DNA from: a phage
Length of the DNA stretch: 44,066 nt
NCBI GenBank assembly: GCA_029093145.1
Contig: GCA_029093145.1_4347.1
Direction: 5' to 3' (one strand)
Made by a program: the position numbers and the translations under genes
In this document: positions 1-44,066 of the stretch, in pieces
Layout: each line of letters starts with the position of its first letter
Position numbering within the stretch: the first letter of the stretch is position 1
The notes under the pieces: generated by a model
Seen by the model: only the letters and a program-made list of their open reading frames with translations
Database searches by the model: none
What the model was told of the DNA's origin: nothing

Positions 1-9
1 AATGACTAG

Positions 10-38
10 TTGACTATTACCTACGACCCTATTATATT
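10..38 (+). promoter_or_regulatory. sigma70-like promoter TTGACT-N17-TATATT upstream of first early gene
   Basis: TTGACT at 10-15, 17-nt spacer, TATATT at 33-38; SD GGAG then ATG at 72. Confidence 0.45.
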
Positions 39-71
39 TACTCCATCGACAACGAGAACGGAGTAGAGAAG

Positions 72-320
72 ATGAGTAACGTACAGACAATCGCAATAAC
101 CGAGGAACTTGAAGCCAAATGTATCGCATGGACTATGGGTAATGACCCGGTTGCTATGCGTAAATTTCCAATGAAAATCACAGACATCGAAGCATTCAAA
201 GATGCACAACTGATGGCACGCATCGCCGTTAGTAACCTGAGCAATAGCATCCCTGCGGACGCGTTCTGGTTCGCTGCAATGCAGACCCTGAAGGCCGCTT
301 ATGCAGGAGAGAAGAAATGA
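72..320 (+). CDS. hypothetical early protein (82 aa)
   Basis: ORF with SD GGAGTAGAGAAG upstream of ATG; first of a chain of overlapping small genes. Confidence 0.5.
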   Translation: MSNVQTIAITEELEAKCIAWTMGNDPVAMRKFPMKITDIEAFKDAQLMARIAVSNLSNSIPADAFWFAAMQTLKAAYAGEKK

Positions 321-514
321 AAGTTAAAGCCGCTAAAATTCTCTGGTTAGCCGCCCTTGACTATGTGACAGAGGGTAAAGTGTATGATGTATACAACCCG
401 ACAGCTACTGGTTTCGGTTATATAGTCGCCGACGACGACTGCGATATTTTCATAGACTTTGGTAACGATGAAGGTGATGGTTTCCACGGCGTTAAATGGG
501 AGGTTGTAGAATGA
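317..514 (+). CDS. small acidic hypothetical protein (65 aa)
   Basis: ATGA start/stop overlap with upstream gene; D/E-rich (ADDDCDIFIDFGNDEGDG). Confidence 0.5.
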   Translation: MKVKAAKILWLAALDYVTEGKVYDVYNPTATGFGYIVADDDCDIFIDFGNDEGDGFHGVKWEVVE

Positions 515-669
515 GCGAACAAGGTCAAGTAAGCCAACCACTACGGGTAGGCCGTAAAGTCAGCCACACCCCGTTCCCGACACGCGAGGAACTGATGAAA
601 CGTAACAGTTTCCCTGGGCCGGACAAGAACAAGTATCTCAATCGCATGTGGGGAGAGCGTAAAGAATGA
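511..669 (+). CDS. hypothetical small protein (52 aa)
   Basis: ATGA overlap with previous gene; hand-translated ORF below the track length cutoff. Confidence 0.35.
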   Translation: MSEQGQVSQPLRVGRKVSHTPFPTREELMKRNSFPGPDKNKYLNRMWGERKE

Positions 670-779
670 CTGACCGCGAATACGAGAAGGCATGCGTAGA
701 GTCGGCGCTAGGTATGTACGCTATTGAAGAGTGCGACAAGACGATTGCCGAATTAGAAAAGGCGTTATCTGTGGGGTAG
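666..779 (+). CDS. hypothetical small protein (37 aa)
   Basis: ATGA overlap with previous ORF; hand-translated. Confidence 0.3.
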   Translation: MTDREYEKACVESALGMYAIEECDKTIAELEKALSVG

Positions 780-785
780 ATACTA

Positions 786-956
786 ATGTTCAGCGACATC
801 AACGCAGCAATCGAAGAGGCAATCTGGCGCCGTTACAACGGCGAGCAACAGCGTCACTTCTGCCTGGTGCAACGCGGCAACATGGTCGCCGTAGTGCAGG
901 ACCGCGATAACAAATATCCGAATGCGATGTGGACGACGAGGAATTTCTTAGGATGA
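786..956 (+). CDS. hypothetical small protein (56 aa)
   Basis: ATG at 786; stop overlaps ATG at 953 of next gene. Confidence 0.35.
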   Translation: MFSDINAAIEEAIWRRYNGEQQRHFCLVQRGNMVAVVQDRDNKYPNAMWTTRNFLG

Positions 957-1189
957 TTACCAGCATTCCTAACCTTATTAAAGAATTTGGCACGATGGCG
1001 GAGACGTGCCGACAAACAGGCCTCAACGAAATGACGATTGCGAAGTACAGCAAAGACGTGAAATGCGAGCGCCATGTAATTTATAATAACCGCCTTATGA
1101 CGCACGTTAAGACAAGCCCGGTGTTATTCACGCGCCGCGGTATCACTAAAACAGAGCAACGAATCGCTAGAGGGGATGGCGGGGAATGA
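953..1189 (+). CDS. hypothetical protein (78 aa; track ORF 929-1189 with GTG start)
   Basis: ATG 953 overlaps stop of upstream ORF (GGATGATT); in frame with track ORF. Confidence 0.45.
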   Translation: MITSIPNLIKEFGTMAETCRQTGLNEMTIAKYSKDVKCERHVIYNNRLMTHVKTSPVLFTRRGITKTEQRIARGDGGE

Positions 1190-1458
1190 TTGGATATGAT
1201 AACTACCACATAAACCGGTGTGAGGCGCTTGAGTTTTTGTCCAGAAACTTCCGCGATTTCCCGGAGCACATGCCAAATGTACGCGAAGTCGCGGAGGGTA
1301 TTTCCGATAACATATTCAAAGGCTGGCGATTCGTCGTTATTGATTCTGGTGAGTTGGTTTTCGCTGACTGCCTTTCACCATGTATTCGTAAAATAGACCT
1401 TGAGGAATTTAATGCAACTTTTAGTCTTTCCGAATGCCTGGACTATAGCCGTAGCTAA
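1186..1458 (+). CDS. hypothetical protein (90 aa)
   Basis: ATGA overlap with upstream gene; followed by hairpin terminator. Confidence 0.5.
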   Translation: MIGYDNYHINRCEALEFLSRNFRDFPEHMPNVREVAEGISDNIFKGWRFVVIDSGELVFADCLSPCIRKIDLEEFNATFSLSECLDYSRS

Positions 1459-1516
1459 CGACCATTACGGCGGCGATGGTAAAAGAGCACCACGACACGG
1501 CCTATATAACTGATAC

Positions 1517-1540
1517 AAGCCCTCTACGGAGGGCTTTTCT
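1517..1540 (+). terminator. rho-independent terminator-like hairpin
   Basis: AAGCCCTC-TACGG-AGGGCTT followed by TTTCT. Confidence 0.5.
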
Positions 1541-1634
1541 GTACATCCCGCCCAATCCCCTTATATAATCCCTTTAGACGCGCAGGGCGCGTCTGGTGCG
1601 CTCTGATGGTCAGACGCATATGCAAGGGGATTCT

Positions 1635-2180
1635 ATGAAGCTGAAACTCAAGCAGCCATCACCAGAGGTGGTGCAAGCTGCACATGAAGAAGCTGTTAGC
1701 GCAAACCGTCGCCGTAAACGACCGCGCGGTAAACAGAGCCTTTATCAATCATCCCGTAATTCCGCCGCGTTGTGGGACCCGGGCTATTGCGATGCACTAA
1801 TCGAGTTCTTCGACCGCACGTCGTGGGAGCTTGTGCCTACGTCTAAGGGTGACGAACGCCCGCTGATTCAGGATAAACCACCGTCACTGGCCCGCTTCGC
1901 CTTACACATCGGAGTCACTATCCCGATTATTAAGCTTTGGCTGCGTGAGATTCCCGCATTTGCAGAAGCCTGGGAGACGGCGCAGGCACTGGAAGAGGCG
2001 TACTTCACTGAGACAGGGGCTGCGGGCATCTCGGCTACGTTTGCCGCGGCTAAACTGGGCCTCAGCAAAGAGAAACCGGTTGCATCCACCGAAGAACCAG
2101 CACCGACTGAGATTGTTTTCAGTGTTGCGGAGCCTGTAGGTAAAATCGTAACAACGAACATGGGTGAGGTAGAGGAATGA
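1635..2180 (+). CDS. terS: terminase small subunit (putative)
   Basis: Immediately upstream of and overlapping the large terminase gene; basic N-terminal patch (NRRRKRPRGK); SD AAGGGGA before ATG 1635 (track ORF opens at 1596). Confidence 0.55.
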   Translation: MKLKLKQPSPEVVQAAHEEAVSANRRRKRPRGKQSLYQSSRNSAALWDPGYCDALIEFFDRTSWELVPTSKGDERPLIQDKPPSLARFALHIGVTIPIIKLWLREIPAFAEAWETAQALEEAYFTETGAAGISATFAAAKLGLSKEKPVASTEEPAPTEIVFSVAEPVGKIVTTNMGEVEE

Positions 2181-3427
2181 GTATTCAGCTATCCGCACCA
2201 CAGGCACTGTTCCTGAATTGCGATAACAAATACAAGGCCTATGTCGGAGGCTTCGGTAGCGGCAAGACATTTGTCGGCTGTCTCGACCTGCTTACGTTCA
2301 TGCTCCGGAACCCGGGTACCCGCCTGGGCTACTTCGGCCCCACCTACCCGGCTATCCGCGACATCTTCTACCCGACATTCGAGGAAGCGGCTAACCTCCT
2401 CGGCCTCGATGTGCTGGTTAAATCTGGCGACAAAGAAGTCGTGGTCACTCGCGGTAAGACGGTGCTCGGAACTGTTATCTGCCGCTCGATGGATAACCCC
2501 GGCTCGATAGTCGGCTTCAAAATCGCGGCTGCGGTCGTGGATGAGCTGGACGTATTGAGCCGTGAGAAAGCCGAGCTGGCGTGGAACAAAATCGTAGCCC
2601 GCATGCGTCTGGTTATCCCGGGGGTAATTAACCACATCTCCGTCACCACGACTCCGGAAGGGTTCAAGTTCGTTTACGCCAAGTTCAAGGAGAACCCGAC
2701 GCCGAGTTACTCAATGGTGCAGGCGTCCACTCACGAGAACGCCAGATTCCTGCCGCCGGATTACATTAGCTCGCTGACTGAGACTTACCCGGCGCAACTG
2801 ATTAACGCGTATCTGAACGGTGAGTTTGTCAACCTGACATCCGGAAGCGTGTATTACGCATACGACCGACGCAAGCACCGCAGCAAAGAGACAATTCAAC
2901 CGGGCGACACGCTGTACATCGGGCAGGACTTCAACGTTACGAAGAACGCCAGCGCCGTGTATGTGCAGCGTAAAGATGGATGGCACGCGGTTGCAGAACT
3001 GAAGGGCCTGTTCGATACGCCGGACACCGTGCGCGTAATTACCGAGAAGTGGAAGTCACAAGGCCACCGCATCGTCGTTTACCCCGACGCTAGCGGCAAG
3101 AACCGTAAGACAAACTCGGCGTCAATCTCTGATATTGCATTACTCCAGCAGGCGGGTTTCGATGTTCGCGCTAAATCAGCCAACCCCCCGGTTAAAGACC
3201 GCGTTTTAGCCGTGAACACCGCGCTGGAAAAAGGTAAGCTGTGGGTTAATGACCACTTATGTCCTGAGATAGCCAAGACGCTGGAACAGCAGGCATACGA
3301 CGATAACGGAGAGCCGGCTAAAGACGGCGTCATTGACCATATGGCTGATGCTCTCGGCTATCCTGTAGTTTATGAGATGCCGGTGGTTAAACCAGTAATC
3401 AACATCCCGGTGACTTTCGCACTTTAA
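2177..3427 (+). CDS. terL: terminase large subunit
   Basis: Walker A GGFGSGKT, Walker B-like AAAVVDELD, size 416 aa, position before portal. Confidence 0.9.
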   Translation: MSIQLSAPQALFLNCDNKYKAYVGGFGSGKTFVGCLDLLTFMLRNPGTRLGYFGPTYPAIRDIFYPTFEEAANLLGLDVLVKSGDKEVVVTRGKTVLGTVICRSMDNPGSIVGFKIAAAVVDELDVLSREKAELAWNKIVARMRLVIPGVINHISVTTTPEGFKFVYAKFKENPTPSYSMVQASTHENARFLPPDYISSLTETYPAQLINAYLNGEFVNLTSGSVYYAYDRRKHRSKETIQPGDTLYIGQDFNVTKNASAVYVQRKDGWHAVAELKGLFDTPDTVRVITEKWKSQGHRIVVYPDASGKNRKTNSASISDIALLQQAGFDVRAKSANPPVKDRVLAVNTALEKGKLWVNDHLCPEIAKTLEQQAYDDNGEPAKDGVIDHMADALGYPVVYEMPVVKPVINIPVTFAL

Positions 3428-3439
3428 GAGGATTATTAA

Positions 3440-4909
3440 ATGTTAACTATGAACGGTCAGAATCAGGGTGTTAAGACAAAACACCGGGAATGGCTGCATC
3501 ACTTCGATAAATGGCAGAAGGTACGCCACGCGCTGGAAGGCGACCTTATTCGCTATCTGCGCAACGTCGGGAAGAACGAACCTGACCCGACCTACGCAGC
3601 CCAGCGCCAGGAAGAATACGAGAACGGTGCTATCTGTTACAACTTCACTAAACGTACCCTGGCGGGGATGACGGGGTCAGTGATGCGCAAAGACCCTGAG
3701 CAGATTATCCCGCCTGAACTTGAGTACCTGTTGCACAACGCTGACGGTTCGGGTGTAGGGCTGTGGCAGCACGCGCAGGATACGTTAATGGAGATTGACT
3801 CGATAGGACGCGGTGGGTTGCTGGTGGATGCCCCGGAAACAGCCGCAGCAACGGCGGCAGAGCAGAACGCGGGATTATTAAACCCGGTAATCGCATTCTA
3901 TACCGCGGAGAACATTATCAACTGGAGACTCACCCGCATCGGTTCAGTGAACCGCGTGACGATGGTTGTATTGCGTGAGGCATGGGAATACTCGGAACCA
4001 GGCGCTGAGTTTGAAACAAAATTAGGCGAGCAATACCGCGTCCTTGACCTGATTGACGGTCGCTACCGCCAGCGCATCTACCGCTTCGATGCCGAAGGTG
4101 GTGCACAGGATGAAGTAATCGAAATCTTCCCGGAACTCGGCGAACAGTTGCGCGGTAAAATCCCGTTCACGTTCATTGGCGCAAGCAACAACGACGCCAC
4201 TATAGACGATGCGCCTTTACTGCCGTTAGCTGAGCTAAATATAGGACACTTCAGAAATTCGGCCGATGTGGAAGAGGCCAGCTTTATAGTAGGTCAACCG
4301 ACACTGTTCATTGCCCCCGGCGAGAACATGAGCATGGAGCAGTGGAAAGAAGCCAACCCACACGGCATACGCATGGGGTCGCGTTCAGGCCACAACATCG
4401 GCTCCGGCGGAAATGCGTTTCTGGTTCAGGCGGCGGAAACTAACCTCGCCAAACAGAATATGCTGGATAAAGAGAATCAGGCCATCCAGATTGGCGCGCA
4501 GCTTATCACCCCGACGCAGCAAATCACCGCGGAATCGGCCCGCCTGCAACGCGGCGCCGACACGTCAGTCATGGCAACAATAGCACGTAATGTAAGCATG
4601 GCGTATACCGATGCGTTGCGCTGGGTTGCGGGTATGCTTGGGCTTAGTGAAGATACTGAGATTGAATTCAAACTTAACATGGAGTTCTTCCTGCAACCGA
4701 TGACCGCTCAGGACCGTGCACAGTGGATGGCGGATATTAACGCGGGCCTGTTACCAGCTACTGCTTACTATGCGGCATTGCGTAAAGCAGGCGTAACCGA
4801 TTGGACCGATGAGGACATTCAGAACGCTATTGGGGACGCACCGCTGCCGTTGGGTGCGGTTGCTCAGGTAGCAGGAGAAATTCCGCAGTCCGCGCAACAA
4901 CAGGAGTAA
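3440..4909 (+). CDS. portal protein
   Basis: 489 aa ORF directly after terL with SD AGAGGA; canonical position. Confidence 0.8.
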   Translation: MLTMNGQNQGVKTKHREWLHHFDKWQKVRHALEGDLIRYLRNVGKNEPDPTYAAQRQEEYENGAICYNFTKRTLAGMTGSVMRKDPEQIIPPELEYLLHNADGSGVGLWQHAQDTLMEIDSIGRGGLLVDAPETAAATAAEQNAGLLNPVIAFYTAENIINWRLTRIGSVNRVTMVVLREAWEYSEPGAEFETKLGEQYRVLDLIDGRYRQRIYRFDAEGGAQDEVIEIFPELGEQLRGKIPFTFIGASNNDATIDDAPLLPLAELNIGHFRNSADVEEASFIVGQPTLFIAPGENMSMEQWKEANPHGIRMGSRSGHNIGSGGNAFLVQAAETNLAKQNMLDKENQAIQIGAQLITPTQQITAESARLQRGADTSVMATIARNVSMAYTDALRWVAGMLGLSEDTEIEFKLNMEFFLQPMTAQDRAQWMADINAGLLPATAYYAALRKAGVTDWTDEDIQNAIGDAPLPLGAVAQVAGEIPQSAQQQE

Positions 4910-4913
4910 ATAG

Positions 4914-4940
4914 AAAGGCCCCGCTAGGGGCCTTAGTTTT
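4914..4940. terminator. bidirectional terminator hairpin
   Basis: AGGCCCC-GCTA-GGGGCCT then TAGTTTT; sits between convergent genes. Confidence 0.6.
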
Positions 4941-5592
4941 AACGTATATTAGCCGCACATTTACGCACAACCCGAGGTATCGCCTCTTTCAGTTCACCCC
5001 ATGTATTAACGGCCTCCATGTCAAGAAGCGTCACCAGAGCTTTCTGGATGTCACTTCGCAACTGATTGGTCTTCGCATCCTGAGAGTCCCATGTATCGAA
5101 ACCCGTTACGTCGCGGATATCTACGGATTCCTTTACCGCTTTAGCCACCTGTATGAAGTGTCCACTGTGGCCAATTCTTCCCTCCGTGCGCTCGATCATT
5201 CGACTAACGGCAGCGTTAAGCTCGACAAAGCTCACCGCGCCAATGTTTCGTAGTTCTACCTGCCGTTGTGTGATAAAGCGGTCGATAACGAGGAAATGGA
5301 AATAGGCGCTGTATTGCTCAGCAATATATACTGCCAGATGGAGACATGCAAAGGTGCGACCGTTTCGGCCTTTCGTCGCCCTTATGGCATTCTCGATTCC
5401 GAGTTGTTTTTCGCATTCCTCCTTGAAAATCTTGAAGCCATCCGTTGCCATGACCTGGCGAAGCTCTCTGGCCCCCATGCCGTTGTCTAAACGCCAACGG
5501 TTCATCTGGTCAACCAGCTCGTTTACGTTAATAAAGTTTTCACGGTCAAAAGTGATTTCTCCATAAGGGAACTCTAATGTTTGCAGTTTCAT
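4939..5592 (-). CDS. KilA-N/APSES-type DNA-binding protein (antirepressor-like)
   Basis: N-terminal region resembles KilA-N pattern (INVNELVD ... GRTFACLHLAVYIAEQ); antisense to flanking structural genes; SD AGGAGA. Confidence 0.4.
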   Translation of the reverse strand: MKLQTLEFPYGEITFDRENFINVNELVDQMNRWRLDNGMGARELRQVMATDGFKIFKEECEKQLGIENAIRATKGRNGRTFACLHLAVYIAEQYSAYFHFLVIDRFITQRQVELRNIGAVSFVELNAAVSRMIERTEGRIGHSGHFIQVAKAVKESVDIRDVTGFDTWDSQDAKTNQLRSDIQKALVTLLDMEAVNTWGELKEAIPRVVRKCAANIR

Positions 5593-5620
5593 GTGTATTT
5601 CTCCTGTTTAAGTGTACGTT

Positions 5621-5648
5621 TAAATTCTACATTTGAATGTAGAATTTA
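5621..5648. promoter_or_regulatory. operator-like palindrome in divergent promoter region
   Basis: TAAATTCTACAT-TTGA-ATGTAGAATTTA, 12-bp perfect arms, between start of minus gene (5592) and plus gene (5735). Confidence 0.4.
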
Positions 5649-5734
5649 ATCAAGCTCTTTTTAACCTTAAATGCGTATGATTATGCCAATACGTTACCGA
5701 CTGATATGATTGTCATATCGAAACAGGAGGGTAT

Positions 5735-6778
5735 ATGAGCTTACTGACATCACTAATCAGCCACCAGATTTGGCTGCAACGCACCGCATCTGGTGAAGTG
5801 AAAGACCTAGCACCGTTCATTCAGGAGATGCGGGACGAAATAAAACGGCAGGTGCTGTTATTCGGTGACGACGGGCGAAGCACTGCCCGACTGAATAAAT
5901 TGTTACGCGACCTTGAAGAAGCACTGGTGAGGCTTACGGGCGACTGGCAGACAAAGCTGACAGAAGACCTTAAGGAACTGGCGGCGTATGAGGCTGAGTG
6001 GAACGTAAAGACACTGACCGCCAACGTAGACGCGGAATTTGTTACGCCTACCGCTGAGCAGGTATGGGCCGCTGCCGAGTTTCAACCATTATCATTGAGC
6101 GACAAGCCCGTTGATTTCACCAAGCTGATGTCTGGATGGGGTGAAACGGAAGTAGCACGTCTTGTAACTGGAGTTAAGATGGGCTTTGTGCAAGGTCAAA
6201 CCACACGGCAGATTGTTAAGAATGTTGTTGGCGCTGGTGGACTAGCCGACATCTCAGAACGTAACGCGACTACGGTAATCCGCACCGCGCTGTCCCACGT
6301 ATCCAACGAGGCCCGTAACGAGACGTACCGCCAGAACGACGACATCATCGAGAAATATGAGTGGGTGTCAACTTTGGACAGCCGTACCAGCACGATTTGC
6401 AGGGCCAGAGACGGAATGACGTGGGAAATCGGTAAAGGTCCGATGCCACCAGCCCATCCTAATTGCCGGTCGTGCACGGCTCCGGTAATCAGTTCCGAGT
6501 TCGACTTCCTCGATAAAGGCGCAAAACGCGCGGCTAAAGGCGCGGAAGGTGGCACTCAGGTAAGCGCAGACACCACTTACTACGAGTTCCTTAAACAACA
6601 ACCGGCGTGGTTTCAGGACCAGGCGCTCGGCCCGGTGCGAGGTAAGATTTTCCGTAACAGCGGTATATCGCCGGAAGAGTTTCGCGTAATATCTGTAGAT
6701 GGTTTCGGGAATCCGCTCACGCTTAAGCAGATGGCGGAACTCGATAAACGTGTTGCTGATTATCTGAAAGGGGAATAA
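5735..6778 (+). CDS. head morphogenesis protein (Mu F / SPP1 gp7-like, putative)
   Basis: 347 aa ORF after portal with SD AGGAGGG; canonical position of minor head morphogenesis protein. Confidence 0.6.
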   Translation: MSLLTSLISHQIWLQRTASGEVKDLAPFIQEMRDEIKRQVLLFGDDGRSTARLNKLLRDLEEALVRLTGDWQTKLTEDLKELAAYEAEWNVKTLTANVDAEFVTPTAEQVWAAAEFQPLSLSDKPVDFTKLMSGWGETEVARLVTGVKMGFVQGQTTRQIVKNVVGAGGLADISERNATTVIRTALSHVSNEARNETYRQNDDIIEKYEWVSTLDSRTSTICRARDGMTWEIGKGPMPPAHPNCRSCTAPVISSEFDFLDKGAKRAAKGAEGGTQVSADTTYYEFLKQQPAWFQDQALGPVRGKIFRNSGISPEEFRVISVDGFGNPLTLKQMAELDKRVADYLKGE

Positions 6779-7239
6779 TGATGGGCTTTTTCAAAGTAAC
6801 TGACGTACCGTCTCGTCGCGTAGTCCAGTACGCCCGCGTGTCTGGCTCTGGCGAGAACGTGGTATTTATTGGGGACGAAAGTGTACTCGGTACACCGGTA
6901 GATGATATGCCGTTTGCATATAAAACCGGTATTGCGTTGCCCGCCGCCGGTATGCTTTATGAAATTCCGTATCTGGCGGACGCTGGCGACGTGTATTTCT
7001 CTGCGCAACCGCAGGACGCTGAACTGGCGGGCGGCAGCGCAACCATCACTGTCGAGGTTAAGGCAGGCAAAGCGCCGTATTCTCTGACCTGGTACAAAGA
7101 CGGTAAGGAAGTGGTGAATGCGCCTGAGGAGGCTCTGTCTCTGACGGTTAATGCGGTCGGCGAATACTTCGTTAAAGTTACCGATGCCGGTGGCGTAGAG
7201 GCCGTCAGTAAAGCGGCGAAGGTCGCTAAACCAGAATGA
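6778..7239 (+). CDS. Ig-like domain protein (possible capsid/virion decoration)
   Basis: Ig-like motif ATITVEVKAGKAPYSLTWYKDGKEV ... GEYFVKVTDAGG. Confidence 0.55.
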   Translation: MMGFFKVTDVPSRRVVQYARVSGSGENVVFIGDESVLGTPVDDMPFAYKTGIALPAAGMLYEIPYLADAGDVYFSAQPQDAELAGGSATITVEVKAGKAPYSLTWYKDGKEVVNAPEEALSLTVNAVGEYFVKVTDAGGVEAVSKAAKVAKPE

Positions 7240-7242
7240 TAA

Positions 7243-7270
7243 AAGGCCCCATTAAGGGGCCTTAGTTTTC
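7243..7270. terminator. terminator hairpin
   Basis: AAGGCCCC-ATTA-AGGGGCCTT then AGTTTTC. Confidence 0.6.
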
Positions 7271-7472
7271 AACGGAATCTTGTGTTTAAATCCTGCTCAT
7301 GGACAACCCTCAGAACAGTGTCATAATCCTCGTATCTTCCAGGTTCAAATATATCTAATGCCTTGTAAGCAGACATTGCGTCAGGGAAAACCTGCAGAAC
7401 CTTTTTAACCCGGCACAAGTCACCGTCGAACTCTTCATCGAACTCTTGAACTACTTCGCAAATTGCATACAT
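7269..7472 (-). CDS. small acidic hypothetical protein (67 aa), antisense moron
   Basis: Own promoter (7500-7528) and SD AGGAGGTGA; D/E-rich. Confidence 0.5.
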   Translation of the reverse strand: MYAICEVVQEFDEEFDGDLCRVKKVLQVFPDAMSAYKALDIFEPGRYEDYDTVLRVVHEQDLNTRFR

Positions 7473-7499
7473 TTTTCACCTCCTGTTTAAGTTAACTGA

Positions 7500-7528
7500 A
7501 TAGTACCCTATTATATTGGGGTGTGCAA
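7500..7528 (-). promoter_or_regulatory. class B promoter TTGCAC-N17-TACTAT with embedded AATAG-N4-CTATT dyad
   Basis: On minus strand TTGCACACCCCAATATAATAGGGTACTATTCA; near-identical copies at 16744-16772, 40040-40068, 41236-41264. Confidence 0.5.
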
Positions 7529-7580
7529 ACTATTTATTTACGTATTCCAGTTATTCCACCGAATTGTAAATGTTGGAATA

Positions 7581-7596
7581 AACTATTCGAATAGTT
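7581..7596. promoter_or_regulatory. perfect 16-bp palindrome AACTATTCGAATAGTT
   Basis: Self-complementary; half-site ACTATTC matches the promoter-associated motif. Confidence 0.4.
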
Positions 7597-7800
7597 GACT
7601 TTTCACTAAAAATATGATAAGCTCCACCTGAGCTTGTGAAGTATGAACAAGCGACCGCGGCGCGGGCAGGTAACGGAGCGGGACGTAAGTCCTGAGTGTA
7701 GTTACGCTGACGCGTTCGGAAGGGCCATACTCTATTGCTTGTGTAAAAAGTAACTGGTTTACTGAGATTACGCCGTTTCTATGTTTAAATGATAAGGACT

Positions 7801-7830
7801 AGCGCCCCGCTTTATGGCGGGGCTTTACTT
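7801..7830 (+). terminator. terminator-like hairpin upstream of spanin genes
   Basis: AGCGCCCCGC-TTTATG-GCGGGGCT followed by TTACTT. Confidence 0.4.
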
Positions 7831-7848
7831 ATCGAGAAAGGGGGAAAC

Positions 7849-8235
7849 ATGAATCTTAAAGCAACTGTCGTAGCAGGAGCATGTTTCATCATCCTGGCTT
7901 ACGCACACGGCATCTACCAGTACCGCAGCGGCTGGAGCGAAGGCCGGGCGAATCTCGTTTCGCAGCAACAGCAGAAAGCGCAGGCTGAGTTAGCGAAGAA
8001 AACACAACGGCAGCAGCAGGACGAATCAAAGGCCGCAGCCGCTGGCAACGAAGGCAAGACGAAATCAGAGGTGATTACCCGTGAAGTCGTTAAGTACATT
8101 AAAACACCTGGCCGTAGCGTGTGCACTTTTGACCCTGAGCGCGTGCAGCTCAAGTCCCGCGCCGTCGCCAACGCCAATTCCATCCCCGGATACGACGATG
8201 ATGCAGCCGCCGTGCAAACTGGCGCAGCCAAGTAG
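7849..8235 (+). CDS. i-spanin (Rz-like)
   Basis: N-terminal TM segment VVAGACFIILAYAHGI then Q/A/K-rich coiled-coil-like region; SD GGGGGAA; an overlapping lipoprotein gene in +1 frame. Confidence 0.55.
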   Translation: MNLKATVVAGACFIILAYAHGIYQYRSGWSEGRANLVSQQQQKAQAELAKKTQRQQQDESKAAAAGNEGKTKSEVITREVVKYIKTPGRSVCTFDPERVQLKSRAVANANSIPGYDDDAAAVQTGAAK

Positions 8236-8344
8236 CGACGCTGACGAAGATTTGGCTATCGACGTTCAGAATGCCGAATGTGTACGGCAACTGAGACTGA
8301 AAGTGTTCATGTTGCAGGATTACGTGAGGAATATTCTGGAATAG
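8081..8344 (+). CDS. o-spanin (Rz1-like lipoprotein), overlapping the Rz-like gene
   Basis: Signal peptide with lipobox LTLSAC followed by proline-rich segment PAPSPTPIPSP; embedded/overlapping in alternate frame of Rz-like ORF. Confidence 0.55.
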   Translation: MKSLSTLKHLAVACALLTLSACSSSPAPSPTPIPSPDTTMMQPPCKLAQPSSDADEDLAIDVQNAECVRQLRLKVFMLQDYVRNILE

Positions 8345-8426
8345 TTGCCTTGCATGTTGGGATAATTTATTCTTGACATGTAAATCCGGGTGGCCCGGAT
8401 TCCAACGTCCAGGGGACATACTGACT

Positions 8427-9128
8427 ATGAATCGTTTTTTACGTTATCCGTTCCAGGAAGAAGCTGGAGCAGAAGATAAAGCTGGTGGCGGTGACGCGCC
8501 GAAAATGTTCACCGCTGAAGAAGTTCAGGTGCTGATTGAGAAAGAAGTTGCCGGGCTTAAGGCTAATCAGGAAGCATTGTTGGCGGAGAAGAAAGAAGCC
8601 GCTCGCAAAGCAAAAGAGGCCGAAGAAGAACGGCAGCGCGCGCACCAGGAGGCGTTAAAAGCCGCTGGTAAGATGGATGAGTTCGAAAAGACGATTCGTA
8701 GCCAGTATGACCCGGTGTTAGCCGAGAAAGACGGTCGCATCTCCAGAATGGCAGAGCGTATCCTCGGCAGCGAACGTAAAGCGGTGCTAGGCTCTTTCGC
8801 GGGTGACTTTATTACCCCAGAAGCAGTGGACATTCTTGCGCCGTTCGTTAAGACTGAGTTCGAAGGCGATGATGTGGTTACTAAGTTTGTTGGTGCAGAC
8901 GGTAACGTAATCACGACTGACCCGGAACAGTTCCGCAAATACCTGCGCGAACACAAGGCGTTTTCGCATTTGATCAAAGCAAATGCAGCTTCCGGCGGCG
9001 GGGCTTCCGGTAGCAAAGGCGGCGGGGCCGCACCAGCGTTTAAAGACATGAGTGAAGCAGAGCGTTTAGCCCTGTATAAATCGAACCCTGCCGAATTTGA
9101 ACGGCAACTTAAAGCCCTGAGGAAATAA
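8427..9128 (+). CDS. scaffolding protein (putative)
   Basis: Charged, alanine/glutamate-rich coiled-coil-like ORF directly upstream of major capsid gene (track ORF opens at 8373). Confidence 0.6.
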   Translation: MNRFLRYPFQEEAGAEDKAGGGDAPKMFTAEEVQVLIEKEVAGLKANQEALLAEKKEAARKAKEAEEERQRAHQEALKAAGKMDEFEKTIRSQYDPVLAEKDGRISRMAERILGSERKAVLGSFAGDFITPEAVDILAPFVKTEFEGDDVVTKFVGADGNVITTDPEQFRKYLREHKAFSHLIKANAASGGGASGSKGGGAAPAFKDMSEAERLALYKSNPAEFERQLKALRK

Positions 9129-9130
9129 TA

Positions 9131-10180
9131 ATGGCAATTACCACTATCGGCGATATCGTAACTGGCAACATCCCGGTCCTGGCGTCTTATATGACCGAGG
9201 ACCCGGTAGAAAAAACCGCGTTCTTCCAGTCTGGTATTCTGACCCCGACCCCGTACGCTGCCGAGATTGCCCGCGGCCCGTCCAACGTCGCTAATATTCC
9301 GTTCTGGAAAGCGATTGATACCTCTATCGAGCCTAACTACTCGAACGATGTATACCAGGACATCGCCACCCCGCGTAACGTGCAGACCGGCGAGATGATG
9401 GCGCGCGTTGCATACCTGAACGAAGGTTTCGGTCAGGCGGATTTGACCGTTGAACTGACCAGCCAGAACCCGCTGCAATCCGTAGCGTCACGTCTGGATA
9501 ACTTCTGGCAGCGTCAGGCACAACGCCGTCTGATTGCTACCGCGCTCGGGCTGTACAATGACAACGTAGCCGCTACCGACGCATACCACGAGCAGAATGA
9601 CATGGTAATCGACGTGTCTGCTACTCTGGGCTTCGATGCGGGCGCGTTCATCGACGCTACCCAGACTATGGGCGATGCTCTGATGGGCAACGGCGGTGAA
9701 GTGCTGGGGGCTATCGCGATGCATAGCTTCGTTTATGCGCAGGCACGTAAGCAGCAGCTTATCGACTTCATCCGTGACGCGGACAACAACACCATGTTCG
9801 CCACCTACCAGGGCTACCGCGTGATTGTTGACGACAGCATGACCGTAGTCGGCACTGGCCCGACCCGTAAGTTCATCTCCATCATCTTCGGCAACGGCGC
9901 TATCGGTTACGGTGAAGGTTCTCCGTCCAACCCGCTGGAATACGAGCGCGAAGCGTCCCGCGGCAACGGCGGCGGCGTTGAAACCCTGTGGACCCGTAAG
10001 ACCTGGTTGCTACATCCGTTTGGTTACAGCTTCACCAGTGCAGTAATCACTGGCAACGGCACCGAGACTACCCCGCGCTCTGCTTCCTGGCAGGACCTGG
10101 CGAACGCCTCCAACTGGAACCGTGTGGTTGACCGCAAGCACGTACCGATTGCCTTCCTGGTAACTGGTGTCGGTGCTTAA
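9131..10180 (+). CDS. major capsid protein
   Basis: 349 aa ORF after scaffold, followed by strong UUCG-loop terminator. Confidence 0.75.
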   Translation: MAITTIGDIVTGNIPVLASYMTEDPVEKTAFFQSGILTPTPYAAEIARGPSNVANIPFWKAIDTSIEPNYSNDVYQDIATPRNVQTGEMMARVAYLNEGFGQADLTVELTSQNPLQSVASRLDNFWQRQAQRRLIATALGLYNDNVAATDAYHEQNDMVIDVSATLGFDAGAFIDATQTMGDALMGNGGEVLGAIAMHSFVYAQARKQQLIDFIRDADNNTMFATYQGYRVIVDDSMTVVGTGPTRKFISIIFGNGAIGYGEGSPSNPLEYEREASRGNGGGVETLWTRKTWLLHPFGYSFTSAVITGNGTETTPRSASWQDLANASNWNRVVDRKHVPIAFLVTGVGA

Positions 10181-10195
10181 GGTTAAGCTATAATC

Positions 10196-10224
10196 GAGAG
10201 GGACTTCGGTCCCTCTTTTCATTT
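10196..10224 (+). terminator. rho-independent terminator after capsid gene
   Basis: GAGAGGGAC-TTCG-GTCCCTCT followed by TTTCATTT. Confidence 0.7.
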
Positions 10225-10241
10225 ACTAAGAGGATTCCTAA

Positions 10242-10583
10242 ATGGTAGACGTATTGAAGCGACGTATCACCGGCGTCTCCGCTGACGCCCCGGGCGCTAA
10301 GATTGACATGGCGACTATTTCTCCTGCGTCTTTCTCTTCCGCGCTGGCGGCTACTACCGCAGTGACCACAGGTGAAACTATGACGCTGACCGTAACGGTA
10401 GCCGGTGGTCTGGAGCCATATTCTTACCAGTGGTATAAGAATAACAACGCCATCGCCGGGGCTACCGCAGCTACCTATGCTAAAGCATCGACCACTGCCG
10501 CCGACTCCGGTACGTATAAAGTGGTTGTTCACGATGCGTATGGTAATATTATCTCCAGCAGCACTGTAGCAACTGTGTCTTAA
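10242..10583 (+). CDS. Ig-like domain protein (head decoration candidate)
   Basis: Ig-like motif LTVTVAGGLEPYSYQWYKNNNAI ... SGTYKVVVHDAYG; SD AAGAGGA. Confidence 0.5.
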   Translation: MVDVLKRRITGVSADAPGAKIDMATISPASFSSALAATTAVTTGETMTLTVTVAGGLEPYSYQWYKNNNAIAGATAATYAKASTTAADSGTYKVVVHDAYGNIISSSTVATVS

Positions 10584-10588
10584 TACAG

Positions 10589-10604
10589 CGGCCCTTCGGG
10601 GCCG
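10589..10604 (+). other. stable GC hairpin with UUCG-type loop, no U-tract
   Basis: CGGCCC-TTCG-GGGCCG immediately after decoration gene. Confidence 0.4.
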
Positions 10605-10619
10605 TAATAAGGAAAGGTC

Positions 10620-10799
10620 ATGGCAGATAATTATGTAATCCGTGAAAAGTACACCCACGTTGATATTGTAGACGGTCAGGTGATGCCTGTTCGCGGTGTG
10701 GTAGAAGCGGATGAACTGGTTGCGACTCAACCGGACAACGAAGAAGCGCACAACAACGGCGGTGGTGCTAAGCGTCGTCGCCGTAAATCAGAGGAATAA
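10620..10799 (+). CDS. hypothetical small protein with basic C-terminus (59 aa)
   Basis: Hand-translated ORF with SD AAGGAAAGG; ends GGGAKRRRRKSEE. Confidence 0.35.
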   Translation: MADNYVIREKYTHVDIVDGQVMPVRGVVEADELVATQPDNEEAHNNGGGAKRRRRKSEE

Positions 10800-10802
10800 T
10801 TT

Positions 10803-11315
10803 ATGCCGCTAATCGTGGAAGACGGGTCGATAGTACCTAACGCCGACAGTTACATTAGTCTGGCTGACGCCCGCGCGTTAGCGGCTAATTACGGTCTTGA
10901 GTTACCCGCAGACGATACTGCCGCAGAGGTGGCACTGCGCAACGGTGCTACTTATGTCGGGCTTGCAGAACCTCAGATGTGTGGCCACCGCGTATCCGCC
11001 GAGCAGTCCCTGGCGTACCCCCGCACCGGCGTTACGTTAAACGGGTTCCCGGTGGTCAACAACGCCATTCCGAAACAGGTGATTCTTGCGCAGGTAATCG
11101 CTGCCGCTACATATGGCGAGGGCACCGAAGTCCGGGCTAACTCAGACGGTCGCGCCGTGCAGACTGAGCGTGTCGAGGGTGCAGTAACAGTGACCTACTT
11201 CAACAATGGCAACAGTGGCGCTACGACCGCGATTACCGCTGCTGACGACGCCTTACGCCCGTTACTGTGTGGTGGTCTTAACAACGGCTTCTCATTTAAT
11301 GTGTACCGGGGTTAA
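10803..11315 (+). CDS. head-tail connector/adaptor protein (putative)
   Basis: Position between capsid genes and tail genes; 170 aa. Confidence 0.45.
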   Translation: MPLIVEDGSIVPNADSYISLADARALAANYGLELPADDTAAEVALRNGATYVGLAEPQMCGHRVSAEQSLAYPRTGVTLNGFPVVNNAIPKQVILAQVIAAATYGEGTEVRANSDGRAVQTERVEGAVTVTYFNNGNSGATTAITAADDALRPLLCGGLNNGFSFNVYRG

Positions 11316-11317
11316 AA

Positions 11318-11932
11318 ATGGCGAAGACTAAAACAGAGATATTTACCCTTATCGGTTCAGAGCTACCTGACAACACAACAGGGCTTATCACACCAGCTAA
11401 ATTACGCGGCGTACTTACACAGATGGCCGACTCGCCTATTTACGCCACTCCGGGTGTTAAAGAGGTTGAAGTTCTCCGCGCTGCGTCTACCGTAATACAA
11501 GCGCCAACAGCGACGAACACGGCGTTGCAGTTAACTTTTGGCTCCGCTCAGGGAAGTACATCTGACCCGGTAATGATTAATGCCGCAGGGCTTGTTACGT
11601 TCAACACCGCTGGTAACTACGCCGTTCGCATCAAGTTACAGGCGGGTCGCACAGGGGCGAGTGGTACATCAATCCTTTTATCACGCATTCTCCTTAACGG
11701 CGCCCAGTACGGCTCACCCGCCGCCACGAAACTGGTAAGCGCGGACACCACAATCCCGATTGAATCTCGCGTCGTTATCAATCCTACCGCAGGTCAGACG
11801 TTTTCCGTGCAGATTATGCGGGATAGCGCCGGAAGCAACTTCGGTGGCGTATACCCGCAAGCGGCTACTGTAACTGCATGGGGCACGGCACCGTCCGCGC
11901 TACTGGTTATTTCGAGACTGGAGGCTGCCTGA
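11318..11932 (+). CDS. hypothetical structural protein
   Basis: Tightly packed in head-tail joining region; beta-rich composition. Confidence 0.4.
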   Translation: MAKTKTEIFTLIGSELPDNTTGLITPAKLRGVLTQMADSPIYATPGVKEVEVLRAASTVIQAPTATNTALQLTFGSAQGSTSDPVMINAAGLVTFNTAGNYAVRIKLQAGRTGASGTSILLSRILLNGAQYGSPAATKLVSADTTIPIESRVVINPTAGQTFSVQIMRDSAGSNFGGVYPQAATVTAWGTAPSALLVISRLEAA

Positions 11933-12291
11933 TGAGCACTGCTTTCAGTAAACGTATGCAAGGCGTGGGTACACGCCTGCTAACCAAATTCGGTAGCACG
12001 GTATCTCTGATTCGCGCTGGCTCGAAAGTGTGGGATGAAGTTCTCGGTGAGTACGTCTGGTCTGCGGACGAAGTGTTGCCGTTGAAGGCCGTTCCGGTTC
12101 CTGTTAATGCGGGTCTGGTGAACGGTACGACGATTCAGGCTGGTGACATGATTGTTAAAGCCGATTACAGCGTCGTTCCTAAGATGGAAGACAAAGTGCA
12201 ATTCGGCGGCGAGCAATGGTCCGTCGTAGCCATTGAGCAGAAGGTGGTTAACGATGATGTTGTGGCCTACTTTATTCAGGTGAGAAAATGA
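11932..12291 (+). CDS. head-tail joining/closure protein (putative)
   Basis: ATGA overlap with upstream gene (ATG at 11932 within track ORF 11878-12291). Confidence 0.4.
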   Translation: MSTAFSKRMQGVGTRLLTKFGSTVSLIRAGSKVWDEVLGEYVWSADEVLPLKAVPVPVNAGLVNGTTIQAGDMIVKADYSVVPKMEDKVQFGGEQWSVVAIEQKVVNDDVVAYFIQVRK

Positions 12292-12683
12292 GTTTCGCGC
12301 TGGACGTCTCTAAGTTCGTGGAAAAGGCGAAGAAGAACCCTGAGAAGGTGATGCGTCAGGTGTCTATCAAGCTGTTTTCCGCTATTATAAAGGCGAGTCC
12401 GGTAGATACTGGTCGGTTTCGCATGAACTGGATGGCATCTGGCGGTACTCCTGCTTCCGGGATTACGGATGCTACGGATAAATCAGGAAACACAGCAACC
12501 GGAAACGCTACAAGTTTCGTGCTGAAAGCCACCGACTGGCATGAGTTCACGCTGACAAATAACCTGCCGTATGCACAACGGCTGGAGTATGGCTGGTCGC
12601 AACAGGCCCCGCAAGGATTCGTCAGGACTAACGTGTCCCGCTTCCAGCAACTCATTAACGAAGAAGCTAGCAAGGTGAGATGA
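12288..12683 (+). CDS. tail completion/neck protein (HK97 gp10-like, putative)
   Basis: Position and size; overlapping start with upstream gene. Confidence 0.45.
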   Translation: MSFALDVSKFVEKAKKNPEKVMRQVSIKLFSAIIKASPVDTGRFRMNWMASGGTPASGITDATDKSGNTATGNATSFVLKATDWHEFTLTNNLPYAQRLEYGWSQQAPQGFVRTNVSRFQQLINEEASKVR

Positions 12684-13096
12684 TGGGCTACTTTGAGGAC
12701 TTAACAAAAGCGTTTGATGTGCCGCTGGTAGCCTTCGGAACCACCAACGGCATCAAGGTAGCGCTTGAAAACATCGACGCGCCGACGTCAACAGATACGC
12801 CGTATCTGGCAAGTTACATGTTGCTGGCGGATACCGAGCAGGCTGACTTATTCTTCACGGAACAACGCGCCGGTGTCTATCAGATAGACATTAACTACGC
12901 ATCGGTGAAAGGTAGCGCGCCAATCAATAAAATGGCAGACTTACTTAACACGGCGTTTAAATCAGGTAAGGCATTTTCGCGTAACGACATCTGCGCCGAG
13001 GTTCAATCGGTTAGCCTGGGGCCGCTGATTGTAGAAAACGGATGGGCCAAACGACCATTGTCAATTAACTTTATTGCATTCACCAAGAGGCTGTGA
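12680..13096 (+). CDS. tail-associated hypothetical protein
   Basis: Position immediately upstream of major tail gene. Confidence 0.4.
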   Translation: MMGYFEDLTKAFDVPLVAFGTTNGIKVALENIDAPTSTDTPYLASYMLLADTEQADLFFTEQRAGVYQIDINYASVKGSAPINKMADLLNTAFKSGKAFSRNDICAEVQSVSLGPLIVENGWAKRPLSINFIAFTKRL

Positions 13097-13098
13097 AT

Positions 13099-14265
13099 AT
13101 GGCTACAACTCCTTTTAAGGGCGCGAATACCGCGCAATTCTATGTGGCGGAAGTGACCCCGGGCGTAACACCGACTAACCCGGTATGGTCGCCACTGCGT
13201 AACACAGGCGGCGTTCCTGCCATTACCCGTGACACGCTGACCTCCAACGAACTTGACGGCAGCCGAGAAACCACATCCATCCGCACCGGTAACAAGCAGG
13301 TTAGCGGAGAATACGCTATTGAGCTTAGCTCTAAAAGTCAGGACGACTGGTTAGCCGGGGCTTTAGGCTCTACGTGGCAATCCGGCGTTTCCCTGTCAGG
13401 ACTATCGATTACCGTCGCACCCGCGGGCAAGACGTTCACACGCGCTACCGGCAGTTTTATCACTGACGGAGTTGGGGTAGGCGACCTGATTGCGTTTACC
13501 GATTTAACAGGCGATAACGTAAAACCATTTATTGTTACTGCAGTAACGGCTACGGTTGTTACTGGTGCGGGCATCCAACACACCCTGACCACCGAGACAA
13601 AAACTAGTAAGGCTAAAACTGGCGACACGTTGGAAACCGGTAACACGTGTAAGACGTTCTCTATCCTTACCTGGTACAAAGGCCAGTGCGGCGGTACTGA
13701 CGCGTACACGTTAACCAAAGGCGTGGAAGTTTCTGGTTTTACCATCGAACAGGCTGTTAACGCGATGGTAACTGGCAGCTTCCCATTCATCGGTCGCAGT
13801 CAGGAGATTCTCACTACGCCGCCGACCGGTTCCAACTTCTCATCTGTTACTTTTGGTGATGAGCCGTTCTCTTCGGTTGACGTTTCCGTGTTCGACGGCT
13901 CTACGCCGTTGCGTTGCGACAGCCTGACTATCACCAACGATAACAGCGCGTCCGCGCAGTTCGAACTTGGTAACACTAACGTAGCGTTTGTGGAGCGTAG
14001 CCGTGCAGCTAACACATTCTCTATCTCTGGCAAGCTGTACGACATGGCGATGATTCAGAAGTTTATCAACGAGCAGCAGGTAGAGATTAACTCTATTCTG
14101 GCAGGGGTAAACGGGGCTATGTCTTTCAGTTTGAAACGTGCAGAGCTTACGGCGGTTACACCTGAGATTGGTGGGCCTGAGTCAATCACTCAGTCCATTG
14201 AAGGCCAGGCTACCGGCAATCAGTACCAGTCGTCTATCGTAATTCAACGTATCACCTACGCATAA
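13099..14265 (+). CDS. major tail protein (putative)
   Basis: ~388 aa ORF upstream of chaperone/tape-measure region; SD AAGAGG before ATG 13099. Confidence 0.6.
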   Translation: MATTPFKGANTAQFYVAEVTPGVTPTNPVWSPLRNTGGVPAITRDTLTSNELDGSRETTSIRTGNKQVSGEYAIELSSKSQDDWLAGALGSTWQSGVSLSGLSITVAPAGKTFTRATGSFITDGVGVGDLIAFTDLTGDNVKPFIVTAVTATVVTGAGIQHTLTTETKTSKAKTGDTLETGNTCKTFSILTWYKGQCGGTDAYTLTKGVEVSGFTIEQAVNAMVTGSFPFIGRSQEILTTPPTGSNFSSVTFGDEPFSSVDVSVFDGSTPLRCDSLTITNDNSASAQFELGNTNVAFVERSRAANTFSISGKLYDMAMIQKFINEQQVEINSILAGVNGAMSFSLKRAELTAVTPEIGGPESITQSIEGQATGNQYQSSIVIQRITYA

Positions 14266-14296
14266 AACTAAGGCCCCTTTCGGGGCCTTTTTCTTA
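14265..14296. terminator. bidirectional terminator
   Basis: AAAACTAAGGCCCC-TTTC-GGGGCCTTTTTCTT; A-run and T-run on both sides of the hairpin. Confidence 0.65.
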
Positions 14297-14848
14297 CAAA
14301 CCTAATTTTAAAGCAATGTCTATAACGTTCGATTTAACGTCACCCGGTATGATGTAGGTGTCGTAATCTTTTACACCACTAACATCGTACAGATAGCCAC
14401 GGCTATCGCAGATGAACGTATAGCCGTCACGATGGAGGCGGACGATTCGCACGTCATGCCCCGCGGCGACGATAGGGGCAACTTCACTGGCGAATCCACC
14501 ATCGGACACTACAAAAACTTCGTCGCCGTCAGGCAAGTTTTCAGCAAGATACTTACCGAAATAATCATCGCCGAATACCGGTTTAATGAATTGCTCAGAA
14601 ATGGCAATCATTAACCGGCGGCGGGACAACCCATTAAGAAAACCCTCGGGTTTTTCTTTCCGCGCCCGGTCGTCGTAGCCGTCGAGAAATTCGTGGTAAG
14701 CATCCTGGCCTAACGCTGCCAAAGCAATATTGAACATTGGATTCTTGAAACTGGTAGTTCCTTTCGCAAAGCCCATTTCTACCAGCGCCATAGCAAGCGT
14801 GTCTTTCCCGCAACCCGCAGGGCCATTAAGAATAATTACCTTAGCCAT
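14294..14848 (-). CDS. P-loop kinase, dNMP-kinase-like
   Basis: Walker A GPAGCGKDT at N-terminus; SRRRLM segment recalled as typical of T4 gp1-type dNMP kinases. Confidence 0.65.
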   Translation of the reverse strand: MAKVIILNGPAGCGKDTLAMALVEMGFAKGTTSFKNPMFNIALAALGQDAYHEFLDGYDDRARKEKPEGFLNGLSRRRLMIAISEQFIKPVFGDDYFGKYLAENLPDGDEVFVVSDGGFASEVAPIVAAGHDVRIVRLHRDGYTFICDSRGYLYDVSGVKDYDTYIIPGDVKSNVIDIALKLGL

Positions 14849-15336
14849 TATTTATCGCTCCCGTGTGGTTTTAAGTGTGTAGAGTTCCCGTTACAGTCGT
14901 ATTCGGTAACTGCGTGTGCAGTTATGCCGAGGTCACGGAAATGCTTTATTACCGCTGGAGAGTCGTCGAACGCACACAAGATTCTTTCCAGTCCGAAAGC
15001 ACGCAACACCTCTTCTTTAATTACGATGTCTTTTCTGTTGTCGTGTTTGCTGCGCATGATTAGCGTGTCAAACCTAACGTTATTCTCTCGTAACCATTCG
15101 CGAGTCTCCTCCTCAGCGTCATCACTTCGCCCGGTAAGGATAATTATAGTAAGTCCGGAATGCCACAGTACGCTACACAAATGGATATTGTCGTATATCG
15201 GAGCGTCATCTTTGCAGGCCATGTTAAATGGCTTCCACGCCCACGTTTCTCCGTAGTTATCTTTTGGTAACAGGTGTAAGCGATGGGTACCGTCGGCCAA
15301 TGTCCCGTCTAAATCGAAAATTACAATATCTTTCAT
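14848..15336 (-). CDS. HAD-superfamily phosphatase (Pnk-phosphatase / 5'-nucleotidase-like)
   Basis: HAD motif I IVIFDLDGTLA, motif II ILTGR, motif IV AFDDS; overlaps flanking genes by 1-4 nt. Confidence 0.7.
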   Translation of the reverse strand: MKDIVIFDLDGTLADGTHRLHLLPKDNYGETWAWKPFNMACKDDAPIYDNIHLCSVLWHSGLTIIILTGRSDDAEEETREWLRENNVRFDTLIMRSKHDNRKDIVIKEEVLRAFGLERILCAFDDSPAVIKHFRDLGITAHAVTEYDCNGNSTHLKPHGSDK

Positions 15337-16463
15337 CCCAGCATCTCCGGTGAAATAGTTAAACGTGCGACCTCGCCATATTCGGCGCTATAAGTAATTA
15401 CATTTGCACTGCGGCCCGACATCCATCCGCCGCGAGAGGCGTAGGCGTCTTTAGCCGCTAAGGTGCGGTGTTGCTCAACAATCATGTTACGGCTTTCTAC
15501 AATCTTCTGGTGGTGCAGATGGCCTACGTGGGCGTAGCTGTAAACACTCTCGCCGAACGCTTTACGGAACTTGGCAATCATAACCGGTTCGATAGCGTCG
15601 AATCGTGCTTTATGCCCGTGATGGAAGAACAGCGTCGTTTTGCCGTGTTGCACCATCTTGTAAACATCCGGCGACGTATCAACAATCACTCGGCTGTCGT
15701 TTGAGTATAAAACCGTGAACATTTCAGCAAGCCATACGGAGCCAACAGGGTCGTGGTTACCTTGAACGATTAAAAGTTTTACTGTGTGATGCTTAACCAG
15801 CGCCATATCAACAACACGGCGGACCATACGAATCATGTAACGTACCAGTTTCTGATAGCGAGTATCCGCATCTAATACATGGCGCGACTCGGGGGTAACG
15901 GCATCAAGACTATCGAAGTGTGCGAAGTCCCCAAGCAGGTTAATAACTCCTGTTCCTGCATCCGGTGCTTTCTGAAACGCCGCGTCGAACCACCGAGAGA
16001 ACAGGTCTTCTGCAATCTTCATGTCCCAGTCGTCGCCGCTCTCATCGGCCCATGCCAGCATACCGAGATGGAAATCAGATACCGTGTAAAGATTGAGTAG
16101 TTTATCGTCACGTTTGGCGCGCGCCGCTTTAACAGGCGCAACGGGCGTAATCTCTGACTTCATGCCCTCTATTACGGCTTTCATCAATTCAACCTGACGT
16201 TCGGCGTCGGTATCAGTCTTAACCCATTGCAACTTAGTGTTGCCGAACTCGTCCACCAGGGACGACGTTCCTTTAATCTTGTAACCGTCTGGTACAAGGT
16301 GGCTAACGTCGCGCCCGTGGCCCACGCCTTTCTTAGCCAGCTTCGCTTTACGGATACGAATTACGCGGTCTGAGATGCCGTATTTACGGGCGATATCTAC
16401 ATTCTTCATACCGGCGTTCAATTCTTCCTGCAACTGTTCGTCGGTTATTTTCTTCCGGGCCAT
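15333..16463 (-). CDS. HTH-fused calcineurin-like metallophosphoesterase
   Basis: N-terminal HTH-like region; metallophosphoesterase motifs SDFHLG, GDFAHFD, GNHD, HHGH, GHLHH; SD GAGGAA. Confidence 0.65.
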   Translation of the reverse strand: MARKKITDEQLQEELNAGMKNVDIARKYGISDRVIRIRKAKLAKKGVGHGRDVSHLVPDGYKIKGTSSLVDEFGNTKLQWVKTDTDAERQVELMKAVIEGMKSEITPVAPVKAARAKRDDKLLNLYTVSDFHLGMLAWADESGDDWDMKIAEDLFSRWFDAAFQKAPDAGTGVINLLGDFAHFDSLDAVTPESRHVLDADTRYQKLVRYMIRMVRRVVDMALVKHHTVKLLIVQGNHDPVGSVWLAEMFTVLYSNDSRVIVDTSPDVYKMVQHGKTTLFFHHGHKARFDAIEPVMIAKFRKAFGESVYSYAHVGHLHHQKIVESRNMIVEQHRTLAAKDAYASRGGWMSGRSANVITYSAEYGEVARLTISPEMLG

Positions 16464-16500
16464 GTTTATTCCTCGTGCTTAGGATTTGTCTTATAGTAGC

Positions 16501-16692
16501 CTACTTCTCTTTCACGTTCGAGTTGCAAGCCCAGATTAAAATGAATACCCACGGCAACAGAATCCACCCGAGAAATAAGTTAGCCATGAATATCGCCAGC
16601 TTTGCTTTATGGTTACGCATATGTGCCACCAAAAACGGGATAAAATAAACGGCTACAAAAATAATTAAGAAGAACATAGTGATACCGGTCAT
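16501..16692 (-). CDS. small membrane protein resembling superinfection-immunity-type proteins
   Basis: Two hydrophobic segments with NLFLGWILLPWVFILIWA motif; SD AGGAG before ATG 16692 (track ORF extends to 16719). Confidence 0.4.
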   Translation of the reverse strand: MTGITMFFLIIFVAVYFIPFLVAHMRNHKAKLAIFMANLFLGWILLPWVFILIWACNSNVKEK

Positions 16693-16743
16693 AACATAAC
16701 TCCTGATTTGAGATAACATCGTTGGTGTAAGTGAATAGTACGC

Positions 16744-16772
16744 TATTATATTGGGGAGTGCAAGTAGTGTGC
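16744..16772 (-). promoter_or_regulatory. class B promoter TTGCAC-N17-TACTAT driving the accessory operon
   Basis: Minus strand TTGCACTCCCCAATATAATAGCGTACTATTCAC; dyad AATAG-N4-CTATT at 16743-16756. Confidence 0.5.
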
Positions 16773-16870
16773 TAGAATAATTTTGCGCCTAGTGTCGCAC
16801 ACGAAAAGCGGGTGGTTCCCGTCTGGCGCATTTCCTTTAACCAGTAACCTCTTAACCAAAGGATTAAAGA

Positions 16871-17287
16871 TTGAAACTTTCTGATTTTTATTACGAAGCG
16901 GAAGCCGAAAAGGGCGCACGTATGCCGATACCGCTAAAAGACGGTACTGATTCCGGGGAATGGCTTAATGTTGTTTCTCCTGAGGCGGACGTTGCCGTTA
17001 AGGCTATGCGCGCGTTCACCCTTGCATACCGGGCAGTATTAGGGAAATTAAAACCGCTTCGTGATAAGTGCGAAGAGATGAAAGATTTCTCTGAATACAA
17101 CCTGAAGATGGAAGACGCGGCGACGGACCTTAACCGTCAGTTAGCGATTGAATTGGTTAACGGGTGGAGCCTTGACGACGAATTCAATAAAGAGAATCTG
17201 AACACACTCCTGACGCAATATAAACGACTCGCGGAACTTGTTGTTGTGTTTCATAACGAACAACTGCACCAGCTACAGGAAAAGTAG
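16871..17287 (+). CDS. tail assembly chaperone (gpG-like)
   Basis: Position immediately upstream of tape measure; TTG start with SD AAGGA. Confidence 0.55.
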   Translation: MKLSDFYYEAEAEKGARMPIPLKDGTDSGEWLNVVSPEADVAVKAMRAFTLAYRAVLGKLKPLRDKCEEMKDFSEYNLKMEDAATDLNRQLAIELVNGWSLDDEFNKENLNTLLTQYKRLAELVVVFHNEQLHQLQEK

Positions 17288-17292
17288 ACGCG

Positions 17293-17652
17293 TTGCTCCA
17301 GTTCGCCCGTTGGAACTTCATAACCCGCCACAAACGGCGGGAATTTGACAGTATCGCCGATGGGCATAAAGCCGCGCTAATTGCTATGGGGGTTATGCAA
17401 GACGCGCCGGATGCAACGCAGGCCGCTGGGCCGGAATGCCCCCCTGAGCTACTAACCACATTTGAGAAGTACAGGGAAATTAAATTCACCCGCCGAGTGG
17501 ACGACGACGGCATCAAGATGTACCCGCGCGAGCAATTACGATGGTCAGATTTAGTGGCGTACAGCACCGTTTCAGGCCAGAATATAGGGATGTTCGAATC
17601 CGACATCATCATGAGCTTAGACGCTATTTTCGAGGGTAGAAACGATGGCTGA
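17293..17652 (+). CDS. tail assembly chaperone extension (gpT-like), possible frameshift product
   Basis: Open in -1 frame from 17257, overlapping the end of the gpG-like ORF; classic G/GT arrangement before tape measure. Confidence 0.4.
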   Translation: MLQFARWNFITRHKRREFDSIADGHKAALIAMGVMQDAPDATQAAGPECPPELLTTFEKYREIKFTRRVDDDGIKMYPREQLRWSDLVAYSTVSGQNIGMFESDIIMSLDAIFEGRNDG

Positions 17653-19984
17653 TGTAGCTAGTTTAGTAGTAAAAGTATCAGAGCAAGGCGCGAAAGCTAC
17701 ATCAGACCGTCTTGATAACCTTTCCAAGTCTGCAAAGGTAGCCGGAGCTGCGGTAGCGGGCCTCGCTTCCATCGTCGCCGCTACCGCTTACAAGGCCGCA
17801 CAGGAACTGGTAGAATCCCAACGGCAACTGGACAAGATGTCCGCCAGCCTGAAAACACTAACCGGAAGCACGCAGGGTGCAAGACAGGCGTTAAGCATCC
17901 TGCAAGACTTCGCGCGCGACACTCCGTATGGCCTTGAACAGGCGGTAGAGGGATTCCGTAAACTTGTGGCGCTTGGTCTTACACCGTCAGAAGAAGCGTT
18001 GCGTTCCTACGGAAACACCGCCGCTGCTATGGGTAAAGACCTGAATCAGATGATTGAGGCGGTTGCAGACGCTAGTACTTTTGAATTTGAGCGCCTTAAA
18101 GAATTTGGTATCAAGGCCAAACAGAACAAAAACGATGTTGAATTTACATTCCAGGGTACTACTACGGTAGTTAAGAAGAGCGCTGCCGACATCGAGCAAT
18201 ACCTGCTCAACATCGGTAACGTAAACTTCGCGGGGGCTATGGCGGACCAGGCCAACACACTTAACGGGGCCATCGCCAGTGCCAGCGACTCATGGTCGCA
18301 GTTAAAAATGACACTGGCTACCAGTCTTGATGTTGGTGCGCTCGCCGAACCTATCCGATACATCGATGATTTAATCCAGGAACTTAACGCACAGGTTGCA
18401 TCCGGTGAACTTGCCGCAGAGATGCGTATGTGGGGTGACATCGCGTCGGAAGTAGGAAGCGCGATAGAGATGTCGTTCGACGCGGCATTTGGTTTTGTAG
18501 GTGACGCGATAAATGGACTGAATGAACTTTGGGATTTTAGCAGTAAAAGTATCACCGATAGCGGCGAACAAACGGCGACAACCATCGCGGAATCAGCTGC
18601 CGATGCGCTCGATTTCATCGCGGAAGAATTTACCGCGATGGAGCGCTTCTTTGAAGATATGGTTAAAGGGGCACAGGATGCTGGCCGGTTGGTGAAAGCT
18701 GCCTTCACACCAGGGGAATCTGTAGACGTAGCAAAAAACATTAACTTCCAGCTAGGGATGGCACTGGATACTCAGCGCGATGTTGCGGACCTGACCCGTA
18801 AAAGTTTCCGCGAACAGGTGGAGGCTCAGCAAAATATCGTCGCGCTTAAACGCGCAGCGTATGACATCGACAAAGAAGCCGCTAAGGAAGAAGGGCTTAG
18901 TAAATTTAAGGTAACTGGTGCTGGTGGCGGGTCCGAAGATGATAACGCTGGTGCAAAAGCCGCCAAGAAAGCTGCGGATGCGTTCGAGCGCCAGAAGAAA
19001 GCCGCCGAGGATTTCTACTACCAGTCGATTCATCTCAATGATGACGTATTCCAGAAAATAGAAGCCAACCAGGAACAGCAGTTAACCAAGCTACAAGAGT
19101 TTTACAGCAACCAGCTTCTTAGCGACCAGCAATACGAGAACGCCAAGACGCAGATTATGCTGGAGGCGGACACCGCACGTCAGGAAGAATTGGATAAGCG
19201 CGAGAAAGAACGGCAGGAGAAAAAGCAGAAAGGCGACGACTTCATGGCTCAGATTATGGGCCAGAACGCTACTGAGCTTGAGCTTCTCGACATCCAGGAA
19301 CAGCAGAAACTGGCGGTAGCCGATAAGTACCGTGAGCAGGGTCTTATTAGTGAGAAGCAGTATCAGGCTGCGCTTAATGCCATCAACGAGCAGTACGCCA
19401 CGAAGCGTGCCGACGCAACGGCAACGGCCTTCGGTAACATGGCCTCAAACATCGGTTCGGCTTTGGGCGAGGCTTCTGGCGCGTACAAGGCATTCGCTAT
19501 CGTGCAGGCCACTATAGCCACGTACACCGCGGCTATTGAGGCGTATAAGTCAACAGCGGCTATCCCTGTAGTTGGCCCGTTCCTGGCTCCTGTAGCTGCC
19601 GCTGCTGCCGTTGGGGCGGGTATGGCTCAGGTTTCCGCTATCAGGTCAGCACGTGAACAGGGCGGTCAGTTATCAGCGGGACAGGCTTCCACCATCGCCG
19701 AGCGCGGAAAACCAGAAGTTATCATGCCTGCGGGTGCATCGCGTGTGCGCACCGCGCAGCAGATGAAAGAAATTATGGGGCAAAACGGCGGCAGTACCGG
19801 ACCAGCCAATATCAGCATTATAAATAACACCAGTGCACAAATTGGCAACACCAGCGTTGAACAGGACGAAGAAGGCCGCCTACGTATCATCATCGAAGAA
19901 CAGGTAGCCGCCTCTTTGCAGAATAGCAACAGCAAAATATCGAAAGCGAGGAAGGCTACAAGAAACGCACCGGGCTTTAAGTAG
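17645..19984 (+). CDS. tape measure protein
   Basis: 779 aa, Ala/Gln/Glu-rich, follows chaperone pair. Confidence 0.85.
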   Translation: MADVASLVVKVSEQGAKATSDRLDNLSKSAKVAGAAVAGLASIVAATAYKAAQELVESQRQLDKMSASLKTLTGSTQGARQALSILQDFARDTPYGLEQAVEGFRKLVALGLTPSEEALRSYGNTAAAMGKDLNQMIEAVADASTFEFERLKEFGIKAKQNKNDVEFTFQGTTTVVKKSAADIEQYLLNIGNVNFAGAMADQANTLNGAIASASDSWSQLKMTLATSLDVGALAEPIRYIDDLIQELNAQVASGELAAEMRMWGDIASEVGSAIEMSFDAAFGFVGDAINGLNELWDFSSKSITDSGEQTATTIAESAADALDFIAEEFTAMERFFEDMVKGAQDAGRLVKAAFTPGESVDVAKNINFQLGMALDTQRDVADLTRKSFREQVEAQQNIVALKRAAYDIDKEAAKEEGLSKFKVTGAGGGSEDDNAGAKAAKKAADAFERQKKAAEDFYYQSIHLNDDVFQKIEANQEQQLTKLQEFYSNQLLSDQQYENAKTQIMLEADTARQEELDKREKERQEKKQKGDDFMAQIMGQNATELELLDIQEQQKLAVADKYREQGLISEKQYQAALNAINEQYATKRADATATAFGNMASNIGSALGEASGAYKAFAIVQATIATYTAAIEAYKSTAAIPVVGPFLAPVAAAAAVGAGMAQVSAIRSAREQGGQLSAGQASTIAERGKPEVIMPAGASRVRTAQQMKEIMGQNGGSTGPANISIINNTSAQIGNTSVEQDEEGRLRIIIEEQVAASLQNSNSKISKARKATRNAPGFK

Positions 19985-19987
19985 TAA

Positions 19988-20022
19988 CAAAAAAAAAAAT
20001 AAGGCCCGAAAGGGCCTTATTT
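19988..20022. terminator. bidirectional terminator (A10 / hairpin / T-run)
   Basis: AAAAAAAAAAT-AAGGCCC-GAAA-GGGCCTT-ATTTAT. Confidence 0.7.
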
Positions 20023-20835
20023 ATGCGGAACTTTAGGCTTCACTCCGTCCCTACAAAGGGCCAAAATCTCTGGAATTATCTTAGGGTCTGAGGTTAGCAT
20101 CCACTCCGTGGATCCGTCGAAGCTGCCATAGCCCCACTCATTCGACGCTATTTTGTAAGTGTTATGGAAATACACTTCTAGCATTCGTATTTTTGCGCCG
20201 TTATCGTCGCGATGAATGCCAAGCACTTCGAAACCAAAGGGGGTAGCGTTACGCAGGTGACGTATCCGCTGTTTAGGCCTGTTTGATATCCCTATCTTCA
20301 CGAATCGGCCGCATTCACTAAGTAACGCATAGAGGAACCCAGTTTTATTAGGGTCGTACCCGCTAGAGGCACATCCAGGACATCCTTGATTCTGATGAAT
20401 GATATCTGCTATTCGCTGGCTAAACTCACCATGGATATCGCAAAGCCGCACCGCTTTGCTATACTGATTCTTATACCCTCCTTCGAAGCGCAAGAACTTC
20501 CACTTATCACTCACGGCGTAAATCTGCGAGATGCGTTCCTCCTCTGAGTATGAAGGTCTTCCCGCGCAACTAGGACACCCATGTTCCTTACTAATTGCGT
20601 TAGCTATCAAAGTGTCGAACTCCCCGTGTTCGGGACAGAGCCTACGTACCTTAGAATAGGCGTTTCGATAGCCGTTAGGAAATCCTACAAAACTGTATTG
20701 CGGGGCTACCTTAGCTAGTTCCTCTACTACATTGCTCTCAGGTTTTCGCTGTTTGCTTGATGAAGATTCTTTTCCACACCTAGGGCACCCAATACCTTTT
20801 TTTAATACTAGCGGCCGTTGCCGAGAAAGCCCCAT
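20017..20835 (-). CDS. T5orf172 (GIY-YIG-like) domain protein with tandem zinc-ribbon repeats; homing-endonuclease-like
   Basis: Two repeats Y(R/K)N(A/Q)YSK-(V/A)(R/V)(R/L)C-x2-HGEF ... HGCPxC; C-terminal GFLYALLSECGRFVKIGISNRPKQRIRHL resembles T5orf172; antisense between tail genes. Confidence 0.6.
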   Translation of the reverse strand: MGLSRQRPLVLKKGIGCPRCGKESSSSKQRKPESNVVEELAKVAPQYSFVGFPNGYRNAYSKVRRLCPEHGEFDTLIANAISKEHGCPSCAGRPSYSEEERISQIYAVSDKWKFLRFEGGYKNQYSKAVRLCDIHGEFSQRIADIIHQNQGCPGCASSGYDPNKTGFLYALLSECGRFVKIGISNRPKQRIRHLRNATPFGFEVLGIHRDDNGAKIRMLEVYFHNTYKIASNEWGYGSFDGSTEWMLTSDPKIIPEILALCRDGVKPKVPHK

Positions 20836-21122
20836 GTTCGCGGCAAAATAGGGTTATCTTACTAAACGCACCTGTATACCCCGCACCATCGTCCAACAAC
20901 TCGTATTTACCGCCGTGGTTGGCTAAATCAGCTAATATCCTCTCGCGGCGCTCAGGCTATAGTATTTTCCGGCACATAATCAACCTCAATAAAGAGTATT
21001 AACTAGTATACTATTCAACCATGGGGCCCGGGTCAACATAAACGTCGTGATGTTACGCCCCCTCCATGGTAGCATTGGCTTAAAGTTATTGCGATGGTAT
21101 CCAATCTACCGGGGTTTAAATA

Positions 21123-22529
21123 ATGAGCGACTTATACTTTCCACGTAGCCTTAAGCCGGTGGTATCAAAAGGCTACTCAATGACCAGACGTAACAACGTC
21201 TGGAGTGTCGATTTAGCGGGTGGCGGGGTGCGTCAGGGCCGTGACACGTATTATGATGTGTTCCCAATAAGCGTAACCCTGATTACATCCGCAATGGGGC
21301 GGCAGGCGTTTCTGTCGTTCCTCGAGAAAGTCGATGGTGGCGCGTCAAGTTTCTGGATGGCGCACGACTTCGGCATGGGTATTGAGGATTATCAAGTCAC
21401 CATTACATCCACCGTCGCCGAGTCCACTGAAGACGGCATTAACTGGACGATTACTTTCACGGCAACCGCCGAGAAATCACCGTTCCAGGACCTTGAGAAC
21501 CAGTGCCTGATTAACAATCTGCCAGATTTGTACGGCTGCTATGGTGACTGCCTGGGTAGTTTCCTGAAAATATACGCTAACTATGAGACGACGTTCCCGC
21601 GCATCTGGAGCAATGAAGGGCCTGCAGGATACCCGCCGATTAACCTTCTGGCATCCACGCTTGATAGCCGCATTGTGTATGATGGACCACAGGTTTACTA
21701 CATCAACAGAAACGGTAATCTTGTGCAGTCAGCAACTAATGAATGGCCTCTTACGTTTATTAATGGGGTTGCTGTTGGGCGAGTTCCGCCTGAGGATGAA
21801 TCAACAAATAGTATCTTATATTCTGCAGACTTCAATAATTCATCGTGGAGTAGAACAAGGATAACAGTTGAGAATGACGTTTTATCTTCCCCTCTCATGC
21901 ATAGTCTTGCCGACAAGTTAGTGGCAACATCAGTAAATGGAGCGCACGGATTAACTCAACCAATACTACCAATCGGCTCAAATGAGTACTCTGTTAGCTT
22001 TTTCATTAAAGCTGGTGGTCTGGGGAAATCTCTTGTGCAAATAGGGACATTTTCAAGCCAGACCAACCCTAACCCAGTAACTATTGACCTTATCAGCGGA
22101 GTTATAACGTCAGCCAATGATTTCACAAGATGCGGAATATTACCTATCTCAGATGACTGGTATTTCGTCTGGACATCATCAACAACAACTTCATCACCAA
22201 GCAATATCCGGGCTGCGTGTTTTCTTACCGATCAATCAGGTAATACCACATTTACAGGAAATGATGTGGATGGTATCTATCTATGGGGAGCAAAATTAGA
22301 AAAATCAGAATTTGCCACTTCGCCAATAATAACCAATTCTTCTGCTGTAACCCGCCAAGCGGCATCGGCAAAAGTAGTAATGAACGACGCAATAAGCATC
22401 GACATAACCTATTCCGACGGCTCTGTGGTAAACGTTCAGGCTGTTGACGGTTATGCCGCCATCCCCCAAGCGGATTCTTCGTGGGGCAGTAAATACATCA
22501 CTCGTATCGACTTTAATGTGGGCGGTTAA
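21123..22529 (+). CDS. minor/distal tail protein (putative)
   Basis: 468 aa ORF first after tape measure; ATG with upstream GGGG. Confidence 0.5.
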   Translation: MSDLYFPRSLKPVVSKGYSMTRRNNVWSVDLAGGGVRQGRDTYYDVFPISVTLITSAMGRQAFLSFLEKVDGGASSFWMAHDFGMGIEDYQVTITSTVAESTEDGINWTITFTATAEKSPFQDLENQCLINNLPDLYGCYGDCLGSFLKIYANYETTFPRIWSNEGPAGYPPINLLASTLDSRIVYDGPQVYYINRNGNLVQSATNEWPLTFINGVAVGRVPPEDESTNSILYSADFNNSSWSRTRITVENDVLSSPLMHSLADKLVATSVNGAHGLTQPILPIGSNEYSVSFFIKAGGLGKSLVQIGTFSSQTNPNPVTIDLISGVITSANDFTRCGILPISDDWYFVWTSSTTTSSPSNIRAACFLTDQSGNTTFTGNDVDGIYLWGAKLEKSEFATSPIITNSSAVTRQAASAKVVMNDAISIDITYSDGSVVNVQAVDGYAAIPQADSSWGSKYITRIDFNVGG

Positions 22530-22532
22530 TTT

Positions 22533-23048
22533 ATGAGTCAGGAATCAGTAGAAGCAGCCTATCGCCGTAAGCTGGCCTCAAACCCCGACGGCGAGATGGA
22601 CTACATTACGTTACAAATCAGCCACCCGTTGCTGTCGAAGACGTACTATCTTGTGCGCGGGCTACAGGAACTTACGGCAACACTGGAGACAGGCGAAACT
22701 ATCACATTCGAACCTACCCCGATGGAGGCGTCGGGGGCGGCTAACAACAGTGATATGGACCAGACGACAACATTCACTCTGCCGGATATTCTCAATCAAC
22801 TGGATGATGAGATGGATAAAATCCCGATGAGTAATACCGAGTTACCGAAGTTCATATTCCGCCGTTACGTCAGCACTGACCTGTCTTACCCGGCTGACGG
22901 CCCTGTCGTGTACGAGTTACAGGCCATTAATCAGGAGAAGGGCGAGTTCTCCGCGGATGTTGGTACACCTATGCTGAACCAGCGAAGCACTGGTATACTG
23001 ATGACACCTAAAGAGATACCGTTATTACGCGGCCTGTTGACCACATGA
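22533..23048 (+). CDS. minor tail protein (putative)
   Basis: Position in tail tip module. Confidence 0.45.
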   Translation: MSQESVEAAYRRKLASNPDGEMDYITLQISHPLLSKTYYLVRGLQELTATLETGETITFEPTPMEASGAANNSDMDQTTTFTLPDILNQLDDEMDKIPMSNTELPKFIFRRYVSTDLSYPADGPVVYELQAINQEKGEFSADVGTPMLNQRSTGILMTPKEIPLLRGLLTT

Positions 23049-23410
23049 ATATTAACGACTACACGGGCATACCTTACGACTTTCGCAAGCGCAATTGCTG
23101 GCATCACGTTCGCATTGTACGGGCCGATGCCGGGTTAGAAACCCCGGCGTTCGACGTTACAAGCCCAACGGCGATTAACGAAGCGTTCGACGAAGGCCAT
23201 CGTGACACGAAGGGGCTTACAAAAATTGATAAGCCTGAAAACTTCTGTGCGGTTCTTATGGGGTATCGCCGTGGCGGTCGTATCGTGTGGCACGCGGGAG
23301 TTTACTTCGACGGGATGGTGAGTCATTGCGAGCTTGCGTCCCGTCAGGTACGACTTGACCGGCTGGCGGACCTCAGAGACACGTACACGGAGATTGAATT
23401 TTGGCGATAA
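23045..23410 (+). CDS. tail assembly protein (Cys/His-containing, possibly NlpC/P60-like)
   Basis: Overlapping start; NCWHHV and SHCE motifs; position before large tip protein. Confidence 0.35.
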   Translation: MNINDYTGIPYDFRKRNCWHHVRIVRADAGLETPAFDVTSPTAINEAFDEGHRDTKGLTKIDKPENFCAVLMGYRRGGRIVWHAGVYFDGMVSHCELASRQVRLDRLADLRDTYTEIEFWR

Positions 23411-25968
23411 TCCTGCACTACACGCGAAACGCTGAAGGCGCTTTCGACCGTACAAAACACGTCGGGATGCCGATAGATTTTGTCGTTAACCATATTCCTG
23501 ACGGGGTGCCTGCGCGCGTCTACCTCGGCGAGATTGGCGATGATACTGATGTTACAGACGACTTCAATGCGCTCAAAGACGAGGACGCCGTGTACCACAT
23601 TATCGAGGGTGCAGGCGGTGGTATCGGCGACGCTATCGGTAGTGTATTCAGTTTCATCCTTAAGCCAATTGCCAAATTGTTCGGGCTAAACACAGCAGCT
23701 AACGCTAATTATTCCGCTACCAACAATCAGGCTACGTCGCCTAACAACAGTCTTACCGACCGCTCGAACAAGCCACGTCCTTATGAACGTTCTTATGACA
23801 TCTGCGGGACAGTGCAGACTATACCCAATGACCTGATGCAGACGTATAAGGTGTTTAACGCCACGGGGGCGCTTATTGAATATGCGTACTATGACGCCGG
23901 TCGAGGGTATCTGCATATTGAGGAAGACGGTGTAACTGAGGCAGATACCCGAATCAGCGAGATAACTGGCTCGTCGGTGGCGGTGTATTCCCCTTACACT
24001 TCGCCGAATAACACCAGCACACCACAATTGCATATCGGCGACCCTATAGACCAGAAATTGTACGTTACATTTAAAAACGCCGATGTCGATGGCGCTGTTC
24101 TTCCCGCCCCTAATGATATCGCTATAGACGTGCAGGACTACACTGTCCAGCGGCAGGGAACAACCGGCGTTGTAGTAGGCGATGACGCTGGTTTCGATGA
24201 GTTTTTGGCGGTCGGGGACCTGGCATACTTCGATAACGTATATGCAGATACAACCCCAGGGTCTTTGGGTAATGAGGTTAACCTGGACGGGAGGTACACG
24301 GTTCTTTCTGTTAGTGAAACGACCCTTATTGTGGACGTCAGTACAAATCAATCAATATGGAACCAGCTAGGAACATCTGTATGGTTTATAGGTGAAGAGG
24401 GCAACCATCTTATAGGCCCGGCGGATACTTACGCGGCTTCCCTCTCTGAATGGGCGTACATCACCCGCGGAACCGTCGACCGTGTTGTAGCCAATGTGGC
24501 TGCCAGCAACGGCATGTACAAATACAACGGCGACTATAACCGCGCTTCAGTGACAGTCGAACTGCAATACCAGATGGTAGATGAATTGAAACAGCCTGTA
24601 GGTGACATATTTACCGTACGAGGAACCGTAACAGGCCGGAACACGGATTACACAGGGATTACTCTTTACGGAAGTTTACCAACTGCTTCCAGATTCCGCG
24701 CCCGTATGCGTCGTGTTTCGGACACCGATAAAGATTTTGAAGGTACTGTTAGCGACGAGGTTACTTTCACTAATCTGTATGGGCAGTCGCTGGACACAAC
24801 CCCCCACTACGGCAACCGTACTACCGTACACTGCGCCCGTAAACAAACCCCACGTGCAGCCGAGGTGTCCGAACCGGAACTGCGCATGATTGCAACCGAG
24901 ATGTGCTACAAATACTTAGGTAACGGCGTATTCGATACGGTAATGACACCGAACACTCAGGCCGTGCAGTCGCTAATCAGGCTGGCGCGTGACCCTGTGG
25001 TGGGTAATCTGGAACTGACAACGGCAAATATGGACAAGTTACTTGCCGTGCAGGAAGAAATTGAGTCGTATTTTGACAGTGAATTAGCCGGGCAGTTCTG
25101 CTACACATTCGACGACTACGACACAACCATGCAAGACATCGTTCAGACCATCGCGGAAGCCGTGTTTTGTACGGCATACCGTAAAGGTGCTGATATTATG
25201 CTGCGATTCGACCGTCCTGTTGCGGGGCCTGAGATGGTTTTCACCCACCGCAGCAAAACGACCGGTACGGAGAAATGGACGCGCACGTTCAACGATTCGA
25301 CAACCTACGATAGCCTGTCGTTCTCGTACATTGACCCGGATACAAACGTACAGGAGACGATTTATATCCCGGAAGAACTCGGCGCGAACACCGAGGAGTA
25401 CGAATCGAAGGGTGTACGTAACTATCAGCAAGCGTACTGGCTGGCGTGGCGTCGCTACCAGCGCAACACGTTAAGTAAAGTTGTCGTAGAGTTCGAAGCT
25501 ACCGAAGAAGGCGCTCTCGCTACTCCCGGCGGCGTAATCAGTGTGGTTAAAGGCTCGCGTATCGCGCCGCAGGATGGTTATGTTGTTGCCGTCAATGGCC
25601 TTACGCTGACGCTGTCTCAGCCTGTTACGTTTACTCCTGGTGATGACCATTCCATCATTCTTAAGAAGCGCGACGGCTCTGTGCAGAGTATTTCTGTTAT
25701 CAAAGGAAGCCACGACCGCGAAGTGATTATGCTCTCCGCGCCGGAGGAGGCAATCTACACGGGGAATAGTGCGCTAAAAACTGAGTTTTCATTCGGCAAC
25801 GAAGCAAGGCATAATGCTCAGAAGATAGTTGTTTCTTCAATCGACCCCGGCGACGACCGCACGGTCAAGATTACGGGCTACAACTATGATGACGGATTCT
25901 ATAAATACGACGGCGTCGCGCCATACGGCAGCGGTTTCTCCGACGGATTCAGCAATGGTTTTAATTAA
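23401..25968 (+). CDS. tail tip / central fibre protein (J-like, putative)
   Basis: 855 aa ORF in distal tail module; start codon uncertain (TTG 23401 or downstream ATG). Confidence 0.55.
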   Translation: MAIILHYTRNAEGAFDRTKHVGMPIDFVVNHIPDGVPARVYLGEIGDDTDVTDDFNALKDEDAVYHIIEGAGGGIGDAIGSVFSFILKPIAKLFGLNTAANANYSATNNQATSPNNSLTDRSNKPRPYERSYDICGTVQTIPNDLMQTYKVFNATGALIEYAYYDAGRGYLHIEEDGVTEADTRISEITGSSVAVYSPYTSPNNTSTPQLHIGDPIDQKLYVTFKNADVDGAVLPAPNDIAIDVQDYTVQRQGTTGVVVGDDAGFDEFLAVGDLAYFDNVYADTTPGSLGNEVNLDGRYTVLSVSETTLIVDVSTNQSIWNQLGTSVWFIGEEGNHLIGPADTYAASLSEWAYITRGTVDRVVANVAASNGMYKYNGDYNRASVTVELQYQMVDELKQPVGDIFTVRGTVTGRNTDYTGITLYGSLPTASRFRARMRRVSDTDKDFEGTVSDEVTFTNLYGQSLDTTPHYGNRTTVHCARKQTPRAAEVSEPELRMIATEMCYKYLGNGVFDTVMTPNTQAVQSLIRLARDPVVGNLELTTANMDKLLAVQEEIESYFDSELAGQFCYTFDDYDTTMQDIVQTIAEAVFCTAYRKGADIMLRFDRPVAGPEMVFTHRSKTTGTEKWTRTFNDSTTYDSLSFSYIDPDTNVQETIYIPEELGANTEEYESKGVRNYQQAYWLAWRRYQRNTLSKVVVEFEATEEGALATPGGVISVVKGSRIAPQDGYVVAVNGLTLTLSQPVTFTPGDDHSIILKKRDGSVQSISVIKGSHDREVIMLSAPEEAIYTGNSALKTEFSFGNEARHNAQKIVVSSIDPGDDRTVKITGYNYDDGFYKYDGVAPYGSGFSDGFSNGFN

Positions 25969-25980
25969 AGAGGACTCTAT

Positions 25981-27966
25981 ATGTCAAGCGGATGCGGTGA
26001 CGTTTTAAGCCTGGCGGATTTACAAACCGCCAAGAAACACCAAATTTTTGAAGCCGAGGTTATCACCGGTAAATCCGGCGGGGTTGCTGGTGGCGCCGAT
26101 ATTGATTACGCGACCAACCCTGTTACCGGGCAGACCCAGAAGACGCTTCCTGCTGTGTTGCGTGATGCCGGTTTTTCTCCCGTATCGTGGGACTTTTCCA
26201 CCGGCGGTACGTTAACAGTTAATGACCGCGACAAAGTGGTGTATGACCCCGTAAGCAAGACGTGGTACTCATATGCGGGTACGTTGCCGGTTGTTGTTCC
26301 CGCGAGTTTTAATCCAGTCGGTAACGCTAACTGGAAGCCGCAGACAGACCCAAATTTGCGTAATGATTTGGCGTCAAGTACCGCCGGTTTAGGGGCTTCA
26401 CTGGTGTCTTTTTCCAACGGTAACACCGTTGAAACATTATCTGACGCGGAAGGTGCCAAGAACATAGGCAGTGGCGAAAGGAGTTTGCTTGCACGTAACA
26501 ATGATATTAAGCATTCTGGCGACTTTTCTACCCTTCAAGCCGCGGTAGATGCGTCGTTAACTAAAAACGACTTAATTGTTTCTCCGGGTGAGTATACAGA
26601 AGCAATCACTCTGGGTAGTAATCAGATAAAAGGTGTAGGTGGCGCTGCAATATTAAAACCATCGGCAAACTATGCAAATACTGTACAGGTTAATTTATCC
26701 ACCCCGCACTGGCAGTTTCGACACAGCGGTGGTTTTGCCGTAGATGGTACAGGTACAACTGGGGCCGTAGGTATTAGTTTTGACCCGTCAGACCAATATT
26801 CCGGACGTCATAATTTTAGTGATTTATACATCCACAACATCAACAAGGCCATTCAGAAGCCTTCCGGGAACATCGGCAATACGTGGAGAAGTATTGGGAT
26901 ATCTACGTGTGATTGGGGGTATTACGCGATTAGTGGCTCGGAGATGCATTGCGGGGCCGATACCCTCTACAATATCCACTTCGACGGCATCTCCACCTAT
27001 GCCGTCTACCTAAACGGCACTGTCGATAACGGCGGGATAGGCGGATGGTGGCTTAAAGACTCCATTATTGAGGCTTCCGGAGGCGGCGGGATATATTTAA
27101 AAAGCAAATCAGGTGACTGCCCTACATCTCCATGCGGGGTATCCAATGTATGGACGGAAGCGATTGCAACATCATCGGCTGTTCAGGTAGACGGCGTGGC
27201 GCAAAAACCGCGAGTTCTCAAGTTGGTAGACACCGCGATATTCTTTGCTGAGTATTCTTATCTCAATAACATCGAGCTATCCAACTCCAACTTAGTAACT
27301 TATGGTTGCCGTTTTGACAACGCTGATGGTAATCAGGATATTGTAGTGGATGCACAAAGCACCATCGTAGCCCACGACGTGTATTTAAACGGCAGCTCTG
27401 GAAAGGACGTTATTGTAGAGTCTGTCGCGTCGCAATCCGCAACGATAGCCACTACAAACTTGTCTCTACGAGGAAATTTAACAAGGGGACGAGTGTTTAA
27501 TACGCCGACGGGGAATAAGTTAAAAGCTATCACATTTGACTCAGGTAGCCATAATTTTTCTGGTAGCGGTACCGTTAACGGTTCGACTGTATCTGACGGA
27601 CTTCACGCCGCTACATGTACCGAATTTTCATTCCCTGGGTCCGGTTTATATGAAATGGTAGCGTCAAGAACGACACTTACATCCGGTAGATGGTACGTGT
27701 GGGGCGTCAACTCTCGCCTCCAATCAGGAACAGCAGATGTGAGTATAACGTTAGGTATTACTATGGGTAGCGTTTATACTAAGTCTGGTGAGTGGATTAG
27801 CACATTTGGGGTGGGTAAAGCTTCCGCTAACGGTATTGTAGGTCTGTACGTCTCTACTGGGGGAGGTTCAGGTGCTGTTATCAGATTTAGTGACTTCTTC
27901 ATCGCTGAGTTTACGACGCAGGCTCAGGCTTTAGCTTTCGCTAACTCCCGAATGTCGTTGGCTTAA
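25981..27966 (+). CDS. tailspike / receptor-binding protein (putative)
   Basis: 661 aa, last gene of tail module, Gly/Ser/Thr/Asn-rich repetitive beta-type composition; SD AAGAGGA. Confidence 0.55.
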   Translation: MSSGCGDVLSLADLQTAKKHQIFEAEVITGKSGGVAGGADIDYATNPVTGQTQKTLPAVLRDAGFSPVSWDFSTGGTLTVNDRDKVVYDPVSKTWYSYAGTLPVVVPASFNPVGNANWKPQTDPNLRNDLASSTAGLGASLVSFSNGNTVETLSDAEGAKNIGSGERSLLARNNDIKHSGDFSTLQAAVDASLTKNDLIVSPGEYTEAITLGSNQIKGVGGAAILKPSANYANTVQVNLSTPHWQFRHSGGFAVDGTGTTGAVGISFDPSDQYSGRHNFSDLYIHNINKAIQKPSGNIGNTWRSIGISTCDWGYYAISGSEMHCGADTLYNIHFDGISTYAVYLNGTVDNGGIGGWWLKDSIIEASGGGGIYLKSKSGDCPTSPCGVSNVWTEAIATSSAVQVDGVAQKPRVLKLVDTAIFFAEYSYLNNIELSNSNLVTYGCRFDNADGNQDIVVDAQSTIVAHDVYLNGSSGKDVIVESVASQSATIATTNLSLRGNLTRGRVFNTPTGNKLKAITFDSGSHNFSGSGTVNGSTVSDGLHAATCTEFSFPGSGLYEMVASRTTLTSGRWYVWGVNSRLQSGTADVSITLGITMGSVYTKSGEWISTFGVGKASANGIVGLYVSTGGGSGAVIRFSDFFIAEFTTQAQALAFANSRMSLA

Positions 27967-27968
27967 AA

Positions 27969-27995
27969 CTAAGGCCCCAAACGGGGCCTTTTCTC
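27969..27995. terminator. bidirectional terminator
   Basis: AAGGCCCC-AAAC-GGGGCCTT then TTCTCT. Confidence 0.65.
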
Positions 27996-28132
27996 TACTC
28001 TTCTGATAACTTCTCCAGTACAAACGCCAGTTGCGCATTAGCGGCGTCTCTTTGCTGACGTAGCCGCAGAACCTCTTCTTCGAGTTCCTTGATACGTTTT
28101 TGCAATGCCGGAATTGGGGCTATGATGTTCAT
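27995..28132 (-). CDS. small hypothetical protein (45 aa)
   Basis: Hand-translated minus ORF, ATGA-coupled to upstream Toprim gene. Confidence 0.3.
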   Translation of the reverse strand: MNIIAPIPALQKRIKELEEEVLRLRQQRDAANAQLAFVLEKLSEE

Positions 28133-28644
28133 CTGGTAAATTTCCTCGCAAGATACGTTATTTCTTCTTCACAAAGTTCATCGAGGTCGTTAGATACAAA
28201 TCCTCTGGTGAATGTTTTGCTGAACTTTAAGCCCGCTTTATCACTGTCACCGGCGCACACCCATTCATACGGCAAAAGTGACATTTGCTGCCGTAAGTCA
28301 GCTGGTATGTTCGACCCCAATGCGCTAACTGCATTAAACCCGCAATTCATCAAAGCAACAGCTTTAAATATGCTTTCGGTAACAAATACCACCCCGCTAC
28401 TTGGCAAATACTCAAGTCCCCATAAACACGGCCTTGTTGTTCGGGTAAAGTACCGCGCGTCTTTAGGGTTTTTACAGTTCTTTTCAGCATGCGGCTTGTA
28501 ATGCTGGTATCCTCGTAGCCTGCCGTCAAAACCCCACAAGTAGAATGTAGCAACGCCAGGGGCTAAGACTACCTGGAGACGGTCAGCGTCAAACCCACGC
28601 GCCAGCAGATGAGCTTTAAGTAGAAACTCTTCGAAATCCATCAT
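28129..28644 (-). CDS. Toprim-domain protein (DnaG-like primase catalytic core)
   Basis: VVFVTESIFKAVALMNCGFNAVSALG ... WVCAGDSDKAG matches Toprim E and DxD motifs. Confidence 0.6.
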   Translation of the reverse strand: MMDFEEFLLKAHLLARGFDADRLQVVLAPGVATFYLWGFDGRLRGYQHYKPHAEKNCKNPKDARYFTRTTRPCLWGLEYLPSSGVVFVTESIFKAVALMNCGFNAVSALGSNIPADLRQQMSLLPYEWVCAGDSDKAGLKFSKTFTRGFVSNDLDELCEEEITYLARKFTR

Positions 28645-30071
28645 TTCTTACTCCTACGTTTCATATAATTAAGTAGTTCATCCTGTACAGACCTTTTCTC
28701 GTCGGTACGCGCGGCGACAACCTCGTCCAGAGTGTCTTTAGCAACGATGTGATAAAGGAACACCGGGCGCTCGTGACCCGCCTGTTTCTGGCGGACTGGG
28801 CCTATGCGCTCAACAACCTGCAAATAGTGCTCAAGGTTCCAGCCTTGCGAGATGAACGCCAGATGATGACCCCCGTCCTGTAAATTCAAACCATGCCCGG
28901 CTGACGCAGGATGCACGCATAAAATCTCGATTTCCCCACGGTTCCACGCTTCCATCTGCTTGTTCCCCCTAGCGCCTTTGGCGAACGCCTGTGCCTGTGG
29001 GAATCGCTTAAGGATACGCTCCAGTTCGTGTTTAAACTGATAGGCTACCAGCAACGGCGCACCCTGCAACTCCTCAACAATCGACTCGAGCGCATCCAGT
29101 TTCGTGTCGTGCACTTTCCCCCAGTCTTTGGTCGCTTCGCCATCCGGCCCTGACACATACACGGCACCAGATGCAATCTGCAAGCACTTTGAGGTCTTCG
29201 CCGCAGCGTTAGCCGCTTCAACTTCCCCGCTCTCCAGTTCTGCGAATAACTTCTCCTCCATATCTATGTACGCCTGACGCGCTTTCTTCGGCAGGTCTAT
29301 TTCCACCGGTACGATAACAGGCGCTTCACAACCAAACCACTCGGCAGGGTCTATGGTCAGGCTGATGTCTTTCATCTTCTGATGAATCTCATTATCCGCA
29401 CCCGGTCGTGCATGATACTCGCGGGCCATAGCCGATTTACCTTTCTGTACCGAGTTAAACCAGCGGTCGGTGAATGCTGTGTACGAAGAGCCGAGGCGCT
29501 CGCCAGCGTCGATAAACCAGTTCTGACCCCACAAGTCTTTGAGGCCGTTTGGTGACGGTGTGCCTGTCAGGTTGATGAAACGCTTAACCTTTCCGAACGC
29601 AACCTTGCTGAGCGCCTTTGCCCGCTTGCTACCACCCGAACGGCTGCGGAACGATTTAAGCTTCGTGCTTTCATCGGCAACGATAACCGTAAAAGGCCAG
29701 TCGTCTTTGCCGTAGTAGTCAATTAGCCACTCGATAACTTCGTAGTTAGTGCACACCACGTTAGCATCTGACTCCAGCGCTGCGATGCGGCGCTTCTCCG
29801 AACCAGTTGCATCTACGACACGCAGACAAGGGAATTGCCATTTCTCTTGTTCAGCGGGCCACGTACCGGACGCAACACGTAACGGGGCAAGGATTAACAC
29901 GCGGTCCTCTTCCGTAAGCTGCCCGTTGCGGAACAGGCGGTTGAGCACCCACATAGTGGAGGAGGTTTTACCTCCCCCCATTCCGCACCAGATATTACAG
30001 CGCGGGTGTTGCAGCATGAACGAGGTCATGAGCTTCTGGTACTCGCGTCTTTGAAACTTAGACATGTTCAA
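28641..30071 (-). CDS. SF2 (DEAD/SNF2-like) helicase
   Basis: Motif I GMGGGKTS, motif II VADESTK, motif III LTGTPSPN. Confidence 0.85.
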   Translation of the reverse strand: MNMSKFQRREYQKLMTSFMLQHPRCNIWCGMGGGKTSSTMWVLNRLFRNGQLTEEDRVLILAPLRVASGTWPAEQEKWQFPCLRVVDATGSEKRRIAALESDANVVCTNYEVIEWLIDYYGKDDWPFTVIVADESTKLKSFRSRSGGSKRAKALSKVAFGKVKRFINLTGTPSPNGLKDLWGQNWFIDAGERLGSSYTAFTDRWFNSVQKGKSAMAREYHARPGADNEIHQKMKDISLTIDPAEWFGCEAPVIVPVEIDLPKKARQAYIDMEEKLFAELESGEVEAANAAAKTSKCLQIASGAVYVSGPDGEATKDWGKVHDTKLDALESIVEELQGAPLLVAYQFKHELERILKRFPQAQAFAKGARGNKQMEAWNRGEIEILCVHPASAGHGLNLQDGGHHLAFISQGWNLEHYLQVVERIGPVRQKQAGHERPVFLYHIVAKDTLDEVVAARTDEKRSVQDELLNYMKRRSKK

Positions 30072-30262
30072 TCCTTAACGTAGAGTACCAGCTCTTTACG
30101 CCCGAACGCGGTAACGTTGCCAGTTACGTCTTCGATAACCAGTTTACCGTTCGACTCGACGAACACCGTATCCACGGCAACAGGCCGACGGGTCTTAACG
30201 TTGAAAATCATGTCGCCCGGTACGATGTAACGTGCTGGTTTGCGGTCGTATTCGTGTTTCAT
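30068..30262 (-). CDS. hypothetical small protein (64 aa)
   Basis: SD AAGGA upstream; ATGA-type coupling to helicase gene. Confidence 0.45.
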   Translation of the reverse strand: MKHEYDRKPARYIVPGDMIFNVKTRRPVAVDTVFVESNGKLVIEDVTGNVTAFGRKELVLYVKD

Positions 30263-30292
30263 TTCTCAATTCCTTATATTGTTGGTGTAAGG

Positions 30293-30580
30293 CTAACTAT
30301 AATAGCTAGCTATTAGGGTGTCAACCTGTTTGAACGAACCAACTACAAAAACATTTGCACCACGCTTACGCATCCGCTCGTGCTCTCGTAACTGGTGCGG
30401 GTCAGGCTTCGTGCTTTCGTCTTTCTTCACCTCGACGAACCAGACGATGCCGCCAGGGAGAATTACCAGCAGGTCGGGAGCGCCGGAACGTCCTTCGTAG
30501 GAGAGCTTGCGAACGAGGCCACCGAGGGCCTCGAATCGCTCTTTTGCGTATTTCTGTATGCGCCCCTCAGGCGTACTCAT
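30293..30580 (-). CDS. VRR-NUC domain nuclease
   Basis: PD-(D/E)xK-type motifs APDLLV ... FVEVKK; SD GAGGGGTG. Confidence 0.75.
   Translation of the reverse strand: MSTPEGRIQKYAKERFEALGGLVRKLSYEGRSGAPDLLVILPGGIVWFVEVKKDESTKPDPHQLREHERMRKRGANVFVVGSFKQVDTLIASYYS
30296..30324 (-). promoter_or_regulatory. class A promoter TTGACA-N17-TATAGT with AATAG-N4-CTATT dyad in spacer
   Basis: Minus strand TTGACACCCTAATAGCTAGCTATTATAGT; dyad 30301-30314. Confidence 0.5.
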
Positions 30581-30661
30581 CTATACACCCCTCACGTTTC
30601 GTATGCTCAATACCGCAGCGCGGGCAGATTCGACAGTCTTCTTCGTAGAACCGGTAAATTT

Positions 30662-30793
30662 TCATTCCAGCACCCACAGATAAATTGCGATGAACATGCC
30701 CAATATGGCAACCATCATGCCGTATTGACCCTCGTGACAGTAGACACCTGCGGCAAATCCCGCCAGTACCGCGATAATCAGTTTACTTAGCAT
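30662..30793 (-). CDS. small hydrophobic protein (43 aa)
   Basis: Hand-translated; overlaps 3' end of polymerase gene; hydrophobic MLSKLIIAVLAGFAAGV. Confidence 0.3.
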   Translation of the reverse strand: MLSKLIIAVLAGFAAGVYCHEGQYGMMVAILGMFIAIYLWVLE

Positions 30794-32954
30794 AGCGTTT
30801 TAACTCCTGACCTTCCGCTACAAGAGGGAACCCCTCCGCCCATTCTGGTAATTCGCACATCAATCGCTCAAGCTCTGCGACATTGTATTCCGGCGTATCT
30901 GGAGTTTCGCAGATAATCTCATCGTGGACATGAAGTACAATCGGGTAGCCGTTTGCTTCAACGTTAAGTAGCGCATTAGCCAGCAAGTCACGGCACAGTG
31001 CCTGAGTGCAGTTTTCCACCAGTTTACCGGAGTAGGTGTACTGGAAGCCCCACTGCCTGGTTAACTGATTTTCACCCTGATACTTGATGCGCACGTTAGT
31101 AGAAACTTTTCCGTCTTCGTCTGTCTCTTTTGACACGCTCAACCCGACGCCCGGGTATGACATAACGCGACCTGACGGCAACGTCATGCGCAACCACCAA
31201 CCAGCGACTTTGTTGCCGTTGTTGTCTGTTTCTACGTTGCGAGAAAACTTAACCCCGCGAGGGCCAGCGGTGAACTCTTTCCCCGGATTACGGATTGCTG
31301 CCATAGCTGCGTCTTCAATATCGCGCCAGAATTGGACTATTGCAGGATTAGCTTCCCGGTACATGCGCTTTAAAGCGTCACAGGTGCGCCAAACTTTCTT
31401 ATCAAGGATATATGAGGGTCGGTCATCTTTTTCACCAGGACGTGGTGGTCGCTTGGCTTCCTGAATACGCGCCCATTCGTATCCGCGTGCGGTAGCGGCC
31501 CAAATATGGTCCGGGAATGTACCGTCTAAAGTGTTAGTCATGTCATTCAAATCAAGACCTAAGTTTTTAGCAAACGTGACGAAAGCACCGACGCCCCCCG
31601 CGTAGCCGAGTCCCAGAACCATTGCTTTGGCTATTTGTCTTTGGTCCTTTGTTACGGCTTCATATGCAACATTGAACACCGTTGATGCGAGTTTCTTATA
31701 CACATCAACCCCGTTTACAAATACTTCGATTAAATCGTCTTCACCCGCCAGCCACGCAAGACCGCGGCCTTCGACGTTAGAGTAATCGGCGACGACAAAC
31801 TTATGCCCAGCTTCCGGTATAATGCAGCTACGAACGGTAGATGCCGTCAGCTTGGCTACGTCAAATCGGCGGTGCGCCCGGCCCTTAAGTAACGCTGAAA
31901 TGCCTTTATCCAGTTCATCATCGTGATAGTACCCACGCGCCAGGTTCTGTGGCTGGAAGCCTTTACCCGCGAACCGTAACGTACGCTTTGCCCCACCGTA
32001 CTGGATACAACCGCGGCGTCGGTCGTCAGACGAGCGGCCCAACAGCAGCGGGTTATATTTCGTGGACGCGGTGGACGCCGCCCCGAGGCGCATTTCGATA
32101 ATCATCCGGGCGTCGTCCGGTAAATCATCATCTGCCAACAGGTCGTTAAGCGTCGACTTCTGTGCATTGTGTATGCGGTGCGCGGGCGAAAGTTCACGCA
32201 GAATCGGAAGGAAGTCTTTACCGGTAAGCGAGCCGCCGTATTTACGTTGAGCTTCTTCCTGTAACTGTGCCTTGTGCTTCTCTACGGCTTCAATAGCGGC
32301 TTCCGCCAGTGCGACGTCAACCTTAAATCCGCGGTCGTTGATTAACTGGTCAAGCTCCAGTACACGGTCTTCGAACTCGGAGTTACCCCAACGCGGCAGC
32401 TTATGGAAGACTTCACGCATCGCAGTGATGTCGCTCACGGCGTACCTGATGAACATCGCCCACTCGTCAGGGTGAGTTTCTGCGGTGTAGCGGCGGATTT
32501 TGTAGTTCTTCGGCGTCGGTTTAGAGAAACGCTTAATCAGAGCCTTGCCGCGTTTATCTTTCGCGTTGTCTGCAGACACGCCCAGCACTTCGCACAGCGC
32601 ATCAAGAGAACCCGGCAGCGCGTGACGGAACGCCCAAATCATAGTATCAATGGTGTTACTTACCGGAATATCAAAGTCCCAGCAGTGTTTCATGATTAGG
32701 CGATCGAAAAGTCCACCGTTGTGCCACACCATCTTGATGCGGCTGTTGGGCTTAACAAGGCGGCGCAGTGCGCGGTGTAAATCCCCCGGCATGTCGCTGC
32801 CGTCGGTGCAATCCCATACCCGCACAGGTTCGTCGTCAAAAGCATATGTACAGATAAGCACTTCGGTTGACGGGTGTTCGGCGTAAGCGTAAGAACCGAC
32901 TTTCTTCAAATCGGCTTCTGAGAATGTTTCAAAGTCTAAGAACAGGTAACTCAT
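30783..32954 (-). CDS. DNA polymerase, family A, with 3'-5' exonuclease domain
   Basis: Exo motif FLDFETFS; Pol motif A DYSNVEGR, motif B RQIAKAMVLGLGYAGG, motif C HVHDEI. Confidence 0.92.
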   Translation of the reverse strand: MSYLFLDFETFSEADLKKVGSYAYAEHPSTEVLICTYAFDDEPVRVWDCTDGSDMPGDLHRALRRLVKPNSRIKMVWHNGGLFDRLIMKHCWDFDIPVSNTIDTMIWAFRHALPGSLDALCEVLGVSADNAKDKRGKALIKRFSKPTPKNYKIRRYTAETHPDEWAMFIRYAVSDITAMREVFHKLPRWGNSEFEDRVLELDQLINDRGFKVDVALAEAAIEAVEKHKAQLQEEAQRKYGGSLTGKDFLPILRELSPAHRIHNAQKSTLNDLLADDDLPDDARMIIEMRLGAASTASTKYNPLLLGRSSDDRRRGCIQYGGAKRTLRFAGKGFQPQNLARGYYHDDELDKGISALLKGRAHRRFDVAKLTASTVRSCIIPEAGHKFVVADYSNVEGRGLAWLAGEDDLIEVFVNGVDVYKKLASTVFNVAYEAVTKDQRQIAKAMVLGLGYAGGVGAFVTFAKNLGLDLNDMTNTLDGTFPDHIWAATARGYEWARIQEAKRPPRPGEKDDRPSYILDKKVWRTCDALKRMYREANPAIVQFWRDIEDAAMAAIRNPGKEFTAGPRGVKFSRNVETDNNGNKVAGWWLRMTLPSGRVMSYPGVGLSVSKETDEDGKVSTNVRIKYQGENQLTRQWGFQYTYSGKLVENCTQALCRDLLANALLNVEANGYPIVLHVHDEIICETPDTPEYNVAELERLMCELPEWAEGFPLVAEGQELKRYAK

Positions 32955-32971
32955 TATTTTTGACCCCTAGT

Positions 32972-32996
32972 AAAAAGGCCCAATGAAGGGCCTTAG
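32972..32996 (-). terminator. attenuator/terminator hairpin between SSB-like and polymerase genes
   Basis: Minus strand AAGGCCC-TTCATT-GGGCCTT followed by TTTTACTAGG. Confidence 0.45.
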
Positions 32997-33014
32997 TTAA
33001 AATTGATTCAGATA

Positions 33015-33641
33015 TTAGCGGCGACGACGTTCACGGCGCGGTGCTTCATCTTCTTCGTCATCTTCCAGGTCATTGACGCTCGCGGCGACTTTAGAACCGC
33101 CGAACGCTTTGCCTTCGCCAACGTATTTAATCGCCAGCAGGTTAACGCCGAGGACTTTGTATTTCTGGCTGAACCAGATTTCAACGCTTACGTTAGCTAA
33201 GCATCCGCTGTAAACCTGTTCACCTTCAATCTGTTCGCCGTCTACGTTGAAGTCCTGCTCTACCTGAGTCTCGCCTTTTTTAGAGGTTACAATCAGCGGT
33301 TGTTTCTGTGCCTTCGCTTTGAAGTAGAAGCCTTCCGGGAAGTCTTCAAACGGATTGTCGCGCTCGGCAATGTCTTTAATCGCGCATTTATCCATGTGCT
33401 TACCTTCACCGTAGTTGGACTTCATCCATTTCTCGGCAGCGGCTGCGCCTAACGCTTCTTCAACTACAGCGTAAACGGTGTCGTAGAGTGCATCGATTTG
33501 AGCATGGTCAGACGGCAGGATGATAGTCGCGCTGTACTGGCCTTTAGTGATTGAGCCATCATCGTTTTCACGGTCTTTTTCACGTTCAAATACGTTAACC
33601 CATGCAGTGTTTACTTTACGCAGATTCAGTTTAATACCCAT
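33015..33641 (-). CDS. SSB-like protein (DUF2815-like), acidic C-terminal region
   Basis: Position next to Cas4-like nuclease and polymerase; DLEDDEEDE near C-terminus. Confidence 0.45.
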   Translation of the reverse strand: MGIKLNLRKVNTAWVNVFEREKDRENDDGSITKGQYSATIILPSDHAQIDALYDTVYAVVEEALGAAAAEKWMKSNYGEGKHMDKCAIKDIAERDNPFEDFPEGFYFKAKAQKQPLIVTSKKGETQVEQDFNVDGEQIEGEQVYSGCLANVSVEIWFSQKYKVLGVNLLAIKYVGEGKAFGGSKVAASVNDLEDDEEDEAPRRERRRR

Positions 33642-33709
33642 CGTGATTTCTCGCTTTTCAGTTTATATTTCAAAGTTTACTCCGGGAAGCTGCCCGGCCA
33701 GTGATTAGA

Positions 33710-33738
33710 ACTATAATAGCTAACTATTCAGGTGTCAA
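33710..33738 (-). promoter_or_regulatory. class A promoter TTGACA-N17-TATAGT with AATAG-N4-CTATT dyad
   Basis: Minus strand TTGACACCTGAATAGTTAGCTATTATAGT; dyad 33715-33728. Confidence 0.5.
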
Positions 33739-33927
33739 ATAAAATTTTGCAATAGGGATTATGTTCTCGAAATTAAGCATATTGGCCGGTTCGAACTCAT
33801 CCTCTACAGGGTAGTATCGCATCATGGTACCGTTCAAGAACGTGAACGATTCCGAGTGTAGATACCCATCCCAGTGCCATACCATCAAAAAATCTTTATC
33901 AGTCGGCATTTCATTTACTTGAATCAT
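33724..33927 (-). CDS. hypothetical small protein (67 aa)
   Basis: ATG 33927 overlaps stop of upstream gene; SD GAGGAGGA lies inside upstream C-terminal codons (track ORF opens at GTG 33957). Confidence 0.45.
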   Translation of the reverse strand: MIQVNEMPTDKDFLMVWHWDGYLHSESFTFLNGTMMRYYPVEDEFEPANMLNFENIIPIAKFYLTPE

Positions 33928-35165
33928 TCTAAATCCTCCTCTGTAACTTGATTCCACTCAGGACGTTTGTCATCCGCCGTTGCGACGCATGGCGCACCGG
34001 GCTTACGGGTAATGAAATCTTTCAGTTCTTCTTCCGGTACAATTTTAACCGCTTCGGTCGGTGTCATAAGAACTACCTTTTGCAGCATAGTACCGTACTT
34101 CTCGAATACTGCATCGGTATCTTTCCACGCACGATTACCCGGGCGTCCTTCAACCAGTTTATACCCCGGCACTTTCTTACCGGAATGTAACGCAGCAGCC
34201 ATAGCTTTCTCAACCTTGTCGATGTGCTGGCGCAACAACGGCAACTTCTCATACTCAGCTACGAGTTGCTCTGGCGTAAGCTCAAGTGCAAAGTCGTCCT
34301 CCAGTTCTTCCGCCAGCCCCGCGTTAACGGTTTTTGTACGCGCTGCGCATTGTTCAGAGAACCGACACCACTGACAACCATCTACCGACGGCTTGAAGTC
34401 CGACGCTTTCAGGTTCTTTTTACCCCGGAAATAGGCATCAAGAGCCAACAGCGCCCGTTTCTGTGCAAACTTAGCGAACAGTTCCAGACCTTCAACCGAG
34501 ATGTCCCACTCTGTCGCGCCCCCAGCGTAAGGCTGGAAGATGACCAGACGAACGGTTGTTATGTTATAACGTCTCTTGAGTCGACGATAAACACCGAGAG
34601 CGTAAAGCATAAGCTGCTTGTTTTCTTTCGCTTCGACGCGATGCCGCCCGGTTTTCAGGTCGCCGATAATGAGCATGTGCTCGTCGGTGTTTGCCAGTTC
34701 CTGGACAGCAACGAGGTCAGCGGTTCCGAACGTCTCAACGCCTTCATACCCCGGATGCAATACCTCAGTAAGATTGACACGCATTTCCAGCTTGGCGTAA
34801 GTCGCTACGTCTATAATCGCTTTGCAGTAGTCGGTGTACTTGCGCACCTGCTCAATCATGTCCGCCGTAATCAGTACCGCGCCTTTCATCGGGCTGATTA
34901 GCGCCTTAATCTGACCTTTGCCTTCATCCAGTACGTAAGCACCGACTTCACGCTCTAGCGGCAACGCAGTTCCGCGGATATAGGCGTTGAGATGGACCTC
35001 AGCTATTGTGTGCATAGCTGTGCCTAATACAGCAGCTTTACCTGACGTGTTAGGAATATCTTTTTCACAGGCCAGCGATGCGGCGCAACTTAGCCACTTT
35101 TTAGCCCCAGACGGCGACAGCAGGGCGTGCACATCGTTACTGCCGCCACGTTCTTTTAGTTTCAT
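33924..35165 (-). CDS. PD-(D/E)xK nuclease, Cas4/RecB-like (DUF2800-like) with Cys cluster
   Basis: Motifs GTADLVAV, IIGDLKTG, QLMLYA; cysteines CAASLAC and CQWCRFSEQC; SD GGGTGGGAG before ATG 35165 (track ORF opens at 35186). Confidence 0.7.
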   Translation of the reverse strand: MKLKERGGSNDVHALLSPSGAKKWLSCAASLACEKDIPNTSGKAAVLGTAMHTIAEVHLNAYIRGTALPLEREVGAYVLDEGKGQIKALISPMKGAVLITADMIEQVRKYTDYCKAIIDVATYAKLEMRVNLTEVLHPGYEGVETFGTADLVAVQELANTDEHMLIIGDLKTGRHRVEAKENKQLMLYALGVYRRLKRRYNITTVRLVIFQPYAGGATEWDISVEGLELFAKFAQKRALLALDAYFRGKKNLKASDFKPSVDGCQWCRFSEQCAARTKTVNAGLAEELEDDFALELTPEQLVAEYEKLPLLRQHIDKVEKAMAAALHSGKKVPGYKLVEGRPGNRAWKDTDAVFEKYGTMLQKVVLMTPTEAVKIVPEEELKDFITRKPGAPCVATADDKRPEWNQVTEEDLE

Positions 35166-35316
35166 GCTCTTAAACTCCCACCCCATTTAACTTTACGCGT
35201 TTTGCGTTTGTAGGCGCACGTGTCGCCGCTACGGTTGAATATAATCAGCCAAGTCGAGTTGCTTACGCGAAAAGGCTGATGGCGTTTAACAAACAGAAAA
35301 CGGGCTTTACGGTTCG

Positions 35317-35445
35317 TCACTCCTCACTCTCCTCAATCCATGCGTAGTCGAAACTGTCAGCGTCAAGTTCGTGTATCATATTCTCGGCCTCTGCGGATGT
35401 AAGGTATCTACTGTGTTCGTACTCTTCCTCACCGATTTGATACAT
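35317..35445 (-). CDS. tiny acidic hypothetical protein (42 aa)
   Basis: Hand-translated, start 2 nt after upstream stop. Confidence 0.25.
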   Translation of the reverse strand: MYQIGEEEYEHSRYLTSAEAENMIHELDADSFDYAWIEESEE

Positions 35446-35447
35446 AA

Positions 35448-35726
35448 TTACAAACATACCCTGTTCTCCCACTGGTCGATTAAATGTCTGGTCTTGTGGT
35501 CACAATGTAAGGCCCAGCCGTACATCGACTCGAAGACATAAAAGTCAGGCTTGGCGAAAGTCGTGCGTTTAATCTGCGACACGTGACGGCCTATATCTTT
35601 AGGCCGCGGCACTTTGCCTAAGTACACCATCTCTTCCATCTGGTGCGCACCGGACGGCGCACGCAACAGCCACAACGCCTCTGTGTTATCCCGCCTGTCT
35701 ACGGCGCGGTAGAGTTGGTAAATCAT
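35448..35726 (-). CDS. hypothetical protein (92 aa)
   Basis: SD GGAGGGG upstream of ATG. Confidence 0.45.
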   Translation of the reverse strand: MIYQLYRAVDRRDNTEALWLLRAPSGAHQMEEMVYLGKVPRPKDIGRHVSQIKRTTFAKPDFYVFESMYGWALHCDHKTRHLIDQWENRVCL

Positions 35727-35769
35727 ATTTCCGCCCCTCCGTTAAAGCGGCCCGAAGGCCGCCTGATAG

Positions 35770-36270
35770 TTATTCTTCTTCGAAATACTTGTTCTTGATT
35801 GCTGTCAAGCGTTCCAGGTACTCAACCAGGTCTTCGTCTTTAATCGCGGCAATCTTCATCTTCTTACCTGTGAACTCTTCCAGCAGTTCATCAGAATCAT
35901 CGCACGCGGCATCGCTAGGACCTTCATTAATTGCATCGTCGATGGCCTGAATCTGGTCACGCAGAGACTTATAGTCTACTTCTTCTTTCTCTTCTTCCGG
36001 CTCTGGCGTCGTTTCCTCTACTTTAGCTTTACGCGGCTTGCGTTTTGGCTTCTCTTCTTCTGCCGGTTTAGTGTCAACGATGTCTTCACCTTCTACCGGG
36101 ATTTCTTTTGTTGCTTCTTCAGCACACTCAGCTACCGCTTCTTTGGTGTACGATACCGTCTCTACTTCCAGCGGCGCGGCAACCTGAACAACTTGTTTCG
36201 CACTGTTCGCGGCAATCAGTTCATGTGCAACTACGAAACGTTCCAGTAATACTAAGAATTTCTCTAACAT
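35770..36270 (-). CDS. highly acidic hypothetical protein (166 aa)
   Basis: SD AGGAGAA; long E/D-rich tracts (EPEEEKEEVD, DDSDELLEE). Confidence 0.5.
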   Translation of the reverse strand: MLEKFLVLLERFVVAHELIAANSAKQVVQVAAPLEVETVSYTKEAVAECAEEATKEIPVEGEDIVDTKPAEEEKPKRKPRKAKVEETTPEPEEEKEEVDYKSLRDQIQAIDDAINEGPSDAACDDSDELLEEFTGKKMKIAAIKDEDLVEYLERLTAIKNKYFEEE

Positions 36271-36294
36271 TATTTATTCTCCTGTTTATTTGGG

Positions 36295-36522
36295 TTACTC
36301 GCCGTCGCCTTCTGTAAGGCTATCGTCTATTAATTCAAATCTACCGTTTGAGTGTTGAATAGCTTCTTGCCCGCAATGGTCACAGACAACAAGTTTATCG
36401 AACCCATCAAACTCATCCCCTACTACGCAAGAAAGTACAAATTTATGTTTTGTGCACACTTCTTGCGGAGCGCCGAAAATTGCTCGAAAACCTTTAGCTA
36501 TGGCCCCAGTGATTGTGTTCAT
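36295..36522 (-). CDS. small Cys-containing (zinc-finger-like) protein
   Basis: SD GAGAGGGG; CTKH ... CDHCG cysteine pattern; first gene after class A promoter. Confidence 0.5.
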   Translation of the reverse strand: MNTITGAIAKGFRAIFGAPQEVCTKHKFVLSCVVGDEFDGFDKLVVCDHCGQEAIQHSNGRFELIDDSLTEGDGE

Positions 36523-36550
36523 ATCTGCCCCTCTCGTTTGGTATGGGCTA

Positions 36551-36579
36551 ACTATAATAGCGAACTATTCACATGTCAA
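36551..36579 (-). promoter_or_regulatory. class A promoter TTGACA-N17-TATAGT with AATAG-N4-CTATT dyad
   Basis: Minus strand TTGACATGTGAATAGTTCGCTATTATAGT; dyad 36556-36569. Confidence 0.5.
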
Positions 36580-36643
36580 TGGGCTTTTCTAAAATAATTA
36601 ATATGGTACTATTCACATATCAACTGACTAAGGAGTAACTGAC

Positions 36644-36859
36644 ATGCAACCATCTGAACTAGGCACCCGTGTAGAACAACGCCGTAAAGAACTCGGCATC
36701 TCCCAGCGCCGTTTGGCGGCCCTGACCGGCGTTTCCCAGGGCGCGATTAACCAACTGGCACTTGGAGTAACTCAGGACGTCCGCCCGGCAACGCTGTTCA
36801 AACTGGCGGAAGTTCTGGAAGTAGACGCCAAGTGGCTGGCGTTAGGTGAAGGGGCTTAA
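36644..36859 (+). CDS. Cro/CI-type HTH (XRE family) transcriptional regulator
   Basis: ISQRRLAALTGVSQGAINQLALG helix-turn-helix; SD AAGGAG; divergent from replication operon. Confidence 0.85.
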   Translation: MQPSELGTRVEQRRKELGISQRRLAALTGVSQGAINQLALGVTQDVRPATLFKLAEVLEVDAKWLALGEGA

Positions 36860-36875
36860 AGCCCCTTTCTTTTTA
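36849..36875 (+). terminator. rho-independent terminator
   Basis: AAGGGGC-TTAAA-GCCCCTT followed by TCTTTTT. Confidence 0.6.
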
Positions 36876-36876
36876 C

Positions 36877-39144
36877 CTATTCCAAATCCTCCTCTGTCAC
36901 TGTCAACATTTCATTCGGTTCGTATATTGTCTTTGGAATCTTGTTATCAGTTATTCTGGTGTTCAGCCTGTAACGACCTGGGATTATCTGATTGTTTTCG
37001 TCAGTACCCGGAACAAGATACCCGGCCTCAACCATTTTCTTAATCTTCCCGCGTTCTATGGCTTCTTTGGAGTTAAACGCCTTTGCGTTTGGGTCTGACT
37101 GTGCGAGCTTATTCGCCGCGGCGACTGTGATGCCTTCGTTGCCGTTGTAGGTTCCTTCCGCCAGTTCAAACGCCGCGAGTATCGTGGCCTCCGAACTGTT
37201 GACGGCGTTCTCTACGGTTTTACGTACATTTTCTTTACCTTCTTTCGTCAACCCTTCTTCCCGCTCTTTCTCCTCGTCAGTTTTGAACGGCTCGAAACCC
37301 CACGGCATCAACACAAGCGCCTTGTGTGGTTCAGGCAGGTCCAGGTTTACGATTGTGCCGTATTCCTCTGTGCTACCCAGGAACTCAACCGCTCGGTATT
37401 CTTTAGGTGGCGGCGCTTCACGGAACTGTACCGACTCCAGCACCATGCCAACCGTCTTCTGCTGAGGCCCGTGCTTGAATTTCGAGTGATATACGTTTAT
37501 CTGACGGTCGGTTGCACGTTCGATTGTCAGTTCCACATCAACACCCGCATACAGCGCCCCACTGCCGCGTGCTTTCTTTCCACCCTTCGGCGTATGGTGG
37601 ACAACGCCTACTGCGGCTTTAGTTGCATCGCGTACTTCTTTCAGAATGGCGATAACTTTACCCATGCCGATTGCTGTTGATGAACTGTTCTCGTCGAACT
37701 TATCAATCGTCAGTGCCAGGGTCTGGTTAAGGGTGTCGAACGCAACCATGCCAATTGGCTCGTCGCCAGCAGTTTCGCGCATTAACTTAATCAGGCTTTT
37801 AAGTTTGCCGACTTCGCCCATATCGATGACATGTACATAATCTTTACCTTCCTCGCCGTATTTAGCCGCGAGCGCATCAATACGTGTACGTGTGGCTGCC
37901 CCACCCTCGCCGTCGATATAGAAATGGTGACAACGCTGGGTGTCAGCCCCTGCAAACCGGTATCCGGCGGCGCTCAGGTACATCATCCCCAGCGTATAGA
38001 ATGATTTGTACGTGCCCGATCCTCCGACGATACCCCAGATACAATCCGACGGCATGTACCCCTCAACGACGAAATCAGCCTTTACCGGCTCCGGTAACTC
38101 GTCCTCCTCTGAGTCCTCGTCGTCTTCCAGGTCGTCGAGGCTGCATGAGACAGATTCACGCGCCCCCCAACCGATGGCCTCTGCGACTTCACTGAACGGC
38201 AGCCCGGTCGCATCGCACGCGTACTTCCACACCTCTTTCGGTGACAGGCCTTCTGTCGCCGTAATGTCTGTGTCGTGAATCATGGTTACGTTTGGCGCTT
38301 CATACCCCTCGCGCGGGAAGCACAGCAGGAAGTCGTCCGGGCGCGGTGTCGGGTCGCTGTAGTTTTCGGCATGTTCCGGTGTGGCTGGCATCTTAAGGCC
38401 GCGCGGCGTCATGACGCCGCCGTACTCAAACGCCAGTGCTTCAAACGCGTCTGTAAACGCGGTGCGCAGTTCTTCCGGTATCTGGTAATCCGATGCGCTG
38501 CTAACGTCAACGGCTGGGATGCCTTCCAGTAACTCGTTCGGGTCGATCAGGTCGTTGCGGCGCGACCAGATAACGGTAGCGCCGACCGGCGGCAGGTACA
38601 TCGGCTGCGACAGAGTGAACCCGCTGCGGTCCGCACCCATGCCTTTGAAGAAGTGCTCCAGCAACCCATGACGAACACGGATGATATCACCACCCTCAAC
38701 TGGGCGGGCCAGCGGCATGACGACGCGAAAGCGAGGCGACTCATCGGTATGTGATGCCGTGGTGTAGAGACACATCGCCCGGCAGCTGCGATTAACCAGG
38801 CGCACCGCTTCCTGGTACTCTTCCGGTGTTGCACTGTCGAAGTCCAGATACGCCAGCGACGATTTGCTCACAGACGCGTCACAGCGATAGAAGAAGCCTT
38901 TACGCGCTTGTTTAAAGCCACCGGTTTCCGGGTCTTTTACGGTGCTGTGTGTAGAATCGCACGCGGCCGTGATATAACCGGGCGCAGTCTTGGGGTTAAT
39001 CCCGTCACGAACGGCATCGAGCGGCTGGATTAACTCTTTCAGGTCGTCCAGTGTTGCCGTGTGTGCGGTTCTGACATTTATATCCTTTTTCCCCGCCCGC
39101 GCGTTGCGGCGTGACCACGAGTAGGATAAAATTACATCGGACAT
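36877..39144 (-). CDS. primase-helicase (AEP-type primase-polymerase domain fused to RecA-like ATPase)
   Basis: N-terminal YLDFD and TTASHTD motifs (AEP-like); central Walker A GGSGTYKS and Walker B GMVAFDTL. Confidence 0.6.
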   Translation of the reverse strand: MSDVILSYSWSRRNARAGKKDINVRTAHTATLDDLKELIQPLDAVRDGINPKTAPGYITAACDSTHSTVKDPETGGFKQARKGFFYRCDASVSKSSLAYLDFDSATPEEYQEAVRLVNRSCRAMCLYTTASHTDESPRFRVVMPLARPVEGGDIIRVRHGLLEHFFKGMGADRSGFTLSQPMYLPPVGATVIWSRRNDLIDPNELLEGIPAVDVSSASDYQIPEELRTAFTDAFEALAFEYGGVMTPRGLKMPATPEHAENYSDPTPRPDDFLLCFPREGYEAPNVTMIHDTDITATEGLSPKEVWKYACDATGLPFSEVAEAIGWGARESVSCSLDDLEDDEDSEEDELPEPVKADFVVEGYMPSDCIWGIVGGSGTYKSFYTLGMMYLSAAGYRFAGADTQRCHHFYIDGEGGAATRTRIDALAAKYGEEGKDYVHVIDMGEVGKLKSLIKLMRETAGDEPIGMVAFDTLNQTLALTIDKFDENSSSTAIGMGKVIAILKEVRDATKAAVGVVHHTPKGGKKARGSGALYAGVDVELTIERATDRQINVYHSKFKHGPQQKTVGMVLESVQFREAPPPKEYRAVEFLGSTEEYGTIVNLDLPEPHKALVLMPWGFEPFKTDEEKEREEGLTKEGKENVRKTVENAVNSSEATILAAFELAEGTYNGNEGITVAAANKLAQSDPNAKAFNSKEAIERGKIKKMVEAGYLVPGTDENNQIIPGRYRLNTRITDNKIPKTIYEPNEMLTVTEEDLE

Positions 39145-39202
39145 GTTGTATTTCCTTCAGCAAGTAATTTGGCCTCGGCGTTCACCGCGTCGGGGCTTTC
39201 TT

Positions 39203-39436
39203 TTATTCCAGGTCTTCTAAAGTAGCGGTCATTCCGCGAACTTCAGCAAAGGCACTATATTTCCCGCCAACATTTTTCACGACGCCAGATTTAACCAGCA
39301 CTTTTAACGACCCTTCAATAATGACGGAACTATAGTACTTAAAATAACTGCGGCGCAAGTCGATAACGCTGCACGACCCTTTTTTACGTGTTAATGAAAC
39401 GACTGCCGTAAATACGCGTGACTGGAACTCGGTCAT
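39203..39436 (-). CDS. hypothetical protein (77 aa)
   Basis: Overlaps HTH gene start by 4 nt; shares C-terminal LEDLE tail with two replication proteins. Confidence 0.45.
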   Translation of the reverse strand: MTEFQSRVFTAVVSLTRKKGSCSVIDLRRSYFKYYSSVIIEGSLKVLVKSGVVKNVGGKYSAFAEVRGMTATLEDLE

Positions 39437-39630
39437 TTTACATTCTCCTTAATCCACGCTTCCACTTTCTCCCGGTCAAACGTACCTGGCTGACGGCGGC
39501 CCATAATGCGGACACAACAATCCGGGAACTTCCCACTCTTTAACCAGTTATTCAGCGTGCGACGGGTAACCCCGATACGCTCAGCTACCTCATTCTGTGT
39601 CATCCTCAAGCCCCCATTATCAGTTAACAA
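39433..39630 (-). CDS. AlpA/excisionase-like HTH DNA-binding protein
   Basis: MTQNEVAERIGVTRRTLNNWLKSGKFP helix-turn-helix. Confidence 0.6.
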   Translation of the reverse strand: MLTDNGGLRMTQNEVAERIGVTRRTLNNWLKSGKFPDCCVRIMGRRQPGTFDREKVEAWIKENVK

Positions 39631-39635
39631 AATCG

Positions 39636-39664
39636 AGTATACATTGTGAATAATGGGAAATCAA
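39636..39664 (-). promoter_or_regulatory. sigma70-like promoter TTGATT-N17-TATACT
   Basis: Minus strand TTGATTTCCCATTATTCACAATGTATACT upstream of HTH gene. Confidence 0.4.
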
Positions 39665-40039
39665 ACATAATCGCACCTATTGACATTATGAAAATCTTCG
39701 TTTAAGGTGCTTTTATATCTTAGTTACTTTGATTCTTGTTCACCTTGTAATACCCGCTTGAAACGCAGCGGCGCACCAGCGCCAGCGAAGTGTTAAGCGG
39801 CAGATTACTGAACATATGAATTATCGTAACTTTCCTTCCTAAGTATCTCAGGTTGCCCTGGGCAAGCTCTATTCTCATCGACGGCATATCTCTTAAGTAT
39901 CTGATAATTAAAAGTTTCTATAGTTGCCGTGAGCAAGGTAGAGAGTACTTCACTCCGCTGGGGTGGGCTAACGCCCACCCACTGCGTTGCGTACTCTTTT
40001 AAGAAACGAAAGAATCACAACGGCAACGTAACTATTCTC

Positions 40040-40068
40040 TTGCACACCCCAACATAATAGGTTACTAT
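40040..40068 (+). promoter_or_regulatory. class B promoter TTGCAC-N17-TACTAT
   Basis: TTGCACACCCCAACATAATAGGTTACTATTCA; dyad 40056-40069. Confidence 0.5.
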
Positions 40069-40102
40069 TCACTTATCGAAACGAGACATAAGGAATTTAG
40101 AA

Positions 40103-40321
40103 ATGAACAAAGCGACCGCAAGCGTAGTTTCCGCAATCAAACAAGTTTACGGCATCGATATTTCAGAGCGCGTAATTATCGGGAACAAACGCAACTTCTT
40201 TACGTTCGGCACCGACGGTATGGATGAAAATGATTTTGTTAACGTACAACGTTTCGCTAACGGTAAAGGACTTCGTAACGAGCCAGCGGGTTACAAGAAA
40301 TTTGCTATCTACTTTAAATAA
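40103..40321 (+). CDS. hypothetical protein (72 aa)
   Basis: SD AAGGAA; downstream of class B promoter. Confidence 0.5.
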   Translation: MNKATASVVSAIKQVYGIDISERVIIGNKRNFFTFGTDGMDENDFVNVQRFANGKGLRNEPAGYKKFAIYFK

Positions 40322-40442
40322 ACCCACGGCGCCGAATCATGGCGCCAGTGCCGACGACTCTGAGGGAGGTTGCCGTGAATAATTACCCGTTTATTTTAAT
40401 TGCCAGCGCCGTTTATGTGGCGCACGCGTTGTGGGGGTTGGT

Positions 40443-40598
40443 ATGAGAATCCGTATAACTGACCGCAGGCTTATAGATTTCGGTATCTCGGTAGGTGATG
40501 TTTTTCTGGCGTTCAGCAGCAACCATTATGGGTATATGATTGAGTACAAAGGGTCGCTATTGTTCGTGTATCGGGATGAATGCGAGGTTCTGGTATGA
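40443..40598 (+). CDS. hypothetical small protein (51 aa)
   Basis: Hand-translated ORF. Confidence 0.3.
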   Translation: MRIRITDRRLIDFGISVGDVFLAFSSNHYGYMIEYKGSLLFVYRDECEVLV

Positions 40599-40738
40599 GA
40601 GAAGCATTCGAACGGTGGGCCATCGTCGAGGGTCTGCCGGTTAATAAGGGTTCGAAGAAAGAGTACCTGAACGTTAAGACGCGTCTCGCGTGGCGGGCGT
40701 GGAAAGCTGGTGCGCAAGCTGTGATGAATAAGGGGTGA
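40595..40738 (+). CDS. hypothetical small protein (47 aa)
   Basis: ATGA overlap with upstream ORF. Confidence 0.3.
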   Translation: MREAFERWAIVEGLPVNKGSKKEYLNVKTRLAWRAWKAGAQAVMNKG

Positions 40739-40741
40739 TTT

Positions 40742-40927
40742 ATGGGCGAGTGGATTAAGTGTAGTGAGCGGATGCCGGAGCCTTATGAATACGTTCTTGT
40801 AACTGATTGTTTTGTTGGCTGTGAGGTTATGCGTGTTAATTCAGATGGCTACTGGGGGCCTGCAAAGAGTTTATATCACGGTGATATAACGCACTGGATG
40901 CCGTTACCTGAGCCGCCGGAGGTGTGA
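40742..40927 (+). CDS. DUF551-like phage protein
   Basis: C-terminal HWMPLPEPPEV motif recalled as typical of this family. Confidence 0.4.
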   Translation: MGEWIKCSERMPEPYEYVLVTDCFVGCEVMRVNSDGYWGPAKSLYHGDITHWMPLPEPPEV

Positions 40928-41051
40928 TGTTCAATAGTTCGGGATTTTACTGAGTGACTTACGCTGCTACACAGCAGCGTATCATTTTTCTCATTTTTGT
41001 TCTATTTCACCAAACGCAACAATCGAAGCGACTATTGCAGGAGATGCAACA

Positions 41052-41228
41052 ATGGAAACGTTCACAGAGAAACTTATGTGGTGCGTTGCAAAGCGAGACG
41101 CTGCGGCCAGAAGCTACCGTAAATGTGCCAACTGCGGCAGCGAGCAGGTACAGCTAATCTCGTACCTGGGCGGCACGGTTACACATAAGTGTCGAAAGTG
41201 CCATCACGTACATTCACAACACCAATAA
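41052..41228 (+). CDS. small zinc-ribbon protein (58 aa)
   Basis: SD AGGAG; CANCG ... CRKCH four-cysteine pattern (hand-translated; track shows a different frame 40954-41157). Confidence 0.4.
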   Translation: METFTEKLMWCVAKRDAAARSYRKCANCGSEQVQLISYLGGTVTHKCRKCHHVHSQHQ

Positions 41229-41235
41229 AATTTAC

Positions 41236-41264
41236 TTGCACACTAAGATAGAATAGGCTACTAT
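41236..41264 (+). promoter_or_regulatory. class B promoter TTGCAC-N17-TACTAT
   Basis: TTGCACACTAAGATAGAATAGGCTACTATTCA; dyad 41252-41265. Confidence 0.5.
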
Positions 41265-41295
41265 TCATTTACACGAACGAGAGGAGAGACAGAAG

Positions 41296-41421
41296 ATGAA
41301 AGATTATAGTGAAGTAACTTTAGGCGAGTTGCAGGACGAGTACGAAGATATGCTCTACCCGTTCATCTGCGACGGAGATTACAACGGCGTCTATAACGGA
41401 GTGAGCGAAGAATATGAATAG
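41296..41421 (+). CDS. hypothetical small acidic protein (41 aa)
   Basis: SD GAGAGGAGAG; hand-translated. Confidence 0.35.
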   Translation: MKDYSEVTLGELQDEYEDMLYPFICDGDYNGVYNGVSEEYE

Positions 41422-41923
41422 CAAAAACGAAGTATTTGAGTACCTGATTAACCAACTACGGCAGCAGGTGAGTAACAACCCATATAAGCAACAGTGCGAA
41501 GACTTGGCGCATGAGGTGCAGTCACTCAAGAATCAGTTACGTGATGCGTCAGCACTGGTGGCGGAGTTACATGAAACAATAAAACTAATGAACGAGGACT
41601 TTAACCGTGCAACCGGGCGAGGTGGCTCACTGCCGAAAGGGGAGAGCTACGTAGTAGGTGAACATGGGCCCGAGCAATCCGGTTGCCGTAAGGAAGATAC
41701 TCAGGAATGCGAGCACTCTTGGATTATTATGCCTGGGTTGTTTCTCAGCGAAGGCAATACGAACAACGTTCCTGGTAGTGAGCTTTGCTCTAAATGTGGT
41801 AAACGTGAGTGGGACGACAAGGAATATAAACCGAAAAACGATACACAGGAGTGCGAGCATGAATGGGAATATTATTACCCCGACGGTAGGCGTTGTACCA
41901 AATGCGGGGTGATAAACTTATGA
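41414..41923 (+). CDS. hypothetical protein with repeated Cys/His motifs
   Basis: Repeats DTQECEH(S/E)W and C(S/T)KCG; N-terminal coiled-coil-like region. Confidence 0.5.
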   Translation: MNSKNEVFEYLINQLRQQVSNNPYKQQCEDLAHEVQSLKNQLRDASALVAELHETIKLMNEDFNRATGRGGSLPKGESYVVGEHGPEQSGCRKEDTQECEHSWIIMPGLFLSEGNTNNVPGSELCSKCGKREWDDKEYKPKNDTQECEHEWEYYYPDGRRCTKCGVINL

Positions 41924-42123
41924 CCAGCATCTTATTTATCTGGGTACTGTCCGCAGGCCAGATGCACCTCGCGGCATCGGAAACGTTTTATTCTATGGAG
42001 GCGTGCCAGTCCGCGGCACGCGCAGCAGAGAACGCGCACTTCCTGTTTCAGGGTGACAAGCCCAACGATTCGGAGGTACGCGCTATCTGCTCACCTAAGC
42101 GACTTGGTAAACAGGAGAAGTGA
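41920..42123 (+). CDS. small putative secreted protein
   Basis: ATGA overlap; N-terminal hydrophobic signal-like segment MTSILFIWVLSAGQMHLAAS. Confidence 0.45.
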   Translation: MTSILFIWVLSAGQMHLAASETFYSMEACQSAARAAENAHFLFQGDKPNDSEVRAICSPKRLGKQEK

Positions 42124-42125
42124 TT

Positions 42126-42407
42126 ATGGTACAGAGATACGATTTAAAAGAAGACTGGGTTACGGGGCGTATTGACTTAGAGAAAGACGCAGACGGTGAC
42201 TGGGTTGATTACGAAGACTACGCGGAACTTGAGCGTAAGTTCAATGAACTCAGGACATGGCGTACGCAGATACTCAATGACGCTTTCGACTTTTTATCGC
42301 AGGCAGAAAAAGCGGAAGCCGAGTTGCAGAAATACAAGGACCAGTTCCCGGATTACGTAGAGTGCGCGAACTGCGGGTCAATTACACATGTGGAAGGGGT
42401 GGAGTGA
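42126..42407 (+). CDS. hypothetical protein, paralog A
   Basis: SD AGGAG; shares MV(Q/H)RY start and WV-x-YEDYAEL-x-RK motif with next gene. Confidence 0.5.
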   Translation: MVQRYDLKEDWVTGRIDLEKDADGDWVDYEDYAELERKFNELRTWRTQILNDAFDFLSQAEKAEAELQKYKDQFPDYVECANCGSITHVEGVE

Positions 42408-42586
42408 TGGTGCATAGATACGAAAACGACCACGGCGATATGTTTCAGGCCGCGGGAGGGCGCTGGGTCCTATACGAAGACTACGCGGAGCTGGCGCGTA
42501 AACTGCGCGAGCTTGCTAAGCAGGTAGTAAACAGTCCGTGCGACTGGAAGACGGATGAATTAGCGCGCGAGATTCTGGACCTATGA
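42407..42586 (+). CDS. hypothetical protein, paralog B
   Basis: Overlapping start; MVHRYENDHG ... RWVLYEDYAELARK. Confidence 0.45.
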   Translation: MVHRYENDHGDMFQAAGGRWVLYEDYAELARKLRELAKQVVNSPCDWKTDELAREILDL

Positions 42587-42876
42587 GCCTTGCAACTGAC
42601 ATCCTGAAACGGAGCGGCCTTGCGCCGCTGTCGCCGAGAGCGAACACACGAATATACAAGCGTCGCCGTAACGTGCTGTACCCAGAGATTCAGGACAGAC
42701 GTAAAGCTATCCGCGCCTGTGGATTCCAGAACGGGAAGGCTGTGAATCTCGGTGAGTTTAAAACGCAGGAACGTGCGGCTATCGCTAATCGGTTATTTAA
42801 TTACTGGAAATCGCTGGGTTATGAAGATATTCCGACGAAACCACAGAGACGACAATACATCTGGCGTCATAAATAA
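42583..42876 (+). CDS. hypothetical basic protein (97 aa)
   Basis: ATGA overlap with upstream gene. Confidence 0.5.
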   Translation: MSLATDILKRSGLAPLSPRANTRIYKRRRNVLYPEIQDRRKAIRACGFQNGKAVNLGEFKTQERAAIANRLFNYWKSLGYEDIPTKPQRRQYIWRHK

Positions 42877-42951
42877 ACCGTTATTAAGATAATTCCTAAC
42901 CGTGCTATCCTCCAGTTACTGCATACTTAATACGCACCTGGAGGATTCATC

Positions 42952-43260
42952 TTGGATAAATTTACTGAAACAGTGACAGGCTGGCTTCTCGCTGCCGCGC
43001 TAGCCGGAGGGGTAATCGGACTACGACAACATAAGTCTGTTATTTCTGGCCCCATCGACGGATTCTGCTTTATCGCAACTGGCTTCACTTGCGCTGTATT
43101 CGGCGCGCCTCTTGCCGCTCAATGGTTCGGTATTACCGGAGAGCGCGAGATAGCTGGCCTCGGATTCATCATCGCAATTCTCTGGATGCCCATCTATTCC
43201 CGTCTCTCCGGTATCGTCTCTGGAGAATACATCGCTCGTCGAGGAGGCACAGATGAATGA
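42952..43260 (+). CDS. holin (putative, multi-TM)
   Basis: TTG start with SD GGAGG; hydrophobic segments; immediately upstream of endolysin region. Confidence 0.5.
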   Translation: MDKFTETVTGWLLAAALAGGVIGLRQHKSVISGPIDGFCFIATGFTCAVFGAPLAAQWFGITGEREIAGLGFIIAILWMPIYSRLSGIVSGEYIARRGGTDE

Positions 43261-43525
43261 GTTATTCTGGTTCGGTGGTATGCTGGCAATCGGGGGCACA
43301 TCGCTGTTTAATGTGTATCATCCCAGCGTGGACGACGGATTATTTGGCCGGGTGCTCTATATCCAGACTGCCATCGTCTGTGCTGCCGGATGTATCCACC
43401 TGTTACAGGGCAGCATGTCACCGACGCTGCCTGAGACATTAATCACATTAGTTGCGCTGCGCCAGATTCGTCAGGCGTGGCTGTCATACGGAGGGCATAA
43501 GCGTGTCTCGAAATATTTCAGATAA
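43253..43525 (+). CDS. small membrane protein (holin/antiholin partner candidate)
   Basis: SD GGAGG; hydrophobic segments LFWFGGMLAIGG and IQTAIVCAAGCIHLL. Confidence 0.45.
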   Translation: MNELFWFGGMLAIGGTSLFNVYHPSVDDGLFGRVLYIQTAIVCAAGCIHLLQGSMSPTLPETLITLVALRQIRQAWLSYGGHKRVSKYFR

Positions 43526-43991
43526 TGGATTGCATTTCTGTGCCGCGTTCGAGGGATTCCGCGGAACTGCGTATCGCGCTACGCCGAATGAGAAGTACCT
43601 GACGATAGGCTATGGGCACTATGGGCCGGACGTAACACCTGGCAGGACCATCACGCCAGGGCAGGGCCTCCTGTTACTGAATCGCGATATGGCTAAGGCC
43701 GTAGCCGCGGTCGATGCCGCAGGACACCATTCACTGACACAGGCACAGTTCGACGCCGTGTGTGACCTGGTCTATAACGCCGGTGCTGGTGTGATTGCGG
43801 CTACTACCGGCACGGGTAAGGCTCTGTGTTCCGGCGATATTGCAACACTGCGGGCTAAGCTGGCGCTGTTCATCAACCAGAACGGCAAGCCGTTACTCGG
43901 CCTGCGTCGCCGTACAGCCGGGCGTCTGGCGCTGTTCGACGGTAAACCGTGGCAAGAGGCTGAGGCTATTGGGCGCGCGGTGAAAGGTTGA
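43452..43991 (+). CDS. endolysin, GH24 lysozyme family
   Basis: FEGFRGTAYRATPNEKYLTIGYGHYG lysozyme motif; true start may be GTG 43503 preceded by GGAGGG. Confidence 0.85.
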   Translation: MRCARFVRRGCHTEGISVSRNISDNGLHFCAAFEGFRGTAYRATPNEKYLTIGYGHYGPDVTPGRTITPGQGLLLLNRDMAKAVAAVDAAGHHSLTQAQFDAVCDLVYNAGAGVIAATTGTGKALCSGDIATLRAKLALFINQNGKPLLGLRRRTAGRLALFDGKPWQEAEAIGRAVKG

Positions 43992-44066
43992 CACCTGAGA
44001 CTAATCCGACGATACTTAAATCACCTCCTGTCCCATACCTCTGCTCTCCAGTTTTATCCCGGCCCT

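Follow-up and report, generated by a model that had tools for sequence, protein, structure and literature searches.

The stretch of DNA analyzed here (the window, 44,066 nucleotides in full) raises the question of whether it represents the genome of a virulent phage, and if so how that genome ends, or a piece of a prophage cut off from its integrase and attachment sites. The 44,066-bp window is the complete genome of a phage of the well-known genus Kagunavirus (Guernseyvirinae), predicted to be an E. coli siphophage of a routine kind. Taken together, the data are very probably best explained by a complete lytic Kagunavirus genome that lacks lysogeny machinery, is permuted, and was cut at an arbitrary point.

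Genome organization

Each module expected of such a phage was found once, as the initial annotation had described, using Pfam, PHROGs, and annotation transfer from phage fEg-Eco06. The features are given below with position, strand, and, where relevant, source.

1..44066 (no strand): complete, circularly closed genome (relatives' alignments, joined ends)
72..1458 (+): small genes of unknown function between endolysin and terS (DUF2737, NinH-like gene, several PHROGs)
1596..4909 (+): packaging genes TerS, TerL, and portal (Pfam, PHROGs)
1596-2180 (+): TerS
2177-3427 (+): TerL, Terminase_6N/6C (Pfam)
3440-4909 (+): portal, DUF4055
4939..5592 (-): moron-like gene, 217 aa (phrog_6095 'amidase'; weak Pfam KilA-N)
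5735..14265 (+): head, neck, and tail-tube genes, among them connectors and tail terminator (Pfam, fEg-Eco06 annotation)
5735-6778 (+): MuF-like minor head protein
6778-7239 and 10242-10583 (+): Ig-domain proteins, head decoration according to the fEg-Eco06 annotation
7269-7472 (-): small gene within the head cluster
7789-8235 and 8081-8344 (+): spanins (i-spanin, o-spanin), inside the head gene cluster
8373-9128 (+): scaffold
9131-10180 (+): major capsid protein
10620-14265 and 16871-27966: neck and tail genes
13093-14265 (+): tail tube
14294..16719 (-): leftward operon of nucleotide and repair genes (Pfam, fEg-Eco06 annotation)
16782..16846 (+): conserved three-helix RNA element heading the tail operon (matches Rfam RF02996, int-alpA, at threshold)
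16871..27966 (+): tail operon, including a DUF1833 protein (Pfam, PHROGs, fEg-Eco06 annotation)
17278-17284 (+): GGAAAAG in the -1 frameshift-type overlap of the tail assembly chaperone
17645-19984 (+): tape measure protein
20017-20835 (-): endonuclease gene interrupting the tail operon
21123-22529 (+): distal tail protein
23045-23410 (+): small protein, peptidoglycan endopeptidase according to the fEg-Eco06 annotation
23401-25968 (+): J-like central fibre
25981-27966 (+): tailspike, last of the tail genes
27995..39630 (-): replication and regulation module, including a Toprim protein and a VRR-NUC protein named from the fEg-Eco06 annotation (Pfam, PHROGs, fEg-Eco06 annotation)
28641-30071 (-): SNF2 helicase
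30783-32954 (-): family A DNA polymerase
33015-33641 (-): DUF2815 ssDNA-binding protein
33924-35186 (-): DUF2800/PD-(D/E)XK nuclease, the 'Cas4-like' nuclease of the initial annotation
36644-36859 (+): Cro-like HTH_3 gene
36877-39144 (-): helicase-primase
39433-39630 (-): HTH_17 protein, 65 aa (Pfam, phrog_66)
39631..40102 (no strand): noncoding region of ~400 nt between divergent operons, with a promoter and operator at 40040-40075
40103..43991 (+): small genes (DUF551, others) followed by lysis genes (Pfam, PHROGs, fEg-Eco06 annotation)
42952-43260 and 43253-43525 (+): two holin-like genes
about 43503-43991 (+): lysozyme-type endolysin

The leftward operon encodes a dNMP kinase, a PNK-type phosphatase, an Mre11/SbcD-like phosphoesterase, and a T4 Imm-like superinfection immunity protein (Pfam). 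Lysis genes had been placed at the right edge of the window, which is correct for the holins and endolysin (42952-43991) but not for the spanins, which lie in the head module at 7789-8344. Nothing was found to show that the small genes at the left edge (72-1458), previously called early, are in fact early. The genome carries a divergent TerL lineage, the TerL of phage phiEc4 being 100% identical.

Taxonomic placement

Megablast searches with the two genome halves matched 498 and 526 phage records, respectively. The best matches were Escherichia Kagunaviruses at ~89-95% identity and 67-90% coverage per half, and approximately 100 Escherichia phages of 43-45.5 kb were found among relatives at ~89-95% identity. 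Kagunavirus relatives include vB_EcoS-phiEc4 (MZ576218), BEU33/BEU35, fEg-Eco06 (PQ141284), vB_EcoS-22664BS2, VB_EcoS-Golestan (NC_042084), EcoPhCCP1 (PQ384582), and the BASEL phages Bas70-76; Escherichia Kagunaviruses have genomes of 43-45.5 kb, in which genes are ordered and grouped by strand as they are here. The majority of matching records, largely Salmonella phages, fell in the 60-90% identity bands for both halves. Salmonella phages of the genera Jerseyvirus (SETP3, SE2, wksl3, Kenya-K47) and Cornellvirus share the subfamily and module architecture but differ in host and have lower nucleotide similarity.

The fEg-Eco06 record is classified as Guernseyvirinae, Kagunavirus, and 64 of its 76 annotated proteins align in the genome (three of the 64 weakly or partially), with the shared genes alike in order and strand. 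The fEg-Eco06 tailspike is 95.8% identical to its counterpart here. Relative to fEg-Eco06, the genome lacks the minor head protein intein, the Dcm methyltransferase, NinX, and the RNA polymerase inhibitor gene, and has gained the 217-aa gene and a 272-aa endonuclease gene. The 217-aa gene has a form typical of Jerseyvirus, whose counterparts are ~73-90% identical to its product.

The ICTV demarcates genera at ~70% or more genome-wide nucleotide similarity and new species at less than 95%. Identity multiplied by coverage over both halves, estimated by hand from megablast without a VIRIDIC calculation and thus a lower bound, was ~0.77 for phiEc4, 0.77 for BEU33, 0.76 for fEg-Eco06, and 0.72 for 22664BS2, i.e. 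above the genus value for these Kagunavirus members. No record among the phage matches covered the whole genome at 95% or more. The values of ~72-77% for the best relatives point to a distinct species, and on this rough measure the phage probably constitutes a new species within a known genus. The whole-genome comparison proposed in the initial annotation places the genome in Kagunavirus, a genus reported as strictly lytic. Kagunavirus and Guernseyvirinae have been placed in the family Sarkviridae (PMC12919940). By analogy with relatives, for which micrographs are available (PMC12645636; bioRxiv 10.1101/2024.09.12.612763), the phage would have siphovirus morphology and E. coli as its host.

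Genome ends and packaging

The genome had been described as near-complete; it is complete, as both ends adjoin one another inside relatives. An artificial join of the end to the start aligned inside relatives without interruption over 827 nt. The join was a single piece in phage Bas73, where identity was 90.5%, and likewise in Bas72, Bas74, and XY2, and 56 records covered at least 80% of it at one place. Since the ends are contiguous inside relatives, the cut point is arbitrary and nothing host-derived lies 'outside'; flanking host genes, att sites, or an integrase beyond the ends, which had been named as evidence to the contrary, have no flank in which to reside. The cut point is intergenic, 75 nt past the endolysin stop codon. 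In agreement with the earlier claim, no direct repeat was found between the two ends, the longest overlap of prefix and suffix being 0 with only chance matches of up to 10 nt, and no cos-like feature was recognizable at the ends. The records of relatives begin at differing points of one circular map.

A circularly permuted assembly, raised in the initial annotation as one alternative, is most likely the physical explanation for the absence of a terminal repeat. This is consistent with the varied starts of the records, with PhageTerm having detected no termini in Kagunavirus fBC-Eco01 (PMC9825357), and with headful packaging in Jerseyvirus, for which PhageTerm and a restriction profile of the circular type have been reported (PMC10783031). 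Concatemers would most likely be packaged by a headful mechanism into circularly permuted, terminally redundant virion DNA, and such packaging would explain a self-closing assembly with neither a terminal repeat nor a cohesive end in its sequence. TerL is only ~54% identical to the TerL of Jerseyvirus, for which headful packaging was demonstrated, and no TerL relative of solved structure was found in the PDB. These points count against the headful mode, which we infer as most likely.

The virion DNA could instead have defined physical ends, either cohesive or formed by a short direct terminal repeat that was merged into one copy during assembly, with the cut arbitrary or located at a real end. 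A collapsed repeat would be invisible in a finished sequence, the cut does fall in an intergenic region, and TerL here is only ~54% identical to that of the other Guernseyvirinae; furthermore, PhageTerm returned no determination, rather than 'headful', for two Kagunaviruses (PMC9825357, PMC13507304). However, both TerL types of Guernseyvirinae share the Terminase_6N/6C Pfam domains, K1G and K1H have TerL proteins that group with those of headful packagers (PMC5582158), and neither the circular-type Jerseyvirus profile nor the many differing start points of deposited relatives nor the lack of any repeat or cos-like feature is in keeping with fixed ends. Defined ends are thus considered unlikely, and headful packaging of permuted DNA is preferred.

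Lysogeny functions and lifestyle

A Pfam scan of the 74 curated genes detected no integrase, resolvase/recombinase, ParA/ParB, or CI-type/S24-type repressor, and the same domains were absent from the ten longest alternative-frame and antisense ORFs, which upholds the earlier report that integrase and partition genes are missing. The reported absence of excision genes needs one qualification: the 65-aa HTH_17 protein (39433-39630, - strand) matches phrog_66 'excisionase and transcriptional regulator' (E 5.6e-11), but it has no accompanying integrase. This protein and a 71-aa HTH_3 protein were the only regulators found. Lacking an integrase, an excisionase-integrase pair, a partition system, and a CI-type repressor, the phage, judging by its gene content, has no known means of establishing stable lysogeny.

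A search of 5,426 complete genomes of E. coli at megablast sensitivity detected no integrated copy of this phage type, the sole match being a 133-153-nt piece of a DUF551 gene in nine genomes. Published accounts describe Kagunaviruses as lytic, with no genes for lysogeny (PMC7203180, PMC12919940, PMC9825357), although 'integration and excision' annotations were reported in one member (PMC13507304). The gene content, the absence of E. coli prophage copies, and the lytic relatives all support the virulent phage that had been suggested.

A temperate prophage fragment, with integrase and attachment sites just beyond the ends, is scarcely credible. Weak hints in its favor are the Cro-like HTH_3 protein, the 'excisionase' label of the HTH_17 protein, the Rfam match to an RNA whose name derives from integrase and alpA genes, and NinH-like and DUF551 genes, which are common to lambdoid prophages; on the other hand, the ends join in dozens of independently sequenced, equally long relatives, leaving no 'outside', E. 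coli genomes hold no integrated copy, and the characterized relatives are all lytic. The contiguity of the end-to-start join in relatives effectively refutes this reading. Persistence without integration (a carrier state, pseudolysogeny, or a plasmid-like episome), which would make 'virulent' an oversimplification, was suggested by one record in a collection of 72,556 plasmids. CP088689.1, a circular sequence of 44,086 bp named 'plasmid pC16EC0033-2' in the assembly of a clinical E. coli blood isolate, is a whole Kagunavirus genome with 95.6% identity to the genome here over 60% of a 24-kb query. It indicates that some persistence in culture, or contamination, does occur, but contamination of the culture by a lytic phage explains it equally well. 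With one such plasmid, no copy in the complete RefSeq E. coli genomes, and no partition, plasmid-replication-control, or repressor genes by Pfam, persistence of this kind is very unlikely for the phage, and a strictly lytic genome remains the favored interpretation.

Promoters and predicted infection cycle

Inspection of the sequence itself revealed sigma-70-like promoters at 9-38 and about 43993-44025. The palindrome AATAG-N4-CTATT, which recurs at promoters, is present in 11 copies compared to 1.04 expected; surroundings were read for all copies except those at 21002 and 41252, and nine of the 11 were placed by eye at promoter-like intergenic sequences. The same promoter consensus has been reported for fBC-Eco01 (PMC9825357). 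Cumulative GC skew reaches its minimum in the noncoding region at 39631..40102, which we regard as a candidate for a control region or an origin.

In the predicted cycle, the tailspike probably recognizes a surface glycan, as relatives depend on glycan receptors (bioRxiv 10.1101/2024.09.12.612763). Phage genes would then be transcribed by host sigma-70 RNA polymerase from promoters bearing AATAG-N4-CTATT, the predicted operator to which a small phage HTH regulator probably binds. Replication would be carried out by the phage family A polymerase, helicase-primase, SNF2 helicase, ssDNA-binding protein, and PD-(D/E)XK (Cas4-like) nuclease, and, following packaging, lysis by the two holin-like proteins, the lysozyme-type endolysin, and the spanin pair encoded elsewhere in the genome.

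A predicted structured RNA at the start of the tail operon

Int-alpA RNA is reportedly a candidate sRNA defined bioinformatically in the survey of Weinberg et al. 2017. The family (RF02996) is named after neighboring integrase and alpA genes, a neighborhood that we take to be defining. The element at 16782-16846 matched the full RF02996 model (1-71) at 36.6 bits, compared to a gathering score of 35.8, and shares with it an outer stem, two internal hairpins, and conserved CUAG, GAAAAGCGGG, and CUGG stretches. The orthologous elements of 14 relatives fell below threshold, with Snoke at 32.5 bits and the 13 others yielding nothing at E up to 0.01. The int-alpA RNA is not mentioned in the main text of the survey (PMC5737381).

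In an alignment of 15 phages including the genome here, which represent only about three independent clades, 97.4% of cells were paired and both-side changes occurred in four of 13 pairs, with at least one per helix. The same three-helix structure was predicted independently by RNAalifold. This covarying, putative leader RNA is kept across Kagunavirus, Jerseyvirus, and Cornellvirus, maintained by compensatory changes.

An integrase/alpA neighborhood is absent: the genome has no integrase, and its only AlpA/Xis-like gene, encoding the HTH_17 protein, is 22 kb away. Blastn detected no similarity between the element and E. coli genomes. In all 15 aligned phages, those of Jerseyvirus and Cornellvirus included, the next gene after the element is that of the tail assembly chaperone. 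Here, an extended -10 sequence, TGCTAGAAT, is located just upstream, and the element begins at about the predicted transcription start site. The element keeps a fixed place at the start of a late structural operon, which points to a leader acting in cis and not to an sRNA acting in trans. We tentatively propose that it is a functional cis-acting leader of the 11-kb tail operon, where it might serve in processive antitermination or as a signal for RNA stability or processing. It may also share ancestry with the int-alpA RNAs known from bacterial integrative elements. If true, the relationship would for the first time set this orphan Rfam family in a defined genetic context, and in a lytic phage that is tractable.

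Relatedness and genome completeness

Comparison of the two halves of the window with 50,697 phage records (megablast) yielded approximately 500 matching records per half. The best matches were Escherichia phages of 43-45.5 kb, with ~89-95% identity over 67-90% of each half, and the top relatives were vB_EcoS-22664BS2, fEg-Eco06, phiEc3, phiEc4, BEU33, BEU35, Golestan, EcoPhCCP1, and several BASEL phages. The record of fEg-Eco06 (PQ141284), used here as the classified reference, carries the taxonomy Caudoviricetes, Guernseyvirinae, Kagunavirus, and recent work assigns the group to the new family Sarkviridae (PMC12919940). A total of 64 of the 76 annotated fEg-Eco06 proteins aligned in the window (three of them weakly or partially), with order and strands kept. 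Features of fEg-Eco06 without a counterpart in the window include the minor head protein intein, the Dcm cytosine methyltransferase, NinX, a gene for an RNA polymerase inhibitor, and some further small ORFs; differences between the two genomes are located at 5735-6778, ~30071, ~35726-35770, and ~700-930. At an identity of at least 95%, none of the 50,697 phage records spanned the window in full, and coverage multiplied by identity for the closest relatives was ~0.72-0.77 (hand-combined, a rough lower bound and not a VIRIDIC value), suggesting that the genome most likely represents a new species inside the known genus Kagunavirus.

Absence of a terminal overlap or repeat in the window agrees with the initial annotation, which saw no direct repeat between its ends. 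When the last 1,500 nt and the first 1,500 nt were joined, the junction fell inside a single alignment block in fEg-Eco06. An 827-nt artificial join of window end to window start was found as one uninterrupted piece inside Bas73 (100% coverage, 90.5% identity), as well as in Bas72, Bas74, and XY2, and at least 80% of this join was covered at one place in 56 records. The genome was cut between genes, in a region rich in promoters, 75 nt past the stop codon of the endolysin. Since the ends are contiguous within relatives, the window is an entire, circularly closed genome. The earlier description of a near-complete phage genome therefore stands except for the word "near", and the flanking host genes or integrase that had been named as grounds for refuting this description cannot apply to a genome closed on itself. 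The whole-genome comparison proposed at that stage placed the window in Kagunavirus, whose members are published as lytic; the earlier observation is confirmed and its interpretation supported, the genome being complete and typical of a lytic Kagunavirus. It adds one more genome to a genus of which some hundred members have been sequenced and whose lytic biology is well described.

Gene content

A set of 74 curated genes was compared with Pfam, and small or unusual genes were also compared with PHROGs. ARAGORN detected no tRNA genes in the window.

Table. Gene modules and individual genes (window positions; strand where assigned)
1596-2180, TerS, packaging
2177-3427, TerL (Terminase_6N/6C), packaging
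3440-4909, portal, packaging
4939-5592 (-), 217-aa gene flanked by those for the portal and the minor head protein
5735-6778, MuF-like protein, head
Head, scaffold and two proteins with Ig domains (decoration proteins in the fEg-Eco06 annotation)
7789-8235 (+), i-spanin
8081-8344 (+), overlapping o-spanin, lipobox LSAC read from the translation
9131-10180, major capsid protein, head
10620-14265, neck and tail tube genes
14294-16719 (leftward), accessory operon: dNMP kinase, PNK-type phosphatase, Mre11/SbcD-like phosphoesterase, T4 Imm-like superinfection immunity protein
16871-27966, tail operon: chaperone, tape measure, distal tail protein, DUF1833 protein, J-like fibre, tailspike
20017-20835 (-), 272-aa gene with CapR/DUF723 and T5orf172/MUG113 domains, endonuclease PHROGs (phrog_681)
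27995-39630 (leftward), replication block: Toprim protein, SNF2 helicase, VRR-NUC (fEg-Eco06 annotation), family A polymerase, DUF2815/Enc34-type ssDNA-binding protein, DUF2800/PD-(D/E)XK nuclease, RepA-like helicase-primase
36644-36859 (+), 71-aa HTH_3 (Cro-like) protein
39433-39630 (-), 65-aa HTH_17 protein, phrog_66 "excisionase and transcriptional regulator" (E 5.6e-11)
40103-43991 (rightward), small genes, two holin-like genes, lysozyme-type endolysin

The nuclease initially called "Cas4-like" is the DUF2800/PD-(D/E)XK nuclease of the replication block. Lysis genes had been placed at the right edge, which holds for the holins and endolysin (42952-43991) but not for the spanin pair; the latter is encoded within the head gene cluster, between the head decoration and scaffold genes, and on the circular map is ~8 kb away from the other lysis genes. 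The chaperone ORF ends in GGAAAAG TAG (17278-17293, +) and is followed by an ORF at 17293-17652 in the -1 frame, the layout expected for the programmed G/GT frameshift usual in siphophages. Antisense ORFs at 10188-10751, 17184-17612, and 30395-30790 were rejected as genes upon comparison with fEg-Eco06 and had no Pfam matches. Between the divergent operons, a noncoding region of ~400 nt with GC-rich hairpins (39631-40102) coincides with the cumulative GC skew minimum and is a candidate control or replication-origin region.

Terminase lineages and packaging

The lineage of the 416-aa TerL is represented in 74 records at an identity of at least 95%; after these, the best matches were to a Vibrio phage (56.5%) and to all other Guernseyvirinae (~54%). 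In contrast to the window, fEg-Eco06 and all Jerseyviruses encode a 423-aa TerL type, ~54% identical to the 416-aa type; the genus Kagunavirus has two TerL lineages. TerS was 97% identical to that of fEg-Eco06, but the alignment stopped at 145 of 169 residues; its C-terminal part (3' end of the gene, ~2030-2180) seems to have been exchanged together with TerL.

A closed assembly without repeats fits headful packaging. The alternative, a collapsed terminal repeat or cos ends, draws on the divergence of the window TerL lineage, for which, as for the 217-aa protein and the tailspike, sequence searches returned no relative of solved structure and so did not inform on packaging type or tailspike specificity. 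Among relatives, PhageTerm detected no termini in the Kagunavirus fBC-Eco01 (PMC9825357), P1-like headful packaging was assigned to the Jerseyvirus K47 by PhageTerm and restriction profile (PMC10783031), and the terminases of K1G and K1H group with headful packagers (PMC5582158). Because the window TerL lineage is only ~54% identical to that of other Guernseyvirinae, the headful inference is weaker here than for those phages; a collapsed terminal repeat or cos ends are considered unlikely. The records of relatives begin at many different points (TerL, TerS, and others), as is expected when the physical end is not known.

Lysogeny functions and lifestyle

No Phage_integrase, Resolvase, Recombinase, ParA/ParB, or peptidase-S24 repressor domains were detected in the 74 genes or in the ten longest alternative-frame ORFs. 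The 71-aa HTH_3 and 65-aa HTH_17 proteins are the only DNA-binding regulators in the genome. The initial annotation had reported no integrase, excision, or partition genes; absence of integrase and partition genes was borne out, while the HTH_17 protein bears an "excisionase" PHROG label. Because the genome is without an integrase, we read this protein as a small transcription or DNA-binding factor, encoded at the front of the helicase-primase operon. The same label probably explains the "integration and excision" genes reported in a lytic Kagunavirus (PMC13507304), an annotation that is likely spurious. The practical value of the genome is a clean annotation, complete and without lysogeny, partition, or recombinase genes. 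Absence of such genes is the usual safety criterion for therapeutic phages.

In a search of 5,426 complete E. coli genomes with both halves of the window, the only match was a stretch of 133-153 nt from a DUF551 gene, present in nine genomes. Kagunavirus relatives are described as lytic and without lysogeny genes (PMC7203180, PMC12919940, PMC9825357). The lack of lysogeny genes, the lack of integrated copies in E. coli, and the published lytic relatives all uphold the earlier suggestion of a virulent phage. Non-integrative persistence in the host retains a small probability, prompted by CP088689.1 ("pC16EC0033-2", circular, 44,086 bp), a complete Kagunavirus genome deposited as a plasmid of an E. 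coli blood isolate from South Korea. It was the sole such record in the plasmid collection and aligned with 60% of the query at 95.6% identity. CP088689.1 has no plasmid maintenance genes, and likely explanations for the record are that the culture taken for sequencing was contaminated with phage or was in a carrier state.

A search of 185,579 species genomes with the major capsid protein returned seven loci. The closest (94% protein identity) was located on scaffold23 of Taishania pollutisoli (Bacteroidota; NZ_JACVEL010000023.1, 13,130 bp). Throughout the 11.5 kb compared, this scaffold runs collinear with the phage (70-84% DNA identity), so it probably represents a contaminating or stray contig of an enterobacterial phage rather than a prophage. 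The remaining loci were 35-44% identical, including a distant match inside a 255-kb Vreelandella contig, and are uninformative on the lifestyle of this phage.

Putative promoters and operator

Repeat analysis revealed two promoter-like repeat families and five bidirectional GC-rich terminator hairpins.

Table. Repeated transcription signals (window positions)
30291-30324, 33705-33738, 36546-36579 (all -), TTGACA-N17-TATAGT family
40040-40075 (+), 7493-7528 (-), 16728-16763 (-), TTGCAC-N17-TACTAT family
4910, 7239, 14265, 27961, 32970, terminator hairpins
7499, 16734, 30301, 33715, 36556, 40056, 41252, AATAG-N4-CTATT, perfect
5, 7590, 21002, 36600, AATAG-N4-CTATT, one mismatch

The palindrome AATAG-N4-CTATT is present in all six promoter repeats, where it overlaps the spacer or the -10 element. 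With up to one mismatch allowed, 11 copies were observed compared to 1.04 expected, and none of 100 shuffles reached 11. Placement, read for nine of the 11 (all but 21002 and 41252), was intergenic and promoter-like. The same consensus occurs in fBC-Eco01, where it was ascribed to a phage RNA polymerase (PMC9825357). Because Pfam scans found no RNA polymerase domain in the curated genes of the window, we read the repeats as host-polymerase (sigma-70-like) promoters that would bear an operator for a dimeric phage regulator. The palindrome is probably the operator of a small phage HTH regulator. For the candidate operator sequence AATAGCTAGCTATT, the putative binders are the 71-aa HTH_3 and 65-aa HTH_17 proteins, the former being the obvious candidate.

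The left-edge genes (72-1458) are rightward, follow the endolysin, and have their own sigma-70-like promoters spanning the cut point. Nothing supports their initial designation as early. In the only Kagunavirus transcriptome (K1B4), which is too coarse for the timing of left-edge genes, the NinH homologue seems to fall into the middle class (PMC12645636).

A structured RNA, possibly a leader

Rfam yielded one match at the gathering threshold, to the full model of RF02996 "int-alpA" (16782-16846, +; 36.6 versus 35.8 bits). The element opens the tail operon at its 5' end, with the divergent Imm operon on one side and the gene for the tail assembly chaperone on the other, and begins a few bases past the extended -10 sequence TGCTAGAAT. 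A 106-nt region was kept in 484 phage records (358 of them Salmonella phages), with ~75-82% identity centred on the element, and in 14 of 14 relatives fetched for alignment (Kagunavirus, Jerseyvirus, Cornellvirus, and unclassified) the element was directly upstream of the chaperone gene. In the 15-sequence alignment a three-helix structure was 97.4% paired, with both-side changes in four of 13 pairs and at least one per helix; all slid controls were far worse, and unguided RNAalifold gave the same three helices. We consider the element to be a real structured RNA, perhaps with a role as a cis-acting leader.

Homology to int-alpA is uncertain. The orthologues all scored below the RF02996 threshold (Snoke 32.5 bits, the other 13 nothing at E up to 0.01), and the setting is a late structural operon with no integrase or alpA gene nearby. 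No blastn match to the element was found in the E. coli genomes, and a search of the E. coli K-12 CP4-57 intA-alpA region for int-alpA found only tmRNA. The main text of Weinberg 2017 makes no mention of the motif, and the one other paper found to name it merely lists it. The two remaining TTGCAC-type promoters (7493-7528 and 40040-40075) are not accompanied by the element. That it is a functional regulatory RNA related to int-alpA is a tentative and rather doubtful proposal. The leader RNA, which covaries and is shared throughout the subfamily, the promoter palindrome, and the two TerL lineages could guide work on transcription timing in lytic siphophages that lack an RNA polymerase.

Mosaic genes

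The 217-aa gene was present in 335 Salmonella phage records and in only three Escherichia phage records, with the EcoPhCCP1 copy 99.5% identical. Its PHROG label "amidase" is doubtful because it conflicts with a weak Pfam KilA-N match and a Vibrio phage homologue annotated as KilA; this label and "excisionase" are probably misleading pipeline assignments. The 272-aa gene is an insertion that separates the tape measure gene from that of the distal tail protein. No relatives more than 42% identical to its product were found in the 50,697 phage records, and it probably encodes a free-standing homing endonuclease.

Follow-up and report, generated by a model that had tools for sequence, protein, structure and literature searches.

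A conserved terminator, putative promoter and two-hairpin leader upstream of terS in Kagunavirus-like phages and their relatives

Gene order and the start of terS

The DNA analyzed here, referred to throughout as the window, is a stretch of 44,066 nucleotides (NCBI GenBank assembly GCA_029093145.1, contig GCA_029093145.1_4347.1) from a Kagunavirus-like siphophage of the Guernseyvirinae, with 96% identity to phiEc3, phiEc4, and other phages across the terS-leader region. On the + strand, small genes lead into a hairpin at 1517-1540, the last of them being an unannotated 33-codon ORF (1412-1513) whose stop codon is separated from the hairpin by 3 nt. Beyond the hairpin lies the leader that is the subject of this study, followed by the gene for the terminase small subunit (terS), then terL and the portal gene. 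The start of terL overlaps the stop of terS (ATGA, 2177-2180), and the terS-terL-portal unit closes with a strong bidirectional terminator at 4915-4934.

The 33-codon ORF (MQLLVFPNAWTIAVANDHYGGDGKRAPRHGLYN, + strand) has a good Shine-Dalgarno (SD) sequence and overlaps, in a different frame, the end of a 90-aa ORF at 1186-1458. It is kept in locus L053 of our comparison set and is also present, uncalled, in the unrelated Drexlerviridae phage tonn (MRLFIFKNAWMVAVANDHYGGDGKRARRHSYFN), which accounts for the 80-86% DNA matches to ~51-kb siphophages in DNA that carries the annotation "none."

An earlier note on this sequence placed a perfect inverted repeat right before terS. That description suits the longest ORF, which opens at a GTG (1596) within the second of the two hairpins described below, but the real start is the ATG at 1635, 40 nt further on, so that terS occupies 1635-2180 on the + strand and encodes 181 aa. 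Codon comparison with Jerseyvirus separates the two starts: the 13 codons from GTG 1596 contain 0 synonymous and 7 non-synonymous differences, compared with 17 synonymous and 6 non-synonymous differences in the first 45 codons after ATG 1635. In-frame stops also occur just upstream of the ATG in loci L053 and L093, and the corresponding stretch of L052 lies in a different frame. Together, the substitution pattern, the stops, and the frame of L052 rule out the 13-codon extension as coding sequence. TerS versions of 194-195 aa in several large protein clusters (P0001, P0003, P0004, and P0006), 13-14 residues longer than the 181-aa protein, are consistent with a start called at a GTG or ATG inside the second hairpin, and several GenBank and IMG/VR records are linearized exactly at this false start. 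For annotation purposes, the terS start should be placed at ATG 1635 and not at the upstream GTG/ATG.

Terminator, putative promoter and leader hairpins

Regions upstream of terS were gathered from 50 IMG/VR loci, 36 metagenome loci, three GenBank phages, and five uncultured lineages (TerS 57-63% identical), giving a comparison set of 88 loci with 63 distinct sequences and 32 distinct leaders. When metagenome and genome collections were scanned for more distant TerS proteins, most of the matches were close relatives, and the useful distant lineages came from protein searches and contig look-ups. All of the approximately ten lineages, among them Kagunavirus, Jerseyvirus, phiEap-2/St161, and the five uncultured lineages, share one order of elements: a terminator, TA(T/C)AAT, a hairpin (H1), one or two bases, a bulged hairpin (H2), an SD sequence, and the ATG. 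A separate observation concerns locus L090 (NZ_JACVEL010000022.1, from an assembly labeled Taishania pollutisoli), a 19-kb contig with a Jerseyvirus-type TerS (86% identity) that is probably a contaminating phage contig and not a prophage.

The first element, described in the earlier note as a terminator-like hairpin at 1517-1540, was exact on both sequence reading and a repeat finder. Its stem, AAGCCCTC (1517-1524) and GAGGGCTT (1529-1536), encloses the loop TACG (a UACG tetraloop in RNA) and is followed by the interrupted U-tract TTTTCT to 1540, with a predicted RNA fold of -14.8 kcal/mol (z -4.6). The structure is kept in all lineages with compensatory stem changes in at least four (stem versions include CCCTC/GAGGG, CCCGC/GCGGG, GGCCCC/GGGGCC, and GCACTC/GAGTGC), and the T-runs that follow it are longer in relatives. 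The hairpin is not among the matches listed by a simple terminator scan. It combines a GC-rich stem-loop and U-tract, a position at the end of a transcription unit, and structural conservation, the features of a Rho-independent terminator, here for the upstream operon on the + strand. Perfect 8-bp hairpins are in approximately fivefold excess across the window (21 matches at ~15 distinct sites, compared with 3.9 +/- 2.4 in Markov simulations) and are mostly intergenic terminators, which indicates that this class of hairpin is functional in the genome, although a lone hairpin proves little. Also observed in the window was a recurrent terminator family, AAGGCCCC-N4/5-GGGGCCTT, found at operon ends at 4915, 7243, 14270, and 27971 (also 20000 and 36849).

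The terminator is followed by a candidate sigma-70 promoter on the + strand, consisting of a -35-like hexamer, TGTACA (1540-1545, 4/6), an 18-nt spacer, and the -10 hexamer TATAAT (1564-1569). The earlier note had recognized the TATAAT box but placed it one base low, at 1563-1568. The combined elements match the sigma-70 consensus at 10/12 positions, and because matches of this quality are not rare (11 found vs 5.7 expected in 6 kb), the case for a promoter rests on conservation and not on the match. Positions T1, A2, A4, A5, and T6 of the -10 hexamer are invariant in 32/32 distinct leaders, the sequence of the spacer has diverged among relatives, and -35-like hexamers (TTGCCA, TTGCCT, TTGCAT, and TTTACC, with 3-5/6 matches) recur in them 17-19 nt from the -10. 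A -10 invariant at 5/6 positions, with a diverged spacer and a placed -35, is in sequence terms the pattern that genuine sigma-70 promoters usually show. Geometry predicts transcription to start at the A at 1576, 7 nt past the -10, and H1 begins ~6-10 nt after the -10 in all lineages but L091. In the literature, we found no mapped transcription start site for any phage of the Guernseyvirinae, and no timing for this promoter. The suggestion in the earlier note of a promoter or regulatory structure finds comparative support, as the terminator, the -10, and the hairpins hold their positions in approximately ten lineages, the spacer diverges, and the stems compensate.

The predicted start coincides with the first base of H1 (1576-1594, + strand), the perfect inverted repeat AGACGCGC (1576-1583)-AGG-GCGCGTCT (1587-1594), which sequence reading and the repeat finder reproduced exactly as first described. 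It folds as an 8-bp GC-rich stem capped by an AGG triloop at 1584-1586 (-12.4 kcal/mol, z -4.0). The perfect state is peculiar to the window: among the 88 loci (63 distinct sequences) no other has this exact leader version, and the remaining Kagunavirus-type leaders of the set all carry a T at 1583, which forms a U.G pair. One nucleotide downstream is H2 (1596-1619, + strand; GTGCG-C-TCTGA / TGG / TCAGA-CGCAT), which the earlier note had missed, a 5+5 bp stem with a bulged C at 1601, a UGG triloop at 1607-1609, and conserved GA..UC closing pairs (-11.4 kcal/mol, z -2.8). In both hairpins the stems covary beneath apical loops and closing pairs that hardly vary (AGG in H1; GA-UGG-UC in H2), the H1 stem occurring as AGACGC/GCGTCT, AGTCGC/GCGACT, GCGCC/GGCGC, and GCCCCC/GGGGGC and the H2 stem as CTCTGA/TCAGAC, CTATGA/TCATAC, TGCCGA/TCGGCA, GGAGA/TCTCC, and GCAGG/CCTGC; the H1 loop is altered in L051, L053, and L091. 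An Rfam scan of 1300-1900 at E <= 10 returned two hits at chance level (E 5-8, far below gathering scores), and a two-hairpin terS leader was not found described in the literature on Guernseyvirinae. By covariance model, the leader element is single-copy in the genome, and a search for extra copies of its motifs elsewhere in the genome found none, the motifs being neither repeated nor enriched.

Two further pairings or resemblances were considered and set aside. A switch in which GCGTCTG (1589-1595) pairs with CAGACGC (1611-1617) in competition with H1 is broken in Jerseyvirus, where compensation saves H2 instead. A hairpin at 5700-5718 (GATATGA-TTG-TCATATC), upstream of the SD of the head-morphogenesis gene at 5735, resembles the apex of H2, and these two are the only GA-U(G/U)G-UC hairpins in the genome; it is conserved in neither Jerseyvirus nor K1H, so the resemblance is a coincidence.

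A longer-range complementarity, also missed in the earlier note, links the promoter to the ribosome-binding site. The -10 hexamer and discriminator (1564-1575, TATAATCCCTTT) are complementary to the SD AAGGGGA (1624-1630) and the spacer that follows it (1624-1635, AAGGGGATTCTA), forming a putative + strand helix that we call P0, and a second, less conserved anti-SD copy (AATCCCCTT) lies at 1554-1562. The full leader (1550-1637) folds as a three-way junction at -37.1 kcal/mol (z -3.8), a value that none of 200 shuffles equaled. Since the 5' arm of P0 lies upstream of the predicted transcription start, it would be present only in RNA that reads through from the upstream operon. In independent folds of 12 sequences, RNA that included the -10 gave P0+H1+H2 in 9-10/12, and RNA starting at +1 gave H1+H2 with the SD free. 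The energy of the P0 duplex was better than that of shuffles at p <= 0.006 in 9/12 sequences, and with a 13-nt arm it was not significant in L051, L091, and L095; in L051 and L091 the stretch that best complements the SD falls partly or wholly within the promoter spacer, with weaker support (p 0.11 and 0.04). The arm changes along with the SD in phiEap-2 (CCUG/CAGG), L053 (CCCUG/CGGGG), and Jerseyvirus (UACAAUCC/GGAUUGUA). In the model-fitted alignment, P0 is 83.9% paired, with 5/12 pairs changed on both sides and 16% of cells unpaired; frequent Kagunavirus discriminator variants (CCATTT, CTATTT, and CACTTT) break P0 pairs uncompensated, and RNAalifold run on the leader alignment did not recover the helix.

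Covariation and competing explanations

The two hairpins are far more consistently kept. In a MAFFT alignment fitted to no structure, 90.6% of cells are paired and 14 pairs have changed on both sides, compared with 5.4 +/- 1.4 in shuffles and 2-6 in slid controls, and because the sequences are related such shuffle tests overstate significance, though distinct lineages each bear stem sequences of their own. The model-fitted alignment shows 97.4% pairing in H2, with compensatory changes in 8/10 pairs, and 94.9% in H1, and RNAalifold predicts both hairpins unaided. Read on the + strand, the non-Watson-Crick cells of H1 are 29 G.U vs 3 A.C and those of H2 are 16 G.U vs 5 A.C; counted as column states, those of H2 are near equal (A.C 5 vs G.U 4), which counts against the explanation favored below. 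The H1 of Jerseyvirus contains two wobble pairs, and of the four single stem substitutions seen within Kagunavirus, three still allow a wobble pair. Stems that drift with pairing kept and that tolerate + strand wobbles argue for selection on a + strand RNA and not on a double-stranded DNA site.

The leader and the protein encoded next to it have not changed in step. In phiEap-2 and St161, whose TerS is 29% identical, the leader retains ~80% nucleotide identity with H1 and H2 nearly unchanged, and phages with ~60%-identical TerS have quite different stems. As a separate observation on the edges of this segment, many Jerseyvirus genomes turn alignable exactly at the terminator (1516-1517; query position 117), and at 1635 the conserved leader of phiEap-2 and St161 gives way to a divergent terS. 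These mosaic boundaries suggest that the leader acts as a separate recombination module.

These patterns bear on two explanations in which the hairpins mark a DNA site. The earlier note had raised the possibility that the inverted repeat belongs to a packaging recognition site, and it is reasonable to ask whether the hairpins are all or part of a double-stranded pac signal bound by TerS to start headful packaging, comparable to pacL of SPP1. Guernseyvirinae package by the headful route, one Jerseyvirus has been classed as "P1-like pac" by PhageTerm, known phages have their pac sites in or beside terS, and the leader element is single-copy and adjoins terS. The literature on Guernseyvirinae yielded no mapped pac site, which leaves room for one here, and published PhageTerm runs on these phages returned either "random/permuted" or an unlocated "P1-like pac." Nevertheless, we consider a pac signal rather unlikely, and the suggestion found no support in the comparison: the variation fits RNA structure better, as the G.U wobbles tolerated on the + strand would leave the half-sites mismatched in DNA, and near-identical hairpins beside a TerS of 29% identity argue against a TerS-specific DNA signal, as do different stems beside much more similar proteins. 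The DNA does not covary with TerS as a pac site would, the motifs show neither repetition nor enrichment, and restriction patterns of K47 lack a submolar pac fragment. The start points of GenBank records were rejected as a proxy for pac, as these points coincide either with the false GTG/ATG start or with round distances of 10 or 50 nt before the ATG and are therefore conventions and not termini; the Kenya-K47 record is among them, though its paper reports a PhageTerm pac call. An operator for a dimeric regulator that switches the packaging promoter, formed by the inverted repeat at +1 to +19, is unlikely, and we would give it only a slim chance. The palindrome is perfect, overlaps the predicted start, and has a third half-site-like copy (CAGACGC, 1611-1617), but it is perfect only in the window, and in L051, L053, and L091 the hairpin is conserved and the half-sites are not. 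In addition, the Jerseyvirus change from CTCTGA/TCAGAC to CTATGA/TCATAC saves H2 pairing and destroys the third copy, and AGACGCG is not enriched in the sequence (13 vs 8.1 +/- 2.6).

Two other explanations accept a structured RNA but differ over what it does. If there were no promoter, 1554-1637 would be an intercistronic three-way junction within one long transcript, and TATAAT would be kept only for its pairing with the SD spacer. In favor of this reading, most lineages have the three-way junction as their minimum-energy fold, and TA(T/C)AAT covaries in part with ATT(A/G)TA (UA 7, CG 6). However, the -10 hexamer is better conserved than its proposed partner: it remains 5/6 invariant even where the partner is unpaired (pair 3/78 is unpaired in 13/27 sequences and pair 2/79 in 7/27), L051 and L091 retain an unpaired TACAAT, and -35-like hexamers are retained at 17-19 nt. 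An efficient-looking terminator just upstream would also leave terS with little mRNA if it lacked a promoter. This surplus conservation of the hexamer disfavors a transcript without a local promoter, which we regard as improbable. Alternatively, H1 and/or H2 may be RNA operators for a specific protein, through translational autoregulation by the terminase or by some other RNA-binding protein of the phage, or a site of RNase processing, instead of passive stabilizers. Near-invariant loops on covarying stems are typical of a recognized loop, and the leader is better conserved than the gene downstream of it, but no candidate for the binding protein was found, small G-rich triloops may instead serve stability or ribosome standby, and the H1 loop has changed in three loci. 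We therefore consider such operators possible but doubtful. Equally doubtful is the broader proposal that H1-H2 is a dedicated recognition module, acting either as an RNA operator that tunes translation of the packaging genes through terminase or another phage protein or, as DNA, as the Guernseyvirinae pac signal; within that proposal, the leader would be held more tightly than TerS because a trans-acting partner reads it.

Proposed working of the junction and its relation to known systems

We favor, with moderate confidence, the interpretation that 1517-1635 is a conserved junction of two transcription units, consisting of a terminator, a sigma-70-type promoter, and a two-hairpin terS leader. 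As a terminator-promoter junction it is ordinary, and the two-hairpin leader is a structured cis-regulatory mRNA leader. We propose that the intrinsic terminator at 1517-1540 would stop transcription of the upstream + strand operon, and that a host sigma-70-type promoter (1540-1545 and 1564-1569) would start the terS-terL-portal mRNA at ~1576. The resulting 59-nt 5' untranslated leader is predicted to fold into the two adjacent hairpins, with the SD remaining free. H1, at the extreme 5' end, would probably shield the mRNA from 5'-end-dependent decay (RppH/RNase E). RNA reading through from upstream would carry the anti-SD arm and could form the three-way junction that masks the terS ribosome-binding site, and promoter-initiated RNA, which would lack that arm, should be translatable. 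As terL is translationally coupled to terS through the ATGA overlap, its expression would follow that of terS.

Some observations count against parts of this explanation. The -35 hexamer is weak (4/6, with an 18-nt spacer), and promoter-like matches are common. The gating role suggested for P0 is the weakest part of the model, and its purpose is less clear if the upstream operon is not "early," as may be the case given that relatives carry an endolysin gene there.

Parts of the junction resemble several known regulatory elements. 5'-terminal stem-loops of the ompA type in Escherichia coli stabilize mRNAs against 5'-end-dependent decay, and in nearly every lineage the leader similarly places a stable hairpin a few nucleotides from the predicted 5' end. 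It differs in having a second hairpin, with a conserved loop, immediately downstream, for which the ompA paradigm has no need. The succession of a U-tract stem-loop and a -35/-10 pair within 30 nt does not differ substantively from the back-to-back terminators and promoters found at phage operon boundaries. In SPP1, pacL and pacR adjoin terS, with pacL in the terS promoter region, and in P22 and Sf6 the pac site lies inside terS. The element in the window likewise stands beside terS in a headful-packaging phage, but it shows the variation of an RNA structure and has no repeated TerS-type boxes. The put antiterminator RNAs of HK022 consist of two adjacent stem-loops, one nucleotide apart, just downstream of a promoter, an arrangement that H1 and H2 share with respect to the predicted promoter. 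Unlike put, the stems in the window are smaller and match no Rfam family of any kind, and processive antitermination is not called for in an operon of only three genes that ends in the strong terminator at 4915-4934.

The closest parallel to the proposed gating is found in T4, where the ribosome-binding sites of gene e, soc, 49, and I-TevI are sequestered by a helix whose 5' arm holds the gene's own promoter, such that long read-through transcripts are silent and promoter-initiated ones are translated (PMC3014915). In the window, the -10 and discriminator are complementary to the SD and start region, and, in line with gene e and I-TevI, the predicted +1 lies downstream of that arm. Unlike gene e, the window promoter is of the sigma-70 type and not a gp55 late promoter, P0 closes a three-way junction around two further conserved hairpins, and P0 is predicted from sequence and less conserved than H1 and H2. 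If P0 does act in this way, an anti-SD embedded in a promoter would extend the gene e principle to a sigma-70 promoter and an unrelated siphophage.

Given its covariation and the lack of an Rfam family, the two-hairpin leader could reasonably be proposed as a new family of cis-regulatory RNA. Phages of both Kagunavirus and Jerseyvirus are widely isolated for use in therapy and biocontrol, and they also serve as small chassis for engineering. The terminator-promoter-leader cassette amounts to ~120 bp that engineers must leave intact, and could also serve as a portable, insulated expression module.

Downstream of the packaging genes, a further observation concerns a minus-strand gene at 4939-5592 (annotated as "amidase" in relatives) between the portal and head-morphogenesis genes. 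K1H lacks it, with a terminator directly joining those two genes, and the gene has the look of an inserted, moron-like cassette. It diverges from the head-morphogenesis gene, and the intergenic DNA between the two contains a perfect AT-rich 12+12-bp palindrome, AAATTCTACATT-TG-AATGTAGAATTT (5622-5647), which may be an operator; Jerseyvirus carries a different palindrome, AAATGGTATAT..ATATACCATTT, at the equivalent place.

Follow-up and report, generated by a model that had tools for sequence, protein, structure and literature searches.

The decoration protein Hoc of bacteriophage T4 is built from three tandem immunoglobulin-like (Ig-like) domains followed by a C-terminal capsid-binding domain. 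Hoc binds mucin and is the source of the model in which Ig-like domains on virions mediate adhesion. In SPP1, the auxiliary head protein gp12 is a collagen-like trimer. The 44,066-nucleotide stretch of phage DNA analysed here (the window) encodes two small proteins with one Ig-like domain each, p1 (6778–7239, plus strand) and p2 (10242–10583, plus strand), for which sequence comparison points to pb10 of bacteriophage T5 as the closest characterised relative. Both are of the ordinary, already annotated "Hoc-like/pb10-like" surface decoration type and do not constitute a new one. Taken as a whole, the explanation that we consider probable is that p1 and p2 are accessory virion-surface proteins in which an adhesive Ig-like domain is carried on a conserved N-terminal anchor. 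The preliminary description of this DNA had proposed Ig-like decorations mediating weak adhesion to carbohydrates, an interpretation that is supported as far as it is testable.

Gene context of the two proteins

The whole window is approximately 95% identical to known Kagunavirus phages, and the source genome is a Kagunavirus, i.e., a Jersey-like coliphage. The placement of both proteins in the head module, already given in the preliminary description, is borne out by their immediate neighbors. p1 is preceded by a MuF-like (SPP1 gp7-type) head morphogenesis gene (5735–6778, plus strand; Pfam Phage_Mu_F, E-value 3.6e-13; phrog_241, 2e-154), whose TAA stop codon shares one base with the ATG of p1 in a TAATG junction read from the sequence. 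p1 would share a transcript with the gene of the MuF-like minor head protein and be translationally coupled to it. A G+C-rich, terminator-like hairpin (7243–7263, no strand assigned, with the minus strand flagged in a terminator scan) lies immediately 3′ of the p1 stop codon and appears to close both the MuF–p1 unit and a convergent minus-strand ORF (7269–7472). Serratia phage Eta carries an annotated rho-independent terminator at the matching position, and in fBC-Eco01 an annotated terminator feature underlies the p1 match.

The roughly 3 kb separating p1 from p2 harbor the minus-strand ORF, Rz/Rz1 spanins, the scaffold, and the major capsid protein, and are not part of the Ig-protein feature. 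Of the continuous range from 6778 to 10583 originally proposed, only residues 75–150 of p1 and 36–113 of p2 (approximate boundaries) are Ig-like, whereas the N-terminal parts of both proteins and the intervening DNA are not. The major capsid protein (9131–10180, plus strand) adopts an HK97 fold of the SPP1 gp13 type (PDB 4an5/6r3a, SPP1 coat protein, 7e-44; phrog_247, 4e-120) and is the presumed binding partner of p2, which starts 61 nt past the capsid gene and in a different reading frame. Since p2 has its own Shine-Dalgarno sequence (AAGAGGA, 10228–10234, plus strand, read from the sequence) 7 nt 5′ of its ATG, it would be translated independently and not as an extension of the capsid protein. 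The gap between the two genes also contains a hairpin, GAGAGGGAC-TTCG-GTCCCTCTT, with a T-rich tail behind it (10196–10217, plus strand). This terminator-like or attenuator-like element may reduce the level of the p2 transcript; it counts as a consensus match only, because terminator-like sites across the region show no excess over shuffled sequences.

Domain architecture and the Ig-like signature

p1 is an acidic, cysteine-free protein of 153 amino acids (16.1 kDa) that includes the sequence "GKAPYSLTWYKDGKEV…VGEYFVKVTD"; p2, likewise devoid of cysteines, comprises 113 amino acids (11.5 kDa) and includes "GLEPYSYQWYKNNNAI…SGTYKVVVHD". Both ORFs have exactly the coordinates given in the preliminary description, and the signature that had drawn attention to them, PYS-x-WYK…G-x-Y-x-V, is present in each. 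Searched in the strict form PY[ST]-x(1-2)-W[YF]K-x(15-35)-G-x-Y-x-[VC], it occurs at two sites in the six-frame translation of the window, namely p1 and p2, and in none of 200 shuffles; a loose form of the motif was found on average 0.05 times per shuffle and never twice. Screening all 376 stop-to-stop segments of 50 or more amino acids with a hidden Markov model built from the Ig-like domains of p1 and p2 recovered no copy beyond these two. Each protein matches a PHROG family over its full length: residues 2–153 of p1 cover positions 1–152 of 152 in phrog_3945 (3.7e-83), and residues 1–113 of p2 cover positions 1–116 of 116 in phrog_4069 (1.7e-51). Both families are named "Hoc-like head decoration", in agreement with the proposed accessory decoration type, to which the homology between the Ig domains of p2 and T5 pb10 also points; the name is an annotation label and not a tested function.

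The Ig-like nature of p2 is evident from Pfam, where it scores above the gathering thresholds (in brackets) of Ig_2 (32.6 (27)), Ig_3 (32.0 (30)), and I-set (24.6 (23.7)). The domain occupies residues 36–113, approximately (10347–10580, plus strand), and is predicted by AF2 to form six β-strands, with moderate pLDDT. Foldseek matches of p2 are Ig folds without exception, but none reaches an E-value of 0.001 or lower. p1, in contrast, stays under every Pfam gathering threshold (Ig_3, 23.0 (30), with an E-value of 1.2e-4; I-set, 15.3 (23.7); Ig_2, 13.6 (27)), and its assignment therefore rests on fold and profile tests. The Ig regions of p1 and p2 are 38% identical across 58 amino acids (BLASTP, 1e-6), and hhalign relates p1 to the p2 family with a probability of 96% (E-value 2e-9). 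The AF2 model of the p1 Ig region (residues 75–153, approximately; 7000–7236, plus strand) is a β-sandwich with strands between residues 87 and 150 and a pLDDT of 73–88 over residues 81–153, and matches Ig domains in Foldseek with a probability of 1.0. In the PDB, the model comes closest to the proteins that decorate the capsids of Moo19 and N4, T5 pb10 is also matched, and the BFVD matches bear names such as "Decorating protein", "Outer capsid protein", and "Hoc"; structure prediction, which had been suggested as a check on the preliminary reading, agrees with it. Overall model confidence is only moderate (pLDDT 73 for p1 and 66 for p2). As judged from sequence profiles and models, both p1 and p2 carry a genuine Ig-like domain.

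The N-terminal parts are of a different character. Residues 1–74 of p1 (6778–6999, plus strand) are the more conserved half of the protein and form a β-rich domain with an orphan fold, for which no relatives were found in Pfam or the PDB. A search of 1.84 billion representative proteins yielded about eight genuine relatives, which belong to the p1 family and several of which are fragments; the remaining matches were weak and to repeat proteins. We propose this domain to be the virion anchor. The corresponding part of p2, an arm of about 35 residues (10242–10346, plus strand), has no Pfam match and is disordered when modelled alone (AF2 pLDDT 36–59), and its residues 1–13 and 21–32 are largely conserved; it is proposed to be a capsid-binding arm. 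p1 and p2 would follow a common design, in which a conserved N-terminal anchor carries one Ig domain that is I-set-like and free of cysteines.

Conservation, proposed virion location, and rival explanations

Homologues were found in 489 (p1) and 458 (p2) phage records, nearly all from Kagunavirus or Jerseyvirus (Guernseyvirinae). Both are core genes of the subfamily, present in nearly all of its members. With dN/dS ratios of 0.08–0.09 (p1) and 0.10–0.15 (p2), both are real genes under purifying selection. Identity to Jerseyvirus T102 amounts to 66% for p1 and 61% for p2, compared with 94% for the capsid protein, 89% for the scaffold, and 81% for the portal; this divergence resembles that of receptor-side tail proteins (57–61%), and its speed relative to the capsid core is the behavior expected of exposed proteins. 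The N-terminal domain of p1 is more conserved than its Ig domain in three comparisons (72 vs. 60% with T102, 64 vs. 54%, and 57 vs. 37%). At the 5′-edge of the Ig domain lies a recombination junction, with 2 differences in the 510 nt upstream and 36 in the following 249 nt, and the Ig module has been swapped at the domain boundary by recombination. Serratia phage Eta has a capsid protein of only 38% identity and an unrelated gene in the position of p2, whereas it retains p1 (54%), portal and MuF (62–64%), and the neck and tail genes (64–83%). p2 thus co-varies with the capsid protein, and p1 follows the portal and MuF genes. The natural absence of p2 from this related phage means that the shared morphogenesis module works without it.

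A proteome of CsCl-purified Jerseyvirus T102 contained peptides from every function-annotated ORF except 5, 45, and 54 (PMC10194226), which implies peptides from ORF17 and ORF22, the homologues of p1 and p2. As endolysin was detected too (PMC10194226), this is evidence of low specificity and correspondingly weak. The Eta proteome covered only bands of at least 38 kDa. No Guernseyvirinae virion structure or clean proteome locates p1 or p2, and a 2026 paper describes the subfamily as structurally uncharacterised (PMC13243795). From gene context, homology, and the one low-specificity proteome we infer that both proteins reside on the virion and are attached to the head rather than to the neck or tail, with better support for p2 than for p1; copy number and ligand are inferred as well. 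The 35-residue arm of p2 would probably bind the outer face of the SPP1-type capsid lattice and project the Ig domain outward, as in T5 pb10 or T4 Hoc, while the 74-residue domain of p1 may bind either the capsid lattice or a portal-proximal region. By analogy, glycan adhesion is the likely role of the exposed Ig domains, most likely as weak, multivalent, and non-essential binding to polysaccharides such as the O-antigen or capsule of the host, or to glycans in mucus, which would raise the chance of host encounter.

The main competing view, rather unlikely in our estimation, is that one or both proteins reside on the portal vertex, neck, or tail instead of the capsid shell. Public names of homologues are inconsistent, including decoration-type and "Hoc-like" but also tail protein, fibritin, neck whiskers protein, and tailspike, and the neck- and tail-related names in many records fit such a site. 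No experimental basis for them was found, however, and near-identical proteins are named "Hoc-like" or "capsid decoration". PDB 9occ ("putative neck whiskers protein gp24") is a weak match for both proteins, and the Ig domain of p2, which is encoded at the head–connector boundary, matches tail tube Ig repeats; yet these matches to tail proteins span the Ig domain only, which is promiscuous between head and tail proteins, and the best per-domain match of p2 is pb10, with 53.7 bits vs. at most 46.4 for any tail repeat. That p2 is lost along with the capsid swap in Eta, where neck and tail genes are still well conserved, argues further against this site for p2. p1 is a different matter: its coupling to the minor head protein and its persistence in Eta, where it follows the portal and MuF genes and not the capsid protein, are consistent with a binding partner that is not the capsid lattice. 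Because it tracks these genes, p1 may sit elsewhere than on the capsid shell and could be a low-copy protein near the portal.

The remaining alternatives carry far less weight. A cementing role, i.e., mechanical stabilization of the capsid in the manner of λ gpD or trimeric clamps with the Ig fold being incidental, would suit the position beside the capsid gene and the strongly conserved N-terminal anchors. It is nevertheless improbable, as neither protein resembles gpD/SHP-type or β-tulip cement proteins, a single Ig domain is the only recognizable fold, and the Ig domains show rapid evolution and recombination, unlike a load-bearing clamp; moreover, T5 pb10 is not known to stabilize T5 capsids and Hoc is dispensable. 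Programmed frameshifting or readthrough, a mechanism known from certain tail and head proteins of phages and here giving rise to MuF–p1 or capsid–p2 fusions, is very improbable. Ig domains have reportedly been found appended by frameshift in other phages (Fraser et al. 2006), and relative to MuF, p1 does occupy the -1 frame in the window, in T102, and in fEg-Eco06; however, the open stretch of the p1 frame before the ATG measures just 18 nt (CTGAAAGGGGAATAA) and lacks an X-XXY-YYZ slippery heptamer, the frame relation differs in Eta, where MuF and p1 are 10 nt apart, the 61 nt between capsid gene and p2 contain in-frame stops and the hairpin, and p1 and p2 each possess a start codon and Shine-Dalgarno sequence of their own. 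That the motif resembles an Ig signature by chance, or that the ORFs are not genes, might be entertained for p1 considered alone, given its Pfam scores, but has a negligible probability and is already refuted by the shuffles, the dN/dS ratios, the hundreds of conserved homologues, and the agreement of hhalign, AF2, and Foldseek on an Ig fold. Accessory surface proteins with a conserved anchor and an adhesive Ig domain thus remain the preferred reading.

Comparison with known decoration and tail proteins

The highest summed scores for p2 are obtained with the Ig repeats of siphovirus tail tubes (9c2d_S and 9ncf_S; 1e-29 to 1e-32 over 3–4 repeats), which represent the same cysteine-free Ig subtype (compare the C-terminus of λ gpV). 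Tail tube Ig domains are, however, covalently fused to the tube protein, whereas p2 is a free-standing protein of 113 amino acids encoded beside the capsid gene, and the tube protein of the window (13093–14265) contains no copy of the p1/p2 Ig domain. With SPP1 gp12, which is located on gp13 hexamers, the likeness is a positional analogy only: an accessory gene adjoins the capsid gene in both phages, and p1 and p2 bear no sequence relation to gp12. Coliphage N4 (gp17, 9e99/9lbz) and Shigella phage Moo19 (9d7z) have decoration proteins that match p1 in Foldseek (probability 1.0, 1e-4 to 3e-4) and also p2 at the sequence level (1.8e-5 and 6e-4), but are multi-domain proteins of 270–280 amino acids from other phages. 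Since TM-scores with p1 are only 0.4–0.46, with a large rmsd over two domains, the likeness to p1 is essentially that of the Ig fold. p1 and p2 share I-set-type Ig domains with Hoc of T4 and RB49 and, like it, would display them on a capsid and be dispensable, and RB49 Hoc (PDB 3shs) resembles p2 weakly by sequence (E-value 0.014) and at 31% identity in Foldseek. An identification with T4 Hoc proper was rejected, as p1 and p2 have one Ig domain each and their non-Ig part is N-terminal; "Hoc-like" denotes the domain and not orthology.

T5 pb10 differs from the proteins described here in several respects. Its capsid-binding N domain has no resemblance in p1 or p2, with sequence and Foldseek matches confined to the Ig domain, and is folded, whereas the counterpart in p2 is the short arm only. 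T5 has a T=13 shell and a single Ig protein, in contrast to two different ones alongside an SPP1-type capsid and a 44-kb genome. Residues 14–108 of p2 nonetheless align to pb10 57–152 (8zvi_a, 1.3e-13; 5lxk, 1.1e-12), both sharing the signatures GG-x-PY-x-Y-x-W-x-K and D-x-G-x-YKV-x-V-x-D, and Foldseek reports 37% identity between the Ig domains of p2 and pb10 (5lxk). p1 is more distant in sequence (5lxk, 0.006; 8zvi_a, 0.014) and has the same layout as pb10, an N-terminal domain of approximately 75–85 amino acids followed by the Ig domain (p1 84–144 corresponding to pb10 87–150). Like pb10, p1 and p2 would be small, monomer-sized accessory proteins of a siphovirus head.

Two Ig-like domains in the head module

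The preliminary description ascribed an Ig-like pattern to two proteins of the head module, and both are present in the window: p1, a 153-aa protein (6778-7239, plus strand) with the motif region 'GKAPYSLTWYKDGKEV…VGEYFVKVTD', and p2, a 113-aa protein (10242-10583, plus strand) with the motif region 'GLEPYSYQWYKNNNAI…SGTYKVVVHD', each consisting of an N-terminal part and one Ig-like domain. A strict form of the motif, PY[ST]-x(1-2)-W[YF]K-x(15-35)-G-x-Y-x-[VC], occurs twice in the six-frame translation of the window and in none of 200 shuffles, and an HMM of both domains, searched against all stop-to-stop segments of the window, recovers the p1 and p2 copies only, the next best segment having an E of 0.8. 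The window therefore harbors exactly two copies of the domain, far above chance. A third copy, for example in the tail tube, was found neither in the six-frame HMM search of the window nor in a Pfam scan of the tail proteins, which returned Phage_tube_2 only. The range originally assigned to the feature, 6778-10583, is correct at its ends, where p1 and p2 lie, but spans unrelated genes in between: a minus-strand 67-aa ORF, the Rz/Rz1 spanins, the scaffold, and the major capsid protein.

The two domains differ in how readily they are recognized. p2 clears the curated Pfam cut-offs of Ig_2, Ig_3, and I-set. AlphaFold predicts, with only moderate confidence (mean pLDDT 66), a six-strand β-sandwich for its residues 37-112, and the Foldseek matches of this model—none at E ≤ 0.001—are Ig folds only, including pb10, Hoc, N4, and Moo19. 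p1 stays below every Pfam Ig threshold (best Ig_3, 23.0 versus 30). Its residues 83-142 align with the p2 family at an hhalign probability of 96% (E 2e-9), the Ig regions of p1 and p2 are 38% identical by BLASTP, and its AlphaFold model, also a β-sandwich (block pLDDT 73-88), matches Ig domains in Foldseek with a probability of 1.0. Structure prediction, which had been proposed as a check, thus bears out the Ig-like assignment for both proteins. A chance origin of the motif is ruled out by the shuffles together with the profile and structure evidence, and chance resemblance as an explanation deserves next to no credence. Neither protein contains a cysteine, as is usual in phage Ig-like domains.

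Genomic setting and expression signals

The gene content of the 44-kb window is that of a complete Kagunavirus-type genome. Many Escherichia Kagunavirus (Guernseyvirinae) siphophages, including vB_Ec_DUEC01 and the BASEL phages Bas70-76, are 92-95% identical to window 5700-12300 over 96-99% of its length, and hundreds of Salmonella Jerseyvirus genomes give weaker matches to the same segment. An Rz/Rz1-type spanin pair (7849-8235 and 8081-8344), with Rz1 embedded in Rz, lies within the head module, downstream of p1 and upstream of the scaffold gene; in Jerseyvirus T102 the holin and lysozyme genes are far from the spanin position, and the same spanin arrangement is seen in the relatives examined. 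A 204-aa protein (11318-11932), encoded between the genes for the Ad1 adaptor and for the neck proteins, matches phrog_3614 (unknown function) and, weakly, BclA_C and the fibre protein of a podophage; its counterparts in T102 and Serratia phage Eta show 73-77% identity, and it could form an appendage of the neck or collar. Further downstream, minus-strand nucleotide-metabolism genes (14294-16463 and 20017-20835; dNMP kinase-like, polynucleotide kinase-like, and DNA repair exonuclease) break up the tail module between the tube and chaperone genes, and an HNH endonuclease gene comes after the tape measure gene.

The ATG of p1 overlaps the TAA of the MuF-like (SPP1 gp7-type) head morphogenesis gene (MuF; 5735-6778, plus strand) in the sequence TAATG, with AAAGGGG upstream, and minus-strand genes lie on both sides of this pair. 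One of them, inserted between the portal and MuF genes (4939-5592), matches phrog_6095 ('amidase', lysis category; E 9e-121), and its insertion leaves MuF-p1 as a unit of two genes with convergent and divergent neighbors. Downstream of the pair is a G+C-rich hairpin (7243-7263), at the same spot as an annotated terminator in Eta; p2 starts 61 nt downstream of the capsid gene (9131-10180, plus strand), and the gap contains a hairpin of 9 bp with T-rich sequence behind it (10196-10217) and, closer to p2, the strong Shine-Dalgarno sequence AAGAGGA. The terminator calls are matches to a consensus only, and such sites in the region as a whole are not in excess of shuffles.

Production of p1 as a frameshift fusion to MuF, or of p2 as a fusion to the capsid protein, is a very remote alternative. 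It is ruled out by the lack of a slippery site, by the open frame upstream of p1, which extends for just 18 nt, and by the presence of a Shine-Dalgarno sequence of its own in each of the two genes. MuF-p1 fusions, as suggested by the 679-position phrog_241 profile, are not supported either, as p1 has no phrog_241 match and the long MuF of Escherichia phage fEg-Eco06 has an intein. In that phage, the MuF-like minor head protein (L003:502-2439), annotated with the inserted intein, measures 645 aa versus 347 aa in the window, and an intein of this type probably explains the length of the profile.

Proposed N-terminal anchors, divergence, and probable placement on the virion

The N-terminal parts of the two proteins are the proposed virion-docking anchors. 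Residues 1-74 of p1 form a β-rich domain with no relative in Pfam or the PDB. An exhaustive search of 1.84 billion representative proteins yielded about eight real relatives, several of them fragments; all belong to the p1 type and come from this phage group, and a short form among them has a different C-terminus. Other, weak matches to cadherin, Big_6, and Flg_new repeat proteins were taken as spurious. Residues 1-35 of p2 are modelled as a disordered arm (pLDDT 36-59), of which residues 1-13 and 21-32 are largely conserved across Kagunavirus and into Jerseyvirus.

Both proteins are under purifying selection (dN/dS 0.08-0.15), no gene-wide positive selection being detected on either (dN/dS ≤ 0.15), and they are the fastest-evolving proteins of the head module. 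Identity to T102 is 66% for p1 and 61% for p2, versus 94% for the capsid protein, 89% for the scaffold, 81% for the portal, and 79% for MuF, which brings p1 and p2 near the J-like tail protein and the tailspike N-terminus (57-61%). The N domain of p1 is more conserved than its Ig domain in every comparison (72 versus 60%, 64 versus 54%, and 57 versus 37%). Relative to Bas76 and DUEC01, the last 300 nt of MuF and the first 210 nt of p1 (510 nt) contain 2 differences, whereas the next 249 nt contain 36, and synonymous divergence is 0 before this junction and 0.81 after it. A sharp recombination junction is located at the p1 anchor/Ig boundary (window 6988, codon ~70). In p2, differences are concentrated in codons 30-90. 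The divergence pattern is as expected of a constrained anchor bearing an exposed, exchangeable module.

A literature search found neither a Guernseyvirinae virion structure nor a cryo-EM study or clean virion proteome of a Kagunavirus or Jerseyvirus; a 2026 paper describes the Guernseyvirinae as structurally uncharacterised (PMC13243795), and the fBC-Eco01 and BASEL papers offer annotation only. The Eta proteome covers gel bands of 38 kDa and above only (PMC3918226) and is therefore uninformative on 11-16-kDa proteins. CsCl-purified T102 particles are reported to have yielded peptides from 26 of the 29 function-annotated ORFs, the exceptions being ORFs 5, 45, and 54 (PMC10194226). The homologues of p1 and p2 are T102 ORF17 and ORF22, which GenBank names 'neck whiskers protein' and 'putative Hoc protein', respectively; since neither is among the three exceptions, both were detected. 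Endolysin peptides were obtained from the same sample (PMC10194226), so the specificity of this proteome is low.

That p1 and p2 are Ig-domain virion accessory proteins is concluded with high confidence. In the best-supported reading, the N-terminal part of each would dock it on the virion surface, leaving a single Ig domain on display. For Hoc-type proteins, a weak, multivalent adhesion to polysaccharide has been proposed; by analogy, the displayed Ig domains of p1 and p2 might act likewise, which is held with low to moderate confidence.

With regard to the sites of attachment, Eta has the same morphogenesis module as the window, with a capsid protein just 38% identical. In its slot after the capsid gene, p2 is replaced by an unrelated, charged 93-aa protein, gp52 (L005:9512-9793), perhaps a different decoration or accessory protein suited to the capsid type of Eta. 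The swap of p2 along with the divergent capsid protein is read, from this one comparison, as support for binding of p2 to the capsid protein. p1 is kept in Eta beside the portal and MuF (54% identity, versus 62% and 64% for these neighbors and 64-83% for neck and tail genes), hinting, in the same single comparison, at a partner other than the capsid lattice that might be portal-proximal. Placement on the capsid shell is held with moderate confidence for p2 and with lower confidence for p1. Attachment to the neck or tail, an alternative that concerns mainly p1, is unlikely but keeps appreciable weight, and a role as capsid cement is quite improbable.

In 396 phage records, which include most of those for Jerseyvirus and about half of those for Escherichia/Kagunavirus, the capsid gene and the p2 homologue are separated by a gene for a 95-99-aa 'head fibre / head protein'; this gene is found at L003:5900-6199 in fEg-Eco06 and at L004:12415-12699 in a further comparison locus, and is absent from the window (gap 10181-10241). 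Its product combines a conserved N-terminus with a C-terminal coiled coil. In some records only the first 24 residues are shared and the C-terminal part differs, which suggests another anchor-plus-module protein.

A more far-reaching model is distinctly unlikely. In it, the docking sites differ: p2 would bind the capsid lattice and p1 the portal vertex or its vicinity, beside the MuF-like protein, and both would be fixed 'sockets' whose Ig display modules recombination exchanges precisely at the border between anchor and Ig domain. Combined with the variable occurrence of the third, head-fibre gene, this would turn the head into a modular adhesion surface. If this were true, the Guernseyvirinae head would be host-range-relevant rather than passive decoration.

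Families and known decoration proteins

p1 matches phrog_3945 (E 3.7e-83) and p2 phrog_4069 (E 1.7e-51), both over the full length and both named 'Hoc-like head decoration'. Homologues occur in phage records (489 for p1, 458 for p2), nearly all of them Kagunavirus or Jerseyvirus, and on many 40-45 kb metagenomic contigs; p1 is additionally found in a few Serratia and Enterobacter phages. Near-identical proteins are publicly named Hoc-like head decoration, capsid decoration protein, tail protein, fibritin, neck whiskers protein, or even tailspike, names that are inconsistent and behind which no experiment was found; on MB78 'p21', a match from BFVD, nothing further was found. p1 and p2 are thus known proteins of recognised families, annotated as Hoc-like or capsid decoration in near-identical public genomes, and their initial reading as accessory surface decorations holds as far as it is testable. 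As an ordinary, already known feature, they matter little beyond annotation housekeeping. For therapy and biocontrol, phages of the genera Kagunavirus and Jerseyvirus are popular choices, and Ig domains that are exposed offer candidate sites for display engineering as well as for adhesion to mucus or polysaccharide.

The capsid protein of the window is SPP1 gp13-like (E 7e-44). Among single-domain sequence matches of p2, pb10, the decoration protein of T5, is the best (8zvi_a, E 1.3e-13); the Ig domain of p2 scores 53.7 bits against it, versus about 23 bits against the Ig domain of p1. Since the p2 domain is nearer to pb10 than to p1, a recent intragenomic duplication is ruled out. Tail tube proteins with three to four such repeats (9ncf_S, 9c2d_S) reach summed scores against p2 above that of pb10. 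The best PDB structural matches of the p1 model are the capsid Ig decoration proteins of Moo19 and N4.

Follow-up and report, generated by a model that had tools for sequence, protein, structure and literature searches.

Which protein, if any, reads a short inverted repeat that recurs in the promoters of a lytic phage? The window, the whole 44,066-nucleotide stretch of DNA analysed here, comes from a Kagunavirus (Guernseyvirinae), a lytic E. coli phage in a group described as strictly lytic (PMC7203180, PMC9825357). It contains exactly seven perfect copies of AATAGNNNNCTATT, against 0.05 expected: across 100 dinucleotide-preserving shuffles, AATAG-N4-CTATT occurred at a mean of 0.05 copies and at most 1. 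This is the scan against a shuffled background that the first-pass annotation had proposed, and the dyad's frequency lies above expectation. Allowing one mismatch yields 11 sites in the window, against 1.04 expected, the additional four lying at 5-18, 7590-7603, 21002-21015 and 36600-36613; the last had already been singled out as a degenerate copy. When every 5- and 6-mer dyad in the window with a gap of 0 to 10 was enumerated without bias, AATAG-N4-CTATT ranked first. Non-coding DNA makes up 7.9% of the window, and nine of the 11 sites lie wholly inside it; the other two fall in the 3′ ends of upstream genes. The earlier tally of seven perfect dyads stands, as do six of its coordinates; the second copy is at 16734-16747 rather than 16743-16756, an apparent digit transposition. 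The 16-bp palindrome reported alongside, AACTATTCGAATAGTT, is present at 7581-7596, and its right arm forms the left half of the 7590-7603 site.

Promoters are where the dyad resides. Judged by sequence pattern, from resemblance to the sigma70 consensus, promoters of this type enclose all 11 sites, extending what had been claimed for the perfect copies alone. So judged, the dyad-bearing set comprises seven and probably eleven promoters, a larger regulon, of about 11, than the "at least seven" first proposed. By this sequence criterion each of the 11 dyads overlaps a core promoter element (-10, spacer or -35); spacers are the optimal 17 bp, and across these promoters and their orthologues the dyad centre falls at -12.5, -15.5, -18.5 or -33.5. 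Two classes described earlier, A (TTGACA-N17-TATAGT) and B (TTGCAC-N17-TACTAT), are confirmed in sequence, and a third, class C, in which the dyad overlaps the -35, also exists. Class A dyads centre on -18.5 and those of class B on -12.5, in line with the previously noted upstream shift of about 6 nt.

Class A promoters, all on the minus strand, are the three best sigma70 matches (11/12) in 28-44 kb, and with their 17-bp spacers they should need no activator. One (36551-36579; dyad AATAGCGAACTATT, 36556-36569) is predicted to drive 36295-36522 and 35770-36270, on to a PD-(D/E)XK nuclease gene (33924-35186). A second (33710-33738; dyad AATAGCTAACTATT, 33715-33728) precedes genes for an Enc34-type ssDNA-binding protein (33015-33641) and DNA polymerase A (30783-32954). 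The third (30296-30324; dyad AATAGCTAGCTATT, 30301-30314), embedded in the 3′ end of a VRR-NUC gene, would serve a 64-aa gene (30068-30262) and a SNF2 helicase gene (28641-30071).

Class B promoters point both ways. On the minus strand, 7499-7528 (hexamers 7528-7500; dyad 7499-7512) is predicted to drive a 67-aa gene (7269-7472), and 16734-16763 (hexamers 16763-16735; dyad 16734-16747) a superinfection-immunity gene (16501-16719), an exonuclease gene (15333-16463) and kinase genes to 14294. On the plus strand, 40040-40069 (hexamers 40040-40068; dyad 40056-40069) faces small genes from 40103 to a terminator at 40960-40981, and 41236-41265 (hexamers 41236-41264; dyad 41252-41265) a rightward small-gene operon from 41296. 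The left half-site in this class overlaps a second -10-like hexamer (TATAAT, CATAAT or TAGAAT), so part of its conservation could reflect promoter function.

The imperfect dyads extend the set. Two plus-strand promoters form class C: TTGACT (10-15)-N17-TATATT (33-38), within 5-38, lies before 72-320 and downstream small genes, and TTGACT (7595-7600)-N17-TAAGCT (7618-7623), within 7581-7623, faces spanin, scaffold and capsid genes from 7789. The dyad ACTAGTTGACTATT (5-18) overlaps the -35 of the former, where the SETP3 orthologue has AATAGTTGACTAGT; AATAGTTGACTTTT (7590-7603) covers the -35 of the latter, a site kept in fEg-Eco06 and ST20. On the minus strand, TTGACC-N17-TAGTAT (21002-21036; dyad 21002-21015) is predicted to drive an inserted 272-aa CapR/DUF723 gene (20017-20835). 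The minus-strand promoter TTGATT-N17-TATACT (39636-39664), which heads the operon for HTH_17 (39433-39603), a 77-aa protein and a primase-helicase, provides a contrast: it has no dyad, nor does its SETP3 orthologue, and it falls outside the regulon.

Conservation separates the dyad from the promoter around it. We aligned orthologous promoters from about 40 distinct Kaguna and Jersey sequences, with the downstream gene, not the dyad, as the anchor. Both half-sites are almost invariant, while the central N4 takes at least eight values and the linker from the -35 to the dyad also varies. At the orthologous sie promoter the register differs by 3 bp between genera, the dyad lying 3 bp nearer the -35 in SETP3 and SS3e. 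This shift and the four registers argue that RNA polymerase does not read the dyad in a fixed frame. Cornellviruses carry the orthologous promoters with no AATAG dyad. The footprint shows a selected element distinct from the -35 and -10; together with the variable register and the lineage-specific presence, it supports the earlier suggestion of an independent protein-binding element, a putative shared operator.

One candidate binder accompanies the dyad everywhere. Three had been named, and the Cro-like protein (36644-36859) survives every test; the AlpA-like HTH_17 and KilA-N proteins are excluded as the universal binder, because both are absent from the complete genome of Kagunavirus ST20, which keeps six perfect dyads at the same promoters. 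In ST20 and two IMG/VR loci (L018 and L028), HTH_17 and its neighbour are replaced by unrelated 47-aa zinc-ribbon and 149-aa proteins, and the dyads are retained. The Cro/C1-type protein (Pfam HTH_3, E 3.9e-13), by contrast, occurs in all dyad-bearing genomes and loci, ST20 included. This 71-aa protein aligns over its full length with 434 Cro and with the DNA-binding domain of the 434 repressor (phmmer, residues 6-68, E 5e-6; 38-40% identity). Its AlphaFold model (pLDDT 84) has five helices and resembles C.BclI, HipB, C.AhdI, SinR and 434 Cro (TM 0.78-0.87; 434 Cro, 0.80-0.87).

The gene for this protein adjoins two dyads. It is the only plus-strand gene within a minus-strand replication cluster, and just before its start at 36644 come the dyads at 36556-36569 and 36600-36613, within divergent promoters. 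Its own best promoter, in a plus-strand control region at 36568-36613, is TTCACA (36568-36573)-N16-TAAAAT (36590-36595); the perfect dyad overlaps this -35, and the imperfect dyad AATATGGTACTATT covers the predicted start site. Other Kagunaviruses keep the arrangement. An intrinsic terminator hairpin (36848-36868, plus strand) follows directly, between convergent genes, at a place where SETP3 has an annotated terminator, so the gene appears to be monocistronic.

Some details of the dyad vary with the type of HTH_3 protein. The base flanking the half-sites is T in 38/38 Jersey cases; in Kaguna it is T in 51% and G in 41%. For the SSB promoter, all 37 Kaguna-type loci (37/37) have G and all 13 Jersey-type loci (13/13) have T, even in two Jersey-type recombinants whose flanks are Kaguna-like; because the IMG/VR loci are close relatives, such counts overstate the number of independent events. 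Cornellviruses encode a third HTH_3 type and carry a variant, AATAC-N4-CTAAT, in the spacer or -10 of the promoter adjoining the HTH_3 gene and in one other promoter. This motif, which falls short of a true palindrome, occurs nine times in 116 kb of Cornell DNA (about 0.06 expected per genome) and not once in 840 kb from Kaguna- and Jerseyviruses. Flank base and Cornell variant track the HTH_3 type, whereas Kaguna and Jersey share one and the same 10-bp core.

We favour, at somewhat better than even confidence, the reading that AATAG-N4-CTATT is the operator of the 71-aa 434-Cro-like protein, which would repress by promoter occlusion and regulate its own gene. Supporting this, along with the enrichment, the footprint, the variable register, the near-consensus class A promoters and the failure of the two other named candidates, are the protein's relationship to 434 Cro, its universal presence in dyad-bearing loci, the position of its gene beside two dyads, and the co-variation of flank base and Cornell variant with HTH_3 type. 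Several observations weaken it. The Kaguna and Jersey proteins are only 48% identical and differ at four of seven recognition-helix positions (SQGAINQ versus SQSLITH), despite the identical core. The Cornell helix, TQSAISH, resembles that of Jersey, yet the putative Cornell operator differs and lacks true symmetry. Also counting against it are the possible promoter constraint on the class B left half-site, the late-peaking transcripts of a related phage and the distribution of a 64-aa protein, the last two taken up below.

Under the Cro-operator reading, a protein dimer would occupy the dyad through its pair of 5-bp half-sites, whose separation is about one helical turn. Since the dyads overlap the -10, spacer or -35, occupancy would keep E. 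coli RNA polymerase off these host sigma70 promoters. Output would fall from essentially all non-structural transcription units: the three replication operons, the superinfection-immunity/nuclease operon and the rightward small-gene operons, as well as one inserted gene and the promoter facing the head genes. The regulator's own gene carries dyads over both its -35 (perfect) and its predicted start site (imperfect), and is therefore expected to be autoregulated, the protein limiting its own synthesis.

The puzzle of the recognition helices would disappear if another phage protein bound a real operator and the Cro-like protein were only local or otherwise employed. The 64-aa product of 30068-30262 is one such candidate: Kaguna and Jersey copies of its gene share 92-94% identity and Cornell loci have none, so that gene and dyad have the same distribution. 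This pattern is common to many genes because Cornellviruses are more distant, and the protein looks beta-rich and has no DNA-binding domain match. A different binder would also leave unexplained both the flank-base co-variation and the Cornell motif beside the Cornell HTH_3 gene, and we consider it unlikely.

The Cro-like protein might instead bind with an outcome other than plain repression, activating some promoters or acting through delay or titration as genome copies accumulate. Measured from TTCACA-N16-TAAAAT, the perfect dyad at 36556-36569 has its centre at -39.5, a placing from which the protein might activate its own promoter, comparable to lambda CI at PRM, and the structurally closest proteins include C proteins of restriction-modification systems, which activate first and repress later. 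The only transcriptome for the genus, from K1B4, classes superinfection-immunity and DNA polymerase genes as late-peaking (PMC12645636), and late peaks in several dyad-operon genes are unlike a simple early shut-off; that time course, however, is poorly synchronised and of low resolution (PMC12645636). Class A promoters are near consensus and 10 of 11 dyads occupy an occluding place, over the -10, spacer or -35, so that we give this alternative only a small chance.

A published label treats the element as a promoter in its own right. In fBC-Eco01 it was found by PHIRE as seven repeats of a 20-mer, with consensus tgAATAGTa-ccTATTat-T (Supplementary Table S2), and was labelled a phage promoter (PMC9825357); seven PHIRE promoters are reported in Golestan (PMC7203180). 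These "phage RNA polymerase promoters" are the same DNA element as our dyad, and the papers neither remarked on its symmetry nor proposed an operator (PMC9825357, PMC7203180). The label is a mislabel because these phages lack an RNA polymerase of their own: no RNA polymerase domain was found in the window's large ORFs, and none is annotated in relatives. More generally, the dyad could have no dedicated binder and mark a family of promoter sequences, either duplicated copies or a phage-specific consensus read by RNA polymerase, perhaps after modification by a phage factor. Its symmetry would then come from a pair of -10-like hexamers that overlap, and each class B half-site does overlap such a hexamer (TATAAT and TACTAT). 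In class A, however, the whole dyad falls within spacer DNA, of which sigma70 reads next to nothing. The four registers, the fixed half-sites amid diverging N4 and linkers, and the Cornell promoters that run without the dyad also leave this explanation a slim prospect.

A host transcription factor of E. coli or Salmonella is a highly improbable binder. The identical core in phages of two host genera would fit one, but Cornellviruses infect Salmonella and lack the dyad, and the flank base follows the phage HTH_3 type rather than the host. We know of no enterobacterial regulator with an AATAG-N4-CTATT motif; that of OxyR, ATAG-N7-CTAT, differs in spacing. Closest to refuted is binding by the AlpA-like HTH_17 protein, as a repressor or as a Q/AlpA-type antiterminator loading inside the promoter: in its favour, Kaguna and Jersey versions share 83-91% identity, Cornell has none, the gene heads a dyad-less operon, and P. 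aeruginosa AlpA binds an element between -35 and -10 (PMC7969949), but phages without HTH_17 keep their dyads, and a variable register is unsuited to a polymerase-loading element.

The putative Cro-operator pair most resembles the 434 system. Both have a 71-aa protein of the same fold, 14-bp dyads whose outer bases are conserved while the centre varies (ACAA-N6-TTGT in 434), operators that overlap -35 and -10 elements, and a regulator gene adjoining divergent promoters with two sites. Here, by contrast, there is no partner CI, three-site OR/OL array or lysogeny module; single candidate operators of unrelated half-site sequence instead lie over about 11 promoters of a 44-kb lytic genome. At the sequence level several features of a Cro/C1-type system are nevertheless present: five-helix HTH fold, short dyad, core-promoter overlap and a regulator gene beside its sites. 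A lambdoid immunity region does not fit one 71-aa HTH_3 gene with single, non-tripartite sites, and annotated relatives have no integrase or CI-like gene.

Other known systems share some features. P1 C1 and the stoperators of mycobacteriophage L5 gp71 are dispersed-operator regulons of temperate phage repressors; their sites are asymmetric and maintain lysogeny, and stoperators act within transcribed regions. Like them, the dyad would place many transcription units under one small phage regulator through many short sites genome-wide, but it is symmetric and confined to core promoters of a virulent phage. The model's best structural matches include C.AhdI and C.BclI, C proteins that work through C-boxes; these small XRE-type proteins bind as dimers to dyads inside promoters and serve as timing devices, much as is proposed here. 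They differ in acting at one promoter through paired dyads, activating at low and repressing at high concentration, and the phage shows no restriction-modification context. Elements bound by AlpA and lambda Q are also short spacer elements read by a small phage-type DNA-binding protein (PMC7969949), but theirs keep to one register, lack perfect dyad symmetry and have a positive effect; four registers, including -35 and -10 overlap, and the dispensability of HTH_17 for the dyad reject such a loading element here. A MerR-type activator needs an over-long spacer of 19-20 bp, and dyad promoters have 17 bp.

A wider interpretation is doubtful and we offer it as a whole: a lytic group runs most of its non-structural transcription through one Cro-like protein and about 11 operators, as a temperate-style immunity circuit. 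The operator set would have expanded from an ancestral circuit of 2-3 sites, visible in Cornellviruses, and would serve as a master timer or copy-number sensor in which replicating genomes titrate the repressor. Self-activation from -39.5 is possible within this scheme, and the circuit might confer immunity to superinfecting relatives.

The repeat itself is already published, through PHIRE, and the mechanism proposed for it is a familiar, fairly ordinary kind of phage gene switch. Jersey- and Kagunaviruses are nonetheless often isolated, are proposed for biocontrol and therapy of Salmonella and E. coli, and are represented by hundreds of genomes. A recurring regulatory motif of these phages has been mis-annotated as the promoter of an absent polymerase. 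Assigning it to the Cro-like protein would give a wiring diagram that sets co-regulated operons apart from the primase and late genes outside. It would also offer synthetic biology a small, orthogonal repressor and operator, for which the Kaguna, Jersey and Cornell types supply naturally occurring variants of specificity, and may explain cross-immunity among related therapeutic phages.

The 14-bp dyad AATAG-N4-CTATT occurs far beyond chance in this genome and is embedded in promoter-like sequence. The window holds seven perfect copies, the number given in the first-pass annotation, at 7499–7512, 16734–16747, 30301–30314, 33715–33728, 36556–36569, 40056–40069 and 41252–41265; six of these positions were listed correctly, and the second had been entered with transposed digits. 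A scan against a shuffled background, proposed in that annotation, bore out the excess, with seven copies in the window against 0.05 expected (100 dinucleotide-preserving shuffles, maximum 1). In an unbiased enumeration of all 5- and 6-mer dyads with gaps of 0–10 in the window, the dyad ranked first, with a shared terminator hairpin far behind. Allowing one mismatch gave 11 sites in the window against 1.04 expected. Promoter-like sequence surrounds all 11, and nine lie entirely inside non-coding DNA, which makes up 7.9% of the genome. Numbered from the predicted start, the dyad is centred at -18.5 in class A promoters (TTGACA-N17-TATAGT, three sites), which are the three best sigma70 matches in 28–44 kb, and at -12.5 in class B (TTGCAC-N17-TACTAT, four sites). 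Both classes stand as originally described, but the two-class scheme was incomplete: in class C, at 5–18 and 7590–7603, the dyad covers a TTGACT -35 hexamer and is centred at -33.5. An everted palindrome noted earlier at 7581–7596 supplies the left half of the 7590–7603 site. The remaining sites are at 21002, in an inserted gene's promoter, and at 36600, in the Cro-like gene's control region.

The window is approximately a whole Kagunavirus genome (44,066 bp; subfamily Guernseyvirinae), one of the 'Jersey-like' lytic siphophages that infect E. coli and Salmonella. Its nearest relatives are the Escherichia phages BEU33, BEU35, fEg-Eco06 and XY1 (91–94% nucleotide identity), and it shares the gene order of annotated relatives. 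Structural genes occupy the + strand, a leftward replication cluster at 28–39 kb encodes an SNF2 helicase, DNA polymerase A, an Enc34-type single-stranded DNA-binding protein (SSB), a PD-(D/E)XK nuclease and a primase-helicase, and small genes run rightward from ~40 kb. We found no tRNA in the window and no RNA polymerase gene in the window or in annotated relatives; without such a gene, the phage relies wholly on host sigma70 RNA polymerase for transcription. A set of GC-rich hairpins that differ little from one another (AAGGCCC-loop-GGGCCTT, flanked on either side by T/A runs) lie at 4915–4934, 7243–7263, 14270–14289, 20001–20018, 27971–27990 and 32975–32994, where convergent or differently oriented gene blocks meet, and are probably bidirectional intrinsic terminators. 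Between the tape-measure and tail-tip genes, 20017–20835 (-) is an insertion encoding a homing-endonuclease-like 272-aa protein with CapR-homology and DUF723 domains; the gene is missing at the same position in fEg-Eco06 and has its own promoter, with the one-mismatch dyad at 21002.

The dyad was first suggested to be an element independent of its promoters, and this holds in its half-site conservation, varied register, spacer position in class A and absence from Cornellvirus promoters. We aligned ~40 distinct Kagunavirus and Jerseyvirus promoter sequences, choosing orthologues by downstream gene rather than by dyad. Both half-sites are almost invariant; the central 4 bp take at least eight values, and the 4–5 bp separating the -35 from the dyad vary too. 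Register is not fixed, with centres at -12.5, -15.5, -18.5 and -33.5: the superinfection-immunity promoter reads TTGCAC-N10-AATAG in Kagunavirus versus TTGCAT-N7-AATAG in the Jerseyviruses SETP3 and SS3e (centre -15.5). In class A, nine of the dyad's ten specified bases fall in the spacer, a stretch that sigma70 scarcely reads. Cornellviruses, the subfamily's third genus, have no copies, even with one mismatch allowed, yet their promoters are recognisable as orthologues, the SSB promoter keeping TTGACA, the -10 and a 5'-UTR hairpin. These promoters therefore work without the dyad, making it an added layer. The left half-site in class B overlaps a second -10-like hexamer (TATAAT, CATAAT or TAGAAT), so this half is possibly, in part, under promoter constraint. 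Judged from sequence, the dyad is very probably a genuine protein-binding operator.

The placement of the sites points to repression. Every site overlaps the -10, spacer or -35, and class A promoters are near-consensus with optimal 17-bp spacers. This core-promoter overlap, the near-consensus class A and the variable register argue for occlusion rather than activation or polymerase loading; most likely, a bound regulator would block RNA polymerase at dyad promoters. A MerR-like reading is ruled out by the 17-bp spacer length. The predicted regulon would comprise the three replication operons plus the one carrying superinfection-immunity, exonuclease and kinase genes, a lone 67-aa gene, small-gene operons (two rightward ones and that at the window start), the inserted CapR/DUF723 gene and a promoter that faces the spanin, scaffold and capsid genes. 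It would leave out the primase operon and the likely late promoters, candidates for which are weak or extended -10-type matches only. The best promoter of the Cro-like gene, TTCACA-N16-TAAAAT, carries a perfect dyad over the -35 and an imperfect one over the predicted start site, which implies negative autoregulation; activation of its own promoter by the Cro-like protein, from -39.5, is possible. K1B4 provides the genus's only transcriptome, one of low resolution (PMC12645636). In it, a 'specific DNA binding' gene adjoining the AAA (primase) gene falls in the middle class, and some dyad-operon genes peak late. We infer both that this gene encodes the Cro-like protein and the timing of regulation; a shut-off role finds no confirmation in the transcriptome, and no clear contradiction either.

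The Cro-like protein, HTH_3 (71 aa; 36644–36859, +), is the probable, putative binder among the three candidates of the first-pass annotation; the AlpA-like HTH_17 and the KilA-N protein are both missing from the dyad-bearing phage ST20. Pfam confirmed HTH_3 as a Cro/C1 protein and HTH_17 as excisionase/AlpA-like, and matched KilA-N weakly. HTH_3 aligned over its whole length with 434 Cro and with the DNA-binding domain of the 434 repressor (E 5e-6, 38–40% identity), and its confident structure model (pLDDT 84) matched dimeric dyad-binding XRE proteins (TM 0.78–0.87). The operators of 434 are 14-bp dyads whose outer bases are conserved and whose centre varies, the geometry seen here. The HTH_3 gene is flanked by one perfect and one imperfect dyad, and HTH_3 is the only regulator common to the genera Kagunavirus, Jerseyvirus and Cornellvirus. 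It was found in all dyad-bearing genomes examined, the 80 IMG/VR loci among them having been collected around HTH_3 homologues. A pattern-based IMG/VR scan for dyad-bearing genomes without HTH_3 returned mostly single chance matches in unrelated contigs; its informative loci were all previously known HTH_3-containing Kagunavirus or Jerseyvirus contigs, so it is not an independent check.

Variation in HTH_3 and in the motif bears on this assignment in both directions. Recognition helices define three types: SQGAINQ (Kagunavirus), SQSLITH (Jerseyvirus) and TQSAISH (Cornellvirus). Details of the operator appear to vary with these types, a point in favour of HTH_3. SS3e, whose annotation calls the gene 'MB78 gp7', was rejected as a further variant, being the SETP3 type with a shortened annotation. 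The base flanking the half-site is T in 38 of 38 Jerseyvirus half-sites versus 51% T and 41% G in Kagunavirus, and the SSB promoter has G here in 37 of 37 Kagunavirus-type loci and T in 13 of 13 Jerseyvirus-type loci (including two genomes with otherwise Kagunavirus-like promoter flanks), counts that overstate the number of independent events as many of the genomes are closely related. Against HTH_3, Kagunaviruses and Jerseyviruses share an identical 10-bp core despite four recognition-helix differences, and the Cornellvirus helix is Jerseyvirus-like, yet the Cornellvirus motif differs and falls short of a true palindrome. Further evidence pointing away from HTH_3 is a 64-aa protein of unknown fold (30068–30262) with a phyletic pattern identical to that of the dyad. 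Weighing the positive support against this contrary evidence, we rate HTH_3 as more likely than not the binder of what is very likely an operator.

Cornellviruses carry a variant motif, another operator detail that goes with the type of HTH_3. De novo dyad enumeration found no perfect palindrome in this genus, and the variant, AATAC-N4-CTAAT, surfaced only through recurring two-mismatch matches. Its central 4 bp are variable, it occurs in both orientations, and it sits in the spacer or -10 of the promoter divergent from the Cornellvirus HTH_3 gene and of a further early promoter. Nine copies occur in 116 kb of Cornellvirus sequence and none in 840 kb of Kagunavirus and Jerseyvirus sequence, with ~0.06 expected per genome. 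Two to three promoters per genome carry it, in Cornellvirus loci L004 (19884, 23577), L056 (9883, 13576), L058 (9060, 9883), L006 and L057. This distribution suggests that a small ancestral circuit may have expanded into the ~11-site regulon of Kagunaviruses and Jerseyviruses. In the Cornellvirus VSiA, a G-rich region downstream of the primase gene also contains a pair of direct repeats of GTGAATAGTTAT.

HTH_17 at first seemed the strongest candidate. It had a precedent as a spacer-binding protein, as P. aeruginosa AlpA binds between -35 and -10 (PMC7969949). The gene, first placed at 39433–39630, actually starts at ATG 39603 (56 aa), because a conserved promoter, TTGATT-N17-TATACT, ends at 39636. 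It is the first gene of a dyad-less operon, is 83–91% identical within Kagunavirus and Jerseyvirus, and is missing in Cornellvirus; a search for distant homologues for a co-variation test yielded only matches of at least 83% identity. Two of the 80 IMG/VR loci, L018 and L028, have dyads and lack HTH_17. The cultured Kagunavirus ST20 does likewise: its complete genome has six perfect dyads and the usual near-perfect ones in the same promoters, and in place of HTH_17 and the adjoining 77-aa gene it encodes two unrelated proteins, a 47-aa zinc-ribbon protein (CxxC...CxxC) and a 149-aa protein with no Pfam matches. These three rule out HTH_17 as a general dyad binder. KilA-N (4939–5592) is likewise ruled out, its gene being missing in ST20 and its own promoter carrying a different palindrome.

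Both loci have further features. A 24-bp near-perfect palindrome, AATTCTACATTTGAATGTAGAATT, at 5623–5646 overlaps the KilA-N promoter TTGATT-N18-TAGAAT (5653–5624, -); it resembles another operator, unrelated to the dyad, that may serve autoregulation, and the KilA-N gene is replaced in fBC-Eco01. The primase operon opens with a swappable two-gene cassette (39203–39603), HTH_17 plus the 77-aa protein in most Kagunaviruses and Jerseyviruses versus the 47-aa and 149-aa pair in ST20-type phages (ST20 locus L089, 6954–7539; L018; L028); the two versions may be equivalent in function, for instance as accessory factors for the origin or the primase. Upstream, ~375 bp of non-coding DNA (39665–40039) separates the divergent primase-operon promoter from a class B promoter. 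It holds a hairpin, GGGTGGGCGTTAGCCCACCC (39961–39980), and a lone conserved half-site, GTCAATAGGTG (39674–39684), upstream of the primase-operon -35; SETP3 keeps blocks of this gap, which may be an origin or regulatory region.

Two leader elements lie near dyad promoters. Positions 16782–16846 (+) match the Rfam int-alpA RNA motif RF02996 (36.6 bits, gathering score 35.8; E 4.7e-4) with the conserved core intact, in the leader of the tail-chaperone/tape-measure operon. A TGcTAGAAT extended -10-like sequence lies immediately upstream of the match, which stands back to back with a class B dyad promoter, and a block in the region, TAGAATAATTTTGCG.CTAG, is kept in VSiA too; this could be a leader RNA with a role in late-gene control. 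The SSB 5' UTR contains a hairpin, CCGGGCAGCUUCCCGG (33682–33697, RNA from the - strand), kept in Kaguna-, Jersey- and Cornellviruses, even when the leader around it varies. It may act in translation or stability, and, purely by analogy, SSB autoregulation like that of T4 gp32 comes to mind.

The putative pair resembles 434-type Cro and its operator in fold, operator geometry, promoter overlap and gene–site adjacency, binding itself being a prediction from sequence. Unlike a lambdoid immunity region, this genome lacks CI, tripartite operators and lysogeny genes. Dispersal over ~11 promoters recalls the P1 C1 and L5 gp71 regulons, whose sites are asymmetric and whose purpose is lysogeny. The DNA repeat is already published: PHIRE reported seven copies in fBC-Eco01 with consensus tgAATAGTa-ccTATTat-T (PMC9825357, Supplementary Table S2) and seven 'promoters' in Golestan (PMC7203180). 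Both papers labelled the repeats phage-RNA-polymerase promoters and left their symmetry unremarked. That reading is ruled out and the label wrong because these phages encode no such polymerase, an annotation error likely to propagate. The literature searched, to which older MB78 papers did not belong, contained no operator proposal or test of the Cro-like protein, and no functional study of MB78, Jersey-like promoters or a Jerseyvirus repressor/operator; the operator reading and Cro-like assignment were thus not found in it. The mechanism itself is unsurprising; the proposed operator/repressor assignment is of use to those who study or engineer this therapeutic phage group, which is much used.

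Follow-up and report, generated by a model that had tools for sequence, protein, structure and literature searches.

The 376-bp non-coding gap (7473–7848) between a leftward 67-aa gene and the i-spanin gene of the phage studied here is probably a divergent control region with two opposed promoters. From comparison with related genomes, we consider it probable that its rightward part joins a regulated promoter to a structured 5' leader, which would act in cis to tune the stability, processing or translation of the spanin mRNA. The same comparison shows the leader to be an RNA-level element of the plus strand with a conserved structure, non-coding, present throughout the subfamily and linked in every case to the spanin genes. 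Structured leaders behind regulated promoters are well known, but the spanin leader RNA itself belongs to no described family. All positions below refer to the window, that is, the whole 44,066-nt stretch of DNA that was analysed, whose source is a Kagunavirus (subfamily Guernseyvirinae) with approximately 99% identity to Escherichia phages Bas70 and KMB35.

Results

The gap before the spanin genes is a probable divergent control region

The initial annotation described 7531–7848 as a non-coding stretch. Its non-coding nature holds, and its extent was drawn too short, the true gap running from 7473 to 7848 with the following features in and around it:

7243–7263, both strands: bidirectional terminator at the end of the upstream terminase-portal-head operon
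7472..7269, minus strand: gene for a 67-aa protein, left border of the gap
7493–7528, minus strand: early-type sigma-70 promoter with operator, TTGCAC-N17-TACTAT, facing the 67-aa gene
7499–7512: operator AATAG-N4-CTATT within this promoter
7836–7844, plus strand: spanin ribosome-binding site (RBS), GAAAGGGGG, with the ATG at 7849 right after it
7849, plus strand: ATG of the i-spanin gene, followed by the embedded o-spanin gene, the scaffold gene and the major capsid gene

Since the upstream operon is closed by the bidirectional terminator, a promoter is needed within the gap, and between that terminator and the spanin gene no promoter was found other than the one described below. The 'tRNA-Ser' of relatives maps to the minus strand over this terminator, outside the leader, and ARAGORN found no tRNA or tmRNA genes in the window. 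The gene on the left side of the gap occupies a variable slot, which holds a 67-aa protein, a clamp-like protein, RusA, a methyltransferase or a phosphatase depending on the phage.

The leftward promoter lies in the same gap, upstream of the initially annotated stretch. Near-identical copies of this 36-nt element are found at 16728–16763 and, inverted, at 40040–40075. The operator motif AATAG-N4-CTATT overlaps the early promoters of this phage and has 11 sites in the window, against 1.0 expected. Its half-site, ACTATTC, occurs 13 times (4.5 expected) and is also the half-site of a palindrome further to the right in the gap. Two small helix-turn-helix proteins were found to be encoded in the window by a Pfam scan. 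Genes for small DNA-binding proteins lie at 36644..36859, 39433..39630 and 929..1189. The suggestion that the region could be a regulatory hub is thus borne out by two divergent promoters and an array of operator half-site repeats that includes the palindrome.

Four leader types are distributed across the subfamily

Conservation among related phages was one of the checks proposed with the initial annotation, and its outcome was positive. The gap of our phage recurs in approximately 180 phage records at 94–100% identity, Salmonella Jerseyviruses included, which we refer to as type A. Most other Jerseyviruses carry type B (273 records), at the same location and with approximately 52% identity overall, and types C and D account for 37 records from Cornellvirus, Pantoea phage AH01, and Enterobacter and Hafnia phages. 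All types directly precede the spanin genes, for a total of approximately 490 related Salmonella and E. coli phage genomes. As such, every branch of the Guernseyvirinae has a spanin leader of 150–300 nt, in at least four sequence types.

The window was also compared to three Salmonella phages with the type A leader in bins of 50 nt. Between 7643 and 7792, identity was 92–100% per bin, and mostly 100%, versus mostly 60–90% in the spanin, scaffold and capsid genes. The leader types are spread mosaically across genera, which means that exchange also takes place, and because these types ignore genus boundaries the near-identity between genera would be compatible with recent recombination as well. 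A gene on the minus strand follows the leader and spanin genes in Pantoea phage AH01 and Salmonella phage Shemara, and in AH01 there is also a terminator. This arrangement indicates that the leader is part of the spanin unit rather than of a long late operon.

A half-site array adjoins a conserved, putative rightward promoter

Rightward transcription would depend on three elements of the gap:

7543–7596, plus strand: TATTC(C) array, with units at 7543–7548, 7552–7557, 7575–7580 (inverted), 7584–7588 and 7589–7593 (inverted)
7566–7572: TGTAAAT, part of this array
7595–7623, plus strand: rightward promoter, consisting of the -35 TTGACT (7595–7600), a 17-bp spacer, TGn (7615–7617) and the -10 TAAGCT (7618–7623)

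The perfect palindrome AACTATTCGAATAGTT, reported earlier for this stretch, is exact at 7581–7596 and consists of the last two TATTC units placed head to head. Such a perfect 16-nt palindrome is unremarkable alone, with three in the window against 0.8 expected and at least one in 56% of resampled sequences; the non-random part is its content, the half-site ACTATTC. Despite differing surroundings, types A and B have identical TATTC(C) units and TGTAAAT, which recur in type D, while the right half of the palindrome is lost in types B and D. We regard the array as a probable binding array for a DNA-binding regulator of the phage. The centre of the palindrome is located 41.5 bp upstream of the predicted start site, a position that would fit an activator or repressor touching the -35 region.

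The rightward promoter has an extended -10 of TGATAAGCT, from which transcription would start near 7630. Its -35 is TTGACT in type A (five of six consensus positions), TAGACT in type B and TGGACT in type D, and its -10 follows the form TA..CT, with TAAGCT, TACGCT and TAACCT, respectively. The TGn is present in all three as well (TGT in B, TGA in D), its last position being free. Types A, B and D retain the hexamers at a distance of 17 bp while the sequence of the spacer differs freely, as would be expected of a working promoter. The -10 of our phage is weak, matching the consensus at only three of six positions, which is why a consensus promoter scan missed it. No other copy of the rightward promoter exists in the window.

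The leader folds into conserved helices on the plus strand

Downstream of the predicted start site, we propose the following structure, in which the helices are numbered from the 5' end:

7630–7848, plus strand: untranslated structured leader of the i-spanin and o-spanin genes, approximately 220 nt
7632–7652, plus strand: P1, hairpin beside the 5' end, GCUUGU/ACAAGC, 100% paired in type A
7655–7719, plus strand: P2-P3-P4, long, irregular, GC-rich hairpin with the tip GGGAC-GUAA-GUCCU at 7680–7693
7710–7740, plus strand: conserved core ACGCGUUCGGAAGGGCCAUACUCUAUUGCUU, 31 nt, of which the first 10 nt are the 3' strand of P2 and the other 21 nt are mostly unpaired in the models
7741–7773, plus strand: P5/P6, nested hairpin GUGUAA..[AGUAA-CUGGU-UUACU]..UUACGC, type A only
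7775–7848, plus strand: composite 3' hairpin that ends at the start codon, with the outer helix GUUUCU/GGAAAC (7775–7780 with 7843–7848)
7784–7786 with 7836–7838, plus strand: second helix of the composite hairpin, UUU/GAA
7791–7796 with 7828–7833, plus strand: lower stem of the composite hairpin, GAUAAG/CUUAUC
7804–7823, plus strand: upper stem ('terminator') of the composite hairpin, GCCCCGCT-TTAT-GGCGGGGC, then TTTACTTATC

The segment 7640–7720, previously noted as GC-rich, indeed has a GC content of 60.5%, against 31% for 7531–7639 and 50.7% for the whole window. RNA folding, another of the proposed checks, gave the leader a modest advantage over shuffled sequences (z = -2.06); with -1.89 for the opposite strand, folding energy does not separate the two strands. 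For the type C leader, z was -3.6.

Structural covariation was assessed by aligning 29 distinct sequences from types A and B; the helices turned out to be kept by compensatory changes. The proposed helices are paired in 91.5% of the alignment cells, compared to 32–40% when the partners are slid, and 52 cells have changes on both sides, versus 15.6 in shuffles. Several G-U pairs are invariant on the plus strand. On the opposite strand these would be A-C mismatches, and therefore the structure belongs to the RNA of the plus strand. MAFFT misregisters two helices between types A and B, namely P4 and the lower stem, which were therefore judged on trimmed alignments and by inspection.

The individual helices are conserved in different ways. 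At the position of P1, type B has another hairpin (ACGCU/AGCGU), as does type D (CGUUC/GAACG). A start 7 nt past the type B -10 would cost that type part of its P1. Pairing reaches 99.4% in P2 and the outer part of P3, where U-A replaces C-G and C-G replaces A-U in some sequences, and P4 appears among phages as GGGAC/GUCCU, GGUGC/GCACU, CGGAC/GUCCG and GGGCG/CGCCC. Phages SLMP1 and Jersey UPWr_S1, two independent natural variants, have lost the P2-P4 domain; as both are viable, this domain is dispensable. P5 and P6 are 100% and 86% paired, their only changes being to wobble pairs, and are absent in type B. An A..U to G..C change affects the outermost pair of the ACGGCAAC/GUUGCCGU hairpin. A long-range pairing of 7640–7645 with 7726–7731, considered as an alternative to P1, was dropped, being broken in the relative L006 and absent in type B.

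The 3' hairpin is conserved as a structure, not as a terminator

The upper stem of the composite hairpin has 8 bp, including seven G-C pairs, with a 4-nt loop, and a scan called it terminator-like. Together, the upper and lower stems are 100% paired across types, with CG, GC, AU and UA all found at one pair; the lower stem changes from G-C to U-A at one pair, and in type C from A-U to U-A. A corresponding extended hairpin precedes the RBS in types C and D. The terminator-like hairpin of the initial annotation is present before the spanin RBS, at 7804–7823, and would be more aptly named the tip of a longer conserved hairpin extending to the RBS. All types conserve an extended hairpin ending a few bases before the RBS, not a terminator.

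The terminator scores of the different types agree with this description. With its tract UUUACUUAUC, the type A hairpin scores +17.3, comparable to the +16.0 of the operon-end terminator at 14270. Type B scores -3.2 with the tract UUAGCGUAU and type C -33 to -41, the latter value with UGUUACGAG, and neither is called terminator-like. Of the features of an intrinsic terminator, 7804–7823 thus has the GC-rich stem-loop and lacks a conserved U tract, and the U tract that type A does have also pairs with 7791–7796.

The outermost helix, which covers the RBS, was derived from folding and inspection in types A and B. Its position differs by one between the two, and it therefore shows no column-wise covariation. 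Predicted accessibility of the spanin start region, which lends such pairing weak support, is 0.17, the third lowest of 22 genes, with two genes lower.

The most conserved part of the leader is a core predicted to be largely unpaired

The 31-nt core is the longest stretch common to types A and B, and type D carries it too, enlarged by an insert of 12 nt. Only three of the 40 columns in the core region vary across the 31 distinct sequences of type A, and the common polymorphisms of these variants are found in the promoter spacer and in the hairpin loop. This pattern, with variation in spacer and loop and a nearly invariant core, points to purifying selection on the RNA and not only to recent exchange.

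The core could be taken for part of an open reading frame, namely a 36-aa ORF:

7643..7753, plus strand: 36-aa ORF, listed as a hypothetical protein in the GenBank records of Bas70, Sciku and others; not a gene

The initial annotation saw no convincing ORF here. Strictly speaking an ORF exists, is open in the window and is annotated in several relatives, and the frame across the core is open in type B as well; by comparison, it is nonetheless not a gene. It is disrupted in five of the 31 type A variants, by truncation (9 aa in L015 and L025, 17 aa in L018) or by frameshift (in L021, among others), and variants with a broken ORF keep the RNA pairing. In addition, the deletion variants have an altered frame, invariance is the same at all codon positions, a convincing ribosome-binding site is lacking and no PHROG family matches the ORF. 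A small protein-coding gene is therefore extremely unlikely, and we consider it ruled out by the truncations, the frameshifts and the ATG that is missing in type B.

A function at the level of DNA, such as a packaging or replication site, as the initial annotation had put forward, or a conserved 'linker' for homologous recombination beside a variable cargo slot, is hardly any better placed, and we deem it very improbable. The leader does adjoin the slot whose leftward gene differs between phages, and its types are mosaic across genera. The compensatory changes and the invariant G-U pairs, however, point to single-stranded RNA of the plus strand, and the element always accompanies the spanin genes, with the terminase genes 5 kb away and the replication genes also distant. 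Recombination, in turn, would be a consequence of the conservation, and would leave the pattern of polymorphisms unexplained.

Database searches place the leader outside known families

The covariance-model scan that had been recommended returned no family match for the region. With Rfam 15 at gathering thresholds, the single match in the whole window was int-alpA at 16782–16846, and a permissive search of 7230–7900 up to an E-value of 10 gave a best hit of 18.9 bits (threshold 55), with no E-value below 0.84. Among 30 ORFs scanned with Pfam, none resembled Q, N or AlpA. As a Q-like candidate we considered the product of 41414..41923, a 169-aa coiled-coil protein with two zinc ribbons, and rejected it because it had no sequence support. 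We found no literature on transcription in Jerseyvirus, Guernseyvirinae or Kagunavirus, and nothing useful on int-alpA.

Sites complementary to the core occur in the window at chance level only. In E. coli genomes no core match, homologue or long complementary site was found, in a search to which short seeds are invisible, and a scan of bacterial genomes for the core yielded just three chance matches in coding DNA and one phage-contaminated contig.

Discussion

In the arrangement that we favour, a phage DNA-binding protein that recognises the half-site ACTATTC would bind to the TATTC array and time the activity of the rightward promoter. This promoter, of the sigma-70 type, would start a transcript near 7630, the first approximately 220 nt of which would form the structured untranslated leader of i-spanin and o-spanin, and read-through probably carries transcription into the scaffold and capsid genes in the source phage. 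The leader would then act in cis, with the 5' hairpin and the composite hairpin at 7775–7848 that encloses the RBS setting the stability, processing and translation rate of the spanin mRNA, and with the near-invariant core at 7710–7740 as a possible contact for a modulating factor. The tip of the type A hairpin may additionally be a leaky terminator, giving rise to a short RNA of approximately 200 nt alongside the read-through message.

That last possibility raises the question of whether the element is in fact a small RNA, as the initial annotation had considered. The compensatory changes, the near-invariant core and the absence of a conserved frame do make it a structured non-coding RNA; a free-standing RNA is less favoured than a 5' leader of the spanin genes. 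Such an RNA would be approximately 200 nt long, end at the hairpin (7823–7833) and use the core (7720–7740) as a seed for messages of the host or phage. The terminator score of the type A hairpin, which slightly exceeds that of the operon-end terminator, would suit this function, as would the location of the most conserved part in an unpaired stretch between hairpins, like in many base-pairing small RNAs, and its identity in phages of E. coli and Salmonella. On the other hand, the U tract on which termination would depend is not conserved between types, the spanin genes would be left without any other visible promoter, and the searches for complementary sites gave nothing above chance in the phage and nothing in E. 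coli, short seeds being beyond the reach of the latter search. We therefore think a free-standing small RNA unlikely, and note that it could coexist with the role as a leader if released by termination or processing.

The layout of the region invites comparison with several known leaders. In phage lambda, the PL leader of gene N contains nutL and a large, RNase III-sensitive hairpin beside the N RBS, which limits translation and is removed by processing. The spanin leader resembles it in its length of approximately 220 nt, a conserved RNA signal on the 5' side and a long irregular hairpin abutting the RBS of the first gene. No boxA or boxB was recognised here, however, and the downstream gene encodes a spanin and not a regulator. 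The 5' stabiliser leaders of the E. coli ompA type likewise have a hairpin a few nucleotides from the 5' end, a single-stranded middle part and a second hairpin beside the RBS. Those leaders need structure and not sequence, whereas the 31-nt core found here is nearly invariant, which suggests a specific partner.

Another parallel is lambda PR'-6S-tR', where a promoter, an untranslated leader of approximately 200 nt and a terminator-scoring hairpin are likewise followed by lysis genes (in our case spanins of the Rz/Rz1 type) and head genes. The leader of our phage differs from that of lambda in being highly structured and conserved in sequence, in losing its terminator character in other types, and in serving the spanins alone in some relatives. 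On this model, the leader would serve anti-termination: the polymerase would be modified, either by the RNA itself (HK022 put) or by a protein that loads at the promoter (lambda Q at PR'), and would then read through the leader hairpin and the terminator after the capsid gene. Besides the parallel layout, a terminator-like hairpin at 10196–10217, past the capsid gene, without a promoter-like site until 14265, speaks for this, as does a second structured leader, the int-alpA RNA, before the tail genes. Several observations nevertheless make anti-termination quite improbable. The type C leader serves only a spanin unit of approximately 600 nt with its own terminator, and the leader hairpin there is no terminator. 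A -10-like pause element is not conserved between types either, since the sequences that fit NANNNT are GAGCTT (7630–7635) in our phage and a second TACGCT in type B, with none in type D. Furthermore, the scaffold gene is preceded by a separate conserved control region with the same vocabulary as the spanin gap, containing GGAATAGTTG, TTATTC, TTGACA, TGTAAAT and a CCGGG-TGG-CCCGG hairpin.

As for the proteins that anti-termination could employ, the Pfam scans revealed none that resembles Q, N or AlpA. The families of Q share no sequence similarity with one another, and AlpA is a larger, eight-helix protein (PMC9371919), while the HTH_17 protein of the window has only 65 aa. The put RNA of HK022, for its part, has approximately 70 nt and two stems, binds the zinc-binding domain of the polymerase beta' subunit and suppresses distant terminators over 10 kb (PMC9378689). 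Like put, the spanin leader is a cis-acting structured RNA just past a promoter, in an E. coli phage that uses the host polymerase, and the likeness is one of position alone; it has approximately 220 nt, a dispensable domain and, in relatives, a 600-nt unit behind it. The int-alpA RNA (RF02996) occupies an equivalent place in the same genome, past a divergent copy of the early promoter and before the tail genes, and shares with the spanin leader the AGCGGG at the foot of a GC hairpin. Even at an E-value of 10, however, the spanin leader fails the int-alpA model, and it differs in size and architecture.

Returning to a leader that acts in cis on the spanin mRNA, a more far-reaching version can be imagined, which we put forward as speculation with a rather low chance of being right. 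The leader may represent a new class of phage riboregulator, in which the core docks a host protein, RNA polymerase or a small ligand and thereby switches the 3' hairpin between a closed state, with termination and a hidden RBS, and an open one, so as to time the spanin and late genes; or else the leader would be cut off and act in trans on messages of the host. If this were true, the riboregulator and the int-alpA RNA would together amount to RNA-based control of late genes, in a subfamily without a recognisable late activator or anti-terminator.

Approximately 490 sequenced phages of the Guernseyvirinae carry the element, where it is either unannotated or mislabelled as a hypothetical protein, and many of these phages are used or have been proposed for the control of Salmonella and E. 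coli. Knowledge of the variable cargo slot beside the leader is useful for engineering such phages. Because the leader comes in several sequence types and in variants with natural deletions, and its invariant core is sharply bounded, mutational tests are easy to design, and it is a clean candidate for a new RNA family. For the phages themselves, the gap is the only recognisable control point of the spanin genes, and in the source phage it probably controls the head genes too.

Control elements outside the spanin leader

The site of an int-alpA RNA before the tail genes is the positional equivalent of the spanin leader, the structured untranslated RNA 5' of the i-spanin gene.

16782-16846, + strand: int-alpA RNA (Rfam RF02996), 36.6 bits

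This RNA is flanked by a copy of the early promoter-operator, a sigma-70-type element (16728-16763), and by the tail chaperone gene (16871). Around 485 phage records contain the stretch, among them those of Pantoea, Enterobacter and Hafnia phages, and in Salmonella phages it is approximately 75-80% identical. Within the spanin leader itself, positions 7643-7658 (ATGAACAAGCGACCGC) are much like the start (40103-40119, ATGAACAAAGCGACCGC) of a 72-aa gene at 40103, a gene that comes after another copy of the early promoter. This likeness may be the remnant of an old duplication, or it may be due to chance.

The spacer and -10 of the sigma-70-type early promoters are overlapped by an operator-like palindrome, AATAG-N4-CTATT, for which the window has 11 sites versus 1.0 expected.

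7499, 16734, 30301, 33715, 36556, 36600, 40056, 41252: AATAG-N4-CTATT
5, 7590, 21002: AATAG-N4-CTATT with one mismatch

Two of these sites border a 71-aa gene of the Cro/CI helix-turn-helix type (36644..36859). Separately, a perfect 16-nt palindrome, CGGCGTCATGACGCCG, the third in the window, lies within the helicase-primase gene (38404-38419).

A second conserved control region is located between o-spanin and the scaffold gene (8338-8426), and shares with the spanin control region the vocabulary GGAATAGTTG, TTATTC, TTGACA and TGTAAAT, while also holding a CCGGG-TGG-CCCGG hairpin. Pantoea phage AH01 retains its counterpart immediately 5' of the scaffold gene (L053 13395-13465).

Upstream of the lysis cassette, one block includes the gene for a 169-aa protein (41414-41923, + strand), which combines an N-terminal coiled coil with two zinc-ribbon-like DTQECEH.W...C.KCG repeats; a search for a family match to this protein found none.

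Terminators, doubtful calls and a variable gene slot

Operon boundaries are marked by bidirectional terminator hairpins that form a near-identical family, and a different terminator-like hairpin directly follows the major capsid gene.

4910, 7239, 14265, 27961, 32970: bidirectional terminator hairpins, AAAGGCCCC...GGGGCCTT
10196-10217, + strand: terminator-like hairpin, 9-bp stem, UUCG loop, U-rich tail

From the latter hairpin to the operon end at 14265, no promoter-like site was seen.

In relatives, a minus-strand 'tRNA-Ser' that overlaps the terminator and the Hoc-like gene's end is called by ARAGORN and also given in one GenBank record.

L009 2280-2358, - strand: 'tRNA-Ser' call
Phage celemicas, MT074484.1 12662-12739: 'tRNA-Ser' call

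Close relatives have no such call over this gene end, and it is probably false. In the genome assembly of Taishania pollutisoli, one scaffold of 738 bp (NZ_JACVEL010000048.1) is a Jerseyvirus leader of type B, the version carried by most other Jerseyviruses, and most likely represents phage contamination.

The leftward gene (7269-7472, - strand) that separates the leader from the Hoc-like head gene varies among phages: in the window it encodes a 67-aa protein, elsewhere a sliding-clamp-like protein, RusA, a methyltransferase or a metallophosphatase, and in some phages the position is empty. This position acts as a cargo slot.

Follow-up and report, generated by a model that had tools for sequence, protein, structure and literature searches.

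Overlapping spanin genes in the head module of a Kagunavirus phage, preceded by a possible regulatory leader

Introduction

The Rz and Rz1 proteins of phage lambda provide the paradigm for spanin action, and it is on this pair that the binding of an inner-membrane (i-) to an outer-membrane (o-) spanin, the restraint of the complex by peptidoglycan and the disruption of the outer membrane proposed below are modelled.

Among catalogued spanins, those closest to the genes considered here form the ‘Jersey’ family of overlapped i- and o-spanins, known from phages Jersey, SETP3, K1G, K1H, K1ind1-3, HK578 and others (Kongari et al. 2018, PMC6139136). Jersey genes overlap by 155 bp; their o-spanins have two constant cysteines (Cys45 and Cys67) and a conserved second helix, their i-spanins consist of two helices joined by predicted beta strands, and separated variants with just 8 bp of gene overlap have also been discussed (PMC6139136). 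Phage T4 is the classic precedent showing that linkage to holin and endolysin is no defining requirement for spanins (PMC6139136), and spanins genetically separate from holin and endolysin were noted in a Guernseyvirinae-like phage in a 2019 genome announcement (PMC6763661). In the paper on phage Golestan, ORF7 and ORF8 were assigned as spanins.

We analysed a stretch of phage DNA of 44,066 nucleotides (contig GCA_029093145.1_4347.1 of GenBank assembly GCA_029093145.1), here called the window, for which a preliminary description, made from the sequence alone, had proposed an overlapping Rz/Rz1-like spanin pair in the head module. The sequence-level hallmarks of such a pair are present and conserved, and the proteins match Rz-like spanins among the PHROG profiles. 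The pair, its 155-base overlap and its separation from the lysis genes are already known (PMC6139136, PMC6763661); since both pair and position are in the literature and in GenBank, the proposal is correct but not new. Only the structured leader upstream of the spanins is possibly a new item, and a modest lead.

Results

Nucleotide comparison identifies the source of the window as a Kagunavirus (Guernseyvirinae), an E. coli phage. By megablast, positions 7600-8450 matched 330 phage records, and in 179 of these the match spanned 80% or more of the query. Escherichia phages KMB35, SCS44, Bas74 and Golestan match best, at ~97% identity, and K1ind3 is 96.1% identical over the same segment. GenBank records of these relatives already name both genes ‘spanin’, ‘Rz-like spanin’ or ‘o-spanin’. 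The one-strand gene order of Bas74 runs through small genes, two holins, endolysin, small genes, terminase, portal, head morphogenesis, Hoc-like, a small minus-strand ORF, spanins, scaffold, major capsid and connector to the tail genes, with a separate superinfection-immunity gene annotated elsewhere.

The proposed location between head morphogenesis and scaffold genes therefore holds for the window in outline, but the head-morphogenesis gene is not the immediate upstream neighbour: the spanin pair follows a Hoc-like decoration gene (6778-7239), a minus-strand ORF of just 67 aa (7269-7472) and a non-coding leader of ~380 nt. After the Hoc-like gene, facing the minus-strand ORF, lies a bidirectional terminator-like hairpin (7243-7263), so that read-through into the spanin region from upstream is probably limited.

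The candidate i-spanin gene (7849-8235, plus strand) runs from an ATG at 7849 to a stop at 8235 and encodes 128 aa; a Shine-Dalgarno sequence, GGGGG, lies 5' of the ATG at 7840-7844. Hydropathy bears out the earlier proposal of a membrane-anchored product, placing an N-terminal transmembrane domain (TMD) at about residues 5-23, the sole strongly hydrophobic 19-residue window in the protein (mean Kyte-Doolittle 1.72). A single-sequence AlphaFold model shows residues 3-62 as one helix (pLDDT 66-85), with the rest below 50; the overall pLDDT of the two single-sequence AF2 models, one for each protein, is low (59 and 64), and they are used for secondary structure only. Cys92 is invariant in our alignment (A2), and the conserved C-terminal region reads EVVKYIKTPGRxVC. 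Among PHROG profiles, phrog_2536 (‘Rz-like spanin’) matches the protein with E = 2.5e-56, covering positions 1-128 of 129.

The candidate o-spanin gene (8081-8344, plus strand) starts with GTG, ends with TAG and lies in the +1 frame relative to the i-spanin gene, encoding an 87-aa precursor. Its Shine-Dalgarno sequence, GAGGTG (8068-8073, plus strand), is 7 nt upstream of the GTG; a 5-nt Shine-Dalgarno match precedes this codon in every Kagunavirus-type locus listed, and locus L034 has the same GAGGTGA-N6-GTG. The lipoprotein features described earlier for this alternate frame, a lipobox (given as LTLSAC) and a Pro-rich stretch, were both confirmed. The signal comprises a basic n-region (MKSLSTLKH), an h-region (LAVACALLTL) and the lipobox L-S-A-C22, with MKSLSTLKHLAVACALLTLSA ahead of the predicted cut and C22-S behind it; Cys22 is encoded by nt 8144-8146. 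The residue at +2 is Ser, with no Asp inner-membrane retention signal. Nine of the first 30 mature residues are Pro, forming a linker, and the conserved cysteines Cys45 and Cys67 are found in all homologues listed. An amphipathic C-terminal helix (residues 54-86, pLDDT 80-91) is the best-modelled part of the single-sequence AF2 prediction. PHROG matches are phrog_1267 (E = 4.8e-21, residues 10-86) and phrog_5672 (E = 2.3e-30), the latter assembled from 47-aa o-spanin calls. A six-frame search of the 44 kb window with a lipoprotein-signal regular expression returned this ORF as the only credible lipobox ORF; the other matches, antisense to large genes and without a hydrophobic core, were rejected, and no credible second lipoprotein or u-spanin candidate was found across the whole window.

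The two genes share a dual-coding overlap of 155 nt (8081-8235, plus strand). Codon-position diversity among 34 distinct Kagunavirus versions of 7849-8344 follows the i-spanin frame 5' of the overlap, where position 3 has a diversity of 0.143 vs 0.039 and 0.037 at the other positions, and the o-spanin frame after the i-spanin stop, where position 3 has 0.159 vs 0.032 and 0.015; inside the overlap the pattern is intermediate between the two frames. Judged by these comparisons, both frames are coding and under constraint, and the lipobox ORF is a gene.

Relatives were searched by tblastn with the portal, head-morphogenesis, Hoc-like, spanin, scaffold and capsid proteins of the window. Every relative whose contig extends over these genes (~100 loci) has them in the order portal, head morphogenesis, Hoc-like, i-spanin, o-spanin, scaffold; this includes, as far as the contigs reach, all 46 loci of a first set and the Guernseyvirinae loci of a second, with identities of 63-99% to Jerseyvirus and Kagunavirus loci. 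All 46 first-set loci, and further loci, retain the lipobox ORF, the opposite of the non-conservation that the preliminary description had named as a ground for doubt. Signal-peptide sequences diverge in phages pink, PhiSTP2 and Hafnia TS33 and in IMG/VR contigs, down to ~45% identity; in these relatives the distance of the lipobox is nevertheless unchanged, and the PPCK and AEC cysteines are retained along with the motif DEDLxIDVQNAECxRQLRLKV. From Kagunavirus to TS33 and lambdoid-type contigs, the o-spanin ORF, the lipobox position, Cys45, Cys67 and the C-terminal helix are all preserved. A lipobox is found in all relatives, the +2 residue being S, Q, A, P or N, and the overlap between the two genes ranges from 4 nt to 164 nt; PhiSTP2 shows the separated variant, with 8 bp.

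Whether relatives keep spanins in the head module, a check suggested at the outset, can be answered in the affirmative for the 46 first-set loci, for further Guernseyvirinae and for Dhillonvirus, where phage KarlBarth has a homologous pair between a minor capsid gene and the scaffold/capsid genes. The head-module location is thus, on the evidence of gene order, a conserved trait of Guernseyvirinae and Dhillonvirus.

In some contigs, a quite different scaffold/capsid module lies immediately 3' of the same spanins.

As the preliminary description had stated, holin and endolysin are encoded far away: two holin-like membrane protein genes lie at 42952-43260 and 43253-43525 and an endolysin gene (Phage_lysozyme, PF00959, E = 4.2e-26) at 43506-43991, all on the plus strand. 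The spanin pair is ~34.6 kb from them directly and ~7.9 kb through the window ends; if the window is a whole circular or permuted genome, the lysis genes lie ~7.9 kb upstream on the same strand. Bas74, a close relative, is deposited as circular. No spanin candidate was found adjacent to holin and endolysin, and the small ORFs beside the Bas74 endolysin have neither TMD nor lipobox.

Homologues of both proteins do occur directly after the endolysin in other phage contigs, with 36-43% identity for the i-spanin and 36-49% for the o-spanin. In the IMG/VR contig L108 a holin (PF16080, PF04971) is followed by Phage_lysozyme, the i-spanin and the overlapping o-spanin; contig L105 has the same holin-lysozyme-spanin arrangement, and Klebsiella phage 2b LV-2017 has the order Q antiterminator, S, lysozyme, spanin, terminase. 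This lysis-cassette context constitutes the strongest available support for a spanin function. Because homologues reside in lysis cassettes elsewhere, the head-module position is a trait of the lineage and not a property of the protein family.

Compared with described systems, the window pair shows no difference of substance from the Jersey family, of which it is another member: the genes are the same, with the same 155-nt overlap, Cys45 and Cys67, an i-spanin predicted to be helical in part and a conserved C-terminal o-spanin helix. It resembles lambda Rz/Rz1 in combining a predicted type II inner-membrane protein with a +1-frame outer-membrane lipoprotein encoded by the same DNA, in the Pro-rich mature o-spanin and in the presence of periplasmic cysteines in both pairs. 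Unlike the lambda genes, those in the window are overlapped rather than fully embedded and lie apart from holin and endolysin; the i-spanin has 128 aa here vs 153 in lambda and the o-spanin 87 vs 60, with a predicted C-terminal helix. Searched up to E = 1, neither protein matched a Pfam-A model above its curated cut-off (a DUF2514 match, E = 0.033 in the Pfam/NCBIfam scans, is sub-threshold), and NCBIfam gave nothing above cut-off either, the sole Rz1-type hit being P2_Rz1 (LysC) with E = 0.006 and 16.7 bits vs a cut-off of 27; these models therefore detect no sequence kinship to lambda Rz/Rz1.

The o-spanin of T4 likewise is comparatively large and is predicted to have a C-terminal helix (PMC6139136), but the PseT.3/PseT.2 genes belong to the separated and not the overlapped type, and we saw no relationship in sequence. 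In the lambdoid-type cassettes (Klebsiella phage 2b LV-2017, L105, L108) both proteins are homologous to those of the window and the genes overlap in the same way, but the pair keeps its canonical slot in the series Q, holin, SAR-type lysozyme, spanins, terminase. The homologous Dhillonvirus pair (KarlBarth, HK578) lies, like that of the window, between minor capsid (head morphogenesis) and scaffold/capsid genes; it differs in belonging to another genus, in a shorter i-spanin and in a minus-strand gene that follows the pair.

The ~220-nt leader upstream of the spanin genes folds better than shuffled sequences (z = -3.46). A sigma-70-type promoter-like element (7595-7623, plus strand) precedes it, with a -35 hexamer TTGACT, a 17-nt spacer ending in TGA (extended -10) and a -10 hexamer TAAGCT, 5' of which lies the palindrome GGAATAAACTATTC (7575-7588). 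Both hexamers stay aligned and conserved in Kagunavirus, Jerseyvirus, phage pink and Hafnia phage TS33. Within the leader, the element is followed by an irregular 22-bp RNA hairpin (7654-7728, plus strand) with a GNRA or UNCG-type loop, which ends just before an invariant AAGGGCC. A covariance model of this hairpin (R1), built from Kagunavirus sequences, has one match in the window, one in each Kagunavirus- or Jerseyvirus-type locus (~43 bits in Jerseyvirus) and three weak matches (~17 bits) in the pink-type (type-C) lineage; there was no match in the other Guernseyvirinae lineages searched. In an alignment that is fitted to the model and consists of related sequences, pairing holds in 94.3% of cells, as against 22-40% in slid controls, and both sides change at 11 of the 22 pairs.

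Closer to the genes, a terminator-like hairpin (7804-7823, plus strand) has an 8-bp GC-rich stem and a 4-nt loop and is followed by the interrupted T tract TTTACTTATC. This hairpin, whose presence before the i-spanin gene had been pointed out beforehand, has a predicted energy of -17.9 kcal/mol (z = -3.3), ends 25 nt before the i-spanin ATG and covaries at two pairs (C-G/U-A/G-C and G-C/A-U), with 99% of cells paired; the Golestan supplement lists it as predicted terminator T03. From its position directly upstream, it could reduce spanin expression.

Rfam holds no family matching the leader region in the window or in six diverse loci. There is no second genomic copy of the leader hairpin of the kind seen in the paired putL/putR, R1 and the motif TTCGGAAGGGCC each occurring once, and RNAalifold found no single common fold for the whole leaders of four lineage types. 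Within the leader, good support is confined to two structures, the 22-bp hairpin and the terminator hairpin. A long-range pairing between the 5' end of the leader and the region past the terminator depends on a single between-genus contrast and is not claimed. The 36-aa ORF annotated in GenBank at 7643-7753 was rejected as a gene: indels break its frame in locus L058, a start is missing in locus L020, and compensatory changes in the region also speak against it. The disruption of this frame in relatives marks the leader region as non-coding.

Past the o-spanin stop, before the scaffold gene begins at 8428, a second promoter-like element, TTGCCT-N17-TATTCT, lies on the plus strand within 8345-8401, with a second copy of the palindrome, GGGATAATTTATTC, inside it (8359-8372) and a hairpin after it (8383-8401) whose pairing survives the replacement of AUCC/GGAU by CACC/GGUG between Kagunavirus and Jerseyvirus. 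Several other lineages have a strong terminator directly after the o-spanin gene. A direct repeat, GAATAGTTGMCTT (7589 and 8339), was considered as the mark of a mobile cassette and rejected, the simpler explanation being that both copies are promoter-like -35 contexts; a third, similar copy is found at window positions 4-16, and we found no evidence for mobility of the spanin region. As a whole, this arrangement suggests that the spanin pair may form a small, autonomous unit of transcription within the head module.

Discussion

The reading we favor, with a probability of roughly 0.9, is that this Kagunavirus phage makes its two-component spanin from the two genes, which represent a member of the overlapped Jersey family. 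A spanin function is suggested by the architecture of the genes together with the genomic context of their homologues. By this account, transcripts would start at the promoter-like element at 7595-7623 and pass through the structured leader and a leaky terminator hairpin into the spanin genes. The i-spanin would be held in the inner membrane by its N-terminal TMD and would extend a putatively helical domain into the periplasm, while the o-spanin would be translated from the GTG inside the i-spanin gene, lipidated at Cys22 and, as its +2 Ser predicts, sorted to the outer membrane. By analogy with lambda, and in line with the published family analysis (PMC6139136), the two proteins would bind each other through their C-terminal portions, probably through the o-spanin helix at 54-86 and the EVVKYIKTPGRxVC region of the i-spanin, and homotypic disulfides may form via i-spanin Cys92 and via o-spanin Cys45 and Cys67. 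The lambda model further suggests that the complex would bridge the periplasm, restrained by the peptidoglycan mesh, until the wall is destroyed by the holin and endolysin encoded at 42952-43991, whereupon it would fuse or disrupt the outer membrane. Because spanin activity would thus be gated by degradation of the wall, the spanin genes do not have to be physically linked to that of the holin.

Two other readings of the genes themselves would make the pair something else. If the +1-frame lipobox ORF were a chance frame and only the TMD protein were made, the GTG start, the many GenBank records that give a 47-aa remnant or nothing in this frame and the derivation of phrog_5672 from such 47-aa calls would all be expected. 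A chance frame would not be expected to concentrate its diversity at o-frame position 3 past the i-spanin stop, nor to keep its lipobox, both cysteines and the C-terminal helix while its signal peptide changes; nor would the sole credible lipobox ORF of the window be expected to have GAGGTG 7 nt before its GTG. We consider this reading effectively refuted already, with next to no likelihood left. Somewhat less remote, though very improbable, is a membrane protein and a lipoprotein with a role other than lysis, such as superinfection exclusion or receptor masking of the T5 Llp or Cor type; this would explain why the pair is absent from the lysis cassette and lies unlinked behind a promoter-like element of its own. 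Yet homologues of both proteins fill the canonical spanin slot after the endolysin in other phages, the phage offers no other spanin candidate, and a TMD protein and a lipoprotein in overlapping frames are the signature of spanins (PMC6139136); in Bas74, moreover, superinfection immunity is annotated to a separate gene.

A further alternative, which we regard as unlikely but deserving of more weight than either of these, concerns expression: the hairpin at 7804-7823 may be an efficient terminator, leaving the spanin genes essentially silent or dependent on antitermination or processing through the leader. Its stable, covarying GC stem fits such a role, as does its position ~180 nt 3' of a conserved promoter-like element with the 22-bp hairpin between, a layout resembling lambda PR'-6S RNA-tR'. 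The T tract, however, is short and interrupted in both Kagunavirus (TTTACTTATC) and Jerseyvirus (TTAGCGTATA), so that termination is predicted to be only partial; at this place more distant Guernseyvirinae carry another stem-loop, with no T run, and the Bas74 annotation includes no Q- or N-like antiterminator. Since the spanin genes are under purifying selection, they must be expressed.

We suggest only tentatively, as something rather less probable than not, that the 220 nt before the spanin genes, driven by the promoter-like element and including the 22-bp hairpin and the leaky terminator, form an undescribed cis-regulatory RNA. Candidate roles for it are RNase III processing, attenuation and put-like antitermination. 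If this is true, the leader RNA would set the amount or timing of the spanins, possibly also of the downstream scaffold and capsid products, and would explain why the spanin genes can persist as an autonomous unit inside the head module.

The spanin pair itself, as another member of a catalogued family at a position already noted, is of little import. The occurrence of one spanin family both in lambdoid cassettes and in head modules does make a clean natural case that spanins can do without linkage to holin and endolysin. The o-spanin also illustrates an annotation problem: many deposited Kagunavirus and Jerseyvirus genomes, which are those of therapy-candidate phages, either leave this gene unannotated or call a 47-aa product from an internal ATG (position 8201 in the window; MMQPPC...) that has no signal peptide, so that automated inventories of lysis genes are wrong at this locus. 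In the record of phage BPS11Q3, the o-spanin is annotated from the same GTG start as that used here.

A promoter-like element and an RNA hairpin precede the spanin genes

The region upstream of the spanin genes (window 7595-7728; also 2263-2335 in L003 and 2820-2892 in L077, two loci of relatives) combines a promoter-like element kept in relatives (TTGACT-N17 with TG-TAAGCT) and a covarying 22-bp irregular RNA hairpin that comes after it. This hairpin, for which Rfam returned no match, is found once in the window and once in every Kagunavirus- or Jerseyvirus-type locus, upstream of the spanin genes in every case; weak matches were obtained in three pink-type loci, and none in other lineages. 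Overlapping the structured RNA is a 36-aa ORF (7643-7753) annotated as a 'hypothetical protein' in GenBank relatives (e.g. Bas74_0007). In close relatives the frame of this ORF is broken or its start is missing, so it probably does not represent a gene.

A palindrome, GGAATAAnnTATTC, is present in two copies (7575-7588 and 8359-8372), each adjoining or lying inside one of the two promoter-like elements on either side of the spanin pair. The copy at 8359-8372 is GGGATAATTTATTC in the window and GGAATAATTTATTC in relatives. A phage regulator could use the palindrome as its operator. A further hairpin, AATCCGGG-TGG-CCCGGATT (8383-8401), sits in the scaffold gene's 5' region and retains its pairing in Jerseyvirus through two compensatory changes (ACACCGGG...CCCGGTGT).

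Elsewhere in the window, a further TAGTTGACT-type promoter was found on the plus strand (4-38), along with three near-consensus promoters (TTGACA-N17-TATAGT) on the minus strand at 30324, 33738 and 36579, which stand in front of replication genes and share the spacer motif AATAG(C/T)T(A/C)GCTAT.

Boundaries of the spanin pair

Six Kagunavirus-like contigs (L007, L011, L018, L036, L037 and L046) carry the same spanins (i-spanin identity 89-98%). The scaffold that comes directly after them is a different one (42-45% identity), and no homologue of the window's major capsid protein could be detected behind the spanins in these contigs, which makes the spanin 3' end a mosaic junction. In other Guernseyvirinae lineages, a strong intrinsic terminator lies right after the o-spanin stop (L005 3031-3060; L091 3592-3620; also L092 and L089), followed by extra genes and then the scaffold, an arrangement in which the spanin pair looks like a self-contained operon.

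On the upstream side, the distance from the Hoc-like gene to the i-spanin gene (window 7240-7848) ranges from ~350 to ~1100 nt among near-identical phages (loci L007-L046), and this interval looks like a hot-spot where small ORFs insert. In the window, a bidirectional terminator-like hairpin, AAGGCCCC-ATTAA-GGGGCCTT (7241-7270), separates the Hoc-like gene from a convergent minus-strand ORF of 67 aa (7269-7472) with a weak match to phrog_27256.

The o-spanin start

The conserved start of the o-spanin gene is the GTG at 8081, which is accompanied by a Shine-Dalgarno sequence. Many deposited Kagunavirus and Jerseyvirus records use an internal ATG, yielding a 47-aa protein (MMQPPC...; window 8201-8344 vs. 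8081-8344) without the signal peptide and lipobox, and PHROG 5672 is made up of such truncated calls.
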